NCBI GenBank assembly: GCA_048939015.1
Contig: JBHLPW010000002.1
Location: 32,001 to 96,000, forward strand
DNA: 64,000 bases
Direction: 5' to 3'
DNA from: Promethearchaeota archaeon
Lineage (GTDB): Archaea; Asgardarchaeota; Lokiarchaeia; Sigyniarchaeales; SOKP01
In this document: positions 1-64,000 of the stretch, piece by piece
Position numbering within the stretch: the stretch's first letter is position 1
Layout of the letters: every line of letters begins with the position of its first letter
Program-made: the position numbers and the translations under genes
The notes under the pieces: generated by a model
What the model was told of the DNA's origin: nothing
Database searches by the model: none
What the model saw: the letters and a program-made list of their open reading frames with translations, nothing else

Positions 1-640
1 TTCCTGCTTTAGTCATAATATCTAAGAATTTTTCAATTTCAAAGAGTCCTAATTCATGACGATCTACAAAATATTTAACATCTTCATTTCTTTCAGCAAT
101 TAAATAATGCATTTCCATAACTGATAACTCATCTTCCAATTTTGCTGTATTCAATCTAGCAATCTTTATATCTTCTCCATCATAAGTAGTCATTCCAGGA
201 TGTCCAACCGAATAAGTCGATTTTGTAAACCAGGGCTCGATAATTACTACGCCTCCTTTTTCCAAATGATTTGAAAAGTTTATGATCGTCTTTGTCAGAT
301 TAGCGTATGTTTTTACATATCCTATTGAACTAAATAAACATATAATTATGCCGTATTTATCTTTAAGCTTCATATTTATCATATCTGCTTGTTTAAAAAT
401 TACTCCATGGATCTTTTTTCTGGCAACTTCCAGCATTTCTTCATTAATATCTGTACCAGTACAAGAAAATTTATCTTTAAAATATTCTAAATGTTTTCCA
501 GTACCGCAACCAACATCCAATAATTTATTACCATCAGATACCTTATATTTATCAATTAATTCCTTAACTCTTTCCACTTCTTTTTTATAATCCTTCCATG
601 AATAGATTAAATCATAATACTTTGCTAATTCTTTATACAT
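1..640 (-). CDS. Class I SAM-dependent methyltransferase (3' end runs off the window)
   Basis: Not in the ORF track. Manual translation from ATG at 640 gives MYKELAKYYDLIYSWKDYKKEVERVKELIDKYKVSDGNKLLDVGCGTGKHL, containing motif I (LDVGCGTG). Confidence 0.85.
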   Translation of the reverse strand, partial: MYKELAKYYDLIYSWKDYKKEVERVKELIDKYKVSDGNKLLDVGCGTGKHLEYFKDKFSCTGTDINEEMLEVARKKIHGVIFKQADMINMKLKDKYGIIICLFSSIGYVKTYANLTKTIINFSNHLEKGGVVIIEPWFTKSTYSVGHPGMTTYDGEDIKIARLNTAKLEDELSVMEMHYLIAERNEDVKYFVDRHELGLFEIEKFLDIMTKAG

Positions 641-705
641 AATTTCAACTCCATTTATACAATAAATAATTTAATTATAATTAAAAAGAAAAAAATAAGA
701 ATGTT

Positions 706-3276
706 TTAGTCACATTCTTCTGGTATAACTAAAGGCTGGGTTCCAGTTTGGTTGCCAATTAGTTTTAATATCTCAGGACCAAAAACATTAGATAATATTT
801 CATTCATCTGTTTTCCGCCTAAATAGCTTTGACAGCCTAAATGAAGTTTATGAAAGGTATCACCTAGGTTTTCTTCAACTTCCTTAATGAATTCGATTAT
901 TTTATCTTCTAATGTTGGTGATGGAGTCTCGTTCAGTAAAAAGACTACTTTAAATTCTTTATTGGTAAAAAATCCACCTGAAAGATGGCCAAGGCTAAAC
1001 TTTATTGATAAAATTTCGCCTACTTTCAATGCATGGCTCGCTATATGATCCAATGCTGTGAGAAAACCAGAAAAAATTGTATTATCAACATCTTCAGTAG
1101 TAAAATTTAATTCATATTGATTAGCACCACTTTCTCGATGTTGTACCAGTAATTTCTGAATATTTTCTATATCTGGATCGACTATAAAGGGTTTTGTTAA
1201 GAAATTATAGATATCCTCAGACGAGTTTTTTAGCACTTTGAACAATTTTTTGTTTATATAACCATACTCAGGGCCAGTTGGTTCTTCCCAACTTGGATCA
1301 TTTATCAATTCTGTTGCTGCTCGTCCGCTATTTTTCATTATACCTACTTGCGCTCCAAAAACGATTGCTAAATGAAATTCAAAGGCAGAAATATCTCCAC
1401 CGTTTATTCCAATAAGTTTAACTTTACTTGGTTCAATACCAGATTTCATTATATCATACCAATATTGAATCGGTTCTCTAATACTGAAATCTTTTCCTTC
1501 TGTAAAATGAACTGTACTATATCTTTTATCTAATTCAACGTGAGCAGGCATATGACTTGGAACATAACCAATTGTTTTTATTTGATCTGGGTAGTTATCT
1601 TGGATTTCTCCTACTGTACCGCTAATTCCTGCTTTGGTACCACCTGAAATTATTGTTCCTTCAAAATTCCTAAAAGCTTCAATTATATTAGTGTTAAATA
1701 TTTCTAAATTTCGTTCAATACGTTTATCTGTCCCCCCAGCAATAATTACAATAGGCTCATCAAGATTTCTTTCCATTTGTTTTATTTCGGAATCTAATGC
1801 CAAAGTGGACTCATTAATCATTTTATCAGTTTTCTCAACTATATTTGGATGAAATAAAATCCCCAATCGAAGAACTTGTCTGATAAAATCGATGCCTTTT
1901 AATTTATCTTTTATTAGTTTAAGGTTATTCAGAGTATTTAGAGTAGTTTCAATCATCCAAATATCAGAGCTGAATCTTATTCCTTTTAAATAATAATCTA
2001 AAGCTTCATTTACATTTCTAAGAAATAAGTTAAATAAACCTACGTCAAAAAAAGCCCATGGAGTATCGACCATTACTTCTATTTGTCTTAACCGTATTTT
2101 AATTGCTTTCTGAATCATATCATAATTTCTTTCAATATGAACTAAATCTCCTGTTTGCTGAATAACTAGGATTAAATAATTACCTAAAGGATATGGATCT
2201 CCTGGATTCACTTTTAATGCTTGTTTATAGCATTCCAAAGCTTTAGTATAATTATTTTGACTTTTATATGTACCTCCTAATGATGACCATCCATTTGAAT
2301 CAAAAGGATTTCTTTGAGCTGCCTCTATTAAAAATTTCTGACCCTGAATAAATGCTGGGCTTGAGGGATTTTTTTTGTATTTTTGATGATGAGATACACC
2401 CAAATCTCTTAAAACTTCTGCTACTTCTAATTCTGATACTTGTTTAAAGGCTTCAGTTTTCATCAATTCATTTAAAATTTCAATACTTTTATCCATATCG
2501 TTAATTGCCATCGCCAATCTCGCAATTCTATAACCAATTTTTAAATTCTCTTTGTCAGCTTCATAGACCATTTCTAATCTCTCTATTTCAGACTTTATTT
2601 TTTCATTAGACATATAAGTGATTATGGTTGATTCATAATCCCGCATTTTTTTCATGATTTTATCTAATGATTCATCTTCAATAGTCAATAATGATTTTAC
2701 TCGGGTGAGTTCTTGTTCATATGGTTTAGGGACTTTAAAGTCGTGTTGGTTAAAGACTTTGTATTGATTCGCAGCCCATCCATAACTCAAATATGTACAA
2801 ATTTGAATTTCTGCTTTTAAATTGAACATTTTCTCAGGGATATTAAGTTCAAGTCTATCATATATCTTTAAATCAGGCATCAACTGAACAGTGTAGGTCT
2901 GAAAATGTCCAAGAGAAGTACTTATCTCACTTAGTTCGGAGATTTCCAAACCATCTACAGTATCAAATAAAAAATTATCTCGAATTGCTTCACTAACAGC
3001 ATTTAATTCGTTGATATTTGGTAAAAGTATCCTAAATCCGATTAAATCAGTAATTTCTAGAAAAGGATTGGTAATTTTCTTTTCTGATTTAAAGAGTTTG
3101 TTTGCAAAACTAGAAATCTTCTTTACTCGCCCTTGTATGATGAATTCAGATGAATGACCTCTTACTATATTCTTGAGGATCTTCTTCATAATTTTATGAA
3201 ATTCTTTGTAAAATGGACGAATTTCTTTATATTTATTAATTTGCTCTTCGTATGGTTTGCGTTGTTCTAATTCCAT
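706..3276 (-). CDS. Multidomain protein: degenerate RelA/SpoT-like nucleotidyltransferase, TPRs, SLOG (TRPM/LSDAT-like) and C-terminal longin-like domain
   Basis: GRVKKISSFANK, ITDLIGFRI and AEIQICT (RelA/SpoT-like); WSSLGGTYKSQNNYTKALECYKQALKVNP (TPR); IVIIAGG, IISGGTKAGISGTVG, INGG..SAFE and SGRAATEL (SLOG); DNTIFSGFLTALDHIA..GEILSI (Asgard longin-like). Confidence 0.75.
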   Translation of the reverse strand: MELEQRKPYEEQINKYKEIRPFYKEFHKIMKKILKNIVRGHSSEFIIQGRVKKISSFANKLFKSEKKITNPFLEITDLIGFRILLPNINELNAVSEAIRDNFLFDTVDGLEISELSEISTSLGHFQTYTVQLMPDLKIYDRLELNIPEKMFNLKAEIQICTYLSYGWAANQYKVFNQHDFKVPKPYEQELTRVKSLLTIEDESLDKIMKKMRDYESTIITYMSNEKIKSEIERLEMVYEADKENLKIGYRIARLAMAINDMDKSIEILNELMKTEAFKQVSELEVAEVLRDLGVSHHQKYKKNPSSPAFIQGQKFLIEAAQRNPFDSNGWSSLGGTYKSQNNYTKALECYKQALKVNPGDPYPLGNYLILVIQQTGDLVHIERNYDMIQKAIKIRLRQIEVMVDTPWAFFDVGLFNLFLRNVNEALDYYLKGIRFSSDIWMIETTLNTLNNLKLIKDKLKGIDFIRQVLRLGILFHPNIVEKTDKMINESTLALDSEIKQMERNLDEPIVIIAGGTDKRIERNLEIFNTNIIEAFRNFEGTIISGGTKAGISGTVGEIQDNYPDQIKTIGYVPSHMPAHVELDKRYSTVHFTEGKDFSIREPIQYWYDIMKSGIEPSKVKLIGINGGDISAFEFHLAIVFGAQVGIMKNSGRAATELINDPSWEEPTGPEYGYINKKLFKVLKNSSEDIYNFLTKPFIVDPDIENIQKLLVQHRESGANQYELNFTTEDVDNTIFSGFLTALDHIASHALKVGEILSIKFSLGHLSGGFFTNKEFKVVFLLNETPSPTLEDKIIEFIKEVEENLGDTFHKLHLGCQSYLGGKQMNEILSNVFGPEILKLIGNQTGTQPLVIPEECD

Positions 3277-3610
3277 AATACCATTATCACTCCTTATTTC
3301 TATTTGATTAAATTTTTCTTGAATTTCTTCTCTTACTAGAATTTTTACTGATTATTATTTAAAATTTTCTCAATAAATACAATTTAAAGAATAATGATCG
3401 ATAGAATTTAGATTCTCTATCAAGTTTAAAATAATGCCTAGACAAGATAAAATCGGATTTAATTTGAAAAAGTCATTCTATAGTAGTATTTTGAAACTAA
3501 ATTTTCATTTTCACTTAATTTGATAAAATGATTGTATAGAGATTATTATATTATATTAGAGAAGCTTTTTTGACTGTTATTTTCCTTATTTAAGATGGAA
3601 TTTTAAAATA

Positions 3611-3796
3611 GTGGAGATGATTAAAATACCAGAGTTAGTTTGTGATATTTGTGGTTCAAGAAAGGAAGTTCCTACATGTTGTGATACATCAATGATAGTT
3701 AAGGATGAATATTTATTATGTTGTTGCTCTGATGAGTGTGGATATCAACCAATTCCCGAATGTTGTGGTCAATTAATGAAATATATAGAACATTAA
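3611..3796 (+). CDS. Small Cys-rich metal-binding protein with two desulforedoxin-like motifs
   Basis: 10 Cys in 61 aa, arranged as two C..CG...PxCC...M units. The true start may be the ATG at 3617. Confidence 0.65.
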   Translation: MEMIKIPELVCDICGSRKEVPTCCDTSMIVKDEYLLCCCSDECGYQPIPECCGQLMKYIEH

Positions 3797-3839
3797 AAAT
3801 ATAATTTAAAATTATAACAATTTGAAAAAAAATTTGATT

Positions 3840-5900
3840 TTAAGCTGTAGGAGAAACCTTTTTTTGTAAACCTCTTAAAATTTCTTCATATAATTTCTCT
3901 ATAAAACCCTCAAAATCATTCTCAGTATACTTCACATTTAACATCTGCCATAATAAAACAGGTATGTCATCCTCATTATCATATACTGGAATAATTTTTA
4001 ACATTCCCTTTTTTCTCATCTGGAATGCAGCTTGCCATTCATCTTTAACAGCATTAGATTTTACTGAATTTTTCGAGCAGAAAAGTACGAATATATCCGT
4101 ATTTTTTAGAGTATCTTCCATGAATTCTACGATGTTTTGTTTACTGTCAGCTTGCCAATACGAAACCTTTTTTATTTCTGGATATACTTCTAATTCTTTC
4201 ACTATATCTGATATTCGAAAATGCTCAGCATCCAAAGTAGAATAACTGAGAAATACTCTCTGGTTTTTAATGTCCTCAAGTGGTGATACTGGTGCTATTT
4301 CTTTTGCTTTTTGATTAAAGGCGATTGATTTTGATGCTGAAAAATATTCCGCGTCAATTTCCCGATTTTTAATCATTTCAAGAATTATTTGTTCGATTTG
4401 ACTTTCATCTTTAACATCACTCTTTTCAACAATATCCATGAGTTCAAGGCGGGCAAATTTAGTTCCATAGTTCAAGATAGTCTTTTTGATCTTTTTCTTG
4501 ATATTAAACTGGAAGTCCTTACAATAATCAATTTTTTCTTCAATTTTCTCTAGTAATTCAGAAAGTTCATATTCTCTTGCTAATTCTTTTATTTCAACTA
4601 GTTTTAAAATTGCGTCATAAAATTTACTATTTTCAATTAGATTTTCAATTTTAGATAATTTCTTTTGTATCTTTTTATCCATTTTAGCTTGTTCTTTATC
4701 TCTCTTAATTTCTTCTTCCAGTGTTTTACACTGTTCTATTTTTTCTTCTGCTTCTTTCAAAATTTCTGATAATTCATATTCTTGTGCTATTTGTTTAACT
4801 TTTTCTAATTCTCGAAATGCATTTCTTAGCTTATTATCTTCAATTAAATCTTCAATTTCAGATAACTGAGTTTGAAGTTCGTCTTTAACTCTCTGTTCTT
4901 CTAATTCTTCTCTTTTTTCTATTTTAAGTGTATTAACTTCCTTTAATTTTACCTGCGCCTTTTTCATTAATTCTATCAATCCAAAATTTCTTGCAGATGC
5001 TATTATATTATTTAGATTTGCAATAGCTTCATCATATCTATTTCCTCTAATTAATTCATCAATTTCTGACATTTTTTGCTGAAGACCAGTTTTAATTTTT
5101 CGTAGTCCCTCTTCTCTTTCCTCTTTGGAAATTTCTTTAAAGATAATAACAAAATCCCTTACTCGAGCATTTATCTCATGATTAGTGATCATATCGTCAA
5201 CAATGGTTTCAAGAGTTTCACGTTTTATTCCTGTTTTTGATATAATTTCGAAAAAAGGCAGTTCCTTTGATTGAAATTGCATGGTTTTGATAAAATCAAT
5301 AGTTTTTCCTTCAACTAATTGTTTATCCTCCCAATCAGTACCAACTACTACTTCCTGTTTAATTTCGATAGGTTCAACTTCTAATACCTTCCGTTTCATA
5401 GGTTTAGCCTTTACTTCTTTTACTTTCGTCGATTTAACACGTCGAAATATTAATTCTCCTTCCTTACTTACAACAGCAACAACATTTGTTCCAATTAAAC
5501 CAATCCCAAAAATCAAACATAAATAGAATCCAGCTGTAAAGGTTATAGGATTTACAATTACTTGATTTAATGAGATTATAGAAGGATAGATCATTAAGCT
5601 AATTAAAATTAAAAGAAAACCAATTCCACCGAATAGGAGTGCCTTTTTTTTTCTTTCTGGGGTCAATAGTATAATTGAGATAATGGCAAGTGCAACACCT
5701 ACCCACCCCCCAAAAATTAAAGCAATATAACCCTCATATTCTGTCGTATAACCTTCCCATACAGGAGTTTCGGGTGGTGGTGGATATGGAGGGTGATGTT
5801 CTAAATAATATGGAAGAAATGCTGAAACCAATACAATTATAATTAAGATTCCATAAATTAATCTTATAAAATTGAATTTCTGTATTCTAATTTCTGTCAT
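3840..5900 (-). CDS. 4-TM membrane protein with PCI/winged-helix-like domains, three helical repeats and a C-terminal TIR domain
   Basis: Four N-terminal hydrophobic segments; two wHTH/PCI-like segments (IVDDMITNHEINARV, IILEMIKNREIDAEY); TIR motifs VFLSYSTLD, FVLFCSKNSVKSNAVKDEWQAA and KIIPVY at about 3870-4259. Confidence 0.85.
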   Translation of the reverse strand: MTEIRIQKFNFIRLIYGILIIIVLVSAFLPYYLEHHPPYPPPPETPVWEGYTTEYEGYIALIFGGWVGVALAIISIILLTPERKKKALLFGGIGFLLILISLMIYPSIISLNQVIVNPITFTAGFYLCLIFGIGLIGTNVVAVVSKEGELIFRRVKSTKVKEVKAKPMKRKVLEVEPIEIKQEVVVGTDWEDKQLVEGKTIDFIKTMQFQSKELPFFEIISKTGIKRETLETIVDDMITNHEINARVRDFVIIFKEISKEEREEGLRKIKTGLQQKMSEIDELIRGNRYDEAIANLNNIIASARNFGLIELMKKAQVKLKEVNTLKIEKREELEEQRVKDELQTQLSEIEDLIEDNKLRNAFRELEKVKQIAQEYELSEILKEAEEKIEQCKTLEEEIKRDKEQAKMDKKIQKKLSKIENLIENSKFYDAILKLVEIKELAREYELSELLEKIEEKIDYCKDFQFNIKKKIKKTILNYGTKFARLELMDIVEKSDVKDESQIEQIILEMIKNREIDAEYFSASKSIAFNQKAKEIAPVSPLEDIKNQRVFLSYSTLDAEHFRISDIVKELEVYPEIKKVSYWQADSKQNIVEFMEDTLKNTDIFVLFCSKNSVKSNAVKDEWQAAFQMRKKGMLKIIPVYDNEDDIPVLLWQMLNVKYTENDFEGFIEKLYEEILRGLQKKVSPTA

Positions 5901-6137
5901 TTAAATCTACTCTTCAATTATTTTATTTATTCGATTTTTAATAAAGATCTTTAATTTGTTTCTCGTTTAGTTCTATTAAGACGAGTTTAGATTTTATTTT
6001 TGGATTATACTACTTATATTAATTATATGATGACTTCATATTTATATCACTCTTGTGTATAAATTAAATTTCAATCAGAGTTAATATAAAGATACATAAA
6101 AAAAAAATAAAAGTAGTAAAAAGGCTAATATTAGAAT

Positions 6138-9100
6138 TTACTTTATTTTTTTCTTAAGTTGCCATGAAATTGATATTAAACTGAAAATCATTATTAAATA
6201 AAGCATATTAATATTATAAGTTGGTATAGCGGGAGATTCTGATTTCTTAATAGAAACCTCAGCATATCCTTCATGACCCAATGTATCAGTAGCATAAAAT
6301 CGTAGAGTGTATTCTCCAGGAGGTAATGCATTCCAATATTCTTGGATAATATCTCCAGTAAGGGTACAAGTTTCATTTATTTCTCCACCATCTAATGTAT
6401 ACCATATCTCATCTAAATTACCTTCATTTATAGTTAATTCAAAACTTGGAGCTCTATCTGTAAATGCTTGATTGTCTTCTGGAGAATTAATCGTGATCTC
6501 TGGTGAAAGTACATCTTTCCTCACAGTTACTTCTTCCCAATCAGAATTCCCTACCGAATCATTCGCATAAAATCTTATAGTAACAGTCCCATTGCCAAAA
6601 TTATCCCATTCCGTTTGGTCAATGTTTCCCATAGGTTCAGTAATAAGTAAGATTGTTACTCCTCCGTCCAAAGTATACCACATAATGTTCAAGTTTGGTT
6701 CTACAATAATTAAAGAAAATGAAGGAGTAGTGCTTCCGAAGAGATAATTTGAGATCGGTGTGGTGATTGTAATCTCTGGTGGAAGCACATCTTTTCTTAC
6801 TAACACATCTTCCCATCCAACATTACCAGCTGTATCATTCGCATAAAATCTAATAGTAACCGTTCCGTTTCCAAATTTACCCCATTCTATTTGGTCAATA
6901 TTACCCGTAGGTTCAGTAATAAGTACAATTGTTAACCCACCATCCAGGGTATACCACATAGTATCTAAATTAGGTTCAATAACTGTTATGTTAAAGTATG
7001 GTTCAGAACTTCCGAAAAGGTCATATAGAAGTGGTGAATTGATTGTAATGTTAGGATTGATAATATCAGCTATACAAGAAATTGTAAAATACCGAATTAA
7101 TGAAGATCTCATATATCCAACTGTATCATTTCCAAACACTTGAATGGTATGTAATCCATCTGAAGGCAATGGAATTGTAGTATTTCCTAAGATAGTCTTT
7201 ATTGTTTGAGAATCTAGTGAATATCCTTGCCAATCAAGAGCAATTTCACTCTCATAACTAAGTAATAGCCCTTCATTTAAATTATCTCCAATTTTATAAT
7301 TTGGATCCCAGGAATACCCTATCGCATCTACATATCTATTATGGCTATATGGCATTGACCAGCTTAACATATAGGTGGGTGCTATATTATTAATAAAGCT
7401 CAATGGTCCAATTTTAGTCCCATTAATATATAAATTCCATTGATATTGAGACAAACCCATATAACCTCCATTTGTAGCTTCAAAATCCATTCTAATATGA
7501 TACCACTTATTATTTATAACAGGAAGACCAGTATCATGCCAACCGGTATTATCTAGATATAAGAATTTATCTCCTACTCCGATTGCTACACAACAAATGT
7601 CTACAGTACCATTATGAAGTCTGATTTGAAATGAATGAGAAGAAGTGTAAGTAGTAATTTCATTTGCAGCCCAACATTCAAAAGTTCCATTACTCTGTGG
7701 TCCTGTAGTGAATTGCTGGAAAAAAATCGCCCCTCCTTCATAGCAATTGTATACCTTCTTATGACCATTAAATTCATCTATGACCTTCCAATTATCTTCA
7801 GAATCCAAAAAATTGAGAGGATCATTATTATTATGAGTATCTTCAAATCCATAGGTAGCTGGATAATAGCCACTCATCGGATCAGTATAGGTTTTGTTTT
7901 CAGGAGTGATTATATCTATAGGGAAATATTGAACGGTGAAATACCTAATCTGTGAATAATATTCTAATCCTAGTGAATCATTTCCAAATACTTGAACTGA
8001 ATGTACTCCATTCTCTGGTATCGGAATTGTTGTGTTTCCATAAATAGTTTTAGAGATGTGATCATCCAAAGAATACCCTTGCCAATCAAGAACGATTCTA
8101 TTTTTATAACTTAGCAATAAACCTTCATCCATATTAGCTCCAATTTGATAATTAGAATCCCATGAATACCCAATAGCATCAAAATACATATAATAATTCA
8201 TTTCTGTACTCGCAGTTGATATCCAAAATAGTGTTGCTTGAGGTTCATTATTTTCAAATTTAAAGGGTCCATATTTAGAGCCATTAATATGTATAAAACA
8301 GGAGTATTGATTCAATCCTTTATAATTCCCTGTTGAACATTCAAAATCAACACTTAAATGATACCAATTATTTGAAGAGGCAGGACACAATGAGTAATCC
8401 GTTCCATTAGTATATCGAAATTCATTATTCCTAATCTCAACAGCGAAAAGCGAATCAGTTACTACATCCAAATTCGCCAATCGAAAGGCTCCCGCCTGGG
8501 AAGCATCTGATATCCTCCACCAAAATTCTACTGTTCCATAAACTTGTACTGAGGAAAAGTTATTCCAAAGTTTTACAAGTCCAGCCCCAGCATTATTATT
8601 ATCATAGAGTTCTAAAACCTTTTGATGTCCATCAATTCCAGAAATGACTTGAACAGATGTATCTGAAGCTTCTAAAATTGTCCATCCTTCTGGATAAGTG
8701 CCATCCTCATCATTTTCAAATCCATGAGTTGCTAGGTAATATCCATCCATTGGTTGAGTATATGTTTGATTAACTGGAGTGACTAATTTAATCGAGGAAA
8801 CCTCAAAATGTTGTAGTCGTGATTGATATAACTCTCCTAATGAATCATTTCCAAATACCCGAATAAGATGTTCCCCATCTACTGGCATTTTTATAGTTGA
8901 ATTTCCTAGTATAGTTTTTATAGGCTGTAAATCAAGTGAAAATCCTTGCCAATCAAAGACAGTAGAGTTTGTAAAACTAAGTAATAACCCTTCGTTTAAA
9001 TTATCTCCAACATTATAGCCGGGATCCCATGAATAACCTATAGCGTCGACGTAATATGTAAGATTATTACTCGCACTAGAATAAATCTGAAAATTATGTA

Positions 9101-12100
9101 CATCAACTAGATCACCATCCCTAAAACCATAATCATCAGCTATCAAGGTATTATCGATATAGATATCGAATGTATCAGTCGAACAATTAAATTCAACACT
9201 AAAATGATACCATTTATCATTAATACAGGGAATAAGATCAGACCAAGATGTAGAATCATAACATTGAAACATATTTCCATCTGTTCTAATGACTACTGCT
9301 AGCTCACTGATAGATCCTCTTATTCTAATATATATATTCTCAGCTGAATCATTTGTACATATCCAAAATTCAACTACTCCATTTGATTTAGCGGAGGCAA
9401 AACTATCTAAAATATTAGCCGAAGGTGAAGAATTAGTGTCAATAAATTCCACAACTTTTTTATGATTTATGTATTCTTCAATTACTTGTACTGAAATGCC
9501 CTTCGCTACATCTGATACTAATCTTGAAGGTCTTGATCCAATTGAATCTTCTTCAAACCCAAAAGTTGCTGGATAATATCCACTCATAGGTTCATTGTAT
9601 ACTTTATCTTCAGGTGTTTTAATCTCTATTCCATAATCAACTTTAAAATATCTTAATTCAGATTCGTATAATATCCCTCGTGAATCCTCACCAAACAATT
9701 GAATTTGATGCACTCCTTCATCCAAATATGGAATGGTAGTATTTCCAAATATTGTTTTATTTATTTGTCCCTCTAATGAATAACCTAACCAAGTTAATTC
9801 GGTATTCTGAATAGTACTAATCAGTAATCCATCATTTGCATTATCGCCAATATTATAGTTTGAATCCCATGAATACCCAATAGCATCGGCATAGCATATA
9901 TCTCCATTAAAATGATAGAAATTTTGACCACTTGGAGTATTATTATATCGGAAACTAAAGGGTCCAAATTGTTCGTTATCTATAGCTACTTGCCAATACC
10001 ATTGTGATAAGCCCATATATCCTCCACTAGAGGTTTCAAAATCAATTCTCATATGATACCATGTGTTATCCAAAGTAGATTTTCCTAAATTATACATACC
10101 ACCAGTATGATTATTATAAACAAATTTTTCGTTATCTATTCCAATAGAAAAAGCTTGTCCTTGCCCAATTTGATATATCTGTGATGATATGGCATAAGAT
10201 GCATCTTCAATTGCCCACCAAAATTCAATAGTACCATGTTCTTCTGGTGTTTCAAATATATGATTTATCGAAATATCTCCAGGCCCAGGATCCTCCATTT
10301 TTAAAACCTTATTATGACCTTGAAATTCATCGATTATTTCACAAACACCATAAGTGTCGACCCACCCAAAAGGATCACTTGCATCTTGGTCATTCTCGAA
10401 TCCAAAAGTGGCAGGATAATATCCGTATGTTGGTGCAAAATAAGTTTTGTTTTCAGGTGTGCTAATATTAAAGAATGAACCTGTATCTACTGAAAAGTAC
10501 CTTAATTCAGAATTATAGATACTTCCTAACGTATCATTACCAATTACCTGAATATGGTGACTTCCATCTTTAGGAAAGGGGATTGAAGTATTTCCTAATA
10601 TTGGTATTATTGATTGACTGTCCAGAGAATATCCTTGCCAATCTAGATTAGTGCTATTCTCATAACTTAGTAGTAATCCTTCATTGAAATTATCACCAAC
10701 ATTATATCCTATATCCCATGAGTAACTTATTGCATCAGCCCAGAATTCAATAGCTTGAGTATTACCGGTATATAACTCTACTTCATAAGCATCTCCAGTG
10801 AAAGAATAATTAGCTATAGGTGATTCAAAATAGAGAGATCCGTCAGCTTGATAAATCCTAAATTTATATTTATTTGCATCTAAATCTTTATAGGTTCCAT
10901 CTCCAGAAAAATCTATACTCACTCGAAACCATTCATTTATAGAATTTAAACCTGTATTAATTTCGGTAGTACCATTTTTATAATACCACACATTATCATA
11001 GCTATATACATCAACTATATACTGATCGAGCGAATTTTTTATAAAAAAATGAGTGTGGTAATTATGACTATTATAGTATATCCAATATTCAACTGTTCCA
11101 CTAGTAATATTTTCATAGAATATTTGTGCAGGATATAGGTGAATACCACCTCCGGGATCGTTCAGATACAGAACATTATTGTGCCCATCTTTAGAATCAA
11201 CTACGTATACTCTTCCTTGATAAGAACCATATCCTTCTTCTGACCATGCATTTGGAAAATCCCCACTTTTATCATTCTCAAATCCATAGGTGGCAGGATA
11301 ATAGCCACTCATTGGACAAGTATAGATCTTATCTTCAGGTGTGATTAAATTTAAATGATGAACTGAAAAGCAACGAATATTAGATTGAAAATTAGTCCCT
11401 AATGAATTATTTCCATATACCCGAATTGAATGTGGTCCATCCTCTGGCAATGGAATCGTAGCATTCCCTAAAATTGTTCTATTAATCTGTCCATCTAAAG
11501 AATAGCCCATCCAATCAAGATTGGTATTATTTTCATAACTTAGTAATAATCCTTCATTGAAATTATCACCAACATTATATCCTATATCCCATGAGTAACT
11601 TATTGCATCAGCCCAGAATTCAATAGCTTGAGTATTACCGGTATATAACTCTACTTCATAAGCATCTCCAGTGAAAGAATAATTAGCTATAGGTGATTCA
11701 AAATAGAGAGATCCGTCAGCTTGATAAATCCTAAATTTATATTTATTTGCATCTAAATCTTTATAGGTTCCATCTCCAGAAAAATCTATACTCACTCGAA
11801 ACCATTCATTTATAGAATTTAAACCTGTATTAATTTCGGTAGTACCATTTTTATAATACCACACATTATCATAGCTATATACATCAACTATATACTGATC
11901 GAGCGAATTTTTTATAAAAAAATGAGTGTGGTAATTATGACTATTATAGTATATCCAATATTCAACTGTTCCACTAGTAATATTTTCATAGAATATTTGT
12001 GCAGGATATAGGTGAATACCACCTCCGGGATCGTTCAGATACAGAACATTATTGTGCCCATCTTTAGAATCAACTACGTATACTCTTCCTTGATAAGAAC

Positions 12101-13250
12101 CATATCCTTCTTCTGACCATGCATTTGGAAAATCCCCACTTTTATCATTCTCAAACCCATAAGTTCCGAAATAATACCCATTCATTGGTTTTGAATAAGT
12201 TTTCGCTTCTGGTGTTATTATATCTATTGGAAAATCTACTGTGAAATATCTAATTTCAGATTGGTGATTTATTCCTAATTGATCCATCCCAAAGATATGA
12301 ATTGTATGAAGCCCATCTTCTGGCATTCTAATTGTCGTGTTACCAAGAATAGGTCTTTTATTTTGACTATCTAAAGAATAACTTTTTCTATCAAGTGTGC
12401 TATTAGAATCAAAACTAATTAATAAGCCTTCATATAGATTATCTCCCACTTGATAGTTAGGATCCCAAGAATATCCTACGGCATCATAAAAAGTCGAATA
12501 CCCAGATTCAGTAGTCCTTGTATAAATTTGAAAACTACCAAGGGATTGGTGGTCGTGAGTACCTATCATTGGATAAGGACCATATTTTTCCCCATCGATA
12601 TATACTTGCCATTTCTCCTCCGGTAACCCACTATAGTTTCCCTCAGTACATTCAAAATCAATATGAATGTGATACCACGTATTATCTGAAGCAATTTTTC
12701 CCACATCATACCATAGAAAGCCAGGGCTATAATATCTTCTAAATTTATCCTCCCGTATTGAGATACAAACCGCATAGCTACCTCCAGGAGGCTCATATAT
12801 TACTGCATCGGCTGGGTCAGTTGCATCTGTAACTCTCCACCAAAATTCAATAGATCCATATGATTGAGTTTTTCCAAATGTTTGTATAGCTCGAGTTTCA
12901 TAACTAGTATCTGTATCTTGTAATTCTACTACTTTCTTATGACCATCTAGATCACCTATTATATCTGCTGCGCCGCCTTTTCTATCTATTTTCCAACCAT
13001 TCGGGTCAGTATTTTCTCTATCATTTTCAAATCCAAAAGTTGCAGGATAATATCCTTCCATAGCATCTGTATATGTTTTATTTTGCGGAGTTACAATTGT
13101 TATACTATTGCTACTTAATTTTAAATCTACTTTTTCATCAGAAACTTTATTTAATCTATTGATTCCAAAATTATTCATAAAAGCATAACTACATAACCCA
13201 ACTAAAAGGATTAAACTTAAGGAGATTAATCTTATTCTTATCTTTTTCAA
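6138..13250 (-). CDS. Giant surface protein A: signal peptide, 7 LamG/ConA-like cassettes in an Ig-like scaffold, 3 Ig-like stalk repeats, Loki-CTERM-like anchor
   Basis: TTG start with GGTGA SD; seven GYYPATxGFE...DAxGYSWDxxYxxGDN units with GTxEFW and WYHxxxDF motifs; tail PAIPTYN-hydrophobic helix-KKKIK; many N-x-S/T sequons. Confidence 0.85.
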   Translation of the reverse strand: MKKIRIRLISLSLILLVGLCSYAFMNNFGINRLNKVSDEKVDLKLSSNSITIVTPQNKTYTDAMEGYYPATFGFENDRENTDPNGWKIDRKGGAADIIGDLDGHKKVVELQDTDTSYETRAIQTFGKTQSYGSIEFWWRVTDATDPADAVIYEPPGGSYAVCISIREDKFRRYYSPGFLWYDVGKIASDNTWYHIHIDFECTEGNYSGLPEEKWQVYIDGEKYGPYPMIGTHDHQSLGSFQIYTRTTESGYSTFYDAVGYSWDPNYQVGDNLYEGLLISFDSNSTLDRKSYSLDSQNKRPILGNTTIRMPEDGLHTIHIFGMDQLGINHQSEIRYFTVDFPIDIITPEAKTYSKPMNGYYFGTYGFENDKSGDFPNAWSEEGYGSYQGRVYVVDSKDGHNNVLYLNDPGGGIHLYPAQIFYENITSGTVEYWIYYNSHNYHTHFFIKNSLDQYIVDVYSYDNVWYYKNGTTEINTGLNSINEWFRVSIDFSGDGTYKDLDANKYKFRIYQADGSLYFESPIANYSFTGDAYEVELYTGNTQAIEFWADAISYSWDIGYNVGDNFNEGLLLSYENNTNLDWMGYSLDGQINRTILGNATIPLPEDGPHSIRVYGNNSLGTNFQSNIRCFSVHHLNLITPEDKIYTCPMSGYYPATYGFENDKSGDFPNAWSEEGYGSYQGRVYVVDSKDGHNNVLYLNDPGGGIHLYPAQIFYENITSGTVEYWIYYNSHNYHTHFFIKNSLDQYIVDVYSYDNVWYYKNGTTEINTGLNSINEWFRVSIDFSGDGTYKDLDANKYKFRIYQADGSLYFESPIANYSFTGDAYEVELYTGNTQAIEFWADAISYSWDIGYNVGDNFNEGLLLSYENSTNLDWQGYSLDSQSIIPILGNTSIPFPKDGSHHIQVIGNDTLGSIYNSELRYFSVDTGSFFNISTPENKTYFAPTYGYYPATFGFENDQDASDPFGWVDTYGVCEIIDEFQGHNKVLKMEDPGPGDISINHIFETPEEHGTIEFWWAIEDASYAISSQIYQIGQGQAFSIGIDNEKFVYNNHTGGMYNLGKSTLDNTWYHMRIDFETSSGGYMGLSQWYWQVAIDNEQFGPFSFRYNNTPSGQNFYHFNGDICYADAIGYSWDSNYNIGDNANDGLLISTIQNTELTWLGYSLEGQINKTIFGNTTIPYLDEGVHQIQLFGEDSRGILYESELRYFKVDYGIEIKTPEDKVYNEPMSGYYPATFGFEEDSIGSRPSRLVSDVAKGISVQVIEEYINHKKVVEFIDTNSSPSANILDSFASAKSNGVVEFWICTNDSAENIYIRIRGSISELAVVIRTDGNMFQCYDSTSWSDLIPCINDKWYHFSVEFNCSTDTFDIYIDNTLIADDYGFRDGDLVDVHNFQIYSSASNNLTYYVDAIGYSWDPGYNVGDNLNEGLLLSFTNSTVFDWQGFSLDLQPIKTILGNSTIKMPVDGEHLIRVFGNDSLGELYQSRLQHFEVSSIKLVTPVNQTYTQPMDGYYLATHGFENDEDGTYPEGWTILEASDTSVQVISGIDGHQKVLELYDNNNAGAGLVKLWNNFSSVQVYGTVEFWWRISDASQAGAFRLANLDVVTDSLFAVEIRNNEFRYTNGTDYSLCPASSNNWYHLSVDFECSTGNYKGLNQYSCFIHINGSKYGPFKFENNEPQATLFWISTASTEMNYYMYFDAIGYSWDSNYQIGANMDEGLLLSYKNRIVLDWQGYSLDDHISKTIYGNTTIPIPENGVHSVQVFGNDSLGLEYYSQIRYFTVQYFPIDIITPENKTYTDPMSGYYPATYGFEDTHNNNDPLNFLDSEDNWKVIDEFNGHKKVYNCYEGGAIFFQQFTTGPQSNGTFECWAANEITTYTSSHSFQIRLHNGTVDICCVAIGVGDKFLYLDNTGWHDTGLPVINNKWYHIRMDFEATNGGYMGLSQYQWNLYINGTKIGPLSFINNIAPTYMLSWSMPYSHNRYVDAIGYSWDPNYKIGDNLNEGLLLSYESEIALDWQGYSLDSQTIKTILGNTTIPLPSDGLHTIQVFGNDTVGYMRSSLIRYFTISCIADIINPNITINSPLLYDLFGSSEPYFNITVIEPNLDTMWYTLDGGLTIVLITEPTGNIDQIEWGKFGNGTVTIRFYANDTAGNVGWEDVLVRKDVLPPEITITTPISNYLFGSTTPSFSLIIVEPNLNIMWYTLDGGVTILLITEPMGNIDQTEWDNFGNGTVTIRFYANDSVGNSDWEEVTVRKDVLSPEITINSPEDNQAFTDRAPSFELTINEGNLDEIWYTLDGGEINETCTLTGDIIQEYWNALPPGEYTLRFYATDTLGHEGYAEVSIKKSESPAIPTYNINMLYLIMIFSLISISWQLKKKIK
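10674..12155. repeat. Exact 609-bp direct repeat (10674-11282 = 11547-12155, offset 873 bp)
   Basis: Base-by-base comparison found no mismatch. The first mismatches are at 10673/11546 and 11283/12156. Confidence 0.95.
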
Positions 13251-13257
13251 ACAAATT

Positions 13258-13330
13258 TCACCAAAATTTATTTTGACTATTTAATATAATCTGAGATACA
13301 AAAATGTCAAGTTAGTATTTAAAAATTTGT
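13258..13330 (-). promoter_or_regulatory. Putative TATA box (TTTTTAAATAC, 13315-13325) and GGTGA SD for surface protein A
   Basis: Homologous to the upstream region of the paralog at 20241-20320. Confidence 0.5.
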
Positions 13331-13403
13331 CAAAAATTTAATAAATCAAATCTAAGATAACAATTTGACCAGACGTAATCAAAGAAAAAGAAAAAAGAGA
13401 ATT

Positions 13404-14410
13404 TTATTTTATTTTTTTCTTAAGTTGCCAAATCAAAGATATTGTTCCGATCATCATTATCAGAAAAAGTATAATATTATGATAACTAGATATAGCGGGA
13501 GATTCTGTCTTCTTAATAATAACCTCAGCATATCCTTCATGACCCAATGTATCAGTAGCATAAAATCTTAGAGTGTATTCTCCAGGAGGTAATGCATTCC
13601 AATATGATTGGTCAATTTGTCCAGAAAATGTACAAGTTTCATTGATTAATCCACCATCTAATGTGTACCATATAGTATCTAAATTACCTTCAATTATATC
13701 TAAATCAAAGTTTGGAGCTCTATCTGTGAATATTTGATTGTCTCCTGGGAGATTAATCGTGATCTCTGGTGAAAGTACATCTTTCCTCACAGTTACTTCC
13801 TCCCAATTAGAATTCCCTACTGTATCATTTGCATAAAACCTAATAGTAACCGTTCCGTTTCCAAACTTATCCCATTCCGTTTGGTCAATGTTTCCTATAA
13901 GTCCTATCATAGGTATAATTGTTACTCCTCCATCTAAAGTATACCACATAGTGTTCAAATTTGGTTCTAGAATAGTTGCATCAAATGAAGGAGCAGTACT
14001 TTCGAAGAGATAATTTGAGATCGGTGTAGTGATTGTAATCTCTGGTGGAAGCACATCTTTTCTCAATAATACTTCTTCCCATCCAACATTACCAGCCGTA
14101 TCATTTGCATAAAATCTAATTGTTACCGTTCCGTTTCCAAATTTACCCCATTCTATTTGGTCAATGTTTCCCGTGGGTTCAGTAATAAGAATAATTGTTA
14201 ACCCACCATCCAGGGTATACCACATAGTATCCAAATTAGGTTCAATAACTGTTATATTAAAGTATGGTTCAGTACTTCCGAAAAGGTCATATAGAAGTGG
14301 TGAATTGATGGTAATGTTAGGATCAACAATATCACCTGCGGTTGAAATTGTAAAATACCGAATTAATGAAGACCTCATATATCCCCAGGTATCATTTCCA
14401 AATACTTGAA
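13404..14410. repeat. ~1-kb 3' segment highly similar to 6138-7144 (offset 7266)
   Basis: Long identical runs, e.g. aacctcagcatatccttcatgacccaatgtatcagtagcataaaat at 6255 and 13521. Confidence 0.9.
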
Positions 14411-17400
14411 TAGTGTGTACTCCATCAGATGGCATAGGAATTGTTGTATTTCCCAGAATAGTTATAATTGGTTGAGAGTCGAGTGAATATCCTTGCCAAT
14501 CAAGAGCATAATTGCTTTGATAACTAAGAAGTAAGCTCTCATTTATATTATCTCCAACATTGTAATTTGGATCCCATGAAAATCCAACAGCGTCAATATA
14601 AAAACTATAATCTACATGATATATACTACTTGCTATACTAAAGTATTTCATCATTGTATTTGGATTCCGATAATCATAACCAGAAGAACCACCGTAGGTT
14701 GTTCCATTCACAGTAATCCAAAATTTATCTATAGTTGAATTGAATGTAATTGAGATATGATACCATATATTACTTAGAATTGGAGAGATGTTATAATAAG
14801 CGTCCGTTCTATAAGTAAGATATCCACTGTCAACACGTAGATATATTCCATCAGATGAATCTGTTTCAAAGAGGTTAATACTAGTTCGCATGCTTGAATT
14901 TTCAATTAAATAATAAAATTCGATTGTCCCATTATCTCTATTTGTCAAGTTAATTTTCATTTGAGTTTGTTCTGAATATACTGTGTCTGTTAGGTTGACT
15001 ACTTTTCTGTGATTATAATAACTATCTATTACCTCACACATACCTCCAAAAGCAACATCTTGATACCATCCATTTGGGAATGCTTTTTCTTCATCATTTT
15101 CAAATCCATACGTAGCATGGTAATATCCGCTCATAGGGTTAGTATATGTAATATTATAAGGCGTTATTATATTTATTGGGAAATATTGAACAGTAAAATG
15201 CCTAAGAGAGGAATAATAATTATTTCCAATAGAATCATTTCCAAATACTTGAATTTTATGTACTCCATTTGAAGGCATAACAAATGTAGTATTACCGAAA
15301 ATTGTTCTGTTAATTTGTCCATCTAAGGAATACCATTGCGAATCAATATTAGTACTATTTTCATAACCTAGTAACAACCCTTCATTAAGGTTATCTCCAA
15401 TATTATAATTAGGATCCCAGGAATAACCAACTGCATCAAAATAAGAATTGTATCCAAGTCCATAACTATAAGTATGCAAGTGAAATTCATCTAATTGTTC
15501 ATCAGCACCAAAAAGATATGGTCCATAACCAACTCCATTTATATATACGTAGAATTCATTTTCATTAAGGCCATGATATCCTCCTGTAGTATGTTCAAAA
15601 TCAATCCTAATATGATACCATGTATTTATCAATGGAGTTGCGGCTCCAATAATCGGAGTGTCACTACCATTATGATGTACATGCCATTCAGCAGGACTTC
15701 CACCAAACATCCTTACTCCAAACAAGATATTACCATTTCCCATCCCCGTGATCTGGCTTCTATCACCATCACTTCCTAAATCATCTTGTTGTACCCAAAC
15801 CTCAATTGTACCGTTATCTTTATTATTTATAAGATTATATATTCTTGTTGGATTTCCACTTCCACCTTGATTATCAAATAATCGAAGGACTTTTTTATGT
15901 CCATCTAGTTCTGAAATTACTTCCGCTTCGGGATTTTCAATTTGAATTACCCAATCTTTTGGATCAGCATTGTTTTCATCATTCTCAAATCCATAGGTAG
16001 CTGGAAAGTAACCACTCATCGGATTAGTATAGGTTTTATTTTCAGGAGTGAATATTATAAAAGGTGAGACTGTGAAATATCTAATCTCAGATTTATATAA
16101 AATCTCTCTGAAATCCATACCAAAGAGTTGAATTTTATTACGTTGTTTGCTATAATTACTAAAAGGGATTACTTTATTTCCGAATATTGTTCTATTAGAC
16201 TGTCCATTTAATGAATAACTAGTCCATTTTAGATCAGTGGTTTTAGTAAAATCCAATAATATACCTTCATCCTCGTTATCACCAATATTATAATTAGGAT
16301 CCCATGAATACCCGATTGCATCTATATAAGAGTAAAAATTCGAATCAGTACCAGTTGTGCCAAAATAAATTGTGTCCATGGCGCTTGGTGCTCCATAAAA
16401 GGCATATCCTGCGCCATTTGTTTTATTGCCATCTATCCATAAATGCCATTCTCCTGCTGTACAGTTCCATTCAATTCTAAGATGATACCATTGATCCATA
16501 TTGTAAGTCATTATATCTTGAGGCGCAGTAGTGTAATAACGAATCCAACCATTATCATCGAAGTATAAGTAAACTGCTTTCGTTTCCACACCATCATAAA
16601 TGAAAACTTTTGTTCTTGTTGTATTATCCCCACACCGAACATATAATTCAATAGTTCCTGTATTCTGATCAGCGAAATTGTGGTAAACTTCCACCATATC
16701 AGTTGAAGAAGTATCATGTAATTCCAAAACTTCATTATGACCATCAATATCAGATAAAATATTGACTGTTCCTCCCTTTTCACCTATTTTCCACCCAACT
16801 GGAACTGAACTATCTGAAAATTGCACAAGATCGTCTCTTTCAAATCCAAAGGTTGCTGGATAATATCCATGCATTACACTCTCATATGTTTTGTTTTCTG
16901 GAGTGATAATATTAAAGAAATTACCAGTATTTACAGAAAAGTATCGATTATCTGAATTATAGATATTCCCTAAAGTATCGTTACTAAATACTTGAATATG
17001 ATGAGATCCATCAGAAGGCATCGGAATTGTTGTATTTCCCAGAATAGTTATAATTGGTTGAGAGTCGAATGAATATCCTTGCCAATCAAGATTGGTAGTA
17101 TTTTCATAACTTAGTAACAATCCTTCATTTAAATTGTCTCCGATGTTATAATTGGGATCCCAAGAAAAACTCAACGCATCTAAATAGATATGATAATTGT
17201 AATTAGATATGCTTGTCCAATATAGAATTGTATCTAGATGTGTGCAATTAGTTAAAAAGGGTAAAGATGCTGATAATGTATTGTCTACCGTATATCTTAA
17301 TGTATATTGAGATAGACCGGTATAATTTCCACCTGTACATTCAAAATCTATTCTTATATGATGCCAATTATTGACCAACGGAGTCCCTAATGCCGGTATT

Positions 17401-20234
17401 ATTGTCCATGACGGATTTAACCCTTTCCAAGCCGAATCCATAAGTTGAAAACCTGCAAAAACACTTAAGGAGCTATCTTGAAATTCAAATTGAAAAGGTC
17501 TGTTAATATCAGTACTTCTAACCCAATATTCCATTGTACCATAGGTTTGGGGTATTGATAAGTTATTCCTCATAGACACATGACCATAAGTGATAGGATC
17601 ATCTAAATCTAAGATTTTTTTATGTCCATCCAACTCAGAAATAACTTTTAAATTACAACCCGACGCAGTAAGATTAATAAAATCTCTTGGAAGCGTCCCA
17701 TCTTTTTCACTCTCAAAACCATAAGTAGCAGGATAATATCCACTCATTGGAGTCGTATACGCTTTATCTTCAGGAGTAACAATACTTATATGATGAGTTG
17801 AAAAATATCGTGTAGTAGATTGGTATTGATTGTTCAAAGAGTCGTTTCCATATACCCGAATGAAATGGTTTCCATCTTCTGGAAGAGATAATGTAGTATT
17901 TCCGAAAATCCTTTTGAATGGTTGATTATCTAAAGAATACCATGTCTTATTTAAGCTAGTACTATTTTTATAATAAAGAAGTAATCCTTCTTTCATATTT
18001 TCTCCCACGTTATAATTAGGATCCCATGAATATCCTACAGCATCAAAGTAAGCATAATAATTTGGATCAGCCGCTGAGTTACCGGTTGTTATTCTGATTT
18101 TATTTGCGTAAGTAGATGGATTCTGCATTATAAAGTCGGAATTGCTTTGGTTTCCATTCAGATATACCCTAAATGTATTGGCTGCTAATCCCATATACCC
18201 TCCAGATCCACATTCAAAATCGATTCTAAGGTGATACCATTGATTTCCATTAATTGCACCAAATTCTGTCAAATCGATAGAGTCTGTATTGTTTACCGCA
18301 ACTAGATATCCTGCTGTATTAAATCTCACTGTTAAAATTGGTACAGCATCATAATAAGGTTGAACCCAAAGTGGATAGCCTGATATTTTCACGAGAACCC
18401 AAAGTTCAACAGTGCCATTAGATTGATTTGCATATGAATTATAGGTATCGGGATTTCCCCCTCCATTATTATCAAATAGTTCATACACTCTCTCATGTCC
18501 GTTGTATGAATCGACTAGATAAGAGTGGGTGGTTGATACCACATCATGCGTCCAATTTTTAGCATCAGCTCCAGGAAGATCACTCTCAAATCCATATGTA
18601 GCTGGATAATATCCACTCATAGGTTCGCCATAGACTTTAGCTTCTGGAGTTATTATTTCAATCGGAAAATCAACAGTAAAATATGTAATATTTGATTGAT
18701 ACTCTTGTTCATACTGATCAACTCCAAAAATTTGCATGCTATGAAGTCCATTTTCTGGCATTGTAATTATAGTATCTCCTTTTATAGCCCTCTTCAGTTG
18801 ATTATCTAAAGAGTAGCTCATTGTATGAAGAAGAACTTCTGTATCAAAACTAATAACTAAACCTTCTTCTGAATTATCCCCAATTTCATAATTTGGATCC
18901 CATGAATAGCCAATCGCATCAGCATAAGCGATATCTCCAGTATTAGAATAAAAAGCAATAGTATCAGGAACCTTATTATTCGCGAAAGTATATGGTCCAT
19001 AGGACTCACCATCAATATACAATTGCCATCTCCATTCTGACAAACCCATATATTTGCCTTCAGTAGTCTCAAAATCTATTCTTATATGATACCAAGTGTT
19101 ATCTAAAGCCGTCTTTCCAACATCATACCATGTACTATTGTAATATTCGAATTTATCACTTGTAATTCTAATACAAAAACAATTTCCAACTGCAAGATTA
19201 TTTATCTGATTTTGAATTGAAAGAGAAGCATCTCTTTCTGCCAGCCAATATTCAATAGTACCAAAATCTGGTGGTGATTCCAAAGTATCGCCTATTCCAA
19301 TTTGTCCCGCTCCAGGATCAACCATTTCTAAGACTTTTTTATGTCCTTGAAATTCTTGAATAATTTGTGAACTATCACCTCCATCATACCAATCCTCTGG
19401 ATCTCCACCATTTTTATCAGTTTCGAATCCATATGTGCCAGGATAATAACCATCCATAGGTTTTGTATATGTCTTATTAACTGGAGAAAGTAAATTTATT
19501 AATTTGTCACTTTCATAATAAAATGCGATGTCGTCAACGCGGAAATCACCGTTTCCTCCACCTGATACAAAAGATGTTATCCAGATATCTTGCGCATTTG
19601 CTGTAAAAATTCCGTGATTATAAAAAGGAAGACTATAATCTGCTCCATATCTCACACCATCAAGATCAAACATCCAACCTATACTTAGGTTAAAATAAAT
19701 CACAACATCATACCATTGGTTATAAGTATAAGTAGTAAGAGTATCTCCATATGTATCGTTCCTTATTTCACCATTCCACCAGACCATAGCTAAGATAGTT
19801 TCACCATTTGCAGAACGCAAGTTTGTACCAAATCCAGATGCATCATGATACACCTTTAAGTGGTATTCACCCACTATATAAGTTTCACCGAAATATGAAA
19901 AATTATCCCTTATGGAAACTCGTCCGTCGGCTGTTTTATCGAATAATAAATGCTTTTGCTGTTCATCTCCCAAATCTGCTATAATTAAATCTCCACCTGC
20001 TTCATTCATATTAGCAAATGTTGGAGCAGTAGGATCTTGACCTATGGTTTCATCCTCGAAATCGTATGTATGTGAAAGTATCTTATGTGATGCTGCACTG
20101 AGAGATGGATTATTTTCTTCCTCAAGATTAAAATTAGTTTCAGATTTATTTGGCAAGTTTCTAGGCATAAAACCCATAAAATTGATCAATAGCAAAATTA
20201 CTGTTATAATTAATATTTTTTTATTTTTTTTCAA
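13404..20234 (-). CDS. Giant surface protein B, paralog of A: N-terminal lectin-like domain, 6 cassette/Ig units, 3 Ig-like stalk repeats, Loki-CTERM-like anchor
   Basis: Same repeat motifs as A; C-terminal ~330 aa highly similar to A; TTG start with GGTGA SD. Confidence 0.85.
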   Translation of the reverse strand: MKKNKKILIITVILLLINFMGFMPRNLPNKSETNFNLEEENNPSLSAASHKILSHTYDFEDETIGQDPTAPTFANMNEAGGDLIIADLGDEQQKHLLFDKTADGRVSIRDNFSYFGETYIVGEYHLKVYHDASGFGTNLRSANGETILAMVWWNGEIRNDTYGDTLTTYTYNQWYDVVIYFNLSIGWMFDLDGVRYGADYSLPFYNHGIFTANAQDIWITSFVSGGGNGDFRVDDIAFYYESDKLINLLSPVNKTYTKPMDGYYPGTYGFETDKNGGDPEDWYDGGDSSQIIQEFQGHKKVLEMVDPGAGQIGIGDTLESPPDFGTIEYWLAERDASLSIQNQINNLAVGNCFCIRITSDKFEYYNSTWYDVGKTALDNTWYHIRIDFETTEGKYMGLSEWRWQLYIDGESYGPYTFANNKVPDTIAFYSNTGDIAYADAIGYSWDPNYEIGDNSEEGLVISFDTEVLLHTMSYSLDNQLKRAIKGDTIITMPENGLHSMQIFGVDQYEQEYQSNITYFTVDFPIEIITPEAKVYGEPMSGYYPATYGFESDLPGADAKNWTHDVVSTTHSYLVDSYNGHERVYELFDNNGGGNPDTYNSYANQSNGTVELWVLVKISGYPLWVQPYYDAVPILTVRFNTAGYLVAVNNTDSIDLTEFGAINGNQWYHLRIDFECGSGGYMGLAANTFRVYLNGNQSNSDFIMQNPSTYANKIRITTGNSAADPNYYAYFDAVGYSWDPNYNVGENMKEGLLLYYKNSTSLNKTWYSLDNQPFKRIFGNTTLSLPEDGNHFIRVYGNDSLNNQYQSTTRYFSTHHISIVTPEDKAYTTPMSGYYPATYGFESEKDGTLPRDFINLTASGCNLKVISELDGHKKILDLDDPITYGHVSMRNNLSIPQTYGTMEYWVRSTDINRPFQFEFQDSSLSVFAGFQLMDSAWKGLNPSWTIIPALGTPLVNNWHHIRIDFECTGGNYTGLSQYTLRYTVDNTLSASLPFLTNCTHLDTILYWTSISNYNYHIYLDALSFSWDPNYNIGDNLNEGLLLSYENTTNLDWQGYSFDSQPIITILGNTTIPMPSDGSHHIQVFSNDTLGNIYNSDNRYFSVNTGNFFNIITPENKTYESVMHGYYPATFGFERDDLVQFSDSSVPVGWKIGEKGGTVNILSDIDGHNEVLELHDTSSTDMVEVYHNFADQNTGTIELYVRCGDNTTRTKVFIYDGVETKAVYLYFDDNGWIRYYTTAPQDIMTYNMDQWYHLRIEWNCTAGEWHLWIDGNKTNGAGYAFYGAPSAMDTIYFGTTGTDSNFYSYIDAIGYSWDPNYNIGDNEDEGILLDFTKTTDLKWTSYSLNGQSNRTIFGNKVIPFSNYSKQRNKIQLFGMDFREILYKSEIRYFTVSPFIIFTPENKTYTNPMSGYFPATYGFENDENNADPKDWVIQIENPEAEVISELDGHKKVLRLFDNQGGSGNPTRIYNLINNKDNGTIEVWVQQDDLGSDGDRSQITGMGNGNILFGVRMFGGSPAEWHVHHNGSDTPIIGAATPLINTWYHIRIDFEHTTGGYHGLNENEFYVYINGVGYGPYLFGADEQLDEFHLHTYSYGLGYNSYFDAVGYSWDPNYNIGDNLNEGLLLGYENSTNIDSQWYSLDGQINRTIFGNTTFVMPSNGVHKIQVFGNDSIGNNYYSSLRHFTVQYFPINIITPYNITYTNPMSGYYHATYGFENDEEKAFPNGWYQDVAFGGMCEVIDSYYNHRKVVNLTDTVYSEQTQMKINLTNRDNGTIEFYYLIENSSMRTSINLFETDSSDGIYLRVDSGYLTYRTDAYYNISPILSNIWYHISITFNSTIDKFWITVNGTTYGGSSGYDYRNPNTMMKYFSIASSIYHVDYSFYIDAVGFSWDPNYNVGDNINESLLLSYQSNYALDWQGYSLDSQPIITILGNTTIPMPSDGVHTIQVFGNDTWGYMRSSLIRYFTISTAGDIVDPNITINSPLLYDLFGSTEPYFNITVIEPNLDTMWYTLDGGLTIILITEPTGNIDQIEWGKFGNGTVTIRFYANDTAGNVGWEEVLLRKDVLPPEITITTPISNYLFESTAPSFDATILEPNLNTMWYTLDGGVTIIPMIGLIGNIDQTEWDKFGNGTVTIRFYANDTVGNSNWEEVTVRKDVLSPEITINLPGDNQIFTDRAPNFDLDIIEGNLDTIWYTLDGGLINETCTFSGQIDQSYWNALPPGEYTLRFYATDTLGHEGYAEVIIKKTESPAISSYHNIILFLIMMIGTISLIWQLKKKIK

Positions 20235-20240
20235 ATAGTT

Positions 20241-20320
20241 TCACCCTAATCTATCTAAATTTATAATTTAGAAGTCTGTGAATTACAAATATGAAGAATT
20301 CGTATTTAAAAGTTTTGTTA
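20241..20320 (-). promoter_or_regulatory. Putative TATA box (TTTTAAATAC, 20302-20311) and GGTGA SD for surface protein B
   Basis: Shares tctg.ga..tacaaa.atg....gtatttaaaa..tttgt with 13290-13330. Confidence 0.5.
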
Positions 20321-20410
20321 GGATTACGGTAGTATTACAAACAAAAAGAGAGATTTCAATAGCTTTAAAATAAAAAGATTTGAAAAAGAAGGGAATTAAA
20401 AAATTATGGT

Positions 20411-21991
20411 TTACCAAATTAGATTAGCAATTATATCTTTAGTTGTTTCTGCTTGTTTTTTATTCAGTATTTTTCGAATACGCAGATCATTGATAGCATC
20501 ATCTAGGCGTGTGTCTAGGTTTTTCATTTCCATTAAATTATTTTTATCTCCTTGAGTCTCTACAAGTTCGATCATTGAATTTTCTTTATTCATTAAATCT
20601 CTTAATTTCTGTCTAAAACTAGCTTTCACTTTAGTTCTTACTACTTTCCCTCCATCAATTAAAATGGGTAATACGGGAGCTCTTTCAGTCGTTCGATTTG
20701 TATTGGGGTCCGTGAAGAAAAAGATATAGATTGGGATACCTACTATGACATTTTGTGACTTTAATTCAAGAGTATAGTTATTGAAGAAAGCCTGTACATT
20801 TGTCATTTCACTATCTTTAATCGATTCAATGTTATCCAAACAAGCTTGTTTTTCTGTTTTAATTTGTGCTAATACATCCTCAGCAGATGTTAAATCTTTA
20901 CTTAAGTCACTATGTTTTGCCTCAATTTGTTTTTCGACTTCAGATTTCTTACGTTCTAACTCACGTAGTTTTTGCTGTTTAGTTTTCTCTAGATCTGAGA
21001 TTTCACGTTGTACATTTCTCCGTAATTGTGCTATCTCATTTTTATACCTTGCTATAGAGTCTCCTAATTCACGATATTTAACATCGATATCTTTTAATCC
21101 CTCTTCTACTAAAAAGAGATCTCGTTGGTTAATAGCGTTTTTCAAACCATCCACGCTTTGTTTGAGTGTACTTAGATGATTATTAAGTTCTCCGGTTTTG
21201 TCATTGATTTTGTATTTTCCAAGCTTTACGAGTTCTTCTGGAGATTTTTCTATTTCTCGTTCTTTTTCTGCTTGTATTTCTTTATTCAATATTGCAAGTT
21301 GTTTCTCTTCTTCTCCTGTATCTACTTTTGTATCTCTAATTTTATCAGCTTCTTTGCTTCCTTTTTCGATCCATCTCTCGCATAATTTTATTATAATATC
21401 GCTATAAGAATCTAACGTTTTAACATCTGTTTGTGAAACGAATTCATTAATTTCTGGTACTATTTTAATCTGATTTACACTTTTTGAAATAGATCCTCCT
21501 TCCAACATAAAATAGGGAGTAGAGTGAGCCCCTAGATTATATTGATTAAGAAAAAAGTTTTGAAAATATCCTACTTCATTTGTATTAAACAAAGCTTCTT
21601 GAATAACTATACCACGCTTGAAGTTTTTGGCTCTCTTTAGATAGGAATTATTATAAGATTGTAAAGAATTCAAAAAAGACACAGGATCTGCGCCCTTCAC
21701 AACATTTTCAGGTCGAGGGGGCATCTGAGCGAATTGTCCAACACTTAATTTTTCTTGTTTATTTAAAAGATAACTACAGACACAAGCTCTTGTATCGCTT
21801 AAGGGAATTAAGCGAACAGGCCAAAATGCTGTAGTTATTTTTGAGATTTTCCCTAGCTTTTTTAATGATTTGCCATAAATACCTACACATTCAATCAAAC
21901 CCATGGCAAGTTCGTTAAGTAGGCTTGCTTGACTTCGAGCGGGAGTTATTTCACCCATATTAATTAAAAAAGGTGTTACTTTATCAACCAT
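20411..21991 (-). CDS. Hypothetical protein with a long central coiled coil
   Basis: E/K/Q/L heptad-rich region at about aa 200-400, flanked by globular segments; no TM or signal peptide; no recognised family. Confidence 0.75.
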   Translation of the reverse strand: MVDKVTPFLINMGEITPARSQASLLNELAMGLIECVGIYGKSLKKLGKISKITTAFWPVRLIPLSDTRACVCSYLLNKQEKLSVGQFAQMPPRPENVVKGADPVSFLNSLQSYNNSYLKRAKNFKRGIVIQEALFNTNEVGYFQNFFLNQYNLGAHSTPYFMLEGGSISKSVNQIKIVPEINEFVSQTDVKTLDSYSDIIIKLCERWIEKGSKEADKIRDTKVDTGEEEKQLAILNKEIQAEKEREIEKSPEELVKLGKYKINDKTGELNNHLSTLKQSVDGLKNAINQRDLFLVEEGLKDIDVKYRELGDSIARYKNEIAQLRRNVQREISDLEKTKQQKLRELERKKSEVEKQIEAKHSDLSKDLTSAEDVLAQIKTEKQACLDNIESIKDSEMTNVQAFFNNYTLELKSQNVIVGIPIYIFFFTDPNTNRTTERAPVLPILIDGGKVVRTKVKASFRQKLRDLMNKENSMIELVETQGDKNNLMEMKNLDTRLDDAINDLRIRKILNKKQAETTKDIIANLIW

Positions 21992-22097
21992 ATTTGATTC
22001 ACTTGATATTTCTATATTAATTTTTAATACCGATATAATAATTAAAGTTTTTGTATTGAAAATGTCCTAATCTAAGTAAGAAAATAAGAAAAAAAAA

Positions 22098-25000
22098 TTA
22101 TCTCAATATTTCCTCATAGAGTTTCTGGATAAATTCATCAAAGTTATCTTTTGTAAATTTAACATTCAATAAAGGCATTAATAAGAATGGAATTAAGTCC
22201 TCTTGTTCATATACGGGAACTATTTTCATCAAACCTTTTTTCCTCATTTGAAAAGCTGCCTGCCACTCATCTTCCACGGCTTTAGATTTTATAGAATTTT
22301 CTGAACAAAAGAATACAAATACTTTACTTAGTCTTAAAGTTCTTTCCATATAAGTTACTATACTCTCACCGCTATCTGCTTCCCAAAAGAATACTTTATC
22401 TATTTTTGGAAATGCTTCTAGTCGTTTGGCAATTTCATCAATATTGAAATGCTCCGAATCTAGAGTGGAGTAGCTTAAAAATACATTTAAGCCTCGAGTA
22501 AAGTATGTTCTTATAGCATTTATATATAGTGGATAGTGAGCGAAATCTTCTGTAGTTACATTTCCTTCATAAAGGTCTCTTTTGAATTGTCTTATTCTTT
22601 CGAAATTTTCTACAATAACATTTTTATCGGGAAAGGTTTCTGAAAAAACCTGCTCCCAATTGTTCTTATCAGTAATTATCGAATTTAATTGAATGAAATC
22701 AAGAGACTCCATTTCATCGGTAGTTGAGGGAAGCTTCTTAGGTGTTAATAATTTAGTTTTACTTTCAATTGTAGTCCTTATATATTCAGGGATTCCTTCT
22801 TGCCACCAAAGAGATTTATAGACACCTTTAAGTTTTGCTTTAGCAAAACTACGGATATTCGTTTCAAAAATTTCAACATCATTTTTGGCAGTCTCAATTT
22901 GTTTTTTGAGCGCTGCTCGTCTTTTCATTCTGGGTCTTATAACTAGGAAAGTGGAAATGGCACCTACAACACCAACAGAAATAACAATAATTGCGATTAT
23001 CACTCCGGGATCTATCCCCGCCGGTAATTCCCCTGAAATATACAAAATAGTTTCATCTGTATTATCGACTTCATTATCATCTCGAAAGCCTCCCGATTTT
23101 GAGCTATATGTTTCATTAATTTCATTATTAGGATCCAATATAATTTCCACTAACACGTTTCCACCTTGGTATAGTTCAGCTCCCTGTATGAGATCATTAT
23201 ATACTTCATCCACATCCAAGTCTATGGGGTTATCAGTGTTGTTAAATAAAATTACATTCAAATGTTCGATCCATATTATAATTATAACATTTTTGGCATC
23301 CCATATTCCATTATTTGTGATTGTGATATTTACTACAAAGGGTTTACCTATATCTGCTTCTATCGGATCAAACTTTAAGACTGCTAGATTAGGCATAGGA
23401 TACCAATAACCTAGCAATGGTTTTGTACCTAAGCCTGTTTCAATACCGTCTAAAAAGGTGTCTCCATCCGTATCATTATTATGAGGATCTGTCCCATTAG
23501 TAAATTCATGATAATTTATGAGGAAATCAGTATCAACATCAGTGATATTATCAGCATCGTTCAATGGATTTAAAATATTAAATACTTCCCATCCGTCAGG
23601 CATTCTATCTGAATCTGTATCAGAATTAAGAGGATTTGTAGAGTTTTTCCACTCCCAAAAATCAAATAACTCATCAGAATCAGAGTCAGGGTTTGTTACA
23701 TTTGTACGATATCCGTCTAACCCTAAAAGATATTCCTCAAGATTAATAAATTTATCTCCATCGGTATCTACGTCAAATCGATAAAATAATGGAAACTTAT
23801 CTTGGTTATAAGCCGTTCCAAAAATTGTCTGAGGATTATCTCCAATTGCATTATAATCTAAATCTAAACCACTATAATCATCCCAAAAATTCCCCACTGA
23901 TCCATCATCCCATATGTTTTTCTTCCCATTATCTTGAGCTTGTAAATTATTCCCTATAAAATTGTTATAGTAGATGCTATTATTCTCACAATATTCATTC
24001 TGGATAAATAAACCAAGTTCACTATTCCTTATTGTATTTCTAAGAAATGAGCTATTAGAACAGCTACTTAATATTATCCCATATTGACTATTTCCATCTA
24101 GATTATTATCTGTAAAGTTATTTAGCGAACACAACTGAGCTAATATTCCGTTAACATTATTAGATATTTGATTATTTATAAATCGGGAATAAGTACTGTA
24201 AACAATTTGGAATCCAGCTCCAAAAAATCCACTCTCCATTAATATTTTGGTACTCTCTGTTAACGTATTTCCTTCATATGTATTATTAAAGCCGAAAACA
24301 TCTTCTATACCAATTAAATTTTGTGAAGCAGAACAATTCATAATTTTACAGTTATTACTAAAGCCAAGATTAATGCCATAAGCGGTATTCATTGATGCAT
24401 TAATATTGTAGAGTGAAATATTATCGCAATATAGGATATTAAGAGCTAAAGTACACTTAGTAAGATTCAAATTTGAAATTATTGAATCAGTACACCCAGA
24501 TAAAATTATTTGCCCGGCATTCGCAAAATTAATCGGTTTCAGATTATTTATATGATAATAATAATAAATAGGCTTCCCATTTACTAAATTTGATGTATCA
24601 ATAAAGAGGATAGGTTCAAAAAACGTTGGATGAATATTTATCCCACAATTAGTCATTAAATTTCTTGATAGGTTATTGTTATCACATGATCCTGGTGATG
24701 CTGAAAGGATGTATACTCCTCCGAGAAAGTTATCATATAAATAGTTATTAATTATGTTGTTTTCATAACTATCTTCGATTTCTATTCCCATTCCATTCTG
24801 ACTAATATTATTATTAGATATAGTTATATTGAAGCAATCGACTAAGCTTAAAGCTACTCCAAGTCCGAAACTAATTGCAGGATCGATGAACTTATTATAA
24901 TTTTTAGTAATATTATTATTTTCGATTGAAGAGTTACTGTTTTGAATTGATATAATACCCAAATATGTGTTTTGTGTGAAAGTATTATCCCTTATTGTAT

Positions 25001-25793
25001 CGTTCATGCAATAAAACAAGGATAAAGCAGTCGTAGTATAAGATATTTCTAGGTCAAAAATTTGGGTTCCACTGCAGTTAATAAGGATTAATTGTCCTGG
25101 TTGAGGAAAATTACCTGGTACCAAATTTTTCTCATTAAATTTATAATAAAGAACCTTTCCATTAATTAAATTGGTTTCATCAATTGAGTGGGAGATTAAA
25201 TCCTCAACTAATGGAAGTCCACCATTAAATGGAAAATTTAATCCACAATTTGTGAAATTATTTTCAGTTAGAGTGATATATCTGCAATCTTGGATTGTTA
25301 TACCAGCGTGACTGTTATTATCAAAAATATTTCTAAAAATCGTATTATTATTAGACGATTGAAGTCCAACTCCTTTCCCTGCTTCATGATAATAATGGTT
25401 AATATTATTATTAAATGAATTATTGAATATAAAATTAAAGTTACTTCCCAATAATGTTATTCCAGCACCACCATTTCTGCAAACGAAATTTTGTGTAATA
25501 TTATTATACTCACACACATCTAAGACTATTCCTGTATTTTCATTGTATGACAAATTATTACGATGTATTAAAGTGAAGAAACTACTTAATGAATAAATTC
25601 CTGCATCATTGTACATCATGTTATTATTTTTAATTGTTGCATTGTTTACTTCGATTAGTTCGATTCCAAAATCATTAAAGTTTGCTGTACTCTTTTCAAT
25701 AGTGATATTTGTACAATATGATAAGGAAAGCCCATTTTTGGTACAATTATTGGTAATTATATTCGAAATAATATAATTTCTACCACCAAGCAC
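22098..25793 (-). CDS. C-terminal part of TIR receptor 1: NosD/CASH beta-helix, Ca-binding DxDxD repeats, CARDB-like Ig, TM, Swt1-like HEPN, TIR
   Basis: N/I/G-rich beta-helix repeats; GNFWDDY cap; DTDGD/DSDSD repeats; PNLAV..ITNNG..DPNNEINE (CARDB-like); TM at about 22938-23003; ETNIRSF..WW..IP..LDF.QL..II..NW..F...F (Swt1-like HEPN); VFLSYS..VEDEWQAA (TIR). Confidence 0.8.
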   Translation of the reverse strand: MLGGRNYIISNIITNNCTKNGLSLSYCTNITIEKSTANFNDFGIELIEVNNATIKNNNMMYNDAGIYSLSSFFTLIHRNNLSYNENTGIVLDVCEYNNITQNFVCRNGGAGITLLGSNFNFIFNNSFNNNINHYYHEAGKGVGLQSSNNNTIFRNIFDNNSHAGITIQDCRYITLTENNFTNCGLNFPFNGGLPLVEDLISHSIDETNLINGKVLYYKFNEKNLVPGNFPQPGQLILINCSGTQIFDLEISYTTTALSLFYCMNDTIRDNTFTQNTYLGIISIQNSNSSIENNNITKNYNKFIDPAISFGLGVALSLVDCFNITISNNNISQNGMGIEIEDSYENNIINNYLYDNFLGGVYILSASPGSCDNNNLSRNLMTNCGINIHPTFFEPILFIDTSNLVNGKPIYYYYHINNLKPINFANAGQIILSGCTDSIISNLNLTKCTLALNILYCDNISLYNINASMNTAYGINLGFSNNCKIMNCSASQNLIGIEDVFGFNNTYEGNTLTESTKILMESGFFGAGFQIVYSTYSRFINNQISNNVNGILAQLCSLNNFTDNNLDGNSQYGIILSSCSNSSFLRNTIRNSELGLFIQNEYCENNSIYYNNFIGNNLQAQDNGKKNIWDDGSVGNFWDDYSGLDLDYNAIGDNPQTIFGTAYNQDKFPLFYRFDVDTDGDKFINLEEYLLGLDGYRTNVTNPDSDSDELFDFWEWKNSTNPLNSDTDSDRMPDGWEVFNILNPLNDADNITDVDTDFLINYHEFTNGTDPHNNDTDGDTFLDGIETGLGTKPLLGYWYPMPNLAVLKFDPIEADIGKPFVVNITITNNGIWDAKNVIIIIWIEHLNVILFNNTDNPIDLDVDEVYNDLIQGAELYQGGNVLVEIILDPNNEINETYSSKSGGFRDDNEVDNTDETILYISGELPAGIDPGVIIAIIVISVGVVGAISTFLVIRPRMKRRAALKKQIETAKNDVEIFETNIRSFAKAKLKGVYKSLWWQEGIPEYIRTTIESKTKLLTPKKLPSTTDEMESLDFIQLNSIITDKNNWEQVFSETFPDKNVIVENFERIRQFKRDLYEGNVTTEDFAHYPLYINAIRTYFTRGLNVFLSYSTLDSEHFNIDEIAKRLEAFPKIDKVFFWEADSGESIVTYMERTLRLSKVFVFFCSENSIKSKAVEDEWQAAFQMRKKGLMKIVPVYEQEDLIPFLLMPLLNVKFTKDNFDEFIQKLYEEILR

Positions 25794-25850
25794 GGAGAGA
25801 CCAGTTGAAGTATGGGACAGATTAAAGTTGGTAATTACTGAATTATTACA

Positions 25851-26825
25851 CTAAATTAAAATAATCTGACCTGGAGATCCATAACTTACAAAATCAGGTG
25901 TAGCTAAACTCGTTTTATTAAAGTAAAAATAAACCGCTCTGTTGTTAACTTGATTACTTTCATCAATTTTGTTTGAGGACATTTCTGTGATTGAGCCATC
26001 AAGACCAATACCACATCTTTTCATTTCATTACCATTGATTGTATTATTAATTGTATATCTAATCAGTACTCCATATTGATCATTACGATAAGCTAGATTA
26101 TTGGAGATCGTATTATTTTGACCTCCTTCTACAGAAATCCCACTTCCTCCATTATCATGAACATTATTTAGTAAAATTTTATTAAAATCACAATTAGATA
26201 CAATCCTTATTCCATCATTATTGTTATCACTAGCTTCATTTCCTATAATTGTATTATTTATACATAAACTTTCGAGAAATACTCCCGTAAAAATATTATC
26301 ATTTACAGTATTTGCCGATAAAGTGTTATTTTCACTGTTGCTTAAATAGATCCCATAAGCATCATTCATCGAACAATCATTATTGATTATTGTACCATTA
26401 CATGTAGAAACTAATTTTATTCCTGCTTCTTTAGAATATCTGTCTCCATCTCCAGAATTAAATAATGTACAGTTTTCAATGATAAAAGGCACAATCGAAT
26501 TATTAATCAGAATACAACTCTCTGTTTCCTGTCCATCAATTACAACATTTTTAATAACAAATGGATCACTCCAAGTTCCTGATCCATTACACCATTCATT
26601 AGTTGCAGCGGTAATCGACCAATTTAAAGAGGGATTACTCTCATCAATGTGTATTTTATTTGAAAGAACCCAGTATCGAGCGAGTTTTAATTTGGAATCA
26701 TACTTTTCGGTTATAATTTTATTTGTACTAAATGATTTCATCCAGAGATCGCTACATAAAAAGGATGAGATTAAAAGGGTACTTAATAATAAGGATGAAA
26801 TTAAATCTCTACATTTTATTTTCAC
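25851..26825 (-). CDS. N-terminal part of TIR receptor 1: signal/TM and parallel beta-helix repeats
   Basis: GTG start with GGAG SD; hydrophobic N-terminus; WCNGSGTWSDPFVIKNVVIDGQ cap motif shared with the 2187-aa paralog. Confidence 0.8.
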   Translation of the reverse strand: MKIKCRDLISSLLLSTLLISSFLCSDLWMKSFSTNKIITEKYDSKLKLARYWVLSNKIHIDESNPSLNWSITAATNEWCNGSGTWSDPFVIKNVVIDGQETESCILINNSIVPFIIENCTLFNSGDGDRYSKEAGIKLVSTCNGTIINNDCSMNDAYGIYLSNSENNTLSANTVNDNIFTGVFLESLCINNTIIGNEASDNNNDGIRIVSNCDFNKILLNNVHDNGGSGISVEGGQNNTISNNLAYRNDQYGVLIRYTINNTINGNEMKRCGIGLDGSITEMSSNKIDESNQVNNRAVYFYFNKTSLATPDFVSYGSPGQIILI

Positions 26826-26850
26826 AGAAAATCAAACTCCTTAAAATTAT

Positions 26851-26915
26851 TTGGATTAAATAATAATTTACTTTTATGTATAATAATATTTTTACTCAAT
26901 GTTTTAAACTTTATT
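26851..26915 (-). promoter_or_regulatory. Conserved promoter/leader (BRE-TATA-like AATAAAGTTTAAAA plus AATATTATTATACATA)
   Basis: Ungapped match to 33611-33675 with identical blocks ttggatt, tatgtataataatattt and ttttaaactttatt. Confidence 0.65.
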
Positions 26916-27022
26916 CTGAGATCGGAGATTTAGAAAGTCTACAAATTAATGTTCTACTCTTATCAGAATGTAATGGGAGTTATAAAAGAAAACAGAAGAT
27001 GATTTTATTTCATGTAATAAAT

Positions 27023-30000
27023 TCAACGTAAAATCTCTTCATAGAGCCTTTGGATAAATCCATCTAAATCATCTTCAGTATATCTTACATTTAAAAATGG
27101 CATTAAAAGAATGGGAACATCTTCTTCATTTTCATATACAGGAATAATTTTAACAGCTCCCTTCTTATTTAATTGATAAGCTGCTTGCCATTCTCCTTCA
27201 ACAGATTTCGAATCTTTTGAGTGTTTAGTACAAAATAAGACGAAAGTGTTGGAAATACTTAAAGTCTTTTCCATAAATTCAACAATATTTTGACCACTAT
27301 CTTTAATATAATAATAGACTTTGTCAATTTCCGGATATTTCTCAAGGCCTTCTACGATTTTATTGATGTGGAAATGATCCAAATCCAATGAGGAATAACT
27401 TATAAAAATGTTGAATTTCCTTGGTTTTACAACAGTGGGAACAACTTTTGGTCCTTCTTCAACTTTTGATGCAGTTTTAGAGGCTTGTTCCATTTCTTTT
27501 TCTATTGTAGGAGTTGGTTTCTTTTCTTCCTTTAACTTCTCTTTCACTGCAGGTTTAGCAACAGGTTCTCTTTTAATTTCTCTGAGAATTCCTGACTCAA
27601 TATCCTTACATTGTTCAATTTTTTCATTCGCATTGTTAAAAATATCAAAAAACTCATACGTTTCTGCTGTATCTTGAATTTTTCCTAAATTTTTATATGC
27701 TAATTTAATATTTCTTTCTTTTATGAGATAATCAACAAAATCTAATTTTCCTTCTAGTTTTGTTCTCATCTTTTCTTTCTTTTTTTCACTTATCTCTTTT
27801 TTCTTCAATCCTGATACTGTCATTCTCTTCTTTATCAATATCGCAGCACCAGTCACTCCCACAGCAACTATCGCAATAACCAATACAATTATAAAAATTT
27901 CAGTGGGAAAACCAGAAGGACTAGGGATATTATTTCCTGTATTACCCACACTATTATGAATAATGATATCAGTTCCATTATCCGATAAATTATTCCCATT
28001 AATATTATTATAATTAGATTGATCGAGATATATGCCTACACCATTATTCGAAATTACATTATCAGTGATTTTATTATTATGACTGTTTATCAGATAAATA
28101 CCATTCTCAACATTCAAATTTATTGTATCTGAATTATTGAATATATTTATATGGTTACTATTTATCAATTTAATACCATTTAAATCATTAGAATTAATAG
28201 TGCTACTTGTAATATTTACATATTGGCAGGAATCTAAGAGAATTCCATTTCCATTGTTAAAAGAACAATTAAGATATATTAATACTCCATATGATAGATT
28301 AATTAATTTAACTCCTGCGTCGTTTTGATCATTACCAGAACTATAAAAGGAGCAATTATTTATTGTAAAGGAAATATTAGAATTACTAATTGTTATGCAA
28401 CTACCTGTACTTTGACCATCAATTTCTAATGATTCAATAATGAATGGATCAGTCTTGGTTCCAGAGCCAGAACACCATCCCTGTTTAACTGCTTCCATCC
28501 ATGTATAATCTCCACTACCACTATCGTCAATTATAAGCGGATTTAATGGCCAATAGTTATAATACTTTTCAATCGAAACTGATTGATATCCTATATTTCC
28601 AGCTGTGTCATTAGCATAAAAAATGATAGTTATTGTCTCACGTCCTTTTTTATTCCATTCTTCTTCATCTATGATCCCTGTACTAGTAGTCGTTTTATTT
28701 GTTATACCATCATCAATCGTATACCATATATAATCGGGGTTTAATTCTGTAATTGTTATGTTGAATGAAGGTGAAATTGTATCAAATCTATCTCCTGGAT
28801 GTGGCGAATTAATACTAATCATTGGAACATGAGTATCTTTTAATATATTCACTTCTGCAAATCCCATATTAGCAAATGTGTCATTTGCATAAAAAGTAAT
28901 ATTTACTGAACCATCTGGAAAAATATCCCATATAGTTTGATTTATAGTGCCACTCCAGATCGTAATATTCATATTAGCTGAAGAATATGATTTGTTGCTT
29001 ACAACGTACCAAGCATTGTGAAAATTACTATCAATAATTGATATATTATAATTAGGGGCTTTATAGCTAAAAGCTTGGTTATAAATTGGATTATGGATTG
29101 TAATTAGAGGTCCTAAGGTATCTTTTCTAACATTAATTTCGTGCGCTGTTTCCACTCCCCGCGAGTCATTTACATAAAAACGGATCAAAACAGTTCCATT
29201 TGCCATACTATCCCAAGCTGAAAAGTTAATAGTACCATTAGTTGTAAAGGTGTAGATAGACGTATCGTTGCCTAAAGTATACCACATTGTGTGACTGATG
29301 CCTTCCTCAATAATAATAGTATAATTTGGAGGAGTCTGTTGAAATATTTCATTCTCAGTAGGAGAAATTACGGAAAAAACAATAGGATCCCACCAAATTG
29401 GAAGTTTATCTTGACTTGGGGCTGTGCCTCCAATATTTAAATAAGGTACGTCTCCAATTCCATCATCATCCACATCCTTGCCCGAATAATCAGACCAATA
29501 ATTCCCTATTGTACTCGTATTCCATTTATTCTTGTAGCCATCATCATATGCGTTTAAAGCATTAGTATAAAAATAATTTTGAGATATTAAATTATATGAA
29601 GCATCACTTTGTAGATATAGTCCACGCTGTGTATTATTTATTAATACATTATTAGTCAAGTTGTTAGAGTTCCCATATTCGAGTTCGATTCCCCTAAAAT
29701 TTTCAATAAGTACATTACTTTTAATAGTATTGTTATTAATCAAAGTTCCCTGAAAAAATATACCCTGATTCGTATTATTCTTTATAATATTCTCAAAAAT
29801 ACAATTAAAACGAATGTCATTTCCCGAACAGTAAATTCCCTGATAGTTATTACTTATTTTATTATTTGAAATGTTATTATTATAGCAATTATACAACAGT
29901 ATGATTCCATAATTATTACTATTACTAATTGTATTATTTGAAATATTATTATTATTACAGCTCTCCAAAAAACCATTCAATTCAATGCAACTTCCTTTAT

Positions 30001-33000
30001 GAAATTGGACATAATTTAGCGAGACTACAGAATTATTGGATCTATGTATAGAAATTCCATCATAATTGTATTTAATTGTATTATTATAAATAAAACTTAA
30101 ATCACAATCTCCTAAATATAAACCAGTATTGGTATTATTATATATCATCTGTTCATAGATGTAGCTATACTGACAGTAATAAAATTCGACTCCACTAGGA
30201 TTATTACTCACTGTATTATTAGAAAAGGTAGTATTGATGCAAAACCTAATAGTAATTGAACCAAAAGGATTAAATACAATAGTGTTCTTCTGAATCGAAG
30301 TATGATTAGAATTCTCAATAAAAACTCCATAATATTGGTTGTTTGTAATCATATTTTCAATTAGACTAATATTAAGACCACTATCAATCGAAATACCTAG
30401 ATAATTATTGTCACTTATGGTACTATTTTCTAAAACACCATAAGTGACGTTATTAAAAATAATTCCAGAACCAGAATCGCTGGCATTCAAAAATTTACAA
30501 TCTTGAATGAGAAATTGAACTATAGAATTACTTATTTTAATACAATTTGAAATATTATTACCATTTATGATTAAATTCTTCAAGAGATAAGGATCTGTTA
30601 ATGTACCAGAACCAGAACACCATAATAAATCTGAACTTGCTTTAGACCATGTAAAATTCCCACTTCCTGTTTCATCAATAATAATAGGTGAAATAGTATA
30701 ATTGCAAACATTCCATGTAAAATTATTATTTAATCCATTATTATCTTCAAAACACTTTATACTATTTTCATTTATGATATTTCCATAGATTTCAGTATTA
30801 TTACTCGATTCCAGATAAATCCCATATTCGAAATTATTATTTATAAAAGTAGTTTTTATAGTATTATTTTCACAATTTTCTAACAATATTCCAATTCCAT
30901 TGTTAAACGAACAATTACTATTAATAATCGCTACGTTGCTAACATTCACCAATTTAATTCCAGCGGATCCAGCAATAGAACTGCTATTATAAATTTTGCA
31001 ATTATTAAAAATGATATATTTATTTGAATTTTTAATTTCAATACAACTGTTTAAATCTTGGCCATTAAAAATTAAACCATTAAAAATATATGGATCATTA
31101 GAAGTACCAGAGCCTTCTATAAGAGTTCTCCACCATGGTTGATTTCTTGCCCAAGTCCAATTATGCGCTCCAACACCAGATGCCACTCCATCGATTTCAA
31201 TAGGTTCACGATAAATTGAATGGATATCATTAAACCAAATTTTACCCATAAAATTCGGCTTATATCTGAAGTCATTACGAATGGCATAGTACATATGAGG
31301 TGTGTATATATATACGTATGGATAAAGATCCTCCACAATATATTTTTGCATATTATTGTATAACGACTTTCTTATAGAAAAATCAGTTTCATTTAGAGCT
31401 TGTTCCATTAAACCCTCGAGAACTGTATCGTTAACTTGACCGCGATTATATATTGAAGAATTTGAATAAAGATATTCTAGTAATACACTTGGATCATTGT
31501 AAGTTATACCTTCATAATAATAACCAAACAATTCAAGCGTTCCTACGTTATAGTACAATCTCATATAAAAATCAAACCATGAGAGAGGGTCATCGATAAC
31601 TTCAATACCAATTAAATTCAACGAATAGCTCCACGAGTTATAAATATTGGCAAATATTGGAGAACTATCTAAATAAGAATAATCTAAACTTGCAAAAATC
31701 GTAGAAGTCCAAAGACCTTCATCAGTTCCAGGATAATCGGTATCCCATCCAACACCAAAACCCATACTTTGCATAGTTTCTCTAGCTTTTGTAATATTGC
31801 AAGTAGCTATCTGATTAGAATAATTCGAATATAGCATTCCATAAGGTATTGGAGATCTTAATCTATTCGCATGCCCTTCGGCAATTTCATTAATTATATA
31901 AGAATAATTTGTTGCGTAAGAAATAGCTTTTCTCCATGTTTTATCTAGAAGTGTGTTGTTCATTCCTAAATAAATGAAATCTGAAGAGTTCTCTGGACCA
32001 ATAAGATTTATATTAGAAATATTTTTAAATGAATTTAACATTGAAGTGTCTAATGGATCCCAACTAGAAATTATACCTACCCTGTCTAAAAAATCTATAA
32101 CTCCTAATGACATGAATTTTTGTCTGTCTGCCATTGATTGAATCCTTATAATATTTACATATTTAATATCAGGAGCTTCTACCCAATAATCTTTAAAAGC
32201 TATAAGTCTTACTCTATCATCTTGAATATATTCAAGATACTCAAAAGGACCAGTCCCAATCAAATCATCTGTATTAAAATCAAGATATCTATAAAAGGGA
32301 GTTGAAGATGGAGATAATATTACTGATCCCTCAAAGCACAATAATCCTTCAAAAGCAGCAAAGGGTTTATTTAATACAAAGCGAATCATATAATCGTCAA
32401 TTACAGCAGTTCTATTAATTATAGGGGTGTTGTCGTTCCAAAAGTATACAGAAGTAAATTGGTTAAGTGTTGTATTTGAGGGTAAAGTTCCACTTGTATT
32501 CATAAAATAGTGTAACCTATCAATACTCCACTTTACTGTACTAGCATTAAACGGAGTTCCATCATGAAACTTTATATTTTGTCTCAGTTCAACAGTATAA
32601 TTTAATTTATCTGCAGACCATGTTCCCATTGATAAAGCTAATTTTGGAATTATTCTATTTTGTCGAGAACTTAAATTATATGTAAAAAGTGTCTCAAAGA
32701 TTTGAGAGGTTACTTTTAAGATATAATTATCTGATCGATAATGAGGATCAAAGTTATTCACAAGAAAATACTCAGGTAAATGAAATGTTCCATAATTTAA
32801 AACTTCTGGATCATTATTTACATCAATTCCATCATCCCAAATAGGATAATTATCTATGCTTGCAGCTACACCCTGGATATTTTCATATGACCTGTCTCCT
32901 ATCCCATCATCATCTAAATCTCTGTAATCATAATCAGACCAATAATTACCGATTGATCCATTATCCCAAAAATTAGTTCCATCATCATAAGCTAAGGGAG

Positions 33001-33586
33001 GATTTCCAATAATAAAATTACTAAACATTAGGTTATTATAACTGGAAGCATCTAAAAAAATATTATATCTACCATTATTTTCGAATATATTTCCTGTAAG
33101 ATTAATATCATGGGAATTATCTAAGCTAATTCCGTAACCATTATTGATTGAGATGTTATTTTCTTCTAAAGCGCCATTTCCTGCGTTTTGAATTTTAATT
33201 CCTGCCCCAAAAGCCGTATACATCGAATTGTATAAGATACAGTTTTTTATTTTGAAATATACGTTAGAATTTCGTATATCAATACAACTACTTGAATTTT
33301 GTCCATCAATGGTAACATTCTCAATAGTATAAGGATCAGTAATGGTTCCTGAACCACTACACCATGGCTGAGAAGAAGCTGTTGTTGCCCATTCAGAATC
33401 TCCATCTATTGAAATTGGAGTTCCTGTAAGATCCCAATATGCTGCAAATTTAATTTTCCCATTTTCATTTGATTTTAATCTATTTTCTACGATTAATTCA
33501 GTATAAAATATATTATTTACAAAAATTGAAGAGAAGAAAAAAATCAACAATATTGAGAGAATTATCATTTTACTTTTTTTTTTCAT
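27023..33586 (-). CDS. Single-pass TIR receptor 2: beta-helix, family-5 ABC solute-binding domain, beta-helix, 3 Ig-like, beta-helix, TM, helical bundle, TIR
   Basis: IFETLF..PKLA..WSADKLNYTVELRQNIKFHDGTPFNASTVKWS and IGTGPF (OppA/DppA-like, about 31220-32800); IIFYANDTAGNIG (Ig-like); TM at about 27835-27900; IFISYSS..VEGEWQAA..KIIPVY (TIR). Confidence 0.88.
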   Translation of the reverse strand: MKKKSKMIILSILLIFFFSSIFVNNIFYTELIVENRLKSNENGKIKFAAYWDLTGTPISIDGDSEWATTASSQPWCSGSGTITDPYTIENVTIDGQNSSSCIDIRNSNVYFKIKNCILYNSMYTAFGAGIKIQNAGNGALEENNISINNGYGISLDNSHDINLTGNIFENNGRYNIFLDASSYNNLMFSNFIIGNPPLAYDDGTNFWDNGSIGNYWSDYDYRDLDDDGIGDRSYENIQGVAASIDNYPIWDDGIDVNNDPEVLNYGTFHLPEYFLVNNFDPHYRSDNYILKVTSQIFETLFTYNLSSRQNRIIPKLALSMGTWSADKLNYTVELRQNIKFHDGTPFNASTVKWSIDRLHYFMNTSGTLPSNTTLNQFTSVYFWNDNTPIINRTAVIDDYMIRFVLNKPFAAFEGLLCFEGSVILSPSSTPFYRYLDFNTDDLIGTGPFEYLEYIQDDRVRLIAFKDYWVEAPDIKYVNIIRIQSMADRQKFMSLGVIDFLDRVGIISSWDPLDTSMLNSFKNISNINLIGPENSSDFIYLGMNNTLLDKTWRKAISYATNYSYIINEIAEGHANRLRSPIPYGMLYSNYSNQIATCNITKARETMQSMGFGVGWDTDYPGTDEGLWTSTIFASLDYSYLDSSPIFANIYNSWSYSLNLIGIEVIDDPLSWFDFYMRLYYNVGTLELFGYYYEGITYNDPSVLLEYLYSNSSIYNRGQVNDTVLEGLMEQALNETDFSIRKSLYNNMQKYIVEDLYPYVYIYTPHMYYAIRNDFRYKPNFMGKIWFNDIHSIYREPIEIDGVASGVGAHNWTWARNQPWWRTLIEGSGTSNDPYIFNGLIFNGQDLNSCIEIKNSNKYIIFNNCKIYNSSSIAGSAGIKLVNVSNVAIINSNCSFNNGIGILLENCENNTIKTTFINNNFEYGIYLESSNNTEIYGNIINENSIKCFEDNNGLNNNFTWNVCNYTISPIIIDETGSGNFTWSKASSDLLWCSGSGTLTDPYLLKNLIINGNNISNCIKISNSIVQFLIQDCKFLNASDSGSGIIFNNVTYGVLENSTISDNNYLGISIDSGLNISLIENMITNNQYYGVFIENSNHTSIQKNTIVFNPFGSITIRFCINTTFSNNTVSNNPSGVEFYYCQYSYIYEQMIYNNTNTGLYLGDCDLSFIYNNTIKYNYDGISIHRSNNSVVSLNYVQFHKGSCIELNGFLESCNNNNISNNTISNSNNYGIILLYNCYNNNISNNKISNNYQGIYCSGNDIRFNCIFENIIKNNTNQGIFFQGTLINNNTIKSNVLIENFRGIELEYGNSNNLTNNVLINNTQRGLYLQSDASYNLISQNYFYTNALNAYDDGYKNKWNTSTIGNYWSDYSGKDVDDDGIGDVPYLNIGGTAPSQDKLPIWWDPIVFSVISPTENEIFQQTPPNYTIIIEEGISHTMWYTLGNDTSIYTFTTNGTINFSAWDSMANGTVLIRFYVNDSRGVETAHEINVRKDTLGPLITIHNPIYNQAFSYKAPNYNISIIDSNFHNAWYVVSNKSYSSANMNITIWSGTINQTIWDIFPDGSVNITFYANDTFANMGFAEVNILKDTHVPMISINSPHPGDRFDTISPSFNITITELNPDYIWYTIDDGITNKTTTSTGIIDEEEWNKKGRETITIIFYANDTAGNIGYQSVSIEKYYNYWPLNPLIIDDSGSGDYTWMEAVKQGWCSGSGTKTDPFIIESLEIDGQSTGSCITISNSNISFTINNCSFYSSGNDQNDAGVKLINLSYGVLIYLNCSFNNGNGILLDSCQYVNITSSTINSNDLNGIKLINSNHINIFNNSDTINLNVENGIYLINSHNNKITDNVISNNGVGIYLDQSNYNNINGNNLSDNGTDIIIHNSVGNTGNNIPSPSGFPTEIFIIVLVIAIVAVGVTGAAILIKKRMTVSGLKKKEISEKKKEKMRTKLEGKLDFVDYLIKERNIKLAYKNLGKIQDTAETYEFFDIFNNANEKIEQCKDIESGILREIKREPVAKPAVKEKLKEEKKPTPTIEKEMEQASKTASKVEEGPKVVPTVVKPRKFNIFISYSSLDLDHFHINKIVEGLEKYPEIDKVYYYIKDSGQNIVEFMEKTLSISNTFVLFCTKHSKDSKSVEGEWQAAYQLNKKGAVKIIPVYENEEDVPILLMPFLNVRYTEDDLDGFIQRLYEEILR

Positions 33587-33610
33587 GAGATTCAGACTCT
33601 GAATGGTTTA

Positions 33611-33675
33611 TTGGATTGACAAAATATTAACTGATATGTATAATAATATTTCGTCAGTTTATTTTAAACTTTATT
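33611..33675 (-). promoter_or_regulatory. Conserved promoter/leader, second copy
   Basis: Matches 26851-26915 at an offset of 6760 with no gaps. Confidence 0.65.
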
Positions 33676-33752
33676 TCACTTTCAAAGTTTTATATATCTT
33701 AAAAAAGAATAAATATCAACATATTGAAATCTAAGAATTTATAGAAAAAATT

Positions 33753-34715
33753 GTGAATAATATGGAAAAAGAAGATAAATTAACTTTAATTCTAATTACT
33801 AGTTTAATAATAAGTATAATATTAATAATAGTTGTACTCTTAATCCCTTTTCTATTTAACTTCAGTATGAACCAAGCCTTGAGAGATTTACTTCCTGGTT
33901 CGTCATATTTCTTCCGATTTATAACCGAATTTGGAGGTACATTCATTTATTTAGTAATAATTTTTACAATTTTTTGGGGAATTGATAAAAAAATTGCCAA
34001 TTCATTATTAATGGTTTATGTTTCATCAAATTTTGTAAATTATTATGCTAAAGCGATAATTGCGAATGAAAGGCCACCAGAAGCTCAATGGCTTTTGATT
34101 GGAGCCTCTCATCTTAGTACTCCAAGCGGCCATGCGATGAGTTCAACGGTATTTTATGGATATTTATCAATGAAAACAAAAAGAATTGCTATGTGGATAA
34201 TTTCTATAGTTGTAATAATGCTTGTCGGGCTCTCCAGAATTTATTTAGGAGTTCATTGGGTTGGCGATGTTTTGACTGGTTGGTTCTTTGGAATTGTAAT
34301 TTTACTTTTGGCTTATATTTTCGAAGATAAAATTCAAGATTTTACTAATAAGTATAATATCGTTTACTTATATATCGGACTAGCTGTTTTAGGATTGTTA
34401 GTTATGATAATAACCGACATCATTTATCAATCATCATATAACTTCGGAGAACCAGGAGGTCAAATGATAGGATTAGGAATAGGCTTAGCATTAGAACATA
34501 AATATGTTAACTTTGAAATCTCTTATCAACCTGGAGAAAAATGGAAAATAATTCTTAGAATCTTACTAGGAATACTCTTAATTGCTATAATCTTTTTGGG
34601 TTTGTATTTAGTTATTGATTCTGATATTTTATGGTTAAGTGCTTTACATTATATAGTAACTCTTATATTAGGGATATTTATATGGCCATTAATTTTCACA
34701 AAGATTGGACTTTAG
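33753..34715 (+). CDS. PAP2-family membrane lipid phosphatase
   Basis: KxxxxxERP, PSGH and SRIYLGVHWVGDV catalytic motifs; multiple TMs. Confidence 0.92.
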   Translation: MNNMEKEDKLTLILITSLIISIILIIVVLLIPFLFNFSMNQALRDLLPGSSYFFRFITEFGGTFIYLVIIFTIFWGIDKKIANSLLMVYVSSNFVNYYAKAIIANERPPEAQWLLIGASHLSTPSGHAMSSTVFYGYLSMKTKRIAMWIISIVVIMLVGLSRIYLGVHWVGDVLTGWFFGIVILLLAYIFEDKIQDFTNKYNIVYLYIGLAVLGLLVMIITDIIYQSSYNFGEPGGQMIGLGIGLALEHKYVNFEISYQPGEKWKIILRILLGILLIAIIFLGLYLVIDSDILWLSALHYIVTLILGIFIWPLIFTKIGL

Positions 34716-34766
34716 GTTTAAGTCTTTAAATAGTTTAATTTTAATGATAAAGGAGTAGAATGAAAA

Positions 34767-34970
34767 ATGGAAAATAATGAAAAGATGAGTAATGAAAATT
34801 TAATAATACTATGGGGTTTCATTTTAACTATCATAGGAGGTTTGGGAATGGTTCAAATTGGATTATTAGAGGGATTAGATGATTTTCTAATAATTGGATC
34901 AATTCCATTCATAATTGGAATTATTATATTAGTTTGTATAGCAATCATCGACAAAAAGAAAAATAAATAA
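34767..34970 (+). CDS. Small 2-TM membrane protein
   Basis: Two hydrophobic helices, basic tail, upstream AGGAG. Confidence 0.6.
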   Translation: MENNEKMSNENLIILWGFILTIIGGLGMVQIGLLEGLDDFLIIGSIPFIIGIIILVCIAIIDKKKNK

Positions 34971-34996
34971 GAATATATTAAATAAAAAATAGATTT

Positions 34997-35815
34997 TTGA
35001 GTATGATTGAGAAATTCCTAGAAGGCAAGGGTGTTTTAATAACGGGGGGTGCAACTGGTTTTGGTAAAGGGGTTGCTTTTGAATATGCGAAAAGAGGTGC
35101 GGATTTAGTATTAGTAGACATAAAAGAAGAACAACTTGAAGATACTGCTAAGGAACTTAGAACCAGATACAAACAAAAGATCATTCCTATAATTTGTGAT
35201 GTATCAAAATCAGATCAAGTACAAGAAATGGTAAAACAGACTTTAGAAGAATTAGATAATGTATATATTCTATTTAATAATGCGGGAATATCACCTCATT
35301 ATAGCTTAAACGTATTTAGAACAAACGAAGATGAGTATGATCTAATAATGAATACAAATCTTAAAGGACAATGGTTAGTAGCCAGAGTGTTGGCAAAGAA
35401 GATGAGCCGTCAAAAATTTAGCCCATTAGCAGGAAAAATAATTTGTAATGCATCTATTGCTGGTGTAAAGCCAAATTCTGCTCTTCCAATATATAGCATC
35501 TCGAAAAGCGGTGTCATTTCTTTAATGAAAATACTTGCTCATGATTTAGCCCCTAAAGTAACTGTTAATTCGATTTCTCCTGGATATCATGTAACTCCAA
35601 TTTATAATAGTGATCCAGACTTAATTAAACAAATGTTAAGAGAAGGATATGTTAAGACTCCTTTAAATAGGCTAGGTACTGTAGAAGATGTAGTCAATTT
35701 AATGTTATTTTTAGCATCTCCTGAATCTGATTTCATTACTGGTCATAATTTTATGATTGATGGTGGGTTAGGTGATGCAGGAATAACAGCAACATTCTTA
35801 AAATCAGAAATTTAA
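34997..35815 (+). CDS. SDR-family oxidoreductase
   Basis: TGGATGFG, NNAG, YSISK and ITG..F.IDGG motifs. Confidence 0.92.
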   Translation: MSMIEKFLEGKGVLITGGATGFGKGVAFEYAKRGADLVLVDIKEEQLEDTAKELRTRYKQKIIPIICDVSKSDQVQEMVKQTLEELDNVYILFNNAGISPHYSLNVFRTNEDEYDLIMNTNLKGQWLVARVLAKKMSRQKFSPLAGKIICNASIAGVKPNSALPIYSISKSGVISLMKILAHDLAPKVTVNSISPGYHVTPIYNSDPDLIKQMLREGYVKTPLNRLGTVEDVVNLMLFLASPESDFITGHNFMIDGGLGDAGITATFLKSEI

Positions 35816-35845
35816 TTTCAAGTATAAGATATTTAGTGGAAAAAA

Positions 35846-36658
35846 ATGAGTGAGAATTTTTTAGAAGGAAAAGGTGCTCTTATTACTGGTGGAGCATCTG
35901 GTTTTGGGAAGGGGACCGCTCTTGAATATGCAAAAAGAGGTGCTGATATTGTATTAGTGGATATTAATGAAGATTCTTTAGAAGAAACATCAAAATACAT
36001 TGAAGGAGAAACTAATAGAAGGATTATTCCTATTGTTTGTGATGTCTCTCAAATTACTCAAGTTAAAAAGATGGCAAAACAAGCATTTGAGGAGTTAGAC
36101 AATATTTATGTATTATTTAACAACGCAGGAATAGCTCCAGGATACGGAAAAGATATCTTAAAAGTAAATGAAGATATCTGGGATTCTACACTAAACATAA
36201 ATCTTAAAGGTCAATGGTTAGTTTCTAAATTTATTTGTCGTAACATGAAAAGACAGAAATTTGAACCCTTAGCGGGCAAAGTAATTCATATGGCATCCGA
36301 TTTTGGAGTAACCGTTGATATAACTGTTCCTGTTTATAGTATCAGTAAAGCAGCAATAATTACCTTAATGCAAACTTTCGCAATAACATTAGCGCCTAGA
36401 ATAGCAGTAAATTCTATCTCGCCTGGATATCATCTTACTGGTATTTATGGAAATTCTAAGGAAGTAATGATTGAGACGATGAAGATTGGTAATGTGAAGA
36501 CCCCTTTGAACCGAGTAGGAACGGTAGAGGATGTTGTGAATGTGGCACTTTTTTTAGCCTCACCATTATCCAATTTTATTACAGGTCATAACTTCTTAGT
36601 TGATGGTGGTATATCGGAAGTAGGAGTACCACCAAATTATTTCAAAACAGATATATAA
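35846..36658 (+). CDS. SDR-family oxidoreductase (tandem paralog)
   Basis: TGGASGFG, NNAG, YSISK; closely similar to the upstream SDR. Confidence 0.92.
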   Translation: MSENFLEGKGALITGGASGFGKGTALEYAKRGADIVLVDINEDSLEETSKYIEGETNRRIIPIVCDVSQITQVKKMAKQAFEELDNIYVLFNNAGIAPGYGKDILKVNEDIWDSTLNINLKGQWLVSKFICRNMKRQKFEPLAGKVIHMASDFGVTVDITVPVYSISKAAIITLMQTFAITLAPRIAVNSISPGYHLTGIYGNSKEVMIETMKIGNVKTPLNRVGTVEDVVNVALFLASPLSNFITGHNFLVDGGISEVGVPPNYFKTDI

Positions 36659-36672
36659 AATTCTAAATTGAG

Positions 36673-37092
36673 GTGAAAAATATGTTAAATATTATGATGG
36701 CAATATTTCAAACAATATGGGTTTTTCTTTTCGTAGGGTATTGGCTAGTATTTTATATTACTGAGTATAAGAAAGGTAAAATGCCAGAAGTGGAATACAA
36801 ACATGAAATTTCATTTCCATTTCCAGATTTGGGATGGATTATGCCAAATCTTATCGTGGCTGCGATTGGATTATTTTTAAACCAAAATTTTGGTTACTTT
36901 TTCTCCGCTTTAGCTGGTAGTGGGATGATGTTTTTAGGAATTATTGATCTCGCCTTTGATATTCAAAATGAGAAGTTTAATAGAGAAAAATATGGATTTG
37001 ATGCAGTTGTCAGCATGGGAGTTGTTATCTTAACATTAATTTTCGGTCCAATTTTTATTATTTACGGAGCTTTTGGCTTAGGACTTTTTTAG
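36673..37092 (+). CDS. 4-TM membrane protein of unknown function
   Basis: Four hydrophobic segments; operon-like spacing with its neighbours. Confidence 0.7.
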   Translation: MKNMLNIMMAIFQTIWVFLFVGYWLVFYITEYKKGKMPEVEYKHEISFPFPDLGWIMPNLIVAAIGLFLNQNFGYFFSALAGSGMMFLGIIDLAFDIQNEKFNREKYGFDAVVSMGVVILTLIFGPIFIIYGAFGLGLF

Positions 37093-37112
37093 TCTGATTT
37101 GGTGATGTAAAA

Positions 37113-37994
37113 ATGGCAAAAGAAAAATTAATTAAAAAACAGCCTTTTAAAGGAAAATTAGCTTTTTTAATTGGTGCTTCAACTGGAATGGGTCGAGCAG
37201 CAGCAAAGGAATTTGTACAATTAGGAGGGAGTGTTTTAATAGTCGCTCGTCGTCAGAATGTTTTAGAAGAAGCTGGTGAAGAAATTAAGAAAAATATTTT
37301 TGATGATTCTCAATTTGTTGAAATTATTTCCTGTGATGCAACCAATATGGAGAAGTTGAAACCTCTAATCGAAGGTTTTATTAAGAATCATGGAGTTCCA
37401 GACTATTTATTTAATCTAGTAGGATTTGCAATACCAGGTTATATAGAAAACTACACTCTTGATGATTTTAAGAATAATATGAATGTGAATTACTATGGGC
37501 AATTGGTACCAACTCTTATTCTACTACCATATTTTATAAAAGAAAAGAGAGGGCATATAATCTTCTTTTCATCCTTGTTAGGATTTATGGGAATGATGGG
37601 ATATGGTGCATATATTCCAACCAAGTTTGCTATTGTTGGGTTAGCAGAATCCTTACGTAATGAATTGAAACCTCATAATATAAAAATTTCAGTAGTTTAT
37701 CCCCCTGATACCAATACTCCTGGGCTCTCAACAGAAAATGAAGGGAAACCACCAGAATGTGTAATAATGTCAGAAACAGGAGGACTCTTAGAACCTGAAG
37801 AAGTCGCAGAATATGTTATTAAAAAGGTTATGAAAAATAAACTTCATATATCTCCAGGTAATGCAAAACCGATTCGTTACATTCATAGGATCTTTCCTAA
37901 ACTTGTTAGATGGTTCATGGATAGAGATTATAAAAAAGCACGTAAAAAATTAAGGAAAAAACAACTCAAAAGTAAAGAAGATCCACCCAAATAG
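37113..37994 (+). CDS. SDR, 3-ketodihydrosphingosine reductase (KDSR)-like subgroup
   Basis: GASTGMG and YIPTKFAIVGLAESLRNE, plus the KDSR-type YPPDTNTPG...EN..KP.E segment. Confidence 0.75.
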   Translation: MAKEKLIKKQPFKGKLAFLIGASTGMGRAAAKEFVQLGGSVLIVARRQNVLEEAGEEIKKNIFDDSQFVEIISCDATNMEKLKPLIEGFIKNHGVPDYLFNLVGFAIPGYIENYTLDDFKNNMNVNYYGQLVPTLILLPYFIKEKRGHIIFFSSLLGFMGMMGYGAYIPTKFAIVGLAESLRNELKPHNIKISVVYPPDTNTPGLSTENEGKPPECVIMSETGGLLEPEEVAEYVIKKVMKNKLHISPGNAKPIRYIHRIFPKLVRWFMDRDYKKARKKLRKKQLKSKEDPPK

Positions 37995-38029
37995 TAATAT
38001 TTGTTAACATGTGCTAACTTTGACAAGAA

Positions 38030-38677
38030 TTATTTAGACTTTGAATTTTTCTCTTTTTTTTTTGCAAATATATATCTTAATTTATGAGTATGAGGTCCAA
38101 GATCACCATGATTCTCATTCTCCTCAATAATATCCGTTTCAATTACAGTAAAGCTTTTGAAATGCTCTATTAAATCTTGTTCTGAAAAATAATGAGTTGG
38201 TCTGTAAGGTTTGCTTTCAAAAGTGTTTTCCTCTATTAAATTGCCTTTACCATAACTATTCTCTTTGTCTGAAAATACTGAAAAAAATGCAAATCCATTA
38301 TTTTTCAATTGTCTATAACATTTATCTATGAATAATACTCGTTCATTTCTAAGTAATAAATGCAAAAGGTTATAACAAAATATAGCATCATATATTTCAC
38401 TACTAAATGGCATATCTAACACCGAACCTAAGATGAAATTAGATTTTGTATCAAATTCTCTAGCGATATTTAGACCTTCTTCAGAAATTTCAATTCCAGT
38501 TACTTGGTAGTTATTTTTTGAAAAAAGTTTAGTATGACGTCCATAACCTGCACCAGGAATTAGAATTGTAGTTATTTCATGTTTTTTAAACAATTTTAGA
38601 GCATAAAAAGCCGTTTTACTTGGTTCAATTCCCCAAATCTTTCCTTTTTCTGAGAACCTATTATTCCAATATTCCAT
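38030..38677 (-). CDS. Class I SAM-dependent methyltransferase
   Basis: LIPGAGYGRH, TGIEIS and YDAIF motifs. Confidence 0.88.
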   Translation of the reverse strand: MEYWNNRFSEKGKIWGIEPSKTAFYALKLFKKHEITTILIPGAGYGRHTKLFSKNNYQVTGIEISEEGLNIAREFDTKSNFILGSVLDMPFSSEIYDAIFCYNLLHLLLRNERVLFIDKCYRQLKNNGFAFFSVFSDKENSYGKGNLIEENTFESKPYRPTHYFSEQDLIEHFKSFTVIETDIIEENENHGDLGPHTHKLRYIFAKKKEKNSKSK

Positions 38678-38817
38678 AGATGCTTATTGATAATTGAATT
38701 AGAAGGTTTAATTATTCAAATTTAGAATATTTTAATAAATAATAAAATTTCTATTTAATTGGTTTTAAAGTTAGAATATACTGAATAAAACCAAAAATCG
38801 AAGATTTATTTAACAAA

Positions 38818-39921
38818 ATGAAAAAAATTGGCTTAATTATAAATCCAATTGCTGGAATGGGCGGAACTGTAGGTCTTAAAGGAACTGATGGTGATATATA
38901 TAAAGAAGCAATAAAGATGGGTGCTACACCAGTAACTCCAATCCGAGCAAATGAGTTGTTATCGAATGTAAAAAATAAAAACAAGATTACGCTTTTGGTG
39001 GCACCAGGTAAGATGGGAGCCGATGTTTTGCAAGATCTTGATATGGATTATACGATCATAGGAGAAATTAGTAAAGATACGACAAAAGAAGACACAAAAA
39101 GAATTGCAAGACAACTGGTTAGTGAAAGTATTGATCTATTAATCTTTTGTGGAGGAGATGGAACCGCACGAGATATATTTGACTCAGTTGGGTTAGAAAA
39201 GCCAGTGCTTGCATTACCGGCAGGAGTAAAAATGTTTAGTTCTGTTTTTGCTATTAATCCAAGAGCAGCAGCACAAATTCTAGATAGATTTATCGAGGAA
39301 ACCATTGAAACACATGAAAAAGAAGTTCTTGATATTGATGAGGAACTTTTTCGTAAAAATATATTACAAGCAAAATTATATGGATATTTGAAGGTTCCTA
39401 AAATTTTAAGCTTAATACAATCTGGAAAAACAGGTTCTGGATCTGGAAGAACTATTGAAGAAAATAAACAGGAAATCGCTCAATTTATTATTGAAAATAT
39501 GCAAGATGATGTTTTATATTTTTTAGGACCCGGTACTACAATAAAAGCTATAACCGACAATTTAAGCTTACCTAAAACGCTTTTGGGGATAGATGCTGTT
39601 TATAATAAAAAGGTTATTGGAAAAGATTTGAATGAAAAAGGTTTAATTGAATTACTAAACAAATATAATAATGCAAAAATAATTATTTCTCCTATTGGAG
39701 GGCAAGGATTTATTTTTGGACGGGGAAATAAACAAATTACACCTAAAATTCTAAGAATGATTGGAAAAGAAAATATAAAGATAATATCGACTGTAGTAAA
39801 AATGAGAGAACTAGATTGTTTAAGAGTGGATACCGGAGACGCTGAGATTGATAAACTATTGAGTGGATTCGGGAAGGTTATTACAGGATACAAGGAAGAA
39901 CTTGTTGTTAAAATAGAATAA
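38818..39921 (+). CDS. ATP-NAD kinase / AcoX-like family protein
   Basis: INPIAGMGG..GLKGTDG, GGDGTARD, PAGVKMFS and GGQGFIFGRGN motifs. Confidence 0.88.
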   Translation: MKKIGLIINPIAGMGGTVGLKGTDGDIYKEAIKMGATPVTPIRANELLSNVKNKNKITLLVAPGKMGADVLQDLDMDYTIIGEISKDTTKEDTKRIARQLVSESIDLLIFCGGDGTARDIFDSVGLEKPVLALPAGVKMFSSVFAINPRAAAQILDRFIEETIETHEKEVLDIDEELFRKNILQAKLYGYLKVPKILSLIQSGKTGSGSGRTIEENKQEIAQFIIENMQDDVLYFLGPGTTIKAITDNLSLPKTLLGIDAVYNKKVIGKDLNEKGLIELLNKYNNAKIIISPIGGQGFIFGRGNKQITPKILRMIGKENIKIISTVVKMRELDCLRVDTGDAEIDKLLSGFGKVITGYKEELVVKIE

Positions 39922-39943
39922 TCTATTCGAAATGGTTTTCACC

Positions 39944-40900
39944 TTATAATGGATCAAATGCGTTAATTTCTTCAAGGAGATCTAATACTTTTATACAATA
40001 CTTGTCTCTTTTTTTAAGGATTTCTTCCTCACTACGACCCTGATAATCATAAAAACCTTTACCTGTTTTAATTCCAAGATATCCTTGTTTTACTAAGTTT
40101 TCAACTTGTGGGTATCTTTTATTAGTTCTAAATTCTTTCTGTTTATCAAGAATTAATTCAAGACCAGTGAAATCCTGAGACTGAACAACTCCTTGCACAG
40201 GAAGTCTTACACCAAGAATTGTTTTCACTGCAAAGTCAATTTGCTCGGGTGTAGCCCACCCTTTTTGTAACATCTCATAAATTTGTACAAAAATTACTCT
40301 TTGAATACGGTTGAGGATAAAACTGTCCACATACTCCTTCATGACAAGTGGTTTTTTTCCTAGTTGTTCCATTAATTTTACTGAAAAATCAATAGTTTCT
40401 TGTGAAGTTTTTGATCCAGGAACGATTTCAACCAATGGCAATATATAAGCAGGACAAAACCAATGGTGAATAATTAATCGTTCTGGTTTTTTCACATCTG
40501 CTATATCATATATGTTTAATCCAGAGGTATTACTTGCTAAAATGGCATTTTCTGAACAATAATTGTTTAAATTCATTAAAAGATCTTTCTTTATATTTGC
40601 AATTTCATTTACAGCTTCAACCACTAGATCTGCCCTTTGAGCACAAGGTTTAAGTTCAGTTGTTAAATTAATTCTATTTAAAATAGCTGAAATCTCATTA
40701 GATGATATCTTTTCTAACTCTTCTAATAAAGATAGGTTTGATTTTATTAATTTACTAGCACGTTTTAAAGTAATTGGATTTTTATCAACTAAATCAACCA
40801 TAAATCCATGTTGTGCATAAACTTGTGCTATTGCATGTCCCATTGTACCTGCACCAACAACTACAACATGTTCAATTTCATTTAATTTCATAAACACCAA
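39944..40900 (-). CDS. 3-hydroxyacyl-CoA dehydrogenase family protein
   Basis: GAGTMG, EAVNE, ASNTS, H..P....LVE and LGIKTGKGFYDY motifs. Confidence 0.92.
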   Translation of the reverse strand: MVFMKLNEIEHVVVVGAGTMGHAIAQVYAQHGFMVDLVDKNPITLKRASKLIKSNLSLLEELEKISSNEISAILNRINLTTELKPCAQRADLVVEAVNEIANIKKDLLMNLNNYCSENAILASNTSGLNIYDIADVKKPERLIIHHWFCPAYILPLVEIVPGSKTSQETIDFSVKLMEQLGKKPLVMKEYVDSFILNRIQRVIFVQIYEMLQKGWATPEQIDFAVKTILGVRLPVQGVVQSQDFTGLELILDKQKEFRTNKRYPQVENLVKQGYLGIKTGKGFYDYQGRSEEEILKKRDKYCIKVLDLLEEINAFDPL

Positions 40901-40990
40901 ATTTGAATCTATTATTGTAAATATATTTTTCTAAGTAAATATAAAAAAGTACATTCAAATATTAAGCTTTAAGAAGTAGGAGATTATTAA

Positions 40991-42874
40991 CTATTTTATT
41001 ATATTCATTTCTTTTAATTTTTCTTCAGATGGCTTACCTGTCGCCCAATCCCAACCTCTTTTATCATAATAAACTTTCAAGCTATCTTCTAAATTTAATT
41101 TTACATGAACAGTTTTACCAGATTCTAATTCTTCAGTTAATATACCCGGAAGTTTATCATCTTCTCTAGTAATTCCTAAATTACAATTAATTACTCTTTT
41201 TAAATTATTAATGTGTTCTCCAACTTTCAACAAAGACTTTTTATTATAATTAAATCCAGTAGAGGCATTAATATGTCCGACAATATGTTCCAAACTAAGA
41301 TTTACAAACGCACAGTTTACAGCAGAATCATCTATAGCCCTGATATCCTGTAAGGCGATAACTCCTTTTTCTCTCCCCTTAATTAATGATCTGCTTTTCC
41401 CAATTTTCACACGTAGTTCTGGATAAGAGGCAGTAGTTATTTCAACACTATACCAATCACATTTTTGATGGCTTCCTCCTATACAAGCAGTAATATAACT
41501 TAACGCTTGCCCAGCAAATGCCCTTGGATCATGCATTGGCATTTCTAACCCTTTTACATGAGCGGCCAATTCAGGATTAACATTAAGTTTTATCGCCATT
41601 TTTCTTACTCCTTCAGCAAGTAAATTACCTATTCCATCCCTCTTTGCAATTTTCTCAATTAGTTTTAATAGAATAGCTCCATTATTCCATTTTAATTCTT
41701 CCAGAGTTATTTCATTTAACAATTGATTGATATTATCACTCTGTAAATCATTTTCAACTAAATATATCAAAAAAGCAATACTCACACCACATGAGATTGT
41801 ATCAATCCCAAATAAATTACATAAATGGTTAGCTAAAATGACATCTTTAGATTCATAAATACCTAATAAAGGGCCGAATGCAGCAACAGTTTCATACTCA
41901 GGACCATCGACTTTTATTTCCTTGCCATTATCTTGAATAATCGTTTGTTTACCACATCTTACAGTACAACCAGCACATCCATAGTCTAGGACGGGATATT
42001 TTTCTCTTAATGTTTTCCCTGTTAACTTTTCTGCGGGAAATTCAGTCTCTGTAAAATAATATGCAGGTGTATCACCAAGAGCCATCCCAATATCGAGGTA
42101 ACAATTTGTTCCATATAAACTGTATAAAAGTGGTGTAGTCGTTTTAAGGAGATTTCCTTTTTTTGCTTCTTCGTCTTCCTTTATTAATTTTCTACCTATA
42201 GTAGGATCTGCGATTGTAATTTTTTCAGTGCCATGAATAGCAATAGCTTTTAATTTCTTTGAACCCATTAGAGCCCCTAAACCACATCTCCCAATAGCTC
42301 TCCCTTCATCATTAATAATCCCTGCATATTTTACAAGATTTTCTCCACCACTCCCTATAGTAGCAACTCTAATTCTTTCGTTATTTAGCTCATTCTTAAT
42401 TAATGTCTGTGTTTCATATGTATTTTTGCCCCATAGTTTACTAGCATCTTTAAATTCTATAATTTTCTCATGAATGTATAGATATATGGGATCTTTTGAT
42501 TTTCCATTAATAACTATAGCGTCAAACCCGCAATTTCTAAGAGAAATACAAAAAAATCCTCCTGAGGTTCCTTCTCCCCAAATCCCTGTCAGTGGTGAAA
42601 TCCCTGTTACAGCATACCTGCCAGAAGATGGTCTTATAGTTCCTGTTAAAGGTCCAGTAGAAAAAATTAAAGGATTTCTTTCTGAAAGGGGGTCATTTTT
42701 TAAAACGTCATAATCGTCATCCGATAACAAATCATATGTTAATTTAGCGCTTAATCCAGTCCCACCAAGAAATTGTTTTGCAATTTGAGTTTCAAGATCT
42801 TTTATATCAATTTTTTGATTTGTCAAATCAACATATGCAATTTTTCCATTATATCCATATTCTACTTTTTCCAT
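40991..42874 (-). CDS. aor: Tungsten-dependent aldehyde:ferredoxin oxidoreductase family protein
   Basis: SPLTG..G...SGG, GRCGLGALMGSKKLKAI, CAGCTVRC, GPEYET, GIDTISCG and VKGLEMPMHDPR motifs. Confidence 0.92.
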   Translation of the reverse strand: MEKVEYGYNGKIAYVDLTNQKIDIKDLETQIAKQFLGGTGLSAKLTYDLLSDDDYDVLKNDPLSERNPLIFSTGPLTGTIRPSSGRYAVTGISPLTGIWGEGTSGGFFCISLRNCGFDAIVINGKSKDPIYLYIHEKIIEFKDASKLWGKNTYETQTLIKNELNNERIRVATIGSGGENLVKYAGIINDEGRAIGRCGLGALMGSKKLKAIAIHGTEKITIADPTIGRKLIKEDEEAKKGNLLKTTTPLLYSLYGTNCYLDIGMALGDTPAYYFTETEFPAEKLTGKTLREKYPVLDYGCAGCTVRCGKQTIIQDNGKEIKVDGPEYETVAAFGPLLGIYESKDVILANHLCNLFGIDTISCGVSIAFLIYLVENDLQSDNINQLLNEITLEELKWNNGAILLKLIEKIAKRDGIGNLLAEGVRKMAIKLNVNPELAAHVKGLEMPMHDPRAFAGQALSYITACIGGSHQKCDWYSVEITTASYPELRVKIGKSRSLIKGREKGVIALQDIRAIDDSAVNCAFVNLSLEHIVGHINASTGFNYNKKSLLKVGEHINNLKRVINCNLGITREDDKLPGILTEELESGKTVHVKLNLEDSLKVYYDKRGWDWATGKPSEEKLKEMNIIK

Positions 42875-42896
42875 ATTATTAACCTTCGACTTTTGA

Positions 42897-44183
42897 TTAA
42901 AAGTTTATAAACCTTCCATCCCAAGCATATTCAAAAATTTTTCTATACATTTCTTCATTAATAGGACGATACGTAGTTAAGGTTACAGCATCATTTAGAG
43001 CATAATCTACTAATTTATCTAATTTTTTGATGTATTCATCTTCAGTTATTTTTGGTTTTTTTATATCTCTAACACATGTAGGACCATCAACTGAACTGAT
43101 GAAATTTTTGAGTGATTGAATAAATTCTTTTAACAAATTGTCCTTATTCTTATTTTCTGTGGATATGCCGAAAATAGGGCATAACGGTATCCATCTATCA
43201 GTAACTTTCGCTTTAAAAGCAATACCATATGACAAGAATAAACTTACAGCAATCCCATGATGGACACTGAATATTTTTCCAAAACTATGGCCTAAGGCAT
43301 GATTTATTCCAGGAGCCATATTACCATATGATCCAAATGCGGCTAAAGTTGAAGCCATTTGCATATGACTTCGAGCTTCAATATCTTTCCCACCATATTT
43401 ATAGGATCGTGGAAGATATTTCACAATTTCTTCAATGGTGGTTTTATTGGTTGCATCAAAATAAGGATTACCCCAGTTTGTGGTAAATGATCCCATTGCA
43501 TGAGCTAATGCATCTAAGCCTGTAGCCATGGTTAAAAAAGGTGGCAAATCTTTAACAAAATCTGGATCTAATATGGTCATATCTGCTAGTAATTCTTCAT
43601 GTACAACCTCAATCTTTTTTGGGGGATCTCTTGAAGTATCAGTAATTAAAGCTGCTGTAGCAATTTCAGAGCCTGTTCCTGCAGTAGTCGGTATAGCAAT
43701 TAAGTATTTAATCTTTTGGCGTAATCCCAATGCTGCTCCTATACTAGGTAATATCATGAAAAGATTTTGCTTAGGTTTTTCATATTTCACCATAACCATC
43801 TTGGCTGTGTCCATTACACTTCCACCTCCAATAGCAATTATTATTTTTGGAGTGTATTCTTCACAAATTTTTGCTCCTTCATCAATAGTTTGAAGTGGTA
43901 CTTCTGGTAAAACCCCTGACCAAACCTTGTAGTCCATACCTATTAGGTCTAAAAATTCTTCTAAATTGTTAACAAATTTTTTTGTAAAATCATCAGTGAT
44001 AATTAAAGCCTTTCTTTCCTCCTTATTAATAGTTGCTTCTAAATATCTAAAAACCTTTAGTACAGCTGATTTCCCAGTATATATTCTTGATAAGAAAAAA
44101 TTAGTTTCTAAACCTCTTACAGCTCTAGCTCCCAAAATGGGCATCAGATCTTTAATTATTTGTGACTCATACCAAGTAGGCAT
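42897..44183 (-). CDS. Iron-containing alcohol dehydrogenase
   Basis: GGGSVMD, PTTAGTGSE, DALAH and HALGH...HG motifs. Confidence 0.92.
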   Translation of the reverse strand: MPTWYESQIIKDLMPILGARAVRGLETNFFLSRIYTGKSAVLKVFRYLEATINKEERKALIITDDFTKKFVNNLEEFLDLIGMDYKVWSGVLPEVPLQTIDEGAKICEEYTPKIIIAIGGGSVMDTAKMVMVKYEKPKQNLFMILPSIGAALGLRQKIKYLIAIPTTAGTGSEIATAALITDTSRDPPKKIEVVHEELLADMTILDPDFVKDLPPFLTMATGLDALAHAMGSFTTNWGNPYFDATNKTTIEEIVKYLPRSYKYGGKDIEARSHMQMASTLAAFGSYGNMAPGINHALGHSFGKIFSVHHGIAVSLFLSYGIAFKAKVTDRWIPLCPIFGISTENKNKDNLLKEFIQSLKNFISSVDGPTCVRDIKKPKITEDEYIKKLDKLVDYALNDAVTLTTYRPINEEMYRKIFEYAWDGRFINF

Positions 44184-44355
44184 TACTAAATCCCTATATA
44201 ATCTTATTTATTTACCTTTTTGAATAATAAATAGTAAAAGTTGATTCAATAAAAAAACATTTTTAATATCATTTTTCGATACTATCATAAGTAAGAAATT
44301 GATTATTGGTTTTCATAGTAAATATTGAAATTTATAATTACTGGGTGTTAAAATT

Positions 44356-45339
44356 ATGAAAATAAGATTGAATATGAATGAAATGTACAAAACACCACCA
44401 AAAGATATAATTATTTCAGCAAAAGAAAGTATTGATCAGATTAACAGATATACTCCTCAAAAAGAAGTAGATCTTTTAGTAGAACACTTGTCACAATATA
44501 CAAAAGCACCTTGTGAATCCATATTTTTAAGCTCTGGTTCAGATCTCTTAATTAAAGAATTTATCTTTTTATTTTCAGATAATAGACAAATAATAATTCC
44601 AGATCCAACTTTTATCGTAATTAATAATGCTGCACAGAATACTGACTCCTCTCTACTAAAAATTAAATTAAATGAACCTACTTTTAAAATTTCCATAGAA
44701 GCTTTTATTGATGAATTGACGACTCCATCTTTGATTGTGTTCGATAATCCTAATAATCCCACTGGAAATTTGATTATAACTCAGAAAGATATTGAGACCA
44801 TATTAGAATACGAAAATGTTATTCTATTAATTGATGAAGCTTATTTCGAATTCTCTAAAGTCAGTTACATCAACTTAGTAAATAAGTATCCTAATTTAGC
44901 TATATTGAGAACATTGAGTAAATCATTTGGATTAGCAGGATCAGGAATTGGGTATTTAATTGCAGGAGACCTAATACGTAAAAGGTTCCATGGATTAGAT
45001 ATCATGCTTCCATATCCGAGCGTAGTTGCTGGGATAAAAGCTTTAGAACATCAGAAATATATGCAAGATTATATCGATGAAATTGCGATTGAAAAAAGAA
45101 GAGTTGCCAATATCGTTTCAGAACTAGGGATTTCTGTTTATTCAAGTTATACAAATTTTTTACTAATGAAGACTGAAGTAAAAAATATTTCAGAAAAGCT
45201 AGCAGAACATGGTGTAATAGTACATGATGCATCAAATCAATTAAGTTCAGAGTATTTTAGAGTTACCATAGGTTCTGAAAAAGAAAATAACTTTTTTTTA
45301 GATGTTCTAAAAAGTATTTTAATTAATGTTAAGGAATGA
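44356..45339 (+). CDS. hisC: Histidinol-phosphate aminotransferase-like PLP enzyme
   Basis: RLNMNE, NPNNPTG, DEAYFEF and RTLSKSFGLAG motifs. Confidence 0.75.
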   Translation: MKIRLNMNEMYKTPPKDIIISAKESIDQINRYTPQKEVDLLVEHLSQYTKAPCESIFLSSGSDLLIKEFIFLFSDNRQIIIPDPTFIVINNAAQNTDSSLLKIKLNEPTFKISIEAFIDELTTPSLIVFDNPNNPTGNLIITQKDIETILEYENVILLIDEAYFEFSKVSYINLVNKYPNLAILRTLSKSFGLAGSGIGYLIAGDLIRKRFHGLDIMLPYPSVVAGIKALEHQKYMQDYIDEIAIEKRRVANIVSELGISVYSSYTNFLLMKTEVKNISEKLAEHGVIVHDASNQLSSEYFRVTIGSEKENNFFLDVLKSILINVKE

Positions 45340-45428
45340 GCAAAATTTTATTATAAATCATAGCTAAATGTATTCTATTAAAATTATTTTTATTATAAAA
45401 TGGTAAATTCTGAAATTTAGGTGATTAT

Positions 45429-46262
45429 TTGGGAAATCAAATTAATAATGTCTCTATAATTGGGGCAGGATATATGGGACGCCAAATTATTGAGAAATCT
45501 GCGTTATTTGGATATAATATATTTATTTTTGATGTTAGTTCTGAAGGTTTAGAGGACTTTATTAATGATGTAAAAAAGAAAATTGATGAGAAACAAATTA
45601 AAATTGAAATTAAGAGTTATAATAGTATTCCTGAAGCTGTAAAAAATGCAGATTTAATCATTGAAGCTGTTCCAGAAAAGCTTGAGCTGAAAAGAGAAAT
45701 TTTTCCTATAATTGATAAATCAGCTCCCCCTCATGCTATTATAGCAACTAATAGCTCGTCTATTCCAATTTCAAAATTGGAGGATGTTATTGAACGGAAA
45801 GATAAAGTAATGAACATTCATTTCTATAACCTTTTTACAATGCCTTTGGCGGATATCATGCGAGGAACTCAAACTAGTGATATTACATTCCAAAAAGGGA
45901 AATCTTGGGTAGAAAGTATTGATGTAATCCCTCTTGAGGTCAAAAAAGAATGTTATGGATTTGTACTTAACAGAATATGGAGAGCCATTAAAAAAGATTG
46001 TCTAAAGATTTGGGCTGGAGGATATGCTGATCTTGAAACTGTCGATAAGGCTTGGCCAATTTTTTGCCAATATTTCATCACTAATGACTATGGTCCTTTC
46101 AAATACATGGATAGGATTGGTTTGGATGTAATTTATGATATTGAAATGTCCTACTTCAAAAATAGCGGATTAGAAGATGATAGACCACCAGATTCTCTAA
46201 AAAATTTGGTTGAAAAAGGTGAAATGGGGGTTAAGACAGAAAAAGGATTTTACAAATATTAA
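45429..46262 (+). CDS. 3-hydroxyacyl-CoA dehydrogenase family protein
   Basis: GAGYMG, EAVPE, ATNSSS, GFVLNR and GPF..MD.IGLD motifs. Confidence 0.92.
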   Translation: MGNQINNVSIIGAGYMGRQIIEKSALFGYNIFIFDVSSEGLEDFINDVKKKIDEKQIKIEIKSYNSIPEAVKNADLIIEAVPEKLELKREIFPIIDKSAPPHAIIATNSSSIPISKLEDVIERKDKVMNIHFYNLFTMPLADIMRGTQTSDITFQKGKSWVESIDVIPLEVKKECYGFVLNRIWRAIKKDCLKIWAGGYADLETVDKAWPIFCQYFITNDYGPFKYMDRIGLDVIYDIEMSYFKNSGLEDDRPPDSLKNLVEKGEMGVKTEKGFYKY

Positions 46263-46335
46263 ACCATATAATTTTTTTTTTAGTTTTAATTTAAAGAAGT
46301 AATCCTTATAGTCAAAATTATATTTAGTCATACTG

Positions 46336-47052
46336 ATGCCAGAAAAAGGAAAACAGGAAATTCAAAGGATTAAAGAACTAGAAAGTATTAATTTAGCAAG
46401 AGAGGATGTTAGAGATCTCGTTATAGAAACAAAAAAAGCAGTTGAAAAAGATAATGATTCTTTAGCAGAACAGCTAAATGATATGCTTAATAATATAGGT
46501 ATCAAATCTATTGATATTGTTGGAGCTATAGGAGCAGGGAAGACTGCACTTCTAGAAAAAATAGCTAAAAAATTATCAAAAAAATACCGGATCTTAGTGA
46601 TATGTGGTGATATTACTACAAGAGTAGACGCCGATAGAATTGAGAAACATAATGTGAAAACGATCCAAATAAATACAGGCCGAGAATGCGCTCTGAATGC
46701 TTATCATATTTATCAAGTTATTAAAAATCAAGATCTAAATGATTTTGACTTAATTTTTGTAGAAAATGTTGGTAATCTAATTTGTCCCTCTGATTTCAAA
46801 TTAGGAACCGATAAAAGAATTACTGTTGTTTCTATTACAGAAGGTGAATGGGTGATTGAGAAACACCCAATGCTATTTAAAATGTCTGATGTTGCAGTTA
46901 TTAATAAAATTGATCTTTTAGAAAGATTAGGAACTAATATCGACAAAATGAAAAACGACGCTAAGAAATTTAACCCTGATATAAAAGTAATAACTACAAG
47001 TGCTAAATTGGATACTAATATTGACCAATTAATTGAAACCTTGGGATTATAG
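46336..47052 (+). CDS. hypB: Hydrogenase nickel incorporation GTPase HypB
   Basis: GAIGAGKT, DA.RI, QINTG.EC.L, ENVGNLICP and NKID motifs. Confidence 0.92.
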   Translation: MPEKGKQEIQRIKELESINLAREDVRDLVIETKKAVEKDNDSLAEQLNDMLNNIGIKSIDIVGAIGAGKTALLEKIAKKLSKKYRILVICGDITTRVDADRIEKHNVKTIQINTGRECALNAYHIYQVIKNQDLNDFDLIFVENVGNLICPSDFKLGTDKRITVVSITEGEWVIEKHPMLFKMSDVAVINKIDLLERLGTNIDKMKNDAKKFNPDIKVITTSAKLDTNIDQLIETLGL

Positions 47053-47063
47053 AAATTAATAAA

Positions 47064-47510
47064 GTGAACCTAAGAATGGAAAAAGACTTAAAAAAAATTG
47101 AAAAAATAATAAGTAACTTAGAGCTAAATTCTAAATCACATATCAAGGAATTATTAAATAATTTCTTGCAAACTCATCTTAAGCGGAGTAAAGTGGATAA
47201 TTTCATAGGAGATTATCCTACATTTATAGAACCCGTCCATTTAGAAGATAATGTTAAAATAGGTGACGATGTACTCTTAGGACCAAATGTATATATTGGA
47301 AAAAATACAGAAATAAAGGATTATGTAGAAATTTCAAACTCAATTATCTTCGATAATGCTATAATAGCCGAAAACATTAAGATGGATAAATGTATTATTG
47401 GTAAAGATGTTTCTTTAACAAGTCAAAATATTAGTATAGATAATTGTGTGGTAATTGGAAATGTGTCAACAAAAGAAGAACTTTATAAGATTATGTATAA
47501 GTTTAAGTAA
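47064..47510 (+). CDS. Left-handed beta-helix (hexapeptide repeat) protein resembling NDP-sugar pyrophosphorylase C-terminal domains
   Basis: PVHLEDNVKIGDDVLLGPNVYIGKNTEI..ISNSIIFDN repeats. Confidence 0.75.
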   Translation: MNLRMEKDLKKIEKIISNLELNSKSHIKELLNNFLQTHLKRSKVDNFIGDYPTFIEPVHLEDNVKIGDDVLLGPNVYIGKNTEIKDYVEISNSIIFDNAIIAENIKMDKCIIGKDVSLTSQNISIDNCVVIGNVSTKEELYKIMYKFK

Positions 47511-47552
47511 GTCTTTGCAAACTGATAGATTTCTTATCCTAGATTAAATATA

Positions 47553-48377
47553 GTGATTCTTATGAATGAAGAAAAATATTTTAAGACAAATCTAAAAAGA
47601 TGGAATGAACTTGTAGATATTAACGCTAAATCTAAATCTTATGATTTACCTGGTTTTTTAGAGGGAAATTCATCTTTATTTCCTATAGAGGTTGAGGAAA
47701 TAGGAGATGTTAAGGGAAAATCATTATTACATCTACAATGCCATTTCGGAATGGACACACTTTCATGGGCAAGATTAGGAGCAAAAGTTACTGGTGTAGA
47801 CTTTGCAGACAAAGCGATAGAGTTAGCAAAAGATTTGAGTAATAAATTAAATATCCCTGCAAAGTTCATACTTTCAAATGTTTATAATGTACTTCAAATT
47901 TTAAATGAAAAATTCGACATTGTTTTTACATCGTATGGAACAATTTGTTGGTTACCTGACCTAGTTCAATGGGCTCAAATAATCAGCGAATGCTTAAATC
48001 CAGGTGGTTTTTTTTATATAATCGATGGGCATCCTTTTGGCTTTATAATTGATGAAAAGCAAGAACCTTTTAAAGTAGGTTTCAATTATTTTTCTGAGGG
48101 AAAACCGATATTCTTCGATGAAGGGACCGCCTATGCAGATCCTTTAGCAGATCTAAAGAATCAAGCAGCATATGAATGGGACCATCCTATGAGTGAAATT
48201 ATAAATTCCTTAATTAATGCAAATTTAGAAATAGATTTTCTTCATGAATTCCCATTCACATTCTTTAGCATACATCCAGATATGAAAAAAAGGGAGGACA
48301 GATATTGGGAATTTAAAAACTATGAATTTACCATTCCTATGATGTTTTCAATTAAAGCTCATAAGAAAATAATTTAA
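47553..48377 (+). CDS. Class I SAM-dependent methyltransferase
   Basis: LLHLQCHFGMDTLSWAR, FDIVFTSYG..CWLPD and LNPGG motifs. Confidence 0.9.
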   Translation: MILMNEEKYFKTNLKRWNELVDINAKSKSYDLPGFLEGNSSLFPIEVEEIGDVKGKSLLHLQCHFGMDTLSWARLGAKVTGVDFADKAIELAKDLSNKLNIPAKFILSNVYNVLQILNEKFDIVFTSYGTICWLPDLVQWAQIISECLNPGGFFYIIDGHPFGFIIDEKQEPFKVGFNYFSEGKPIFFDEGTAYADPLADLKNQAAYEWDHPMSEIINSLINANLEIDFLHEFPFTFFSIHPDMKKREDRYWEFKNYEFTIPMMFSIKAHKKII

Positions 48378-48384
48378 AAAATAA

Positions 48385-49200
48385 TTACATATTTTTTGGT
48401 TTCTTTCCTATAAACAAACCATTTATCCCTGTAATCTCGAATTTAGAGTTTTTTTCAAGTATGTTTGAAATACCTTCCTCAACTTGAGGTTTTATTTTTT
48501 GAAAAGAAGGATATTTTTCTTTAGGATACATACTCTCAATGTATTTTATCAATGGAGCTAAAGAAGTAATAGATACTTGATTAATATACTCTTCAAAAAA
48601 AATATCTGAAAAATAAGGTTTTAGGACATTTCTCCCCGTTTCATTTCTGAATTCACTAAATAATTTTAATTTCTCGTCTGTATATAATCCAAATTTAGAA
48701 AGAAAGTCTTTTAATTCTTTAATATGATTTCTACTAATAGTTGTAGAGATAAATCTGCCACTTGGTTTCAACACACGACTTATTTCTACAAGAGCTTTAT
48801 CAATATTTGGAATGTGATATAACATATGACACCCTAATACAACGTCAAAATTATGATTTCTGTAAGGAATTTTCTGTGCATCTATAACTTTGAAATTTAT
48901 TGGCAGATTGATTGATTCTAAATTCTCCTTAGCTTTATTCAACATTTTTTGAGAAAAATCAGATAACACAATTGAACAGGTCGAAGGAATTTTTTTATAA
49001 TTTTCGAGCCAAATTTGACCTGTTCCACATCCTAATTCTAATACTCTTTCGTTTTCTTTAAGTTGAATTCTTGAAAAAATCCACTTCGGTAAGGTTTCGG
49101 GATTTGATCCATATGACCAAAGGTTCATTCGGTTAGTTAAGTTTTCATGAGAGTTATATTGTAATTTTGCATATTCCTTAACAGATTTATTATTTTTCAT
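48385..49200 (-). CDS. Class I SAM-dependent methyltransferase
   Basis: VLELGCGTG, FDVV and EISRVLKPSG motifs. Confidence 0.9.
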   Translation of the reverse strand: MKNNKSVKEYAKLQYNSHENLTNRMNLWSYGSNPETLPKWIFSRIQLKENERVLELGCGTGQIWLENYKKIPSTCSIVLSDFSQKMLNKAKENLESINLPINFKVIDAQKIPYRNHNFDVVLGCHMLYHIPNIDKALVEISRVLKPSGRFISTTISRNHIKELKDFLSKFGLYTDEKLKLFSEFRNETGRNVLKPYFSDIFFEEYINQVSITSLAPLIKYIESMYPKEKYPSFQKIKPQVEEGISNILEKNSKFEITGINGLFIGKKPKNM

Positions 49201-49245
49201 ATGAGATTAAAGAATGTGTTTATCTATTATAAATTAAGTATAAAA

Positions 49246-49276
49246 ATTAATCCTGTTGCTTGCCTCAAGGATTAAT
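49246..49276 (-). terminator. Hairpin followed by a T-run, downstream of the 321-aa membrane protein gene
   Basis: 9-bp perfect inverted repeat attaatcct/aggattaat; on the minus strand it is preceded and followed by T-tracts. Confidence 0.4.
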
Positions 49277-49302
49277 GATAAATAAAAGAAAAAAAAATAT
49301 GT

Positions 49303-50268
49303 TTAAGGATGTGCCCATGGGACTGGCAGTGACACGTTTACACTAATAAAGTTTAATGCATAATATGTTGAAAATGAAATCTTTAACAGTAAATTACCAT
49401 TAGTCGTTATTAATCCTTTAATATAGGTCGTATCAATACTTAACGTTATGTCTTGATCTAAAGTTTCTGTAAATGAGTGGAATGTGTTTTGGTATGCACT
49501 AGGTGCACTACCAATTTTAGTATCCCATGGAAGAGCAGAAGCATTATCAGTTGTTAATGTGTGAATTTCAGCATTTAAGACCACATCATTTATGGCATAT
49601 AATCCCATATTTCTTACATCAAAAGTTAATGTGATATCTAAAGAATCATCAGAAAAATCTAGTGGAAGTACTCCAGGATCATAATCATAATCAATAGAAT
49701 CATGAAGATTAACCCTAAGATTTATTCCACTAAATATAACAGTTCCAAAGTAACCAGCAATTCCGATACTTGCCAAAATTCCTAAAATTTTAAAAAAAGT
49801 GCTCAATTTAAATTCCTTTTTAACTTTAACTCGATATTCCCTCTTTTTACTTAATTCTATTGCTTCTACTAAGTACTGTAGCCCTTTGATTATAAGAGCA
49901 CCTAAAAAGAGCCACGCAATTAGTTTCAAACCTAAAAGAGCTTGAATCGTAGGCGTGTTAATATAGTATGTTCCTAAACTCCTTCCTGGCTCAAACCCGC
50001 CAAATATATAGAAGAGGAAAATTCCTGAATAAACAGTTACTCCAAACCTAACAAGGCGATTTGCCGATGTATCTTCCGGAAAAGCATATCTTAAAATAGA
50101 AATAATAATACCAATAATCCCAAAAATAATAATTGATGTTCGAAAACTTGCAGAGAATGTCATTATATTAAAGTATTCGAGAAAATAGAATAAAACTAAG
50201 GGAACAACTATGTAAGATATCGTAGCAAGAATCCCATGTAATATCATTTTACCATATTGAATTTCCAT
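49303..50268 (-). CDS. Membrane protein (about 5 TM) with a C-terminal beta-rich (LEA-2-like) domain
   Basis: Hydrophobic helices followed by ITLTFDVRNMGLYAINDV; family call is tentative. Confidence 0.65.
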   Translation of the reverse strand: MEIQYGKMILHGILATISYIVVPLVLFYFLEYFNIMTFSASFRTSIIIFGIIGIIISILRYAFPEDTSANRLVRFGVTVYSGIFLFYIFGGFEPGRSLGTYYINTPTIQALLGLKLIAWLFLGALIIKGLQYLVEAIELSKKREYRVKVKKEFKLSTFFKILGILASIGIAGYFGTVIFSGINLRVNLHDSIDYDYDPGVLPLDFSDDSLDITLTFDVRNMGLYAINDVVLNAEIHTLTTDNASALPWDTKIGSAPSAYQNTFHSFTETLDQDITLSIDTTYIKGLITTNGNLLLKISFSTYYALNFISVNVSLPVPWAHP

Positions 50269-50389
50269 AACTTTTTAACCTGTTTTGAATTCTTATTTTA
50301 AGTTAAATGAGATATTAACCTTAATATCCTTGAATCTAATATAAATTTTCATGGTATATAGTTATTTATTAATTTTTTTCAGTTTTTTA

Positions 50390-50938
50390 TCAAAAATGTG
50401 AAAGAATAAATTTAATATTCTCCCACCCATATGCAACTTCAGTATATTTTCTCCCTCCAATTTCAATGGACTGTTCTCCTAATATAGTTCCTCCTAATTT
50501 TTCATAGAATCGACGAGAAGAATTTTTCTTTAAAACCCAAGTAAGCATACTGTAAATAGTATTTTCTTTAAAATATTTTACAACTGATTTAACCAATTCA
50601 GTTCCAATATTTCTATTTTGAAAATCATTCAAAACGTAAATAGCACATAATTCACCAATAAATCTCTCTGCTTGGAGTAAAGCAATAACTGGGTTATATT
50701 TTTCTAAGGTAGCTAACGCAAATCCAATTATATCATTATTATTAGTCTCAGCTACGTAAATCATTGCTCCATGAGTAGGGTTTTCTAATCTATGTTTCCA
50801 ATTTTGTTCTTTATCTTTATAAGATAAACTTTGAAGATATTCTTCTGCGATTATCCCTTGATACGCTGTTTTCCACGTATCAACTTGTACTTTTGTAATT
50901 CCAAATGCATCTGATTTAATGGCTTCTCTATATTTCAT
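50390..50938 (-). CDS. GNAT acetyltransferase
   Basis: ELCAIYV...FQNRNIGTEL and N..SRRFYEKLGG motifs. Confidence 0.92.
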   Translation of the reverse strand: MKYREAIKSDAFGITKVQVDTWKTAYQGIIAEEYLQSLSYKDKEQNWKHRLENPTHGAMIYVAETNNNDIIGFALATLEKYNPVIALLQAERFIGELCAIYVLNDFQNRNIGTELVKSVVKYFKENTIYSMLTWVLKKNSSRRFYEKLGGTILGEQSIEIGGRKYTEVAYGWENIKFILSHF

Positions 50939-50955
50939 TGAATTAAATTATTTGA

Positions 50956-52590
50956 TCATAAATTCTTAATTTTTTCTTCAAAATATTCTTTTAACAGAAA
51001 GTAAGGCAAATCTCCACTTCTAAGGATAGTATCATGAAAGAATTTTAAACTGAACTTGTTTCCCATTTTTTCTTCTACTTCCTTACGTAAGTCCTCAATT
51101 AAGAGCTTTCCAGGGAGGTATGATAATGGATAGCTTGGGGTAAGTGTAAATTCTAAAGCTATTCCTTTGGCAGTAGACTCTTCATATGACAATATATTCA
51201 TCATTGTTTTACTTGCATCCTCTAATGTTCTTTGTTTACAGTGTAATTGAATATCCAATAATATATTCATCGCATATTGCATGTGCATTCCTGAAATCAA
51301 CTGTTGAGTTTTTTTTGCATCTTTATAAAAACCTTGTTGTAACATCATTTCCTCACAGTAAAGAGCCCATCCTTCAGAGGTTTCTGTCGATGAGAAGTAA
51401 CTCAATCCTAACATTCGAACAAGAGGTGCATAAATATTATTGCAAATAAAATCCAGATGATGTCCGGGAAAAGCTTCATGAACCAACGCCCAAGATATAT
51501 ATGTATAAGATTGAAATTCTTTTAGGGTGGGACTAATCATGAAAATTCCTGGTCGATCTTTATTAAAATAAGGAGCTTGCTCATAACCAGCACCAGCGAG
51601 GATTGGAACGAGATGGGGAGGTGTTTCGATTATTAATAACTTCTCTTGAGGAAGTGTAACAAGATCATGGTTTATTATGAACTCTTTTGCTCGTTCTGCT
51701 TCGTTCTGAGTGTATTTAAGTACTTCTTGAAACGTAGGGATTAGATCTTCTTTGAAAAATTCTTTAATTCCCTCAACCAGAGTTTTATCGGGATACAATT
51801 CTTTTAGAATTCGTTTTATATTTTTCAATCCTGAGCTGAATAACTTATTCCCTTTTGAGATCAGTGTCTTTCGATCCCAAGGAAATTTCCGTAGACTCAG
51901 TAGCTTATCGAATTTCTCAGGTCCTAAAGCCCAAGCAAATTCGTTAGTATCCACGGGTAAACTTTTTATCCATTTTACATGCCTTTGAATAGTTGATTCA
52001 ACATCTTTAAAAGCTTCTAGAAGTTTGTTTTTAATTGAATCGTTTACATCTGATGTTCCAGTGTACGCATCAGCAACACTTTTTAATATTTTAGGAGTAG
52101 TTTGAATTGTTTCTAACGCTATGTCTCTCCATATAATTGGAATTGGAGTTTCATCAAAACGTGATTGAAATTCCTCTATATATTTTGGTAAATTCTTTAT
52201 ATGTATGAGGAGAGTATCTGCTAAATCAACAGTTGGTCCTTTTCGCTGTAATAAAAGGTAGACAATCTCATGAAAATAGGCTAACCCGTCAGGATATTTT
52301 TTCCATAGTGGAAATTCCTCATGTATAAACAGATTAATATTATGATAGTATTCCATATCTTTTAGTGAAATTTTATTTTCAAAATTTAATTTTTCAACAT
52401 CTAATTGCTTAAGCTCTTCAATCCATTGACCGAACCATTTAAAATTTTCCTCTATATGTTCTTTCGTACCTGACTCTACTACTTTTTCGTATTCTTCTTT
52501 ACCAAACATGACAGCACTCCTGGGATTCCGCTTAAAGTACTCTTCTATCCCTCTATTCACAATTTCTTCGAACTTTCTATTCTCATTCAT
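50956..52590 (-). CDS. DUF885-family putative metallopeptidase
   Basis: HEAFPGHH, EGWALYCE, P.Y.LSY..GK and F.LK.FHD.IL..G motifs. Confidence 0.88.
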   Translation of the reverse strand: MNENRKFEEIVNRGIEEYFKRNPRSAVMFGKEEYEKVVESGTKEHIEENFKWFGQWIEELKQLDVEKLNFENKISLKDMEYYHNINLFIHEEFPLWKKYPDGLAYFHEIVYLLLQRKGPTVDLADTLLIHIKNLPKYIEEFQSRFDETPIPIIWRDIALETIQTTPKILKSVADAYTGTSDVNDSIKNKLLEAFKDVESTIQRHVKWIKSLPVDTNEFAWALGPEKFDKLLSLRKFPWDRKTLISKGNKLFSSGLKNIKRILKELYPDKTLVEGIKEFFKEDLIPTFQEVLKYTQNEAERAKEFIINHDLVTLPQEKLLIIETPPHLVPILAGAGYEQAPYFNKDRPGIFMISPTLKEFQSYTYISWALVHEAFPGHHLDFICNNIYAPLVRMLGLSYFSSTETSEGWALYCEEMMLQQGFYKDAKKTQQLISGMHMQYAMNILLDIQLHCKQRTLEDASKTMMNILSYEESTAKGIALEFTLTPSYPLSYLPGKLLIEDLRKEVEEKMGNKFSLKFFHDTILRSGDLPYFLLKEYFEEKIKNL

Positions 52591-52794
52591 AAACTATTCA
52601 CCATAATTATAGCTTTGAGTTGTATTCAAAATTAAGCTAAGTGGATTCCTTTAAAATAATATTAAAATAGATTTTTATTTAAATCTTGTAGATAAATAGA
52701 GAAAAATTTTCGGAAAACCGCGTTCATCTTAATTAAAACTTTAAAATAATTATATAATGTATTAAAATTTAAAATTGAAAAGGAGTGAAGAAAC

Positions 52795-53130
52795 ATGATG
52801 AATAATGAATTTGATAAAGAAAGAAGATATTTGTTGGCTTTAATGATAAATTCGGATAACTTTTTCAAGGATTTTGGAAAAATTGATGATGATGCATTTT
52901 CAGAGGGGAATATCCCAAAGAAATATAAGGAATTGACAATGCTAACTGTTTCAATTGTTTCTAAATGTAAAGAATGTATTGAATATCATATTAAAGAGTG
53001 TCTAAATGCTAAAACAAATAAAAATGAGATGATTGATGCAATTAAAATGGGAATGATGGCTAGTGGCTCAGTGAGTTATCCATATGTAAGATATTCATTC
53101 AAAATTCTAAAAGAACTAAAAATTCTCTAA
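52795..53130 (+). CDS. Carboxymuconolactone decarboxylase / AhpD-like protein
   Basis: G.IPKKYKEL......CKECIEYH motif. Confidence 0.88.
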   Translation: MMNNEFDKERRYLLALMINSDNFFKDFGKIDDDAFSEGNIPKKYKELTMLTVSIVSKCKECIEYHIKECLNAKTNKNEMIDAIKMGMMASGSVSYPYVRYSFKILKELKIL

Positions 53131-53140
53131 AAACATATCT

Positions 53141-53162
53141 TCGTGAAACCCGTCTTTCACGA
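53141..53162. promoter_or_regulatory. Perfect 8-bp inverted repeat TCGTGAAA-N6-TTTCACGA (terminator hairpin or operator)
   Basis: Seen directly, 10 bp after the AhpD-like stop codon; function unknown. Confidence 0.35.
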
Positions 53163-53456
53163 CTGTTTATATTTACTTTAATAATATTACAATATCATTC
53201 TAGTATTATAAGAATATCATATCTCCTTGATGTAAAAGATATGTTAGATTCAGTCTTTTATACCCATACTTTAGAATTAAAATAATTTATGTTTTTTTGC
53301 CAAACTTCAGGATACTATGTGATGTTAGAAAATTCTCTACTACAGAAATTCAGCAATCTGTAATATTTTAAAAAATATATTTTTAATATAAACGCATACG
53401 AATATATACTATTCAATTTCTACTTTAATCCTTATTGAATTTGAGAGGAAAATAAA

Positions 53457-53921
53457 ATGTCAATTAATAAAAAAGATGTTTCAAGGAATATATTAGAAGT
53501 AGGAATCAATGAAGATAAAACCAAACGATGTTCTAAGTGTAAACAAGTTTTCCTTGCTACTACAGAATTTTTTTATAAAAATAGAAATTTAAAGCATGGT
53601 ATTGATTCATGGTGTAAAGCTTGTAAGAAAAAGTATGATAAGATATATCACAAATTAAAAAATTTTAATTTATCTATAAAGGAATTTGAAAAATTATTAG
53701 AACAACAGAACTATAAATGTGCAATTTGTGGTAGGAATTTCAATGATCTCTTCGAGATATATAATAATAAGACAACCGTTCGTACACCTAGAATTGATCA
53801 TGATCATAAATCTGGGAAAATTAGAGGAATTTTGTGTAATAGATGTAATATGTTATTAGGTCGGTGTGTTGATAACCCATTTATCTTAATTAAAGCAGTA
53901 AACTACTTAAAAGGAAATTAG
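53457..53921 (+). CDS. Endonuclease VII-family (HNH-like) nuclease with an N-terminal Zn finger
   Basis: CSKC..CKAC; QQNYKCAIC, IDHDHKSGKIRGILCNRCNMLLG and A..YL motifs. Confidence 0.9.
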   Translation: MSINKKDVSRNILEVGINEDKTKRCSKCKQVFLATTEFFYKNRNLKHGIDSWCKACKKKYDKIYHKLKNFNLSIKEFEKLLEQQNYKCAICGRNFNDLFEIYNNKTTVRTPRIDHDHKSGKIRGILCNRCNMLLGRCVDNPFILIKAVNYLKGN

Positions 53922-53984
53922 AATAGCTTTAAGAATAAAATTAAAAAATATTAAATAAATTTGTTATTATTGAGAAAAACTAAG

Positions 53985-54815
53985 TTATTTTCTTTTTAAT
54001 TCTCGATTTATTGGTTTTAATAACATCAGATTTAATACGACTAATATCCAAGACGAGAGTGAAAACATAAGAAGCCATTCCCAAAAAGGAGCCCATTGCC
54101 AAAGTGGTAAAGAGGTCCAAAATGCATCAGTATACCATAAATATGGTACTGTATAAAAGAAGCCAAAGAAAATTGGAGTTAAAATCCATGTGTTAATCGC
54201 TAATAAAACCCTAGCTGTCTTTATATTTTTTAATCCAATTTGTGCTTCTAATATATCTGGAAAAATTATAAATTGCGAAGCAACAAGGATCCCACTAATC
54301 ATGAAAAAAGTAAAAGCGAAATCCGCGACAATATCATGCCAGAAATAATTAGGTATAGGTGGTCCAATAATACTGTCTAATTTTGCTCCAACATCCTCAG
54401 AAATTACACCTGTTAAAAATAAACCACACATTGCAATGACCATAGATATTAACGTTAAATTACCTAATACTTTTCTTAACTTTTTCGACCCATCTCCTAT
54501 TAAAATAAATCGTAGGTAGAAGGTAGCGGGTATCATTAATATAGATGTTTGCATCATTCCAAAATCGATGATTATAGGCATTGGAGTTAAGTCAAGATTG
54601 CCTAGATCACTAATATAATTGATTAATATATTAAATCCAGCAGGATCATAAGAAGGACCAGCAGGATCTAATTGAGCAATTAGAATTGCTAATATTACGC
54701 TTGAAATCCAAAAAAAGGTTGCCCCTATACATGAAAGTTTCACGACCTTGGGATGAATTAACATCTTATAAAAATTTTTTACTTTATCTTTAAATCCCAT
54801 ATATTTCATAACCAT
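53985..54815 (-). CDS. Multi-pass membrane protein, DUF998-like
   Basis: NYISDLG after TM1, a His in WHDIVA and about 6 TMs. Confidence 0.6.
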   Translation of the reverse strand: MVMKYMGFKDKVKNFYKMLIHPKVVKLSCIGATFFWISSVILAILIAQLDPAGPSYDPAGFNILINYISDLGNLDLTPMPIIIDFGMMQTSILMIPATFYLRFILIGDGSKKLRKVLGNLTLISMVIAMCGLFLTGVISEDVGAKLDSIIGPPIPNYFWHDIVADFAFTFFMISGILVASQFIIFPDILEAQIGLKNIKTARVLLAINTWILTPIFFGFFYTVPYLWYTDAFWTSLPLWQWAPFWEWLLMFSLSSWILVVLNLMLLKPINRELKRK

Positions 54816-54934
54816 TTCTTTTAGTTTTCGATTTTAGTAAACATAGTTAGGTTTATGTGGTATATATAGATTGTGAAATTAATTAGTACCTTAAAGTAGA
54901 AGGTAGAGATTAATTATTTAATACCTCTTAGGCG

Positions 54935-55654
54935 TTATGTAGAAATCATAGCTAAATAATTTTCATTTTCATCCTTACCAAGGATCTTACATGGAAATCC
55001 CATTTCTAAAGTAATTTGTTTAAGTGTATCAGGATCTATTTGTAAATTTTGGATTTTATCTCCCATGATATTTTTGTATTTCATCTGAAATATTGTCACA
55101 CCACTATACTTTCCTAACTTGCGGTTTCTTTCTTGATATTCAAGAAGAATTTGTTCTTTAATTGAAGGAAAATCTATTGAATCAAGAATTATAATTCCCT
55201 CTGGATTCAGGAGAGTTTTACAGTAAGATAAGAATTTTTTCATTCCATTTAAATTCTCCACAAACCCGATTGAACGTCCTAATAAAAGAATAGTATCAAA
55301 TGAGCCCATTTTTAAATTATAACAATCTGTACATTGAACATTTTTTATACCTCTTTTTTTCATTATTCGACAAGCATGAGAGGATATGTCAATTGCATAA
55401 ACCTCAAGACCTAATTTTTGAAGTTCCAAGGTATGTGGTCCAGCTCCTGCTCCAATATCTAAAACTCTACCTTTACATAATTGTAGTGCTTGTTTTTCTA
55501 TATTTGAAAAATTTTCAGGGCCTCTAAAGAAATATTCAATAGGGACTTTCCATTCTATTCCATCATCTCGACATAAAGTAACCTCAACTCCTTTTTTACC
55601 ATTATAAAAATCCTCAAGAGCTATACCAAAAGGTTCAAATGCTTCTTTTGTCAT
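54935..55654 (-). CDS. Class I SAM-dependent methyltransferase
   Basis: VLDIGAGAG, AIDIS and FDTILLLG motifs. Confidence 0.9.
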   Translation of the reverse strand: MTKEAFEPFGIALEDFYNGKKGVEVTLCRDDGIEWKVPIEYFFRGPENFSNIEKQALQLCKGRVLDIGAGAGPHTLELQKLGLEVYAIDISSHACRIMKKRGIKNVQCTDCYNLKMGSFDTILLLGRSIGFVENLNGMKKFLSYCKTLLNPEGIIILDSIDFPSIKEQILLEYQERNRKLGKYSGVTIFQMKYKNIMGDKIQNLQIDPDTLKQITLEMGFPCKILGKDENENYLAMIST

Positions 55655-55689
55655 AATAGTATTCTATGAAGATGAAAATTTTAATCTTT

Positions 55690-56547
55690 TTACATTTTTG
55701 TTTTCTTTTTTTCTATTTTTATTAACAGTTTTCCCACCGCTTTATGACTTATAAGTTGTAACCAAGCTAATAACCACCACCATCTAGGTACAAAAACTTC
55801 CCTCTTATATTTGCGTGAAGCTTTCATTACTACTTTTCCAACATCTTTTACCTCCACATATTTATATAAATGACCCCGTTTTTGATATTTTTTTACCCAA
55901 TCTTTCATTTCAGGAGTAGATTCCCAAAATTTAGTCTTAACAGGCGCAGGACAAATTGTTATGACTTGAATATTATGATTTTGCATTTTATATTCTAATC
56001 TAAGAGAATTAGCCAAACCGACTATAGCGAATTTACTCATTGAATAAGCCGCCATATTAGGAATACCTGTTTTTCCTGCTGAACTTGAGCTAAATATCAG
56101 TTGCCCTTCTTTTCGATTTGGGTATTTATTAGTAGGAGTGGGGCGTCCAATATAATGTAATGCTTCTTGGAGTACTAACCACATCCCATCGACATTTATT
56201 GACATAATCTTTCGATATTCTTCAAATGTTCCGCCGTTAGTTATTGAACAAGTAGTTCCTATACCCGCATTGTTATATAAAATATCTATATATTTTTCTT
56301 TTTCCCCAATCTTCTTAATAACTTCTTTAATTTGATTTCGATCAGTAACATCAAATTCAAAACTTTCTACATATTCTGCGCCTAAATCTTTGAGTTCCTC
56401 CTTTAAATTATCTAGTGGTGTATTAGGGAGATCCAACAGATATATTCTCATCCCTAAGGAAGCAAATCTACGGCACACTTCACTTCCAATAGCTCCACCG
56501 GCTCCTGTTATTACAAATACCTTCCCTTTGTACCATTTCTTTTTCAT
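55690..56547 (-). CDS. SDR-family oxidoreductase
   Basis: TGAGGAIG, NNAG and YSMSK motifs. Confidence 0.92.
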   Translation of the reverse strand: MKKKWYKGKVFVITGAGGAIGSEVCRRFASLGMRIYLLDLPNTPLDNLKEELKDLGAEYVESFEFDVTDRNQIKEVIKKIGEKEKYIDILYNNAGIGTTCSITNGGTFEEYRKIMSINVDGMWLVLQEALHYIGRPTPTNKYPNRKEGQLIFSSSSAGKTGIPNMAAYSMSKFAIVGLANSLRLEYKMQNHNIQVITICPAPVKTKFWESTPEMKDWVKKYQKRGHLYKYVEVKDVGKVVMKASRKYKREVFVPRWWWLLAWLQLISHKAVGKLLIKIEKKKTKM

Positions 56548-56607
56548 TTAATCATTCACTCATGTACTTAACAAATTATCATATACTAAAAAAAAAGATT
56601 AAATGGG

Positions 56608-56991
56608 TTATTCTCCCCTTTTTACATTTCCTTGAAATGAAGAAAATTGATTAAAAAGTGCTTTAGTATCACCCTCAATTTTGGCAAAGATATTAACAGG
56701 ACTCGCAGCAATAGGCTTATCACCAGAACTTGCGGGAGTGGGTCCCCAAAAAATACAAAAACCTTGACCACTAATCCAATATCCTACATCCCCGATATCA
56801 CATTCCGTTTGTGAATTCTCTGTAGGAATTTTAACAGGACAATCTCCATAAAGCTCCTCTCCCCATCTTGATAATTCAACTTCAAATGGAAGAGCATCCC
56901 AAATTGCTTGACATGTTTTTGGGTTTTTTTCAGGTAATAACTTTGCTTTTACTTCTCCGATTTTTTCATTTTCGATTATAATATAATTCAT
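56608..56991 (-). CDS. Cyclophilin-like fold protein (archaeal DUF369-type)
   Basis: PKT..IWDALP, RWGEELY and GDVGYW..G..FCIF.GPTP motifs. Confidence 0.8.
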   Translation of the reverse strand: MNYIIIENEKIGEVKAKLLPEKNPKTCQAIWDALPFEVELSRWGEELYGDCPVKIPTENSQTECDIGDVGYWISGQGFCIFWGPTPASSGDKPIAASPVNIFAKIEGDTKALFNQFSSFQGNVKRGE

Positions 56992-57090
56992 TGTATACCC
57001 TCAAAATTATAATTTTAACAATATATAAGAATCACTAGTATTTAAACAAAATAAATATAATTTACAAATAAAGCATTAGAGTTTTATAAA

Positions 57091-57534
57091 ATGATAAAAA
57101 CTAATAGGGATGACCTACCTGCAAATCCCATAGAAGCTCAAGGATTGTTATTAAAAGCTGTTTACAAAAAGTTTGGTAAAGAAGTTTTACCTATAATAAG
57201 AACTGTTTGCCAAAAACAAGGAAAAGCATTAGGGCTAAAAATTAAAAACAAACTTACAAAGAACAATTTAATTACTGTTGCTAATGCATTTTCAAAAAGT
57301 TTTGACCAAAAATATATTGAAATAATCTCTATATCAGATGAAAAGTTTCATATTCGTGGTACTAAGTGCCCATTTGGTCTTGAGAATACCTCTAGAGAAT
57401 TATGTGAAGCAGTTATGACAATTGATCATGAATATTTTCGTGAAGCAGTTAATGATAAGATTGAACTCAAGATTCTTAAAACTGTAGCTACTGGAGACCC
57501 TTATTGTGATACAATTTATGAGATAAAAGATTAA
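57091..57534 (+). CDS. ATC-hydrolase/V4R-like small ligand-binding protein
   Basis: KCPF...LC.....D and TVATGDPYC motifs. Confidence 0.7.
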   Translation: MIKTNRDDLPANPIEAQGLLLKAVYKKFGKEVLPIIRTVCQKQGKALGLKIKNKLTKNNLITVANAFSKSFDQKYIEIISISDEKFHIRGTKCPFGLENTSRELCEAVMTIDHEYFREAVNDKIELKILKTVATGDPYCDTIYEIKD

Positions 57535-57560
57535 TTTTTATTTTAAGAATGTTTTAAACC

Positions 57561-58376
57561 ATGATTTTAGAAAAAACTGTTGATTTAATTAAACAGATTT
57601 ATAAAATTCACAAGATTGTACCTCCCAAAATAACAAAGGTTGTAATTGGATTAGGATATACTGGGGTAGAGGTTACTGCTTATGCTTATGAACCTTTTTT
57701 AGGTTTAGCATCAACCCTACAAAGCGTATTAAAGAAAACTAATTGTAGTAAAATTAATTTTGCTGGAGAGCTGACAAGGTATCCTATTACAGAACTTTTA
57801 AATTGGTCATTCAAATCTCCTAGCCTTGAAAAAATCATCGGTATCGCTACTCTAAATGGAGTATCTCAACATATTTTAAAAATTATAAAACCTTATAGGA
57901 AAGTTAAAGAAGAAAGTTTGACAAATATTATAGAAATTAATTCAGATACTAGAGTTACTTTTATAGGATTAATTAAACCATTGATAAAAGAGATTCATAA
58001 AATTACTTCCTCAGTCATAGTTATAGAGGATTCACTTTTAATCTCCTCTGAATTCAAGAATATTATTTTCAGACATAATATCGAAGAACTAAAAGATGAT
58101 GAACTTTATACTGATGTATTAGTTTGCACTGGAACAGCTTTAATTAATAACACTATTGAGTCAATATTAGAAAAATTCAAAAATAAGGCTCGAAAAATTA
58201 TCTTAATTGGTCCTACTGCAAGTATGATACCTGATATTTTGTTTGATTATGGAGTAGATATAGTTGGTGGAATGAAAATCTTGAATTCAGATGCTACAAT
58301 AAGAGTTTTACAGGAAGGAGGGGGTACTAGATTATTTAGTATGTATGGAAAAAAATATAACTTAATTAAGGAGTAA
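57561..58376 (+). CDS. DUF364-family Rossmann-like protein
   Basis: IGLGYTGV, IGIATLN, TGTALINNT, GPTAS and LFDYGVDIVGG motifs. Confidence 0.82.
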   Translation: MILEKTVDLIKQIYKIHKIVPPKITKVVIGLGYTGVEVTAYAYEPFLGLASTLQSVLKKTNCSKINFAGELTRYPITELLNWSFKSPSLEKIIGIATLNGVSQHILKIIKPYRKVKEESLTNIIEINSDTRVTFIGLIKPLIKEIHKITSSVIVIEDSLLISSEFKNIIFRHNIEELKDDELYTDVLVCTGTALINNTIESILEKFKNKARKIILIGPTASMIPDILFDYGVDIVGGMKILNSDATIRVLQEGGGTRLFSMYGKKYNLIKE

Positions 58377-58485
58377 GTTGTTTTAATACTAGAACCTTAG
58401 TAATCATCTGTATTTTTGTTATCTGGATATTCAAAAAGTTTATAATTTTGTAGAAACCAATAATATAATAGGAAGTGTATTAAAA

Positions 58486-59016
58486 ATGTCTGAACAGGTA
58501 TTTTCTTTCAAGCTAATTGTAATCGGTCCTGCTGCTGTAGGCAAATCCAGCCTCATCCGAAGATTTGTCGAAAATAAATTCACTCTTCATTATAAATTTA
58601 CGATTGGAGTAGATTTTATGACTAAAACTGTAGATTACGAAACAGGTAAATCTGCTAAACTAACATTATGGGATATTGGAGGTCAGGAACGGTTTAAAGT
58701 ATTACGTAGAAGTTTTTATGAAGGAACCAATGGTGCATTAGTTGTTTTTGATCTTTCAAGAGCAAATACATTTACTAAAATGAAAGAGTGGCTTTCAGAT
58801 GCACGACAATCTATTTCAAATGCATTTCCAGCAATAATTATTGGAAATAAATCTGATTTAATTCCAGAAATTGGAGAAATAATCGATCGAAATGAGCCTC
58901 TTCAATATGCAAAATCTGAAAATAGCATTTATATTGAAACTTCTGCTAAAACGGGAGAGAATGTTGATAAAGCATTTCTGGATCTTACTCGACAGATGGT
59001 ACAAAAATTCTCGTAA
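58486..59016 (+). CDS. Rab-like small GTPase
   Basis: GPAAVGKSS, TIGVDF, WDIGGQERF, NKSD and TSAK motifs. Confidence 0.93.
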   Translation: MSEQVFSFKLIVIGPAAVGKSSLIRRFVENKFTLHYKFTIGVDFMTKTVDYETGKSAKLTLWDIGGQERFKVLRRSFYEGTNGALVVFDLSRANTFTKMKEWLSDARQSISNAFPAIIIGNKSDLIPEIGEIIDRNEPLQYAKSENSIYIETSAKTGENVDKAFLDLTRQMVQKFS

Positions 59017-59169
59017 TTTAAATCTTTAGAAAACTATTCCTTCTGTTATTAATTATTAAAATTTTTTTTTGAATAATTCAACTTTTTAAAATTTTCGAAA
59101 AGTGTACTATATAAATTATAAATCTTTTATAGAGAAGATATAAAAGCATATTTTTTAGATCTCATCAAA

Positions 59170-59700
59170 ATGCAAGATTATTCATTCAAGGTTATTGTTA
59201 TTGGGCCCGCAGCAGTAGGAAAGTCATCTCTAATACGTCGATTTGTTGATGATAAGTTTTCACTCCAATATAAATTCACTATTGGAGTAGATTTTTTAAG
59301 TAAAAATATTGAATATAAGCAAGATAAAAAAGCTAGATTACTTATATGGGATATTGGAGGTCAAGAACGTTTTAAATCATTACGAAGAAATTTTTATGAT
59401 GGAACTAATGGTGCTTTAGTGGTTTTTGATCTTTCAAGAGCTGAAACTTTCCCAAAAATGAAAGAATGGCTCTCCGATTTGAAACAGTTCATTGGAGAAA
59501 GCATTCCGGTTGTAATAATAGGAAATAAAGCTGATTTAATTTCTGAGATAGGTGAAGTGGTTGATCGAAATGAATTAGATCAATATAATAATTGTAAAAA
59601 CTGTGAATATATTGAAACTTCAGCTAAAACTGGTGAAAATATAGAGGATGCATTCGTCCATCTTACTCAGAACATTATAGAATCACTTCATTCTACCTAA
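59170..59700 (+). CDS. Rab-like small GTPase
   Basis: GPAAVGKSS, TIGVDF, WDIGGQERF, NKAD and TSAK motifs. Confidence 0.93.
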   Translation: MQDYSFKVIVIGPAAVGKSSLIRRFVDDKFSLQYKFTIGVDFLSKNIEYKQDKKARLLIWDIGGQERFKSLRRNFYDGTNGALVVFDLSRAETFPKMKEWLSDLKQFIGESIPVVIIGNKADLISEIGEVVDRNELDQYNNCKNCEYIETSAKTGENIEDAFVHLTQNIIESLHST

Positions 59701-59814
59701 ATTTTGATTAATTTACTCAAAAAAAATTATTATTTAAACTCGATCGTTTCGAAAATGTTTAAATATCTAATAGAGATTATTTATTAGAACTGCATTATTA
59801 ATTGGTAATCTCCT

Positions 59815-60351
59815 ATGCCACTCTATGTATTTAAGGTCATAATAATAGGACCTGGAGCTGTCGGTAAGACTTCACTTTTACACCGATTCGTTGAAAATAA
59901 ATTCTCATTTAGATATAAACTTACAATTGGAGCAGATTTTCTTTCAAAGATCATCACACATCCAAAAGATTCAAAGTCAACAGTAAAGTTGCAGATCTGG
60001 GACATTGGAGGCCAAGATAGATATAAATTTTTAAGATCAAGCTTTTTTGATGGTGCAAATGGTGCTTTAATTGTTTTCGATCTATCAAGATGGCATACAT
60101 TTGAAGAACTTGAAGAATGGTTAAAGGATTTGCGTGAATATGCTGGTGAACATGTACCTTTTATATTAATTGGTAATAAATTTGACTTGGTTGAAAAAAG
60201 TGATGAACTTTATGAAAGAGAGAATGCTCAGGTGTTTGCCAAAAAGGAAAAAACATATTATGTTGAAACTTCTGCTAAAACTGGTGAAAATGTAGAAGAA
60301 GCTTTTCTAAATTTAACAAAGAGCATGTTGAAAAATATAAATAATAAATAG
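59815..60351 (+). CDS. Rab-like small GTPase
   Basis: GPGAVGKTS, TIGADF, WDIGGQDRY, NKFD and TSAK motifs. Confidence 0.93.
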   Translation: MPLYVFKVIIIGPGAVGKTSLLHRFVENKFSFRYKLTIGADFLSKIITHPKDSKSTVKLQIWDIGGQDRYKFLRSSFFDGANGALIVFDLSRWHTFEELEEWLKDLREYAGEHVPFILIGNKFDLVEKSDELYERENAQVFAKKEKTYYVETSAKTGENVEEAFLNLTKSMLKNINNK

Positions 60352-60360
60352 GTTTCGCTC

Positions 60361-63300
60361 TTATATCCGTATTATAGCAAAAGATAATAAATTCGTGTAA
60401 AATTTAGCTAAATTCCTTCTTTTCATCTCATTTCTTAAATCTTCATACTCAAAAGCTAAATCATCCAATTTTTTTTCGATTAATTGAATGTCTCTTAGAT
60501 TGAATTTAATTTCTTCTTCCAATTTTATAATATTTTCTAATTTTTCTTGCTTTTTTGCTGAATCTGTAATTCTTTCGATATTTTGACGCTGTCGTGGACT
60601 CGGAAGTCTGTTTTTATTTCTCTCTAAAGTTCCATTTAATGATTCGCGTTTAAGATTTAATATTCTTTTTTTATGTGAGAATATTTTGTCTTTTTTCTTT
60701 TTTTCTTGATTGAATATCTTTTCATTTAGGATACTAATCTCCTTTTTCCAAGTTGAAGTTTTTGATTTAATTATGGTTTTAGCACTCTGCTGAATATTTA
60801 AAACCAAATTATAATCTAGATTGATTATATTATCATCCTTATGAAACAAAAACATTTCATTGAAACCATTAATATCCAATACAATTTCTGCTAAATTATT
60901 AATTTCATTTCCTTTCATATCCACAATTGTAGAAAGAATTTGGTTTTCAATAATATATCCTTGAAATTTAATAGAGAAAATGAACAGATATAATTGATCG
61001 TCTCTAATTAATCCCATATCAAATTTCTTTTGTAATTCCCTCTTATTTAGATGTAGAATGCTAAAATTTCCTTTAAATTCATCAACTATAATAAAATCTA
61101 AAACGTTGTTAATTAAGGGATGTCCTAAGGCAAAAAAATCTATTTCTTCTCTTTTTCTAGCCAATTCTAAGTTAAAAGTTCCCATATATTCATTTTTAAA
61201 TTTATATTTAGTATTGCTTAATAGATTATCATTCAATTTAATTTTTGATTGAAAGCCAATATCCTGTGAAAATTCTTCTTTCGAATCTCGAATATCTTCA
61301 AGAAGTCCAAATTTTTTATTATTAAGATTGAAAAAGGATTTTATTAAAAGATACAATTCATTATGTGTAAGTTTTACTTCCACACATGATGCTAATGAAC
61401 TAATAAGCCCCTCCATTTGAAATGATCTTTTATCGATCATTAAATCATCCAATTGCATTTCGATTTCTCTTGCCTTTCTTATTTCATCATCAAGAGTTCG
61501 ATAAAACTCATTTAATCTTTTACGCTTTTTCCCATCTTCTTCAGCAAAAATTACACTTTTAAAGTCATTTTCAATTCTACCGATGATTGGTTCCAAGATC
61601 CCTATAGATTCCTCAAAAAGATTTATCCTTTTAATTAAAGCATGAATCACATCGGTTTCTACAGTCCCTTCCAAAAAGATATTATAGATATATATTTCTT
61701 GAGATTCTTGTCCAATTCTATCTAATCTTCCAATTCGTTGTTCAAGCTTCATAGGATTCCATGGAAGGTCATAATTAATAAGAATGCGGCAAAATTGGAA
61801 ATTCCGACCTTCACCACCTATTTCTGTAGAAATTAAAATAGAGGACTTCTTACTACTCCTAAATTTCTCAACAGCCTCATCTTTTTGTATACTATCCAAT
61901 CCACCATAAAACAAATTTACGCTATTTTGTGGGTTATTATTCTCGATTAGGGATTTTAAATGATTTAATGTATCAACAAATTGAGTAAAAATAATAATTT
62001 TTTCATTTGGATTCTGAGAGTAAATATTATTTAATATTTCCAATAGTTTATCTGATTTTGAATCATAAGGTAGCGCTTTTAATTTATTATAAAATTCTTT
62101 CAATATTTTTTCCTGATTGAGAAGGTCAATTTCTTCATCTTTTTTTTCCTTCTGTGCCTTGTTGTTAAAAATCTCATCGACATCTAGAAATTGTTCTTCT
62201 AATTCTGATTCATAATATTCTGGATTTTCTTCTCTTATGATGTTAGTATCAAGAAATATATTTTTGTATCTATCAATCTGGTCAAGTCTCCGTTCAAGAC
62301 TCCTCAGAAATGCATATTTTGAGCTAGTTAATAGTTTTTGGAGAGTTGTTATTACAAAACCAATCCCTACATTTTCTTTACTTATTGAAGAATTATATAT
62401 TTTCGCTAAATAAAGCCGAATTTCATTATACACTTCCAATTCTTCCCTAGTAGGATTTACCATAATTGTATTTACAATTCTTTTATTCAGTGCGTCATCA
62501 GTAAACACATTTTTCTTGCGGTTTCTAATTAGAAATTTCGATAAAGTATGGTCTTCTGCAATTTTACTCAATAAGTTCAATTTAAAGGAGTCACTTTGAA
62601 GTTTTGAAAGAAACTCATTAATATTTCTATTTTTATCTATATATCTAAGATCTTTCAGAAGTTTTATTGTGTTTTTTACTTCAAAATTGTTTAATTTCTC
62701 AATATTATTCAAGTTGGTAGTTAATAAATTAATAAACGGCATATTTTTTCTAAAATGCTCAAAATCACTAAAGTTTTGAAATATTTCAGGATGAATAAGC
62801 TCAATTAGAGAAAATAATTCAAAAGAATGAAGTTGTAGAGGAGTGGCTGTCAATAGTAGCATACTTTCTGATTTTAAACTTAAATTTCTCGCTAATTCAT
62901 AATTAAGAGTTTCTCTATAATTTCCTGTTGTTGCATTAATAAGATATCTTCTTAAATGGTGTGCTTCATCAAAAATAACTATATCCCAAGATATACTTGA
63001 TAGTAATTCGATATATTTTCTATTTCTCGCAAATTGAAGTGAGCAAATAATTAGATTATCATAATAGAAAGGGTTTTGAAGAATTTCTGGGTGTTTATAG
63101 CTCCCTTTTCCTTTTAATTCTTTAATTTTTTTTCCGTCATAAATTGTAAATTTTAAATTAAACTTATTTTGCATTTCAAATTGCCATTGCTTCACTAATG
63201 AGGCAGGGACAATGATTAAAATACGTTCTGCTAAATCCCTTGCCATCATTTCCTTTATATAAATACCTGCTTCAATAGTTTTTCCAAGGCCAACCTCATC

Positions 63301-63957
63301 AGCCAAAATTATTCTTGGAAAGTGTTCTTCAGATAATCTATGAGTGACATTTATCTGATGGGGCATTAATGACAAGCGCGAATTTGTAATGCATTTAATT
63401 TGATACGATTTGTAATAAGAGTAAAATAAATTTGCCCAATATTTAATTAAAAAGTTCTTAGGAGGATCAATTAATTGTTTTGAAATCAGATTTTCTAAAG
63501 GCGTTTTGTATTTAGAATAAATTTCATGCTCAAAAATCTGAGATACTTTACCATTTTCCATTAGAAATTCATAGGAAATTACTCCATCTTTAACAAGAAA
63601 GTCCTTAATATTGATGTACCCTATTCCTTGTTTAGTAACGACCTTATCATTAAATTCATAGACATAGTGAATAAGATCAATGGGATGGATAATTTTAACT
63701 ACATTATTTTTAAAAGACACCTTGAATTTAGTTATGAAGAAGGTATCATCCTCGTCTAAAGATTTTGAAGCTGGTATTTCTACCCTCTTTATTACACGCC
63801 CTATTCCTAAATCAGTATTTAACCTATATATGACTTGATTACCTACATTAAACTTTTGACCTTGACAGTAGATATTAAAACATTTAGAGTATTTCGTTTC
63901 TATTTCCTTTCCACAAAAGGGGCAGTTAAAATTCAGAGGATTTATCTTTGAAACCAT
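60361..63957 (-). CDS. SNF2-family (RapA/HepA-like) helicase/ATPase with an N-terminal Cys cluster
   Basis: PHQ, LADEVGLGKT, DEAHH, LTATP, GGEGRNFQ and PWNP..LEQRIGRLDRIGQ motifs; N-terminal CPFC...C....C. Confidence 0.92.
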   Translation of the reverse strand: MVSKINPLNFNCPFCGKEIETKYSKCFNIYCQGQKFNVGNQVIYRLNTDLGIGRVIKRVEIPASKSLDEDDTFFITKFKVSFKNNVVKIIHPIDLIHYVYEFNDKVVTKQGIGYINIKDFLVKDGVISYEFLMENGKVSQIFEHEIYSKYKTPLENLISKQLIDPPKNFLIKYWANLFYSYYKSYQIKCITNSRLSLMPHQINVTHRLSEEHFPRIILADEVGLGKTIEAGIYIKEMMARDLAERILIIVPASLVKQWQFEMQNKFNLKFTIYDGKKIKELKGKGSYKHPEILQNPFYYDNLIICSLQFARNRKYIELLSSISWDIVIFDEAHHLRRYLINATTGNYRETLNYELARNLSLKSESMLLLTATPLQLHSFELFSLIELIHPEIFQNFSDFEHFRKNMPFINLLTTNLNNIEKLNNFEVKNTIKLLKDLRYIDKNRNINEFLSKLQSDSFKLNLLSKIAEDHTLSKFLIRNRKKNVFTDDALNKRIVNTIMVNPTREELEVYNEIRLYLAKIYNSSISKENVGIGFVITTLQKLLTSSKYAFLRSLERRLDQIDRYKNIFLDTNIIREENPEYYESELEEQFLDVDEIFNNKAQKEKKDEEIDLLNQEKILKEFYNKLKALPYDSKSDKLLEILNNIYSQNPNEKIIIFTQFVDTLNHLKSLIENNNPQNSVNLFYGGLDSIQKDEAVEKFRSSKKSSILISTEIGGEGRNFQFCRILINYDLPWNPMKLEQRIGRLDRIGQESQEIYIYNIFLEGTVETDVIHALIKRINLFEESIGILEPIIGRIENDFKSVIFAEEDGKKRKRLNEFYRTLDDEIRKAREIEMQLDDLMIDKRSFQMEGLISSLASCVEVKLTHNELYLLIKSFFNLNNKKFGLLEDIRDSKEEFSQDIGFQSKIKLNDNLLSNTKYKFKNEYMGTFNLELARKREEIDFFALGHPLINNVLDFIIVDEFKGNFSILHLNKRELQKKFDMGLIRDDQLYLFIFSIKFQGYIIENQILSTIVDMKGNEINNLAEIVLDINGFNEMFLFHKDDNIINLDYNLVLNIQQSAKTIIKSKTSTWKKEISILNEKIFNQEKKKKDKIFSHKKRILNLKRESLNGTLERNKNRLPSPRQRQNIERITDSAKKQEKLENIIKLEEEIKFNLRDIQLIEKKLDDLAFEYEDLRNEMKRRNLAKFYTNLLSFAIIRI

Positions 63958-64000
63958 TATCTTTATATTGTATTTAATATGAAGAAAAGTAAAAATTTTA

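What the first reader, a model, noticed from the sequence alone, without database searches (positions are those of the whole stretch)
706..5900. Possible TIR-to-SLOG second-messenger circuit
Seen: a SLOG-domain protein (SLOG at about 1305-1762) lies 0.56 kb downstream of the first TIR gene on the same strand, separated by one small opposite-strand gene. Its motifs (IIAGG, ISGGTKAGISGTVG, NGG, SGRAATEL) resemble the TRPM/LSDAT-type SLOG. Known: the TRPM2 N-terminal SLOG (MHR1/2) binds ADP-ribose, and in type I Thoeris the ThsA SLOG reads the cyclic ADPR isomer made by TIR proteins. Inference: the membrane TIRs may make an NAD-derived messenger that this protein reads, with output through the longin-like domain rather than a cell-killing effector.
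Basis: inference. Interest (0 to 1): 0.78.

Follow-up and report, generated by a model that had tools for sequence, protein, structure and literature searches.

The report
Asgard TIR–SLOG–RelA/SpoT signalling module
A membrane TIR-domain gene and a neighbouring four-domain gene (alarmone-synthetase-like, TPR, TRPM-type SLOG nucleotide sensor, longin tail) stay together across many Asgard archaeal genomes, so they most likely form an undescribed Thoeris-like NAD-derived signalling pair.

Summary
Gene 706-3276 (-) carries an LSDAT/TRPM-type SLOG domain. It starts 563 bp downstream of a 4TM-coiled-coil-TIR gene (3840-5900, -). A conserved 61-aa Cys-rich gene lies on the opposite strand between them.

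The SLOG protein also has an N-terminal RelA/SpoT nucleotidyltransferase domain, TPRs (TPR-S-like in 16 of 28 relatives) and a C-terminal longin/roadblock-fold domain.

- 24 of 30 assessable homologous loci have an NADase-type gene next to the RelA-TPR-SLOG gene. It is TIR_2 in 21 and the TIR-like NADase domain DUF4062 in 3.
- The loci span several Lokiarchaeial genera, metagenome contigs and one bacterial contig.
- The sensor parts and gene orientations differ between loci.
- In two genomes the gene is only a remnant and no TIR gene lies nearby.

The claimed output is less well supported. RelA/SpoT is the constant partner of the SLOG. The longin domain is missing in one clade and replaced by RyR in bacterial relatives.

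Best reading: a Thoeris-like system in which a TIR product (ADPR or a derivative) is read by SLOG and/or TPR-S and gates the RelA/SpoT enzyme. No biochemistry was tested. Earlier follow-ups in this scan reached a similar reading on orthologues in other genomes.

The parts
706..3276 (-). Gene for the 856-aa RelA/SpoT-TPR-SLOG-longin protein (P0001), the proposed signal receiver and effector
   Evidence: ORF and translation; Pfam; 47 homologues with the same architecture
2662..3276 (-). RelA/SpoT nucleotidyltransferase domain (aa 1-205; Pfam core aa 49-169)
   Evidence: PF04607 E 6.5e-9, 36.5 bits against cut-off 27. Best solved relatives are RelP 6fgk (7e-7) and RelQ. R50/K52, D77 and E156 are kept; EIQIRT is EIQICT here. 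It is the only RelA_SpoT hit in the genome.
1792..2661 (-). TPR region (aa 206-495), TPR-S-like in part of the family
   Evidence: Several TPR Pfam families. PF20308 TPR-S matches 16 of 28 family members, best E 4.7e-6; in P0001 itself only E 0.032.
1183..1788 (-). LSDAT/TRPM-type SLOG domain (aa 497-698)
   Evidence: PF18171 above cut-off; fold matches TM1055 at Z 18.4 and TRPM2 MHR1/2 at Z 16.8
769..1173 (-). Longin/roadblock-fold C-terminal domain (aa 702-836)
   Evidence: Secondary-structure order is strand-strand-helix-strand-strand-strand-helix. Matches TRAPP Bet5 at Z 10.9, AP sigma and MglB. No Pfam hit.
3611..3796 (+). 61-aa Cys-rich small gene between the two genes, on the opposite strand; role unknown
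   Evidence: ORF; 75-85% identical copies at the same place in G026, G024, G001, G023, G005 and G036; no family hit
3840..5900 (-). Gene for the 686-aa 4TM-coiled-coil-TIR protein (P0002), the proposed sensor and signal generator
   Evidence: ORF; TM helices at aa 11-145; TIR_2; weak ThsB hit in PADLOC
3894..4256 (-). TIR domain (aa 549-669) with the putative catalytic Glu621 (nt 4038-4040)
   Evidence: PF13676 E 1.3e-14. The Glu is invariant in 8 partner TIR domains (A5). It aligns with the DE of the Cat1 TIR.
22098..25793 (-). Second membrane TIR gene (beta-helix ectodomain, one TM, C-terminal TIR); a possible further input
   Evidence: Pfam NosD/Beta_helix plus TIR_2; TM at aa 931-949; TIR domain 64% identical to that of P0002
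27023..33586 (-). Third membrane TIR gene (SBP_bac_5 plus beta-helix ectodomain, one TM, TIR); a possible further input
   Evidence: Pfam; TM at aa 1899-1917; TIR domain 61% identical to that of P0002

Best explanation
This is a Thoeris-like two-component nucleotide-signalling module.

The TIR proteins are the sensors. Here they are membrane proteins with a cytoplasmic C-terminal TIR domain. In relatives the TIR is joined to TPR, to a beta-propeller or to a STAND NTPase. On activation the TIR cleaves NAD+ and releases ADP-ribose or a cyclic or conjugated derivative (inferred).

The neighbouring protein reads that molecule with its TRPM-type SLOG domain, possibly together with its TPR-S-like repeats (inferred from context and fold). 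It answers by switching on its N-terminal RelA/SpoT nucleotidyltransferase (inferred). That enzyme would make an alarmone-type nucleotide or pyrophosphorylate another acceptor, slowing growth or reprogramming the cell.

The longin-fold tail is a clade-specific addition. It is probably an oligomerisation or small-GTPase-docking platform.

Shown here: the domain identities, the conserved gene linkage, remnant genes with no TIR gene nearby, and purifying selection on all four domains. Not shown: any enzymatic activity, ligand binding or phenotype.
For: 1. Domains.

2. Linkage in the genus. A TIR_2 gene lies directly upstream on the same strand in G000, G026, G024 (five TIR genes in tandem), G001, G005, G013 (three in tandem) and G032. 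In G023 one gene lies between.

3. Linkage further afield. The same holds in G220, G232, G218, G234, G245, G248, G250, G254 and G272. G189 has a convergent neighbour and G224 a TIR fragment. Divergently oriented TIR genes sit next to homologues P0044 and P0041, which are 38-40% identical to P0001.

4. DUF4062-STAND genes sit next to P0050 (a bacterial contig), P0037 and the G219 gene. Preprints from 2026 report DUF4062 as a TIR-like NADase that makes ADPR.

5. Tally: 24 of 30 assessable loci. Genomes hold only 1-13 TIR_2 hits each.

6. The partners differ in sensor part (ectodomain plus TM, MalT-like TPR, LVIVD, STAND) but keep the catalytic Glu. This is the pattern of ThsB proteins.

7. Loss. 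In G036 the RelA-SLOG gene has an internal deletion, and the TIR gene present at the syntenic place in G023 is gone. G217 keeps only a longin remnant and has no TIR within 9 kb.

8. Patchy distribution: 36 of 400 genomes of the phylum and 20 of 53 of the genus. It is the only RelA_SpoT domain in the genome, and no SpoT-type HD_4 hydrolase was found at 95% completeness. It is therefore not a housekeeping stringent response.

9. dN/dS is 0.06-0.25 in all four domains.

10. Known Thoeris types pair TIRs with SLOG effectors (types I and III) and with a TPR effector (type VIII).
Against: No biochemistry exists for any step.

Six assessable loci show no TIR or DUF4062 gene in the fetched flanks: P0036, P0033, G147, G276, G230 and P0047. 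Three of these have short flanks.

In the window the two genes are separated by an opposite-strand gene, so they are not one simple operon.

The RelA/SpoT site is partly atypical in this clade. EIQIRT reads EIQICT. The acceptor motif GYxSxH of RelP/RelQ and of the 669-aa and bacterial relatives reads GHFQTY. Two relatives (P0034, P0035) have lost the catalytic Glu.

Most positive loci come from one archaeal family, so the count overstates independence.

The neighbourhood holds giant surface proteins and is not a classical defence island. The only PADLOC hits are a weak ThsB match and the candidate PDC-S33.
Confidence: 0.6

Rival explanations
1. The SLOG reads the TIR product, but the RelA/SpoT domain is a worn pseudo-enzyme. 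The signal leaves through the longin domain, for example by regulating a small GTPase, without a growth-arresting enzyme.
For: R160C in EIQIRT, a diverged GYxSxH motif, and P0034/P0035 lacking the catalytic Glu. The longin domain has the lowest dN/dS, 0.06. Its fold matches GEF/GAP platforms such as TRAPP, Mon1-Ccz1, MglB and Ragulator.
Against: The longin domain is absent in the 669-aa clade, which is also TIR-linked, and is replaced by RyR in bacterial homologues. RelA/SpoT is present in all of them. D77 is invariant, and K52 and E156 are conserved in at least 90%. RelA dN/dS of 0.12 is similar to that of the SLOG.
Confidence: 0.18
2. Reverse direction. The RelA/SpoT domain makes an alarmone-like signal and the TIR proteins are NAD-depleting effectors activated by it.
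For: RelA/SpoT enzymes are classical signal makers. TIR domains act as NADase effectors in CBASS, Pycsar and Avs systems.
Against: The partner TIR proteins carry ectodomains, TPR, beta-propeller or STAND sensor parts. No nucleotide-receiver domain was found in them. The recognised ligand-binding domain (SLOG) sits in the RelA/SpoT protein.
Confidence: 0.08
3. The SLOG is an enzyme (a LOG-like N-glycosidase), not a sensor. It would process or destroy the TIR product, so the protein modifies or terminates the signal.
For: LOG enzymes are among the fold matches at Z about 15. The Glu of the NGGxxxxxE motif is nearly invariant. Aravind and colleagues predict catalytic roles for some SLOG clades.
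Against: The closest matches are non-catalytic ligand-binding SLOGs of TRPM channels, plus TM1055. Pfam places the domain in LSDAT_prok, not in the LOG family.
Confidence: 0.07
4. The neighbourhood is coincidental. TIR receptor genes are simply common in this genomic region, and the RelA-SLOG protein works independently.
For: Close relatives also share the downstream housekeeping genes, so part of the synteny is inherited. Six loci lack a TIR gene.
Against: Adjacency holds across three orientations, at least five TIR-protein architectures, two NADase families, and archaeal and bacterial contigs. Remnant genes have no TIR gene nearby. There are only 1-13 TIR genes per genome.
Confidence: 0.05

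Closest known systems
Thoeris type I (ThsB TIR + ThsA SIR2-SLOG) and type III (several TIR genes + SLOG effector ThsD)
   Same: TIR gene or genes next to a gene with a SLOG domain. The TIR sensors are variable and often multiple, with one constant receiver. The catalytic Glu is kept.
   Different: The effector domain is RelA/SpoT, not SIR2. The SLOG is of the LSDAT/TRPM clade. TPR and longin domains are added. The hosts are Asgard archaea. The TIR partners here are membrane receptor-like proteins. No defence phenotype is known. RelA/SpoT does not appear as a Thoeris effector in the text or held supplements of the 2025 survey, but two of those supplement files were cut when stored.
Thoeris type VIII (TIR + ThsI: CMP hydrolase-TPR) / BcTir-BcTpr / TPR-S systems of Burroughs and Aravind 2020
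   Same: An N-terminal enzyme fused to sensor-type TPRs and encoded next to a TIR gene. LSDAT is reported as an occasional companion of the TPR core.
   Different: The N-terminal enzyme is RelA/SpoT. SLOG is fused in the same chain. The TPR-S match of the window's own protein is weak (E 0.032). I could not read the 2020 paper, so prior mention of a RelA/SpoT version there cannot be excluded.
TRPM2 N-terminal MHR1/2 (LSDAT SLOG) that binds ADP-ribose
   Same: It is among the best structural matches (Z 16.8, 190 residues aligned, 17% identity). It belongs to the Pfam LSDAT family pair. NUDIX genes or fusions recur in relatives, recalling NUDT9H of TRPM2.
   Different: The protein is not a channel. 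Ligand-contact residues were not compared. ADPR binding is untested.
Small alarmone synthetases and toxic SAS (RelP/RelQ; toxSAS such as CapRel and FaRel)
   Same: A single RelA/SpoT synthetase domain without a hydrolase domain. Best sequence matches are RelP and RelQ. There is a PADLOC candidate PDC-S33 hit.
   Different: Scores are far below the NCBIfam equivalog cut-offs. The acceptor motif has diverged. No adjacent antitoxin is recognised. The domain is fused to sensor domains.

Membership tests
Thoeris-like TIR signalling system (broad sense) | TIR-domain protein with the catalytic glutamate | tested here: met
   TIR_2 at E 1.3e-14. Glu621 is invariant in 8 partner TIRs. It aligns with the Cat1 TIR DE motif.
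Thoeris-like TIR signalling system (broad sense) | Conserved adjacency of the TIR gene to an effector gene that has a small-molecule sensor domain | tested here: met
   24 of 30 assessable loci. The SLOG domain is confirmed.
Thoeris-like TIR signalling system (broad sense) | The TIR makes a signalling molecule that activates the effector, giving anti-virus protection | not testable with these tools
   Needs biochemistry and infection assays.
Thoeris type I (ThsA/ThsB) | The effector is SIR2-SLOG (ThsA) | tested here: not met
   No SIR2 domain in Pfam and no ThsA hit in PADLOC. The N-terminal domain is RelA_SpoT.
SLOG superfamily, LSDAT (TRPM-type) clade | Pfam LSDAT_prok match above the gathering score, and a Rossmann-like SLOG fold with glycine-rich loops | tested here: met
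   29.0 bits against 25.4. 25 of 28 relatives match. Z 16.8-18.4 to TRPM2 MHR1/2 and TM1055.
SLOG superfamily, LSDAT (TRPM-type) clade | Binds ADPR-type ligands | not testable with these tools
   No ligand docking or binding assay was available. Contact residues were not compared.
RelA/SpoT homologue synthetase domain | Pfam RelA_SpoT above cut-off; ATP-binding RxKxxxSxxxK; Mg-binding Asp; catalytic Glu of ExQIRT | tested here: met
   36.5 bits against 27. R50, K52, S56, K60, D77 and E156 are present. D77 is invariant and E156 at least 90% conserved.
RelA/SpoT homologue synthetase domain | Canonical guanine-acceptor motif GYxSxH and the Arg of ExQIRT | tested here: not met
   The window has GHFQTY and EIQICT. 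The 669-aa and bacterial relatives keep GY(x)SxH and QIRT. Which residues are canonical rests on my recollection of RelSeq and RelP/RelQ.
Longin/roadblock fold | Strand-strand-helix-strand-strand-strand-helix fold matching solved longin domains over most of the domain | tested here: met
   pLDDT 79. Z 10.9 to TRAPP Bet5 (127 of 145 aligned), and Z 9-10 to AP sigma/mu, VAMP7 and Mon1-Ccz1. Foldseek E 2e-4 to MglB.
Longin/roadblock fold | Sequence-family membership (a Pfam longin or roadblock model) | tested here: inconclusive
   No Pfam hit at E up to 1. The Atlas gives only a weak lead to a roadblock/Fuz_longin cluster, score 0.83.
TPR-S sensor repeats (PF20308) | Match to PF20308 | tested here: inconclusive
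   P0001 scores E 0.032, below cut-off. 16 of 28 relatives match at E up to 0.01, best 4.7e-6.

The most novel reading that the evidence does not exclude
Asgard archaea may run a three-tier receptor cascade. Toll-like membrane receptors (ectodomain, one TM, cytoplasmic TIR) would turn an extracellular cue into an NAD-derived second messenger. A TRPM2-type SLOG would read it and gate both an alarmone-type RelA/SpoT enzyme and a longin platform for small GTPases. That would make it a prokaryotic forerunner joining TLR-like sensing, ADPR signalling and membrane-traffic regulators, and not only an abortive-infection device.
Probability: 0.2. Interest if true: 0.9.

Novelty: new variant of a known kind. 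Interest (0 to 1): 0.72.

Why it matters
If correct, this adds a new effector class (RelA/SpoT) and a new receiver type (the LSDAT/TRPM SLOG) to TIR-based signalling. It extends that signalling to Asgard archaea, the closest prokaryotic relatives of eukaryotes.

The TIR partners here have the topology of Toll-like receptors. The receiver has the fold that binds ADP-ribose in TRPM2, and it ends in a longin domain, a eukaryote-signature module. The module therefore gives a concrete, testable case for the origins of TIR, ADPR and TRPM-type signalling. It also gives a rare case of alarmone-type enzymes in archaea.

Tried and rejected
1. The search for related loci on genome contigs gave no answer. 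I replaced it with the genome search over 400 genomes of the phylum.
3. Burroughs 2015 and Burroughs & Aravind 2020 are not held. What I say of them rests on citations in other papers and on memory.
4. hhalign of three DUF4062 domains against eight TIR domains was weak (probability 18%). The TIR-like nature of DUF4062 rests on 2026 preprint abstracts.
5. PDB sequence search of the SLOG-longin half found nothing. The TPR region gave only generic TPR hits.
6. The Atlas look-up of the longin part gave scores of 0.86 or less, which are leads only.
7. The 526-aa neighbour and the ~790-aa proteins carrying a related C-terminal domain have no informative family hits.
8. Complex prediction was not used, because the report claims small-molecule signalling, not protein-protein binding.
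9. The idea of a housekeeping stringent response was rejected. This is the only RelA_SpoT hit, no HD_4 hydrolase was found, and the distribution is patchy.
Full report
**What is in the window.**
- The minus strand of 1-6 kb holds a class I methyltransferase gene (2-640).
- Next is an 856-aa gene (706-3276, P0001), then a 686-aa gene (3840-5900, P0002).
- A 61-aa Cys-rich ORF lies between the last two on the plus strand (3611-3796, P0003).

**The SLOG protein (P0001).** Pfam gives four results:
- RelA_SpoT at aa 49-169 (E 6.5e-9, above cut-off).
- Several TPR families at aa about 230-400.
- LSDAT_prok, "SLOG in TRPM, prokaryote", at aa 508-661 (E 7.7e-7, 29.0 bits against 25.4).
- Nothing for the last 160 residues.

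An AlphaFold model of aa 480-856 built on 24 homologues has pLDDT 85.9.
- Its first domain (aa 497-698) aligns to TM1055 (Z 18.4), to the TRPM2 MHR1/2 domain with and without ADP-ribose (Z 16-17, about 190 residues, 17% identity), and to LOG and Moco-carrier proteins (Z about 15). The "TRPM/LSDAT-type SLOG" call is therefore right.
- The tail, modelled alone (pLDDT 79), has the strand-strand-helix-strand-strand-strand-helix order of longin domains.
- The tail matches TRAPP Bet5 (Z 10.9, 127 of 145 residues), AP sigma/mu, VAMP7, Mon1-Ccz1 and Fuzzy, and the related roadblock proteins MglB and LAMTOR. "Longin-like" is right at the level of fold. No sequence family matches.

**The RelA/SpoT domain.** Its best solved relatives are the small alarmone synthetases RelP (6fgk, 7e-7) and RelQ.
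- Across 28 family members the Mg-binding Asp (D77) is invariant. K52 and the catalytic Glu (E156) are at least 90% conserved.
- The window's protein reads EIQICT instead of EIQIRT. The acceptor motif is GY(x)SxH in the 669-aa and bacterial relatives, as I recall it for RelSeq and RelP/RelQ, but GHFQTY here.
- Two relatives (P0034, P0035) have lost the Glu.
- The domain is under purifying selection: dN/dS 0.12 against the G026 orthologue at dS 0.85. This is like the SLOG (0.14). The longin domain is at 0.06.
- It is the only RelA_SpoT hit in the genome. No SpoT-type HD_4 hydrolase was found at 95% completeness.

**The TIR protein (P0002).** It has four N-terminal TM helices, a long coiled-coil region and a C-terminal TIR_2 domain (E 1.3e-14).
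- The glutamate that aligns with the catalytic DE of the Cat1 TIR is Glu621. It is invariant in eight partner TIR domains from different loci.
- Two further TIR genes lie upstream on the same strand, at 22098-25793 and 27023-33586. Both have large ectodomains (beta-helix; SBP_bac_5 plus beta-helix), one TM helix and a C-terminal TIR.
- The genome has 11 TIR_2 hits and a single LSDAT_prok hit.

The RelA-TPR-SLOG family has 47 members in the protein collection, named by sources as Lokiarchaeota or Promethearchaeota. It occurs in 36 of 400 genomes of the phylum and 20 of 53 of the genus, which is a patchy distribution.

- **Same genus.**
  - A TIR_2 gene lies directly upstream on the same strand in G026, G024 (five TIR genes in tandem), G001, G005, G013 (three tandem TPR-TIR genes next to a 669-aa form without longin, 38% identical) and G032.
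  - In G023 one 526-aa gene lies between.
- **Further genomes.** Scoring with a TIR HMM built from the Pfam-confirmed domains gives the same arrangement in G220, G232, G218, G234, G245, G248, G250, G254 and G272. G189 has a convergent neighbour and G224 a TIR fragment.
- **Metagenome contigs.** Homologues P0044 and P0041 each have a divergently oriented TIR gene next door.
- **DUF4062 partners.** Three loci instead have a DUF4062-STAND NTPase gene next door.
  - These are P0050 on a bacterial-looking contig (with a NUDIX gene between), P0037 and G219.
  - Three 2026 preprints report DUF4062 as a TIR-like NADase producing ADP-ribose. My own profile comparison was weak.
- **Negative loci.** Six loci show neither domain in the flanks I could fetch: P0036, P0033, G147, G276, G230 and P0047. 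Three of these have short flanks.
- **Not assessable.** Five loci end at a contig edge.
- **Total and caveat.** 24 of 30 assessable loci are positive. Many are kin, so the count is not a statistic. Even so, the association recurs in three orientations, with at least five sensor architectures and two NADase families.

**Loss.**
- G036 is colinear with G023. Its RelA-SLOG gene has lost aa 147-752, and the 1638-aa TIR gene is missing between the same flanking genes.
- G217 keeps only a longin remnant and has no TIR within 9 kb.
- G185 and G186 carry a short SLOG-longin ORF with an 84-aa TIR fragment nearby.

**Which domain is the output?**
- RelA/SpoT, TPR and SLOG are present in every clade. The longin tail is absent from the 669-aa clade and replaced by RyR in the bacterial relatives.
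- This makes RelA/SpoT the likelier conserved output and the longin tail a clade-specific addition. Its strong constraint suggests it matters in this clade.
- The TPRs match the TPR-S "sensor" model in 16 of 28 members. In type VIII Thoeris a TPR effector is thought to perceive cADPR. The reader of the signal could therefore be SLOG, TPR-S or both.

**Comparison with the known.**
- Thoeris type I (TIR + SIR2-SLOG) and type III (several TIRs + SLOG effector) are the closest systems. Type VIII and BcTir/BcTpr (TIR + enzyme-TPR) share the enzyme-TPR logic.
- The 2025 survey of TIR systems lists 29 effector types. I found no RelA/SpoT among them in the text or the held supplements, but two supplement files were cut when stored.
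- I could not read Burroughs & Aravind 2020, which may mention related fusions.
- I therefore rate this a new variant of a known kind. Earlier follow-ups of this scan on orthologues in other genomes reached similar readings. I tested the linkage and the "worn site" claim independently here.

Noticed in passing
window 3611-3796 (+): A 61-aa Cys-rich (zinc-ribbon-like) gene is divergent from the RelA-SLOG gene. It is 75-85% identical at the same place in six related genomes, and is retained even in G036, where the RelA-SLOG gene is degraded. It is absent from the 669-aa-type loci. It could be a regulator, but its role is unknown.
   Followed up: partly
window 20411-21991 (-); also L022 2566-4146, L025 9755-11335, L033 8318-9898, L075 5525-7105, L078 6806-8386: A 526-aa coiled-coil protein without a family hit repeatedly follows a receptor-type TIR gene. 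It may be a further partner of these TIR receptors.
   Followed up: partly
window 25793-25910 (-): The beta-helix ORF 25851-26825 and the TIR2 ORF 22098-25793 are in the same frame, separated by a single stop codon. This is either one long receptor gene broken or read through at one stop, or a sequencing error.
   Followed up: partly
L036 2340-7054 (metagenome contig next to P0044): The TIR gene that is divergent from the RelA-TPR-SLOG homologue is followed by ThiF (E1-like), Prok-JAB and UFC1-like (E2-like) genes. This resembles the Cap2/Cap3-type regulators of CBASS.
   Followed up: no
L035 7565-7999; proteins P0047 and P0048; L040 14976-15409: NUDIX domains recur with this family, as an upstream gene in the bacterial operon, fused to RelA_SpoT-TPR-S proteins, or nearby. 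A NUDIX enzyme could hydrolyse ADPR or the RelA/SpoT product.
   Followed up: no
L085 3929-6031 (G219): A second gene with TPR-SLOG-longin but no RelA/SpoT domain lies directly downstream of a 669-aa RelA-TPR-SLOG gene, as if the four-domain protein were split between two paralogues.
   Followed up: no
G000:C99:47581-47928 and many ~760-790-aa ORFs in the genus: The longin-like tail has many weak paralogues inside ~760-790-aa proteins of unknown family, often in tandem arrays. This looks like a lineage-specific expansion.
   Followed up: partly
window 6138-20234 (-): Two giant surface-protein genes (2370 and 2276 aa; signal peptide, Big_13, C-terminal TM) lie between the first TIR gene and the 526-aa gene. 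Compared with G023 they look like an insertion into the TIR/RelA-SLOG locus.
   Followed up: no

What the first reader, a model, noticed from the sequence alone, without database searches (positions are those of the whole stretch)
706..3276. RelA/SpoT-TPR-SLOG-longin fusion
Seen: four recognisable modules in one ORF: RelA/SpoT-like (about 2750-3135), TPRs (about 1930-2560), SLOG, and a C-terminal longin-like domain (about 780-1162; LLVQHRESG..YE..F...DNTIFSGFLTAL). Known: alarmone synthetase domains are mainly bacterial, while longin/roadblock domains are Asgard and eukaryotic small-GTPase regulators. Inference: a bacterial-type nucleotide-signalling protein grafted onto an Asgard GTPase-regulatory module.
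Basis: partly seen in the sequence, partly recalled or inferred. Interest (0 to 1): 0.72.

Follow-up and report, generated by a model that had tools for sequence, protein, structure and literature searches.

The report
TIR-linked SLOG signalling enzyme, longin tail
This Lokiarchaeial gene does fuse an alarmone-synthetase-like enzyme, TPR repeats, a TRPM-type nucleotide-sensing SLOG domain and a longin-fold tail; it is the archaeal branch of a mostly bacterial, uncharacterised family that sits beside TIR and NUDIX genes, so it probably reads a nucleotide signal.

Summary
Observation confirmed. ORF 706-3276 (-) encodes 856 aa with four modules.
- A RelA/SpoT domain matches Pfam above its cut-off and resembles the small alarmone synthetase (SAS) RelP/YwaC.
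- TPR repeats follow it.
- An LSDAT-type SLOG domain is confirmed by Pfam and fold. The AF2 model has pLDDT 91 and its best matches are TRPM2/3/8 MHR1/2.
- The C-terminal domain has no Pfam match but folds as beta-beta-alpha-beta-beta-beta-alpha-alpha. It matches TRAPP, Sec22 and Fuzzy longins and MglB/LAMTOR at Z about 11.

The RelA/SpoT-TPR-SLOG core occurs in at least 10 bacterial phyla, where the tail is a RyR domain and a NUDIX gene sits upstream. Promethearchaeota carry the longin tail instead. That tail comes from a native family found in 145 of 201 sampled Asgard genomes. Its members include Ras-GTPase fusions and cytoplasmic tails of giant membrane proteins.

TIR-domain genes flank most archaeal orthologues and many bacterial relatives. 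The acceptor (GYxSxH) loop is lost exactly in the longin clade, yet every domain stays under purifying selection (dN/dS 0.06-0.20 across domains).

Best reading: a Thoeris-like, TIR-linked nucleotide-signal reader. Regulation of a GTPase is untested. The scan has found orthologues and bacterial relatives on other DNA with similar conclusions. Novelty: new variant of a known kind.

The parts
706..3276 (-). ORF of 856 aa (stop codon 706-708): RelA/SpoT-TPR-SLOG-longin protein (P0001)
   Evidence: There are 47 homologous clusters, about 40 with the same architecture. dN/dS against 83-85%-identical orthologues is 0.11 over the whole protein.
2638..3207 (-). SAS-like RelA/SpoT nucleotidyltransferase domain, residues 24-213 (Pfam core 49-169 = 2770-3132). 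R50-x-K52, D77-x-x-G80-x-R82 and E156-x-Q158 are present. The G-loop reads LGHFQTY instead of GYxSxH, and ExQxRT reads EIQICT.
   Evidence: dN/dS is 0.10.
2077..2622 (-). TPR repeats, residues 219-400. In relatives P0045 and P0046 this region reaches the Pfam cut-off for TPR-S (sensor TPR).
1762..2076 (-). Conserved helical linker region, residues 401-505 (motifs PW..FD.GLF and WMIETT). No family was assigned.
1195..1755 (-). LSDAT/TRPM-type SLOG domain, residues 508-694, with conserved Gly-rich loops (GGT, GGTK.G, GINGG..........E)
757..1164 (-). Longin-fold domain, residues 705-840. It is the most constrained part of the protein (dN/dS 0.055-0.07).
3617..3796 (+). Small 59-aa Cys-rich ORF, divergent from the main gene. 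It is conserved at 78-85% identity beside the orthologues. It is a possible partner of unknown function.
   Evidence: No Pfam match.
3840..5900 (-). Upstream neighbour of 686 aa with a C-terminal TIR_2 domain (residues 549-669 = 3894-4256). This is the candidate signal generator.

Best explanation
The protein is the signal-reading output component of an undescribed, Thoeris-like nucleotide-signalling system.

Shown:
- It combines a SAS-type nucleotidyltransferase domain, TPR repeats, a TRPM-type SLOG domain and a longin-fold tail.
- TIR-domain genes sit beside most archaeal orthologues in three different orientations. They are also enriched beside bacterial relatives, together with NUDIX and HD_4 hydrolase genes.

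Inferred:
1. The neighbouring membrane-anchored TIR protein converts NAD+ into ADP-ribose or a cyclic-ADPR-type signal.
2. The SLOG domain binds that signal, perhaps together with the TPR-S-like repeats.
3. Binding releases TPR-mediated auto-inhibition of the RelA/SpoT domain.
4. The RelA/SpoT domain keeps its ATP/Mg2+ site and transfers pyrophosphate to an acceptor that is probably no longer GDP or GTP.
5. The longin tail dimerises. It docks the enzyme onto another longin or roadblock platform, either a small GTPase or the longin-type cytoplasmic tails of membrane receptors.

The output may be immune (growth arrest) or an ordinary physiological switch.
For: Domains.

TIR linkage in the longin clade:
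- A TIR gene lies 130-680 nt upstream on the same strand in the window clade and in L032/L083, L035, L107 and L040/L098/L099.
- It is convergent in L042/L084.
- It is divergent in L113 (P0039, 40% identity) and L112 (P0042, 38% identity).
- A protein with DUF4062, a TIR-like NADase domain (bioRxiv 10.64898/2026.05.01.722283), lies in L110.
- The own genome has only 11 TIR_2 matches in 4.86 Mb, so adjacency by chance is unlikely.
- The TIR catalytic Glu aligns with the 'DE' of plant TIR and of Cat1.

Bacterial and Thermoplasmatota relatives: of 101 ORFs within 3.5 kb of the gene in 20 loci, 11 match NUDIX, 7 TIR_2, 3 TIR, 3 DUF4062 and 4 HD_4. NUDIX is fused to the protein in P0045 and P0046. 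The TPR-SLOG unit is also joined to a nucleotide cyclase in L097.

The SLOG fold is closest to the ADPR-binding TRPM2 MHR1/2 domain, and its Gly loops are nearly invariant.

The Mg2+/catalytic residues K52, D77 and E156 are conserved in at least 90% of the clade. All domains have dN/dS 0.06-0.20.

In the SAS-TPR enzyme of Treponema denticola the TPR domain acts as a brake on synthesis (PMC10434055).

Longin homodimer prediction: score 0.61 against a best control of 0.14. That mark was reached by 20 of 30 proteins solved as pairs and 1 of 23 solved as single chains. The runs agree in at least 93% of contacts and the partner pLDDT is at least 81. The interface is helix alpha1 plus strand beta3, as in roadblock/longin dimers, so the pass may reflect memory of solved dimers.
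Against: - No biochemistry exists for any member of the family.
- In the window the TIR gene and this gene are separated by 563 bp that hold an opposite-strand ORF, so they are not one operon.
- Two longin-clade loci show no TIR gene within the sequence held (P0034/L026 and P0031/L111).
- Part of the archaeal synteny is shared ancestry, because downstream metabolic genes are syntenic too.
- The acceptor G-loop is lost and variable across the clade, and R160 of ExQxRT is Cys here, so the domain may not be catalytic.
- The NUDIX partner is absent from the archaeal loci.
- PADLOC gives only candidate-level partial hits: PDC-S33, and ThsB at E 6.5e-4.
Confidence: 0.5

Rival explanations
1. The protein is a non-catalytic adaptor. 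In the longin clade the RelA/SpoT domain has become a nucleotide-binding pseudo-enzyme. The protein then links SLOG ligand sensing to a small GTPase or a membrane receptor through the longin platform, acting as a scaffold of the GEF/GAP type.
For: - The GYxSxH loop is lost in every longin-clade member, but kept in the bacterial, Thermoplasmatota and 671-aa Asgard relatives.
- RxK, G80 and R82 also decay in the most divergent members P0040, P0042 and P0043.
- The RelA/SpoT domain is the least conserved domain (mean pairwise identity 0.53 against 0.59-0.63 for the other domains).
- The NUDIX partner is lost.
- A TPR-SLOG-longin paralogue without the RelA/SpoT domain exists (G183).
- The longin domain is the most constrained part and its family includes Ras-GTPase fusions.
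Against: - K52, D77 and E156 are kept in at least 90% of the clade.
- dN/dS of the RelA/SpoT domain is 0.10, as low as for the TPR and SLOG domains.
- L043 has both a canonical G-loop and the longin tail, so the tail does not by itself imply loss of catalysis.
Confidence: 0.22
2. The protein is a housekeeping, metabolite-gated alarmone synthetase, an archaeal stringent-response analogue. The SLOG and TPR domains would sense a metabolic nucleotide, and the TIR neighbours would be incidental.
For: - It is the only RelA_SpoT gene in the genome.
- It lies in a stable chromosomal context next to lysine-fermentation and other metabolic genes.
- HD_4 (the (p)ppGpp-hydrolase-type domain) and NUDIX neighbours in bacteria fit synthesis and degradation of an alarmone.
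Against: - Distribution is patchy: 35 of 400 genomes of the phylum and 20 of 53 in the genus. That is unlike a core stress pathway.
- The guanine-acceptor loop is lost.
- The TIR association recurs in three orientations and across domains of life.
- STAND NTPase and WD40 neighbours in bacteria are typical of conflict systems.
Confidence: 0.15
3. The protein is a stand-alone toxSAS-like abortive-infection effector. The TPR repeats sense a viral protein directly, as in CapRel-type fused sensors. SLOG and TIR would play no signalling role.
For: TPR and other repeat domains often act as direct sensors. The RelA/SpoT part matches the PADLOC candidate PDC-S33.
Against: The SLOG domain and its Gly loops are strongly conserved. 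The TIR, NUDIX and HD_4 neighbours point to soluble-nucleotide signalling.
Confidence: 0.08

Closest known systems
Thoeris type I (ThsB TIR + ThsA SIR2-SLOG) and other TIR-signal systems with SLOG effectors
   Same: A TIR-domain gene lies next to a protein whose SLOG domain is predicted to read a TIR-made NAD+-derived signal and switch on an enzymatic effector (background from bioRxiv 10.64898/2025.12.03.692087).
   Different: - The effector is a RelA/SpoT nucleotidyltransferase, not SIR2.
- The SLOG is of the LSDAT/TRPM type.
- There are extra TPR and longin (or RyR) modules.
- The TIR proteins are tails of membrane or giant surface proteins.
- The window arrangement is not an operon.
- No defence phenotype is known.
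- PADLOC ThsB similarity is marginal.
Small alarmone synthetases RelP/YwaC and RelQ/YjbM, and the SAS-TPR (DsRel) enzyme Tde-SAS
   Same: The catalytic fold and the ATP/Mg2+ motifs are SAS-like (6fgk at E 6e-7). As in Tde-SAS, the SAS domain is followed by TPR repeats, which there act as a brake on synthesis (PMC10434055).
   Different: - The GYxSxH acceptor loop is absent, so (p)ppGpp synthesis is doubtful.
- The protein is twice the length, with SLOG and longin domains.
- Pairwise similarity to the solved SAS proteins is weak: 33 bits to RelP/YwaC and about 19 bits to RelQ/YjbM.
Bacterial RelA/SpoT-TPR-SLOG-RyR proteins with a NUDIX partner (uncharacterised; for example KKM66910.1/P0047)
   Same: These are homologous over residues 1-690 at about 30% identity, with the same domain order.
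   Different: - The bacterial forms keep a canonical G-loop.
- They end in a RyR domain.
- A NUDIX gene sits directly upstream or is fused.
- The window protein has a decayed G-loop, a longin tail and no NUDIX partner.
TRPM2 N-terminal MHR1/2 (LSDAT SLOG), the ADP-ribose-binding site
   Same: It is the best structural match of residues 495-700 (Foldseek E about 1e-7, TM 0.55-0.65). Both belong to the same Pfam LSDAT group.
   Different: The window protein is a soluble enzyme fusion rather than an ion channel. Ligand identity is untested, and sequence identity is only 14-20%.
Longin domains of TRAPP (Bet5/Trs23, TRAPPC1/C4), Sec22b/VAMP7 and Fuzzy, and roadblock proteins MglB/LAMTOR, including Asgard roadblocks (7yh1, 9jue)
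   Same: The fold and the predicted dimer mode are the same. Z is 10-11.3 over 101-129 residues. Element order is of the longin type, with no N-terminal helix and extra C-terminal helices, as defined in PMC10933270.
   Different: - It has no sequence-family (Pfam) membership.
- It is fused to an enzyme.
- Longin and roadblock hits tie within 1 Z unit.
- No GTPase partner has been identified.

Membership tests
RelA/SpoT homologue (RSH) synthetase domain / small alarmone synthetase | Match to the Pfam RelA_SpoT model (PF04607) above its gathering cut-off | tested here: met
   36.5 bits against a cut-off of 27, residues 49-169. The match also holds over the genome's six-frame search.
RelA/SpoT homologue (RSH) synthetase domain / small alarmone synthetase | ATP/Mg2+ and catalytic motifs: RxKxxxS, DxxGxR and ExQxRT | tested here: met
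   R50, K52, D77, G80, R82, E156 and Q158 are present. R160 is Cys in the window and its closest kin. K52, D77 and E156 are conserved in at least 90% of the clade.
RelA/SpoT homologue (RSH) synthetase domain / small alarmone synthetase | Acceptor (GDP/GTP) G-loop GY(R/Q/L)SxH with a stacking Tyr | tested here: not met
   The window reads LGHFQTY and the loop varies across the longin clade. It is canonical (FGYRSxHY or FGYLSxHY) in bacterial, Thermoplasmatota and 671-aa Asgard relatives.
RelA/SpoT homologue (RSH) synthetase domain / small alarmone synthetase | Synthesis of (p)ppGpp or (p)ppApp | not testable with these tools
   This needs an enzyme assay.
SLOG superfamily, LSDAT (TRPM-type) family | Match to Pfam LSDAT_prok (PF18171) above its cut-off | tested here: met
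   29.0 bits against a cut-off of 25.4, residues 508-661. Most homologues also carry the match.
SLOG superfamily, LSDAT (TRPM-type) family | Rossmann-like SLOG fold closest to TRPM MHR1/2 | tested here: met
   AF2 pLDDT is 91.4. The top 50 Foldseek PDB matches are all TRPM2/3/4/7/8 N-terminal domains, at E 7e-8 to 4e-6.
SLOG superfamily, LSDAT (TRPM-type) family | Conserved Gly-rich nucleotide-binding loops | tested here: met
   The GGT, GGTK.G and GINGG loops and the following Glu are invariant or at least 90% conserved.
SLOG superfamily, LSDAT (TRPM-type) family | Binding of ADPR or another nucleotide ligand | not testable with these tools
   This needs a binding assay.
Longin domain | Element order b-b-a-b-b-b-a-a: no N-terminal helix packed on the sheet, and extra C-terminal helix or helices | tested here: met
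   DSSP of the model gives E21-28, E34-39, H47-64, E72-75, E78-84, E90-96, H102-128 and H137-155. The criterion is taken from PMC10933270.
Longin domain | Structural match to solved longin domains that is clearly better than to roadblock domains | tested here: inconclusive
   Longins (TRAPPC1/4, Bet5/Trs23, Sec22b, Fuzzy) score Z 10.5-11.3 over 121-129 residues, including the C-terminal helices. MglB, LAMTOR and Asgard roadblocks score Z 10-11.1 over 96-107 residues. The Z values tie within 1.
Longin domain | Dimeric platform through the central helix and the edge strand | tested here: inconclusive
   A homodimer is predicted only: score 0.61 against a best control of 0.14. That mark was reached by 20 of 30 proteins solved as pairs and 1 of 23 solved as single chains. 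The interface covers residues 43-80 of the domain. The pass may reflect memory of solved dimers.
Longin domain | Binds or regulates a small GTPase | not tested
   The evidence is indirect only. The same domain family is fused to a Ras domain in P0072 (E 7e-18 to the profile; BLASTP E 1e-12 over 162 columns) and to P-loop GTPase-like domains in two ORFs of the own genome.
Thoeris-like TIR + SLOG-effector system | TIR-domain gene adjacent to the SLOG-bearing gene, conserved across relatives | tested here: met
   Exceptions are L026 and L111.
Thoeris-like TIR + SLOG-effector system | TIR catalytic glutamate present | tested here: met
   The 'KDEW' Glu aligns with the 'DE' of plant TIR AT1G72930 and of Cat1. 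These alignments have weak E-values of 0.1-0.4. TIR_2 scores 55 bits.
Thoeris-like TIR + SLOG-effector system | Genes form one operon | tested here: not met
   There is a 563-bp gap holding an opposite-strand 59-aa ORF. Other loci are divergent or convergent.
Thoeris-like TIR + SLOG-effector system | Protects against viruses | not testable with these tools
   No host-virus system was available. PADLOC gives only the candidate models PDC-S33 and PDC-S07 and a marginal ThsB hit.

The most novel reading that the evidence does not exclude
In Asgard archaea a receptor-type TIR protein, a TRPM-type SLOG sensor and a longin platform form one signalling chain. An NAD+-derived second messenger would then control a small GTPase or a membrane-receptor complex, with the modified RelA/SpoT domain acting on a new acceptor, possibly GTPase-associated. 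That would be a prokaryotic forerunner of the coupling between nucleotide second messengers and longin/GTPase switches in the lineage closest to eukaryotes.
Probability: 0.12. Interest if true: 0.88.

Novelty: new variant of a known kind. Interest (0 to 1): 0.62.

Why it matters
If the reading holds, this is a TIR-to-SLOG signalling pathway whose output is a RelA/SpoT-type enzyme rather than an NADase. It is spread across many bacterial phyla and has been taken up by Asgard archaea.

In the Asgard branch the tail was exchanged for a longin domain. That fold forms the platform for Rab, Rag and Arf regulators in eukaryotes. The protein therefore offers a concrete, testable link between nucleotide second-messenger signalling and the expanded longin/small-GTPase machinery of the closest archaeal relatives of eukaryotes.

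It also bears on the origin of the TRPM SLOG (ADPR-sensing) module. The loss of the guanine-acceptor loop under continued purifying selection suggests either an unknown RelA/SpoT chemistry or a pseudo-enzyme sensor.

Tried and rejected
- Pfam, NCBIfam and PADLOC on the C-terminal 171 aa gave no match. The language-model atlas gave only leads: unnamed archaeal clusters at 0.92-0.93 and a Roadblock/Fuz_longin cluster at 0.87.
- The fold search 'atlas' library was not available.
- After three loci I thought the TIR adjacency was confined to close kin. I rejected this after tblastn and further loci.
- P0041 (GTP_EFTU fragment + TPR + SLOG, 501 aa on a 1974-bp contig) looked like a GTPase fusion. 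It is a short-contig fragment, possibly chimeric, and I did not rely on it.
- A word-based homology search with the RelA/SpoT region alone added only P0050.
- No NUDIX or TIR gene was found by tblastn within about 6 kb of the 671-aa Asgard subfamily. The queries may be too divergent for this to count.
- No close orthologue of the Ras-longin protein P0072 was found in 151 sampled Asgard genomes at E <= 1e-40. Its organism remains unknown.
- Rfam found nothing in 1-6200.
- The 2015 Nucleic Acids Research paper that defined SLOG, LSDAT and TPR-S could not be opened. I could not check whether it already lists this architecture. Full-text searches found no paper describing it.
- My own TIR profile was biased towards archaeal TIRs and under-counted bacterial neighbours. 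I used the Pfam tally instead.
Full report
**The object.** The window is contig C21:32001-96000 of a 4.86-Mb Promethearchaeota (Lokiarchaeial) genome bin. The bin has 125 contigs, is 94.9% complete and has 6.5% contamination. GC content is about 30%. ORF 706..3276 on the minus strand encodes 856 aa.

**The first three modules.**
- Pfam finds RelA_SpoT at residues 49-169 (36.5 bits, cut-off 27).
- It finds a TPR block at residues 219-400.
- It finds LSDAT_prok, 'SLOG in TRPM, prokaryote', at residues 508-661 (29.0 bits, cut-off 25.4).
- NCBIfam and the PDB sequence search place the N-terminus nearest the small alarmone synthetases YjbM/RelQ and YwaC/RelP (6fgk, E 6e-7).

**The C-terminal module.**
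- The last 171 aa match no family.
- An AF2 model built on 38 homologues has pLDDT 83 and the element order b-b-a-b-b-b-a-a.
- All top Foldseek hits are LAMTOR, MglB, Asgard roadblocks, TRAPP Bet5/Trs23, AP sigma subunits, VAMP7 and Fuzzy.
- By VIA-align, the longins TRAPPC1/4, Trs23, Sec22b and Fuzzy reach Z 10.5-11.3 with 121-129 aligned residues running into the C-terminal helices.
- Roadblocks reach similar Z with about 100-107 aligned residues.
- By the topological criterion quoted in PMC10933270 the domain is longin-type. Longin and roadblock cannot be separated by score.

**SLOG fold.** The SLOG region folds with pLDDT 91. It matches only TRPM N-terminal MHR1/2 domains, several of them solved with ADP-ribose.

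**Family and distribution.**
- About 40 protein clusters at 36-91% identity share the full architecture. Those that carry a name are from Lokiarchaeota/Promethearchaeota bins.
- In a 400-genome sample of the phylum the gene occurs in 35 genomes. Of the 34 other than the window's own, 31 belong to the window's family, and 20 of 53 genomes of its genus have it.
- It is the only RelA_SpoT gene in this genome.
- A scan of one genome per species found the homologous RelA/SpoT-TPR-SLOG core in many bacterial phyla: Verrucomicrobiota, Chloroflexota, Acidobacteriota, Calditrichota, Gemmatimonadota, Planctomycetota, Actinomycetota, Bacteroidota, Spirochaetota and Thermodesulfobacteriota. It also found it in Thermoplasmatota.
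- In bacteria the C-terminus is a RyR domain. Thermoplasmatota and a 671-aa Asgard subfamily end after SLOG.
- So RyR is what 'replaces' longin in bacteria.

**Tree.** A maximum-likelihood tree of the shared 690 residues splits the Asgard sequences from all others with SH-aLRT 100. The Asgard side comprises the 671-aa subfamily plus the longin clade. Thermoplasmatota nest among bacteria. The tree is unrooted, so transfer from bacteria into Asgard is favoured only by the breadth of the bacterial distribution.

**The tail is a native Asgard module.**
- A profile of the tail finds 481 representative proteins at E <= 1e-3. None of 97 that I scanned carries a Pfam longin or roadblock annotation.
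- The profile matches 145 of 201 sampled Asgard genomes. It matches 45 of 45 genomes in the window's family, at 3-15 copies each.
- In this genome 21 other ORFs carry the domain.
- Most of these are giant proteins (1,500-2,240 aa) or multi-pass membrane proteins. In them the domain follows the last hydrophobic segment by about 50 residues, so it is a cytoplasmic tail.
- Two tandem ORFs on contig C32 carry it in front of a P-loop GTPase-like domain.
- The best match outside the TPR-SLOG proteins is P0072, which has a Ras domain at residues 40-198 followed by this domain. It scores E 7e-18 to the profile, and BLASTP gives 27% identity over 162 columns including the flanking motifs.
- A homodimer of the tail is predicted through helix alpha1 and strand beta3. 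The score is 0.61 against a best control of 0.14. That mark was reached by 20 of 30 proteins solved as pairs and 1 of 23 solved as single chains, with at least 93% contact agreement and pLDDT at least 81. This may be memory of solved roadblock dimers.
- The link to GTPases is thus supported by domain fusions but not tested for this protein.

**State of the enzyme domain.**
- The ATP/Mg2+ motifs are present: R50-x-K52, D77-x-x-G80-x-R82 and E156-x-Q158. K52, D77 and E156 are conserved in at least 90% of the clade.
- The acceptor loop is FGY(R/L)SxHY in every bacterial, Thermoplasmatota and 671-aa Asgard sequence.
- In all longin-clade members it is replaced by unrelated, variable sequence. The window reads LGHFQTY.
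- L043 has both the canonical loop and the longin tail, so the tail probably came first.
- The domain is the least conserved part of the protein.
- Against 83-85%-identical orthologues its dN/dS is 0.10. The other values are 0.09 (TPR), 0.13 (SLOG) and 0.055-0.07 (longin).
- The domain is therefore under selection. It is either an enzyme with a new acceptor or a binding module.

**Neighbourhood in archaea.**
- The upstream gene (3840-5900, minus strand) ends in a TIR_2 domain (55 bits). Its catalytic Glu aligns with that of plant TIR and Cat1.
- I first took this adjacency for shallow synteny.
- tblastn and further loci then showed a TIR domain next to most longin-clade orthologues. It is co-directional 130-680 nt upstream in several subclades, convergent in L042/L084, and divergent in the 38-40%-identical L112 and L113.
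- A protein with DUF4062, a TIR-like NADase domain, lies in L110. No TIR gene is seen in L026 or L111.
- The N-terminal parts of these TIR proteins differ: four TM segments plus coiled coil, NosD beta-helix, or LVIVD.
- The genome has 11 TIR_2 matches, three of them in this window on ORFs of the same strand.

**Neighbourhood in bacteria and Thermoplasmatota.**
- Of 101 ORFs within 3.5 kb of the gene in 20 loci, 11 match NUDIX, typically directly upstream. A further 7 match TIR_2, 3 TIR, 3 DUF4062 and 4 HD_4. STAND NTPases are also present.
- NUDIX is fused in P0045 and P0046.
- TPR-SLOG also occurs behind a nucleotide cyclase plus AAA domain in L097.
- The archaeal loci lack NUDIX.

**Reading.** The recurring set of TIR, SLOG sensor, nucleotide-making enzyme and nucleotide hydrolases is the pattern of TIR-based signalling systems such as Thoeris (background: bioRxiv 10.64898/2025.12.03.692087), with a RelA/SpoT effector in place of SIR2. 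The TPR brake on Treponema SAS-TPR (PMC10434055) gives a precedent for auto-inhibition. I found no paper describing this architecture. The 2015 paper that defined LSDAT and TPR-S could not be opened.

**Earlier scan notes.** Earlier notes of this scan report orthologues and bacterial relatives on other DNA with similar conclusions. I reached mine from my own calls. The points I did not see in the short note summaries shown to me are:
- the membrane-tail distribution of the longin family and its Ras fusion;
- the dimer prediction;
- the clade-exact loss of the G-loop, with the transitional form L043;
- the per-domain dN/dS values;
- the conserved small Cys-rich ORF.

**Verdict.** It is a new variant of a known kind of system, and its chemistry and partners are unknown.

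Noticed in passing
window 3617-3796 (+): A 59-aa ORF with 10 cysteines (a CxxC pair, then CC, CCC, C and CC). It is divergent from the RelA/SpoT gene. It is conserved at 78-85% identity in the same position in at least 10 orthologous loci, including L024 and L037 where the TIR gene is not adjacent. It has no Pfam match.
   Followed up: partly
window 22098-25793 (-) and 27023-33586 (-): Two more large ORFs on the same strand (1231 and 2187 aa) end in TIR_2 domains, at window 22119-22484 and 27047-27409. Three of the genome's 11 TIR domains therefore lie within 30 kb upstream of the SLOG gene, forming an array of TIR-tailed receptor-like proteins.
   Followed up: partly
window 3840-20234: In L024/L025 the 526-aa gene (78% identical to window 20411-21991) lies directly upstream of the small ORF and the RelA/SpoT gene. 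Relative to that arrangement, the 686-aa TIR gene and the two giant ORFs (6138-13250 and 13404-20234) look like an insertion or rearrangement.
   Followed up: partly
own genome, e.g. C64:9223-15033, C87:33874-40593, C95:48799-54285, C120:22111-27357, C99:45829-48225, C10:46376-47713, C24:6598-8247: The same longin-like domain sits about 50 residues after the last hydrophobic segment of giant surface-type proteins and of 7- to 11-TM proteins. It looks like a common cytoplasmic output or adaptor tail of Asgard membrane proteins.
   Followed up: partly
own genome C32:73034-75223 (-): Two tandem genes (303 and 328 aa) have an N-terminal longin-like domain (profile E about 1e-10) followed by a P-loop (GxxxxGK[ST]) GTPase-like domain. 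MMR_HSR1 scores just above its cut-off in one of them.
   Followed up: partly
L115 (G183:C38:3941-8060): A 672-aa RelA/SpoT-TPR-SLOG gene is followed in tandem by a 707-aa TPR-SLOG-longin paralogue that lacks the RelA/SpoT domain.
   Followed up: no
L112:340-5054: In the P0042 locus the divergent TIR gene heads a cluster with ThiF (E1-like), Prok-JAB and a weak UFC1 (E2-like) match. This is a ubiquitin-like conjugation set next to the TIR/SLOG pair.
   Followed up: no
L097, L101, L102, L105 (Actinomycetota): Proteins of about 1110-1146 aa. In L097 a zinc ribbon, an adenylate/guanylate cyclase domain and an AAA ATPase precede the homologous TPR-SLOG region. The nucleotide-making head is therefore exchangeable.
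   Followed up: no
L086 and L087: A sigma-54-type AAA+ domain fused to RelA/SpoT-TPR-SLOG (about 1135 aa) is nearly identical in a Thermodesulfobacteriota bin and in a bin labelled Promethearchaeota. This is probably a binning error in the latter.
   Followed up: no

Follow-up and report, generated by a model that had tools for sequence, protein, structure and literature searches.

What might an archaeon do with a group of membrane proteins that each end in a TIR domain, and to what would such proteins pass a signal? The question is raised by three minus-strand genes of an Asgard archaeon in the window (the whole stretch of 64,000 nucleotides analysed; Table 1), which the initial annotation had taken for a cluster of Toll/IL-1R-like receptors with interchangeable outer domains. 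All three indeed end in a Pfam TIR_2 domain, scoring 55 (gene 1), 59 (gene 2) and 47 bits (gene 3) against a cut-off of 28 bits. Gene 2, however, read initially as one gene at 22098–26825, is broken by an in-frame TAG. The site is occupied by L, S, G or K in intact orthologs, and the frame read through the TAG (X at the stop) gives 1575 residues colinear with these orthologs of ~1600 aa.

Table 1. Features of the locus, in window coordinates; residue numbers refer to the protein named.
Feature	Position	Strand	Description
RelA/SpoT-TPR-SLOG gene, 856 aa (candidate reader/effector)	706–3276	minus	563 bp downstream of gene 1, co-oriented; RelA_SpoT nucleotidyltransferase domain (residues 49–169), TPR, LSDAT_prok SLOG (residues 508–661), C-terminal alpha/beta domain
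Cys-rich ORF, 61 aa	3611–3796	plus	10 Cys; lies in the gap separating gene 1 from the RelA-SLOG gene
Gene 1, P0001, 686 aa	3840–5900	minus	Four N-terminal TM helices (residues 11–29, 61–79, 87–105, 119–137), three helical repeat units, PCI-like winged helix, C-terminal TIR
Gene 1 TIR	3894–4256	minus	Residues 549–669
Gene 1 candidate catalytic Glu	4038–4040		E621
Giant surface protein, 2370 aa	6138–13250	minus	Between TIR genes
Giant surface protein, 2276 aa	13404–20234	minus	Between TIR genes
Predicted cytosolic protein, 526 aa	20411–21991	minus	No Pfam match
Gene 2 distal open frame, P0002, 1231 aa	22098–25793	minus	Outer side of beta-helix/NosD repeats and acidic DxDxD-type repeats
Gene 2 TIR	22119–22484		Preceded by Swt1-HEPN-like helical module after the TM helix
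Gene 2 candidate catalytic Glu	22266–22268		E1176
Gene 2 TM helix	22947–23003	minus	Residues 931–949
Gene 2 in-frame TAG	25848–25850	minus	Splits the frame in two
Gene 2 proximal open frame, P0003, 324 aa	25851–26825	minus	Same frame as distal part; hydrophobic signal-like N-terminus, beta-helix
Gene 3, P0004, 2187 aa	27023–33586	minus	N-terminal signal/anchor (residues 8–26), beta-helix blocks
Gene 3 TIR	27047–27409		Preceded by helical linker after the TM helix
Gene 3 candidate catalytic Glu	27191–27193		E2132
Gene 3 TM helix	27836–27892	minus	Residues 1899–1917
Gene 3 SBP_bac_5 solute-binding domain			Residues 312–712

TIR domains, topology and inputs

The five motifs first noticed in these proteins, F(L/I)SYS(T/S)LD, (F/Y)ME.TL, V..EWQAA, KI.PVY and LYEEILR, are present in all three translations, and the close relationship claimed for the TIR domains holds at 57–64% pairwise protein identity; since DNA similarity nevertheless does not exceed 69%, we see no recent gene conversion among them. 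Modelling confirms the proposed TIR fold: an AF2 model of residues 950–1231 of P0002 (pLDDT 89) best matches the AbTir NADase TIR in Foldseek (7uxu, TMt 0.77), with SPARTA, SARM1 and MyD88 next, and VIA gives Z 12.8–14.7 to 17 solved TIR entries, with the values for MyD88, MAL and Hydra TRR-2 level with those for enzyme TIRs. The invariant Glu of the DEW motif, singled out at the start, occupies the alignment position of the active-site Glu in plant AtTIR ('CLDEL') and Cat1 ('WDEL'), and Ala replaces the Trp four residues before it (the WxxxE Trp of AbTir and plant TIRs). Conservation of the Glu is frequent in TIR groups with NADase activity, and is no proof of activity (PMC7075850). The TIRs are of prokaryotic type and, we infer, would themselves cleave NAD.

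Residue composition predicts, as had been proposed, that the TIR lies in the cytoplasm and the large domains outside. The 15 residues that follow the TM helix include six or seven Lys/Arg and those before it none, a bias repeated in ~60 homologs, and the TIR receptors have 32 and 71 Asn-X-Ser/Thr sequons outside vs 1 and 0 inside, an Asn content of 14–16% vs 4–5%, and 19–27 Cys vs 1–2.

The input domains do differ, and HMM matches back the beta-helix/NosD and SBP_bac_5 assignments, whereas the CARDB and Ig-like domains named initially have no Pfam match at E ≤ 0.01 in the three TIR genes. Between TM helix and TIR lie 110–590 residues of helical, WH or HEPN-like linker. These juxtamembrane modules, thought to be different in each gene, are in part related, with a 64-residue helical unit (E 1.5e-10) common to genes 1 and 3. 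PCI in gene 1 (18.4 bits vs 22) and HEPN_Swt1 (19–23 bits vs 27.5) both score below threshold here, yet the former is above threshold in paralogs and the latter was found again in 23 of 26 homologs.

The source genome holds seven TIR copies of this subtype and a divergent one (7–8 in total), with SBP_bac_5, Peripla_BP_6/ANF_receptor, fn3 and beta-helix inputs, and a single stalk-TM-HEPN-like-TIR chassis bears either a beta-helix or an FG-GAP propeller. Ectodomains are thus swapped on common cytoplasmic parts, as the initial annotation held. Gene 2 and its orthologs are 84–87% identical in the TIR and 54% over the whole protein, and the TIR is 57–87% identical across proteins that are otherwise unrelated. 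The survey of Asgard genomes suggested at the outset found the subtype in 46 of the 151 genomes of the class (Lokiarchaeia type), at 1–8 copies each; outside one family of the class it was matched in just five sampled genomes. The 77 database homologs at ≥58% TIR identity bear the source names Lokiarchaeota, Promethearchaeota, Hod-, Hermod- and Odinarchaeota. Soluble proteins share the subtype too, for example P0072 and P0074 (LRR, PCI and TIR, with no TM helix), as do many short open frames of 190–330 aa, some perhaps contig-end fragments. Two family members, gene 2 and the C94 paralog, have in-frame stops, and paralogs elsewhere in the source genome sit among housekeeping genes. In short, the family is patchy, variable in copy number, shuffled in its inputs and partly decaying.

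Clustering with surface proteins was borne out as well: the two giant proteins have an N-terminal signal, Big_13/PKD/CBM-like parts, a C-terminal TM anchor and a KKKIK tail. As for the 526-aa protein, a relative (L008) has a 549-aa ORF, similar in size and likewise without Pfam match, upstream of its giant surface-protein gene.

A RelA/SpoT-TPR-SLOG gene beside gene 1

To what might these TIR domains speak? The 856-aa protein encoded next to gene 1 is the likely reader of the TIR signal. Its gene is the sole LSDAT_prok match in the source genome, and the SLOG model (pLDDT 84.7) is closest to MHR1/2, the domain with which TRPM2 binds ADPR (E 2e-7). In ThsA, a SLOG domain is the sensor of TIR-made 3'cADPR. 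For type VIII Thoeris, a TPR effector domain has been proposed to sense cADPR (preprint 10.64898/2025.12.03.692087).

The RelA-TPR-SLOG gene is found in 32 of 151 class genomes, at least 16 of these with a TIR_2 gene within 2 kb. The TIR neighbours are unrelated in architecture and include 4TM-TIR, single-pass receptor TIR and soluble TPR-TIR of a different subtype, with gaps of ~50 bp, whilst one genome has DUF4062-STAND-TPR in place of the TIR. The paired genes are often 50–160 bp apart and co-oriented. The pairing recurs on independent metagenome contigs, and of three bacterial-type RelA-SLOG-RyR homologs sampled, two lie beside TIR_2 or DUF4062 genes. Close relatives have whole neighbourhoods in synteny, and the adjacency owes part to shared ancestry. 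Genes 2 and 3 lie 19–24 kb from the 856-aa gene; moreover, RelA-SLOG had no match in 30 of the 46 genomes bearing the receptor TIR subtype, which rules the reader out as a partner that the receptor TIRs always require. Relatives have an ORF of 56–58 aa in a place like that of the 61-aa Cys-rich ORF, which we do not claim as a part of the system.

A Thoeris-like reading and its rivals

We posit that outward-facing membrane TIR sensors and a SLOG-gated RelA/SpoT effector make up a Thoeris-like signalling system, a reading to which we give a probability of roughly 0.55. An extracellular or membrane-embedded input (beta-helix, family-5 solute-binding, type-I periplasmic-binding, beta-propeller, or a bare 4-TM unit) would be coupled to the cytoplasmic TIR by its TM helices (one or four) and an oligomerising helical linker. 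A ligand, virion or other cell engaging the outer domain would bring TIR domains together, and the assembled TIRs would cleave NAD+ and free an ADP-ribose-derived messenger. This messenger could bind the 856-aa protein at its TRPM2-type SLOG, its TPR-S module or both, and switch on that protein's RelA/SpoT-type pyrophosphotransferase, whose output, an alarmone or a toxic nucleotide or tRNA modification, would arrest the cell. One SLOG reader might act for gene 1 in cis and for the other 6–7 paralogs in trans; in genomes without one, perhaps the TIR acts alone, depleting NAD+. The system most probably serves in conflict or defence, or in contact sensing. The link of membrane TIR genes to the adjacent RelA/SpoT-TPR-SLOG gene was missed in the initial annotation; in the published literature, we found no paper describing this arrangement. 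If the reading is true, this would be an outside-in TIR pathway in a prokaryote, an Asgard (Lokiarchaeia-type) archaeon.

Could the TIR instead be an autonomous suicide or growth-arrest effector, a plain NAD+ depleter triggered by receptor clustering as in SARM1, AbTir and SPARTA, with RelA-SLOG a separate system and neither messenger nor dedicated reader? The conserved Glu, the NADase TIRs as nearest structures, the 30 genomes unmatched for RelA-SLOG and the position of most paralogs alone among housekeeping genes all fit such an effector; we nevertheless hold it unlikely, considering that TIR and RelA-SLOG genes recur side by side across varied TIR architectures and subtypes, often closely spaced and co-oriented, and that the SLOG is of the ADPR-binding type. 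Less probable still is a non-enzymatic scaffold that, as in TLRs and MyD88, recruits soluble same-subtype TIR proteins by TIR-TIR contacts. The extreme conservation of the TIR where other parts are unrelated would suit it, as would the PCI-like and helical oligomerisation modules, the tied Z values and the soluble candidates (LRR-PCI-TIR proteins and short open frames). On the other hand, some of those frames may be fragments, no death-domain or kinase partners were seen near the TIR genes, and neither the Glu nor the motif around it varies, with the caveat on such conservation given above.

The giant anchored neighbours, the in-frame stops and the patchy distribution might even suggest that these are mainly adhesins or envelope proteins, with a housekeeping, regulatory or decaying TIR tail, in a cluster born of surface-gene duplication. 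This we regard as very improbable: the TIR is the best-conserved part, solute-binding and ANF-receptor-type domains are ligand sensors and not adhesins, and the giant neighbours have no cytoplasmic domain at all, which makes the TIR tail a specific addition.

Comparison with known systems

The layout of genes 2 and 3 is that of TLR and IL-1 receptors, i.e. single-pass type-I proteins with a large ectodomain, one TM helix and a C-terminal cytoplasmic TIR, in a family expanded with varied ectodomains; the fold compares with the TIRs of Hydra TRR-2, TLR, IL-1R and MyD88 at Z 13–15. To this extent the Toll/IL-1R label stands. However, the TIRs of the receptor family score 59–63 bits as TIR_2 and 22–25 as the metazoan-type PF01582, the ectodomains are beta-helix, solute-binding or propeller (HMMs detected no LRR or Ig ectodomain), a long linker separates TM helix from TIR, and no MyD88-like adaptor was seen. 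As the TIR is of prokaryotic type, the likeness is one of layout only. Common descent with TLRs is not indicated, since the subtype is confined to essentially one Lokiarchaeial family; given that near-restriction within a single Asgard class, and the patchy occurrence there, convergence, already raised initially, is the economical reading.

With the assembly-activated NADase TIRs (SARM1, AbTir, SPARTA TIR-APAZ, Cat1) the likeness lies in the best sequence match (Cat1), the best structural matches and the aligned active-site Glu; the differences are the Ala for the WxxxE Trp and a putative trigger that is a membrane receptor, not an ARM, Ago or CARF sensor. The 856-aa protein recalls the toxic small alarmone synthetases (toxSAS, such as CapRel and FaRel) and the PADLOC candidate system PDC-S33: its N-terminus matches RelA_SpoT and PDC-S33 (E 2e-8; homolog 9e-18) and keeps the RxKxxxSxxxK, DxxGxR and EIQ motifs, although it has Cys for the Arg of the synthetase EIQIRT and its fusion partners are TPR and a TRPM2-type SLOG instead of an antitoxin-like pseudo-ZFD.

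Against the Thoeris anti-phage systems (type I SIR2-SLOG, type III with several TIRs and a SLOG effector, type VIII with a TPR-bearing ThsI), the archaeal TIRs are integral to the membrane, with extracellular sensor-type domains or four TM helices, whereas the TIR sensor ThsB is soluble, and ThsB-specific models match only marginally. The effector here is a RelA/SpoT-type nucleotidyltransferase, which the text of a 2025 survey of 29 putative Thoeris types does not name. The host differs too, being an Asgard archaeon, and the locus is flanked by metabolic genes rather than lying in a classical defence island. What the two share is a TIR gene adjoining a gene that fuses a nucleotide-ligand sensor (SLOG, TPR-S-like TPR) to an effector enzyme, the capacity for several TIR genes to serve one reader, a conserved candidate catalytic Glu, and a patchy distribution with variable copy number.

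Three membrane proteins and their TIR ends

The initial annotation had placed three membrane proteins with C-terminal TIR domains in this window, and all three are indeed present: the Pfam model TIR_2 (PF13676) matches genes 1, 2 and 3 at 55.1, 59.1 and 47.2 bits, against a curated cut-off of 28 bits, and each of the five motifs quoted at that stage occurs in all three translations. The feature is real and well defined, and is a variant of TIR signalling. Its source is a metagenome-assembled genome of 4.86 Mb in 125 contigs (94.9% complete, 6.5% contamination), and the G+C of the window is about 30%.

Coordinates of the genes, codons and loci discussed; positions are those of the window unless a locus handle (L) precedes them
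Feature	Position	Strand	Description
RelA-SLOG gene	706-3276	-	856 aa
Small ORF	3611-3796	+	61 aa, 10 Cys
Gene 1	3840-5900	-	686 aa open frame
Surface proteins	6138-20234	-	two giant proteins
Gene 2, whole	22098-26825	-	two open frames
Gene 2, first frame listed	22098-25793	-	1231 aa
Gene 2, second frame listed	25851-26825	-	324 aa
In-frame TAG of gene 2	25848-25850		single stop
Gene 3	27023-33586	-	2187 aa open frame
NAD kinase gene	38818-39921	+	amid short-chain dehydrogenase genes
LRR + PCI protein (contig C6, same genome)	L001:10287-12440	-	717 aa, soluble
Paralogue on contig C94, same genome	L002:3339-8105		beta-helix-TM-PCI-TIR
In-frame TAA of the C94 paralogue	L002:5049-5051		within a beta-helix repeat
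Soluble TPR-TIR locus (genome G065, contig C44)	L010:2757-12258		three tandem TIR genes and a RelA_SpoT gene
DUF4062 locus (genome G041, contig C38)	L015:3929-19288		two RelA-SLOG-family genes

Gene 1 runs from four N-terminal TM helices through three helical repeat units and a winged helix, which gives a sub-threshold Pfam match to PCI, to the TIR, and is without an ectodomain. Gene 2 begins with beta-helix/NosD repeats and acidic DxDxD repeats, followed by one TM helix, a helical module and the TIR; in gene 3, beta-helix blocks and a complete SBP_bac_5 solute-binding domain (E 1e-47) precede one TM helix, a helical linker and the TIR. The beta-helix and solute-binding inputs that had been proposed are thereby recovered by HMM, but the proposed CARDB and Ig-like domains are not, as Pfam finds neither in genes 2 and 3 at E ≤ 0.01. 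The juxtamembrane modules had also been described as different, which holds in part: a 64-residue unit is common to the linkers of genes 1 and 3 (E 1.5e-10), so these two are not wholly different. The helical module of gene 2 resembles HEPN (Swt1-like) at 19.4-22.8 bits, below the cut-off of 27.5, with a match in 23 of the 26 aligned homologues, and also matches the PADLOC candidate PDC-M34B (E 3e-8). As for the Rx4-6H motif of HEPN, the homologue alignment has no RxxxxH in its consensus around the FKRxLxEG region of this module.

The three TIR domains are 57-64% identical as proteins, whilst their coding DNA is at most 69% alike; this low DNA identity rules out recent gene conversion among the three TIR-coding ends, and marks genes 1-3 as old paralogues.

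That these domains fold as TIR, as the initial annotation had it, is borne out by structure prediction. For the cytoplasmic part of gene 2, an AlphaFold2 model based on the 26 homologues (pLDDT 89) places a helical domain before a five-stranded, flavodoxin-like alpha/beta domain. The top Foldseek match is the NADase TIR AbTir (TMt 0.77, rmsd 2.8), followed by SARM1, MyD88, MAL, Hydra TRR-2 and the SPARTA TIRs, and in an independent all-against-representatives alignment (VIA), 17 TIR entries score Z 12.8-14.7 and non-TIR folds no higher than 12.7, with enzyme TIRs tied with adaptor or receptor TIRs. In these fold searches with the two-domain model, TIR filled the match lists and the HEPN-like part was barely covered. 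Among solved proteins, the CRISPR-associated, NAD-cleaving TIR Cat1 is closest in sequence; it was the sole match in a profile search of PDB sequences (E 0.004), so that fold comparison is the basis for any tie to a named TIR class. TIR_2 matches all 26 aligned homologues, and scores 59-63 bits vs 22-25 bits for the metazoan-type model PF01582.

An invariant Glu in a DEW motif (E621, E1176 and E2132 in genes 1, 2 and 3) lines up, by alignment, with the Glu of 'CLDEL' in AtTIR and of 'WDEL' in Cat1, and is a conserved candidate catalytic Glu in the alpha-C region. The Trp of WxxxE, four residues before the Glu in AtTIR and Cat1, is replaced by Ala at the aligned site in genes 1-3, where a Trp follows the Glu instead. 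A homodimer prediction with two copies of the cytoplasmic part (alignment A1) scored 0.00, which speaks neither for nor against self-association.

Topology was read from our own hydropathy script together with charge and sequon counts, rather than from a trained topology predictor. Hydropathy gives one TM helix before the TIR in each of genes 2 and 3, and four in gene 1. The 15 residues after the TM helix hold six to seven Lys/Arg and those before it none, a positive-inside bias that is repeated in about 60 homologues. In genes 2 and 3, the regions predicted to lie outside hold 32 and 71 Asn-X-Ser/Thr sequons, vs one and none inside; this asymmetry exceeds the composition-based expectation, and Asn and Cys are likewise abundant in the outer regions. 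In gene 1, the charge pattern places both ends inside. From the charge bias, the sequon asymmetry and the pattern of gene 1, the TIR is most likely cytoplasmic in all three proteins; in genes 2 and 3 it is thus predicted to lie across the membrane from the ectodomain, as the initial annotation had supposed.

Gene 2 had been taken as a single gene, but its frame is broken by one in-frame TAG, which parts the portion with the signal peptide and beta-helix from the remainder. Read through, with X at the stop, the product of 1575 residues is colinear from end to end with intact orthologues of about 1600 residues (54% identity). Pyrrolysine recoding can be ruled out, because the paralogue on contig C94 carries an in-frame TAA and because intact orthologues have ordinary, variable residues (L, S, G or K) at the TAG position. 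We read the stop as a recent nonsense change or decay, a population variant or polymorphism, or an assembly error. The C94 paralogue is a second family member with a nonsense codon in this genome.

A lineage-restricted family with exchangeable inputs

Eleven TIR_2 matches occur in the source genome, of which seven belong to the TIR subtype of genes 1-3, hereafter the receptor subtype (three in the window, two on contig C6 and one each on C94 and C90); contig C125 holds a more distant relative with three TM helices. Among the remaining copies in the genome, Peripla_BP_6/ANF_receptor, fn3 and more SBP_bac_5 domains appear as ectodomains. When the TIR alone was the query, a database search gave 77 proteins with identities of 58-87%, for which all source names given are Asgard, in architectures that include beta-helix, SBP5, FG-GAP/PQQ propeller, 4-TM and soluble LRR-PCI-TIR forms. 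Amongst these, one chassis of stalk, TM helix, HEPN-like module and TIR occurs with either a beta-helix or a propeller, which is direct evidence for input swapping and upholds the earlier proposal of swappable ectodomains on a common TIR.

At E ≤ 1e-25, 46 of 151 sampled genomes of the class have the receptor subtype, in one to eight copies each (19 of 49 within the same genus). Across a sample of the phylum, 28 of 251 genomes match at E ≤ 1e-20: the source genome, 23 of 54 others of its family, two from a second family of its order, one from a further family of the class, and one from a different class. The family is lineage-restricted, patchy and variable in copy number.

Flanking genes of the island and of the other paralogues are metabolic or housekeeping genes, with no defence-island context among them; it is thus the evolutionary pattern, and not the gene neighbourhood, that suggests a role in defence. 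Several neighbours may be recorded here. The two giant surface proteins between genes 1 and 2 have nearly identical C-terminal ends (Ig-like-TM-KKKIK) and different bodies. About 5 kb separate the island from a NAD kinase gene, whose place beside TIR genes is probably a coincidence. On contig C6, a soluble protein with LRR and PCI, without TM helix or TIR, sits between two TIR receptor genes, and two relatives from other genomes (P0072 and P0074) are LRR-PCI-TIR with the same TIR subtype; these could be cytosolic members of the same network.

The RelA-SLOG neighbour

The next gene on the same strand starts 563 bp downstream of gene 1 and encodes, by Pfam, RelA_SpoT (residues 49-169), TPR and an LSDAT_prok SLOG (29 bits, cut-off 25.4), a type of SLOG that occurs nowhere else in the genome. 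When the last 377 residues of the protein were modelled (pLDDT 84.7), the best structural match was the MHR1/2 SLOG of TRPM2 channels (E 2e-7), which binds ADP-ribose. Between this gene and gene 1 lies a small Cys-rich ORF with no Pfam match; three relatives have an ORF of 56-58 aa at a similar place.

Homologues of this RelA-SLOG gene were found in 32 of the 151 class genomes, and in at least 16 of the 32 the same contig carries a TIR_2 gene no more than 2 kb away, most others being at contig ends. The partner may be a 4TM-TIR or a single-pass receptor TIR of 1689 aa whose gene is oriented convergently. Elsewhere, soluble TPR-TIR genes, from one to three in tandem, stand about 50 bp upstream of a homologue of 669 aa with only 36-39% identity, and one genome has a DUF4062-STAND-TPR protein in place of the TIR. 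Since the receptor subtype does not include the TPR-TIR partners, the RelA-SLOG link spans TIR clades, and synteny alone is not a sufficient explanation. Metagenome contigs add a propeller receptor-TIR in divergent orientation beside a 47%-identical RelA-SLOG homologue, and a compact row of receptor-TIR, Laminin_G, 659-aa TIR and RelA-SLOG genes.

A tandem arrangement occurs at L010, where three soluble TPR-TIR genes (796-799 aa) precede a 669-aa RelA_SpoT-TPR-S gene by 51 bp; the product of the latter has no Pfam SLOG match though it is of the same family as RelA-SLOG. This layout, repeated in genomes G098, G100 and G123, is a soluble counterpart of the window's island. At L015, a DUF4062-AAA_16-TPR protein (1330 aa) is encoded directly upstream of two RelA-SLOG-family genes, in the vicinity of two proteins with N-terminal TIR, one of which (590 aa) was scanned and has TIR_2 and a C-terminal LRR by Pfam.

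Of three bacterial-type RelA-SLOG-RyR relatives sampled, two have TIR_2 or DUF4062 genes nearby (metagenome contigs L018 and L019), and these loci suggest a wider, undescribed TIR-linked RelA/SpoT system. Their surroundings also include a small NUDIX gene upstream (L019 and the contig of protein P0131) and flanking RyR-TrkA_N proteins (L018 and the contig of P0131).

A proposed pathway and its place among TIR systems

What is observed, then, is a set of membrane proteins with sensor-type domains predicted to face outwards, a conserved inward TIR with an aligned Glu, and linkage to a RelA-SLOG gene. We propose that an extracellular ligand, a virion or a partner cell would engage the outer domain and cause the TIRs to cluster, helped by the helical, PCI-like or HEPN-like linkers; that clustered TIRs would cleave NAD+ to yield an ADPR-derived messenger; and that the SLOG and/or TPR of the RelA-SLOG protein would read it, switching on the RelA/SpoT pyrophosphotransferase, whose alarmone or toxic output could lead to growth arrest or death. 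We put the probability of this mechanism as a whole at roughly 55%.

Considering that 30 of the 46 genomes with the receptor subtype have no RelA-SLOG match, the receptors must be able to act without this reader, which keeps two other possibilities in play. Perhaps the TIR is a plain depleter of NAD+, to which these readerless genomes lend support; we consider this unlikely. Or could the TIR be a non-enzymatic scaffold? The same genomes, together with the soluble proteins that bear the same TIR subtype, are consistent with this, and we regard it as very unlikely. The messenger pathway through RelA-SLOG is the reading that we prefer, and its broadest form is tentative: an outside-in TIR pathway in a prokaryote that would work in the manner of Toll-like receptors, with modular ectodomains driving a TIR-made, ADP-ribose-derived messenger and SLOG/TPR-gated RelA/SpoT.

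In the characterised prokaryotic TIR systems (Thoeris, SPARTA, TIR-STING and Cat1), the sensed event is, to our knowledge, intracellular. If our reading is true, an extracellular domain coupled to TIR would be a new input logic for TIR signalling, and these proteins would be the first example, outside eukaryotes, of a signalling system with transmembrane TIR receptors, and would sit in the archaeal lineage that is closest to eukaryotes. A RelA/SpoT enzyme gated by SLOG would be a new effector class for TIR messengers, and the pairing also proposes a use for RelA/SpoT chemistry in archaea, where alarmone signalling is, as far as we know, poorly established. The proposal is experimentally tractable, with three candidate catalytic Glu, one candidate reader and defined domains. 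In our literature search, we found neither these receptors nor a Thoeris effector of RelA/SpoT type described, which does not prove that no such paper exists.

Type I Thoeris uses the SLOG of ThsA to read TIR-made 3'cADPR, and type III combines several TIRs with a SLOG effector. In type VIII, the TPR of ThsI has been proposed to read cADPR (preprint 10.64898/2025.12.03.692087). Such readers of TIR products fit our reading of the TIR/RelA-SLOG linkage, in which the island would work like Thoeris, a TIR gene being linked to an effector gene with a ligand-sensing domain (SLOG, TPR). However, the sensor here is a membrane-receptor TIR and the effector RelA/SpoT, with no more than marginal matches to ThsB models (ThsB_TIR, 21.1 bits for gene 1 vs a cut-off of 21.2; PADLOC ThsB, E 6.5e-4; weak matches in 18 of 26 homologues), and for these reasons we do not file it under a known Thoeris type.

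The initial annotation had called the proteins Toll/IL-1R-like, and for layout this stands: genes 2 and 3 are type-I single-pass proteins with an ectodomain, a TM helix and a C-terminal TIR predicted to be cytoplasmic. It does not extend to gene 1, with its four TM helices and no ectodomain, nor to the domains themselves, as the TIR is TIR_2-type, PF01582 not being the best model, Pfam finds no LRR or Ig ectodomain in genes 1-3 at E ≤ 0.01 (LRR occurs only in soluble relatives), and no MyD88-like adaptor was seen. A subtype so narrow and patchy gives no evidence for descent of Toll-like receptors from Asgard genes, and calls for caution in the eukaryogenesis debate. With its distribution mostly in one archaeal family, a TIR_2-type TIR and ectodomains other than LRR or Ig, the likeness to Toll-like receptors is probably convergent; if our reading is true, the receptor-TM-TIR design of animal innate immunity can also arise in prokaryotes.

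Follow-up and report, generated by a model that had tools for sequence, protein, structure and literature searches.

Evidence for exchange of lectin-like cassettes between positions of a colinear surface-protein scaffold in a Lokiarchaeia-type Asgard archaeon

Two long tandem genes built from repeated modules raise the question of whether the domains displayed by a large archaeal surface protein have been inherited in place, together with the scaffold that carries them, or have moved between positions independently of it. Both genes lie in the window, that is the whole 64,000-nucleotide stretch of DNA analysed here, taken from a metagenome-assembled genome (MAG) of 125 contigs with 94.9% completeness and 6.5% contamination. 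Two open reading frames that the earlier note had placed at 6138 to 13250 and 13404 to 20234 were recovered there on the minus strand, encoding 2370 and 2276 residues respectively. The main parts of the locus are as follows.

6138..13250, minus strand: gene A, a 2370-aa surface protein with seven modules (slots S1-S7), a signal-like N-terminus, three Ig-like stalk repeats and a C-terminal transmembrane segment with a KKKIK tail
6141..6998, minus strand: A stalk, three Big_13/OmpL47-like Ig repeats plus anchor, about 83% identical in amino acids to the B stalk
13404..20234, minus strand: gene B, a 2276-aa tandem paralog of A with six modules (one slot fewer), a divergent N-terminal jellyroll (B0), three stalk repeats and a transmembrane anchor
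13407..14264, minus strand: B stalk, homogenised with the A stalk in a later event affecting the 3' ends
19485..20087, minus strand: B0, a divergent N-terminal jellyroll without GYYPAT/GYSWD flanks

A and B are predicted to be displayed, by way of a membrane anchor, on the surface of a Lokiarchaeia-type Asgard archaeon, and a database search returned more than 260 multi-module homologs. Both C-termini consist of a transmembrane helix followed by KKKIK, with PTY/SSY where PGF would be expected; neither protein had an NCBIfam sorting-domain match at E <= 0.01. The PGF motif is present in two orthologs, P0003 (a JGI metagenome protein) and the gene of genome G012, and some homologs are named Loki-CTERM proteins by NCBI. 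The downstream genes (TIR, RelA-SLOG) are 67-84% conserved in the sister species.

Thirteen modules had been claimed, and motif parsing gave the same count, seven in A and six in B; beyond these, B holds a 14th, N-terminal and divergent jellyroll (B0), conserved in P0003 as well as in the ortholog from G045 but missing from A and from the G066 gene. According to motif parsing and alignments, each module runs from a ConA/CBM-like jellyroll (hereafter the 'cassette') through an Ig-like domain to a slot-specific linker. The jellyroll opens with the strand GYYPATxGFE and closes with Y.DAxGYSWDPNYxxGDNxxEGLLL, both near-invariant in every module and in every family member.

The fold of the cassettes was assigned by profile and by structure. 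A single cassette, at residues 1166-1293 of B, matches PF22585 (Sialidase-like_CBM; 30.4 bits against a cut-off of 27); the remaining cassettes each score under the threshold yet are homologous to the matching one, and many homologs carry PF13385 (Laminin_G_3) or PF22585. An AlphaFold2 (AF2) model of the B3 module, computed from 34 sequences with a pLDDT of 87 (an earlier 12-sequence run had left the Ig part at about 30), contains a jellyroll at residues 20-212, extending from the GYY motif through the GYSWD motif. This model has the curved two-sheet beta-jellyroll with adjacent N- and C-terminal strands expected of such folds. It superposes on the carbohydrate-binding module (CBM) of the sialidase BT_1020 (5mqs_A 415-614) with a Z-score of 21.8 and an rmsd of 2.4 Å over 175 residues, and on other ConA-like folds (legume lectin, calnexin, CBM40, GH16 glucanase) with Z-scores of 13-15; Foldseek gave E = 2e-10. 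The cassettes thus share their fold with ConA-like lectin/CBM jellyrolls (PF22585, PF13385, BT_1020 CBM, PDB 5mqr/5mqs), although sequence identity to the solved structures is only about 10%. Unlike these, they have no attached catalytic domain, come in six to seven repeats and carry the family-specific GYYPATxGFE and DAxGYSWD strands. Judging by this fold and by the predicted surface topology, the cassettes likely bind glycans or partner surfaces.

The scaffold part of each slot is an Ig-like beta-sandwich of the Big_13/OmpL47 type followed by the slot-specific linker. Big_13 (PF19077) was matched in the C-terminal repeats (35.1 and 31.4 bits, cut-off 27) and OmpL47 (NCBIfam NF047446) in the Ig parts that follow the cassettes (42-46 bits, cut-off 40), and hhalign relates the stalk repeat to the module Ig with 84% probability. 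In this profile comparison, columns 28-85 of the stalk repeat align to the Ig part after the jellyroll, leaving the first strands to precede the jellyroll. This partly supports a nested arrangement, in which the jellyroll of about 190 residues may be inserted into the Ig domain as a loop directly after its first strand (I.IITPExKTY).

Scaffold and cassettes relate to each other differently along the two genes. The slot-specific linkers, said in the earlier note to be colinear, follow one order in both genes, and scaffold identity is highest in positional pairs (A1-B1 64%, A3-B3 75%, A6-B5 66%, A7-B6 84%). Cassettes, which had been described as departing from this order, are 23-51% identical and do not track position. 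The best pair of non-identical cassettes is A4-B1 (51%), the very likeness that had been pointed out, and the cassettes of A2 and A3 are 100% identical. A further suggestion, that A1 is a mosaic with a B4-like start and a B1-like second half, held in its latter part: A1 is 62% identical to B1 in its third quarter compared to 21-38% in its first half. The start has no particular tie to B4, since B5 is just as similar (47% each), with B6 at 44% and A6 at 42%. A max-chi-square test on this triplet gave p = 0.0012, to be read as post hoc. The cassettes that enter the argument are listed here.

8181..8714, minus strand: A6 cassette core, sharing 77% identity with its same-slot counterpart (slot 6) in the G012 ortholog
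9888..10394, minus strand: A4 cassette core, nearest in-genome relative of B1 (51%)
10674..11282, minus strand: A3 copy of an exact 609-bp tract, comprising the cassette core and parts of both conserved flanks; probable donor
11547..12155, minus strand: A2 copy of the exact 609-bp tract; probable gene-conversion recipient
12486..13025, minus strand: A1 cassette core, C-terminal half B1-related, N-terminal half without a specific relative
16323..16838, minus strand: B4 cassette core, 65% identical to the G012 slot-4 cassette (same slot)
17181..17711, minus strand: B3 cassette core ('b3' type, slot 3), matching the cassette in slot 6 of the G045 ortholog at 86% (aa) and 92% (nt) identity
18045..18584, minus strand: B2 cassette core ('b2' type, slot 2), the type being found also in G066 slot 2, G045 slot 5 and P0003 slot 5/6
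18921..19421, minus strand: B1 cassette core ('b1' type, slot 1), 72-73% identical to the P0003 slot-3 cassette and 51% to A4 (slot 4)

Congruence of cassette and scaffold trees was assessed on a set of five genes, in which A and B were joined by three relatives from other genomes. The scaffold segments, 31 in total, group by slot into seven clades, six starred, and need 6 slot-label changes, the minimum; shuffled labels require 21.5 changes on average, and none of 200 shuffles was as low as 6. The cassette tree requires 19 changes where shuffled labels average 20.7: the cassettes are related to one another irrespective of slot. Consistent with these counts, approximately unbiased (AU) tests find the trees incongruent. 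On A and B only, the cassette data reject the scaffold topology (p-AU 0.002-0.003 when either A2 or A3 is left out), and in the reverse test the scaffold data reject the cassette topology (p < 1e-6). With 13 modules these tests have little power for single positional pairs, of which A1+B1 (p = 0.12) and A3+B3 (p = 0.40) are unrejected and A6+B5 forms a weak clade in the A and B cassette analysis. Because three positional pairs are left unrejected on A and B, the case rests largely on the related genes, namely three or four from MAGs and one metagenome protein.

In this wider set (G for G045, X for P0003, H for G012), starred cassette clades join different slots repeatedly: B3(S3) with G6(S6); B1(S1) with X3(S3), together with A4(S4); B2(S2) with X5(S5/6) and G5(S5); X6(S7) with H3(S5); and X4(S4) with G3(S3). 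Two cassette types are shared in the same slot (A6/H4 and B4/H2). Movement between slots is therefore frequent, not universal. The 'b2' copy of G066 is itself a mosaic, and the closest in-genome relative of the B4 cassette lies on contig C10. The syntenic locus downstream of ORF551, where the gene lies between the ORF551 ortholog and the TIR gene, was also fetched from further species, with G066 as the sole addition of data; in ten further species no counterpart gene was present at that locus. Searches with P0003 for related loci on metagenome contigs found none, and database proteins of up to 2000 aa held no further close copies of the b3 cassette.

Breakpoints were located using our own change-point and max-chi-square tests, those involving P0003 at protein level only. 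Had the cassettes moved as units, as proposed, breakpoints should gather at the conserved flanks, and they were found there, in the GYYPATxGFE and DAxGYSWD..EGLLL edges. In five clear exchange events, the tract of high identity begins -3 to +8 residues from the GYY motif and stops +3 to +24 residues past the start of DAxGYSWD. For the b3 cassette and its G045 match, DNA identity drops to 55-70% in both flanks. The flank motifs are about 70% identical as DNA, with exact runs of 10-26 nt (A2/A3 aside, at most 26 nt and a median of 10-11), and codon identity there is not above that elsewhere, their synonymous sites not being specially conserved. As a recombination substrate, the flank homology is short and imperfect.

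The individual exchanges differ in age. A2 and A3 have no difference in the exact 609-bp tract, which is embedded in scaffolds of 65-70% identity; A3 probably donated it to A2 by gene conversion, because the G012 ortholog has the same cassette type in slot 3. The b3 cassette has a dS of 0.15 (0.09-0.23) to its G045 counterpart, compared to 0.76-1.16 in the syntenic genes around the locus and 0.94 in the stalk, and the A6 ('a6') cassette a dS of 0.43 to the G012 ortholog compared to 0.87-1.16 in the surrounding gene. Between A and B, module dS is saturated (0.8-2) for cassettes and scaffolds alike and is informative only for the stalk and for pairs between species. The A-B stalk has a dS of 0.27 versus about 1 in the modules, the step from about 1 down to 0.2-0.4 falling inside the last Ig domain. 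Cassettes and scaffold differ in age, a pattern that selection alone cannot give.

Taken together, the incongruent trees, the breakpoints at the flanks and the differing ages support the recombination-driven repertoire that the earlier note had inferred. We consider it likely (probability about 0.8) that A and B represent a fixed, ordered scaffold whose lectin-like cassettes are exchanged by recombination at conserved edges. The two conserved flank patches would serve as homology arms, and ordinary homologous or homeologous recombination (gene conversion) resolving within these arms, be it RadA-type or perhaps through template switching, would swap the jellyroll core of 510-540 bp in frame while leaving the Ig/linker scaffold untouched. 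Three kinds of donor are documented: a second slot within one gene (A3 into A2), the tandem paralog (3' ends of A and B) and, according to dS, the DNA of another species in the genus (b3 and a6 cassettes). The stalk would thereby be inherited vertically and remain colinear, and the set of lectin-like heads would be reshuffled over evolutionary time, probably for glycan or partner-surface binding by a cell without an ordered S-layer.

It could instead be that every cassette stayed in place by vertical descent and diverged faster than the scaffold under diversifying selection, likeness across slots being convergence or noise. Most cassette pairs are indeed just 23-40% identical, the tree of cassettes has a star-like shape, dS has reached saturation in most comparisons of modules and the AU tests on A and B alone spare the three positional pairs. 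We nevertheless find this reading barely credible: pairs across slots reach 72-86% identity in amino acids and 92% in nucleotides over about 530 bp with sharp falls at both flanks, an exact tract lies between divergent scaffolds, and protein selection cannot produce a dS of 0.15 within a gene that, like its neighbours, is otherwise at 0.76-1.16. Furthermore, cassette dN is no higher than scaffold dN in the pairs A4-B1 and B2-C16a_2, so the cassettes are not intrinsically faster. Chimeric short-read joins between repetitive modules, giving false orders and a false A2/A3 duplicate, deserve attention since all genomes involved are MAGs, the source MAG is fragmented and partly contaminated, the contigs of the closest species (G020, G005, G066, G009) break at or inside the gene, and the exact 609-bp repeat exceeds short-read length. 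Such an artefact is nonetheless highly improbable. Apart from A2/A3, the exact runs at the flanks are too short for de Bruijn mis-joins at the usual k, and Logan contigs from public runs match long multi-cassette stretches without differences, one spanning B1-B3 (2915 nt, 0 differences) and another the A3 scaffold to A6 (3185 nt). In these runs the 609-nt repeat forms a unitig with a depth of 19.4 versus 10-13 for its neighbours, and a unique 324-nt contig (11253-11576) carries the repeat at both ends; the two observations force two tandem copies, A2 and A3. In addition, placement across slots is seen independently in the G045, G066 and G012 assemblies and in the JGI metagenome, and the transferred cassettes are 86-92% identical rather than 100%, which argues against the same reads having been binned twice.

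A further alternative is programmed high-frequency variation: active switching of cassettes in the manner of pilE/pilS, vls or mgpB, or a diversity-generating retroelement (DGR), would vary the surface within a population. The A2/A3 event, without a substitution in 609 bp, is recent, the conserved flanks resemble built-in recombination arms, and a different gene in this genome contains a second near-identical cassette pair (C16c_1/C16c_2, 95% nt). Dedicated machinery was searched for at several levels. The window had been said to encode no recombinase or reverse transcriptase, and a Pfam search of ORFs of at least 120 aa outside A and B bears this out: site-specific recombinase, transposase and reverse transcriptase are all absent, the sole related match being an Endonuclease VII-like ORF 33 kb away. 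RVT_1 had no match in the whole 94.9%-complete MAG, the same search detecting RVT_1 in control genomes, and no template/variable repeat pair was found near the locus. A genome-wide donor search placed 24 of 24 cassette matches in uninterrupted reading frames of 734-2380 aa, with no silent, promoterless or truncated archive among them. A DGR is rejected on the lack of a reverse transcriptase in the genome, and a silent-cassette archive on the long open frame around every in-genome match. Cassette differences span whole domains and are not adenine-specific as in DGRs, contigs from two studies, in the parts of the locus that they cover, agree with this arrangement at 99% identity or more, and the remaining events are old (dS 0.15-0.43). 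Synonymous sites in the flanks, as noted above, are also not specially conserved. A programmed switch is therefore very unlikely, and the exchanges look like sporadic homologous recombination over evolutionary time. No RNA run holding the A-B locus is listed.

Exchange through homologous recombination at conserved junctions is a known kind of mechanism, and several systems offer comparison. In phage receptor-binding proteins and tail fibres, and in Rhs/CDI toxins, a conserved shaft or core carries interchangeable distal modules that recombine at junction motifs, often across species, and usually one terminal module is swapped. A and B differ from these in having up to seven internal display positions in a cellular gene that lacks an immunity gene or partner. 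Neisseria pilE/pilS and Opa, Mycoplasma genitalium MgPa/MgPar and Borrelia vlsE resemble A and B in that a surface product has variable segments bracketed by conserved homology and altered by segmental gene conversion. These loci rely on silent archives of partial copies and high-frequency switching within a clone, whereas A and B, lacking the classical arrangement of a truncated donor archive and one expression site, have all copies in long open genes, exchange a whole folded domain and do so rarely (dS 0 to 0.43), in some cases across species. DGRs likewise diversify a ligand-binding surface domain of lectin or Ig fold on a constant framework; A and B have neither the reverse transcriptase nor the template/variable pair, and their differences cover whole domains irrespective of adenines.

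The closest archaeal likeness is VARTIG of Thermococcales, a large exported multi-Ig protein with a hypervariable part, apparent inter-species recombination and a location in a variable genomic island (PMC8416519). Self/non-self or conflict roles have been proposed for it, and no counterparts were found outside Thermococcales (Makarova et al. 2021, PMC8416519). Variability there lies in the C-terminal Ig domain and in polymorphic genes downstream of it, in a layout like that of toxin systems. A and B share the large multi-Ig exported protein, partly hypervariable via recombination between the genes of different species, but have 13 internal jellyrolls that move between the slots of a colinear Ig scaffold and no polymorphic downstream partner genes. 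With their Promethearchaeota lineage, variable internal jellyrolls and conserved downstream genes, they are set apart by description from the arCOG07710-type protein of VARTIG.

Cultured Lokiarchaeia have no ordered S-layer; their cells are coated instead with 'complex surface proteins' that are thought to mediate their syntrophic cell-cell contacts (PMC9834061), which by extension matter for models of eukaryogenesis. The nature and evolution of these surface proteins are almost unstudied, and we found no paper on the A/B family or on the Loki-CTERM name. The picture that emerges is of a widespread family with up to seven lectin-like heads per conserved stalk, in which whole domains would be exchanged across positions, paralogs and species, extending to free-living Asgard archaea a recombination-driven surface diversification that is well known from phages and bacterial pathogens. 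The cassettes are the likely seat of binding specificity, and natural chimeras are available for binding studies. A bolder and, in our opinion, rather doubtful extension is that the scaffold has evolved for 'plug-and-play' display, a combinatorial code of exchangeable surface lectins, traded between species, that would set partner, kin or virus recognition. If true, the closest relatives of eukaryotes would possess a prokaryotic recognition repertoire generated by recombination, on a surface without an S-layer.

Among the public runs, X3 and X6 have coverage holes and short-sided 'joints' of 21-32 nt. In run X3, where the A2 region is uncovered, a contig extends 237 nt beyond the repeat boundary at 10703, a hint that the strain in this run could be without the A2 copy.

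Two giant surface-protein genes, A and B, lie in tandem in the source genome (G000), a 4.86-Mb MAG of 125 contigs that is 94.9% complete. Database searches return homologs under the names 'Promethearchaeota archaeon', 'Loki-CTERM sorting domain-containing protein' and 'LamG-like jellyroll fold domain-containing protein', which agrees with the assignment of the host to a Lokiarchaeia-type Asgard archaeon.

6138-13250, minus strand: gene A, ORF of 2370 aa with seven modules (A1-A7)
13404-20234, minus strand: gene B, ORF of 2276 aa with six modules (B1-B6)

Both ORFs start with a hydrophobic signal-like segment and end in a stalk of three Ig-like repeats (Pfam Big_13), followed by a TM helix and a KKKIK tail. 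Between these ends, a module of about 290 residues is repeated seven times in A and six times in B, and comprises five parts:

N-terminal flank: I.IITPExKTY..M.GYYPATxGFE
variable core: 167-182 residues
C-terminal flank: Y.DAxGYSWDPNYxxGDNxxEGLLL
Ig-like segment: about 70 residues (GYSLDGQ ... RYF.V)
short linker: slot-specific

The jellyroll core is referred to as the cassette, and the Ig-like segment with its linker as the scaffold, the positions of which are slots S1 to S7. The N-terminus of B carries an extra, divergent jellyroll (B0) without the GYYPATxGFE and GYSWD flanks.

The B3 module was modelled with AF2 from an alignment of 34 natural modules, at a mean pLDDT of 87. The predicted jellyroll spans residues 20-212, its two ends coinciding exactly with the GYY and GYSWD motifs, so that the conserved flank motifs would form its first and last beta-strands. 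In structure comparison it comes closest to the carbohydrate-binding module of sialidase BT_1020 (Z 21.8, rmsd 2.4 Å, 175 residues), followed at Z 13-15 by ConA-like lectins, calnexin/calreticulin, CBM40 and GH16; Foldseek gives E = 2e-10. Because the Big_13-like stalk repeat aligns by profile with the Ig part behind the jellyroll only from repeat column 28 on, and because the strand ahead of the jellyroll (I.IITP) is confidently modeled (pLDDT 91), we infer that the jellyroll may be an insertion that loops out of each Ig domain between its strands A and B.

Comparing A with B, scaffold identities range from 43 to 84% with the top values in positional pairs, and cassette identities from 23 to 51%, apart from the identical pair A2 and A3. 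The resemblance between the cassettes of A4 and B1 described in the earlier note is borne out, this being the best non-identical pair (51%). Its account of A1 as a mosaic stands in part: the second half is B1-like (62% in one quarter), but the proposed B4 origin of the start is not specific. The scaffold tree pairs A1+B1 (98/98), A3+B3 (96/89), A7+B6 (100/100) and A6+B5 (82/82). None of these four pairs is recovered in the star-like cassette tree, which groups B2 and B4 with cassettes from other genes of the same genome (contigs C16 and C10). With the cassette data, A4+B4 (p = 1e-4) and A2/3+B2 (p = 0.012) fail the AU test and A7+B6 does so marginally (p = 0.045); with A and B alone, A1+B1 and A3+B3 are not rejected. 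As whole topologies, cassette and scaffold trees reject each other even when A2 or A3 is left out (p-AU 0.002-0.003 and below 1e-6).

The relationship of cassettes to slots was settled by related genes. A database search yielded the JGI metagenome protein P0003 (gene X, 1966 aa), and a genus-wide search yielded orthologs in genomes G045 (gene G, 2606 aa, B0 plus seven slots), G012 (gene H, 5'-truncated) and G066 (gene K, 5' part). The G045 gene is syntenic, flanked by the ortholog of ORF 20411-21991 (88% aa) and by TIR and RelA-SLOG genes (67-84%), and is a single giant gene at the position of A and B. In a tree of 31 Ig-plus-linker segments (from A, B, X, G and H), every segment falls into one of seven slot clades, of which six are starred, with the minimum of 6 slot-label changes (shuffled mean 21.5), whereas the cassette tree (n=30) has 19 (shuffled mean 20.7). 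The incongruence anticipated in the earlier note is thus found, and its picture of a colinear scaffold with shuffled cassettes extends to five genes.

Cassette clades and the slots of their members
B3 + G6: slots S3 and S6; strongly supported
B1 + X3, with A4: slots S1, S3 and S4; strongly supported
B2 + X5 + G5: slots S2, S5/6 and S5; strongly supported; same type also in G066, at S2
X6 + H3: slots S7 and S5; strongly supported
X4 + G3: slots S4 and S3; strongly supported
A2 = A3: slots S2 and S3; strongly supported
A6 + H4: both S6, same slot; strongly supported
B4 + H2: both S4, same slot; strongly supported

B and P0003 have six slots, not seven. Their fifth modules (15144-16061 in B) have a slot-5-type linker before and a slot-6-type scaffold after, and the scaffolds of these modules cluster together (100/96), which suggests that one module was lost through a shared unequal crossover.

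Synonymous divergence (dS) across the locus
Syntenic flanking genes, G000 vs G045: 0.76-1.16
Stalk, G000 vs G045: 0.94
Cassette type b3, B3-G6: 0.15 (bootstrap 0.09-0.23), 44/51 fourfold sites identical
Cassette type a6, A6-H4: 0.43 (0.30-0.62)
Stalk and neighbouring gene, G000 vs G012: 0.87-1.16
A vs B stalks: 0.27 (0.18-0.38)
A vs B modules: about 1 or more

In the A-B comparison, the drop in dS falls within the last Ig domain. Given this spread, the locus is a patchwork of differently aged segments, and at least one cassette was exchanged between species lineages after their split, landing in different slots.

A2 and A3 share an exact repeat of 609 bp (10674-11282 = 11547-12155), which begins within the GFE codons and stops within EGLLL, the DNA outside being 65-70% identical. 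B3 and G6 DNA is 90-98% identical from PMSGYYPATYGFE to DALS.SWD and 55-70% on either side. Boundaries were mapped by a three-segment likelihood fit for A2-A3, B3-G6, B1-X3, B2-X5 and A4-B1; relative to GYY these five tracts begin between -3 and +8 residues, and relative to the DAxGYSWD start they end between +3 and +24 residues, showing the expected clustering of breakpoints at the conserved flanks. Breakpoints within cassettes also occur: one lies in A1, and the b2-type cassette of G066 is a mosaic with a B2/X5-like N-terminal and a G5-like C-terminal part (max-chi-square p = 0.037). Elsewhere in G000, a second recent intragenic copy is seen in the C16 ORF from base 5510 (1139 aa), in which two back-to-back jellyrolls are 96% identical (nt 95%, dS 0.16) with no Ig domain between them and a subtilase-like C-terminal part; the C76 ORF from base 78392 (2248 aa) contains five or more jellyrolls of this family in a row, also with no Ig scaffold between.

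Logan contigs from public sediment-metagenome runs match 7519-10703, 14453-17052 and 17039-19953 with 0 differences. The repeat is a 609-nt unitig of depth 19.4, adjoining unique contigs of depth 10-13, and the unique 324-nt piece 11253-11576 has the repeat on both sides, requiring two tandem copies. Leaving out A2/A3, exact shared runs in the flanks do not exceed 26 nt, so chimeric assembly there is unlikely. In sequencing run X1, the repeat unitig differs from the window at 11640 and 11646 (G>A and T>C), so that sample also contains a slightly altered form of the repeat. In run X3, from a second study, a contig passes the repeat boundary at 10703 and reaches 10940, and the A2 region is covered by no contig (10703-10940 and 11291-12252 are concerned); this is only a hint that a strain there may lack the A2 copy, as holes in coverage prove nothing.

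We read the A/B locus as the product of sporadic gene conversion or homologous recombination, which would have acted over evolutionary time and included the uptake of foreign alleles. A programmed switch of cassettes is very improbable. Such a switch is opposed by the genome, in which no silent cassette archive was found (24/24 matches lie within long open frames, on C21, C16, C10 and C76) and RVT_1 reverse transcriptase has no match, as well as by the window, in which Pfam scans of the ORFs of at least 120 aa outside A and B gave no recombinase or transposase, in line with the earlier note. Exchange events also span dS 0 to 0.43, and contigs from two studies share one arrangement wherever covered. 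These same observations underlie our preference for sporadic exchange. Recombination endonuclease VII (PF02945) is the window's one domain related to recombination; it belongs to a 154-aa ORF (53457-53921), 33 kb from the locus and with no visible link to it. Codon identity at the conserved flank residues is no higher than elsewhere, so the flanks look structurally conserved and merely used by general recombination.

Among archaea, the nearest precedent is the VARTIG module of Thermococcales: in this multi-Ig protein, recombination between species makes the C-terminal Ig domain hypervariable, and the authors who described it saw no counterpart outside Thermococcales (PMC8416519). The conserved-junction principle of A/B is shared by mosaic adhesins and antigenic-variation loci of bacteria, which, unlike A/B, use silent archives. 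The logic of a constant shaft and an exchangeable head is also that of phage tail-fibre and Rhs tip swapping. Particular to A/B is that a whole lectin-fold domain, probably inserted in an Ig domain and displayed at as many as seven internal positions, moves among positions, paralogs and species in Asgard archaea. Asgard surfaces are described as being without an S-layer, with 'numerous surface proteins' that are presumed to mediate contact with partners (PMC9834061). Our literature search found no paper on the A/B protein family.

Downstream of the ortholog of the conserved neighbour gene ORF551, neither the giant gene nor the TIR and RelA-SLOG genes are present in ten other species of the genus (G014, G019, G042, G008, G041, G003, G006, G058, G055 and G016), so that this block is a variable island confined to a subclade. 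In the four closest species, contigs G020:C169, G005:C27, G066:C313 and G009:C50 stop at or within the giant gene, so that short-read assemblies lack the orthologs that would be most informative. Around A and B (706-5900 and 22098-33586) lie membrane proteins with cytoplasmic TIR domains, the outer parts of which are NosD/beta-helix or SBP_bac_5 ectodomains, and a RelA/SpoT-TPR-SLOG protein is also encoded there. Further along the window, three Ras-family small GTPase genes stand in tandem at 58486-60351 (176-178 aa each, Pfam Ras E ~1e-48).
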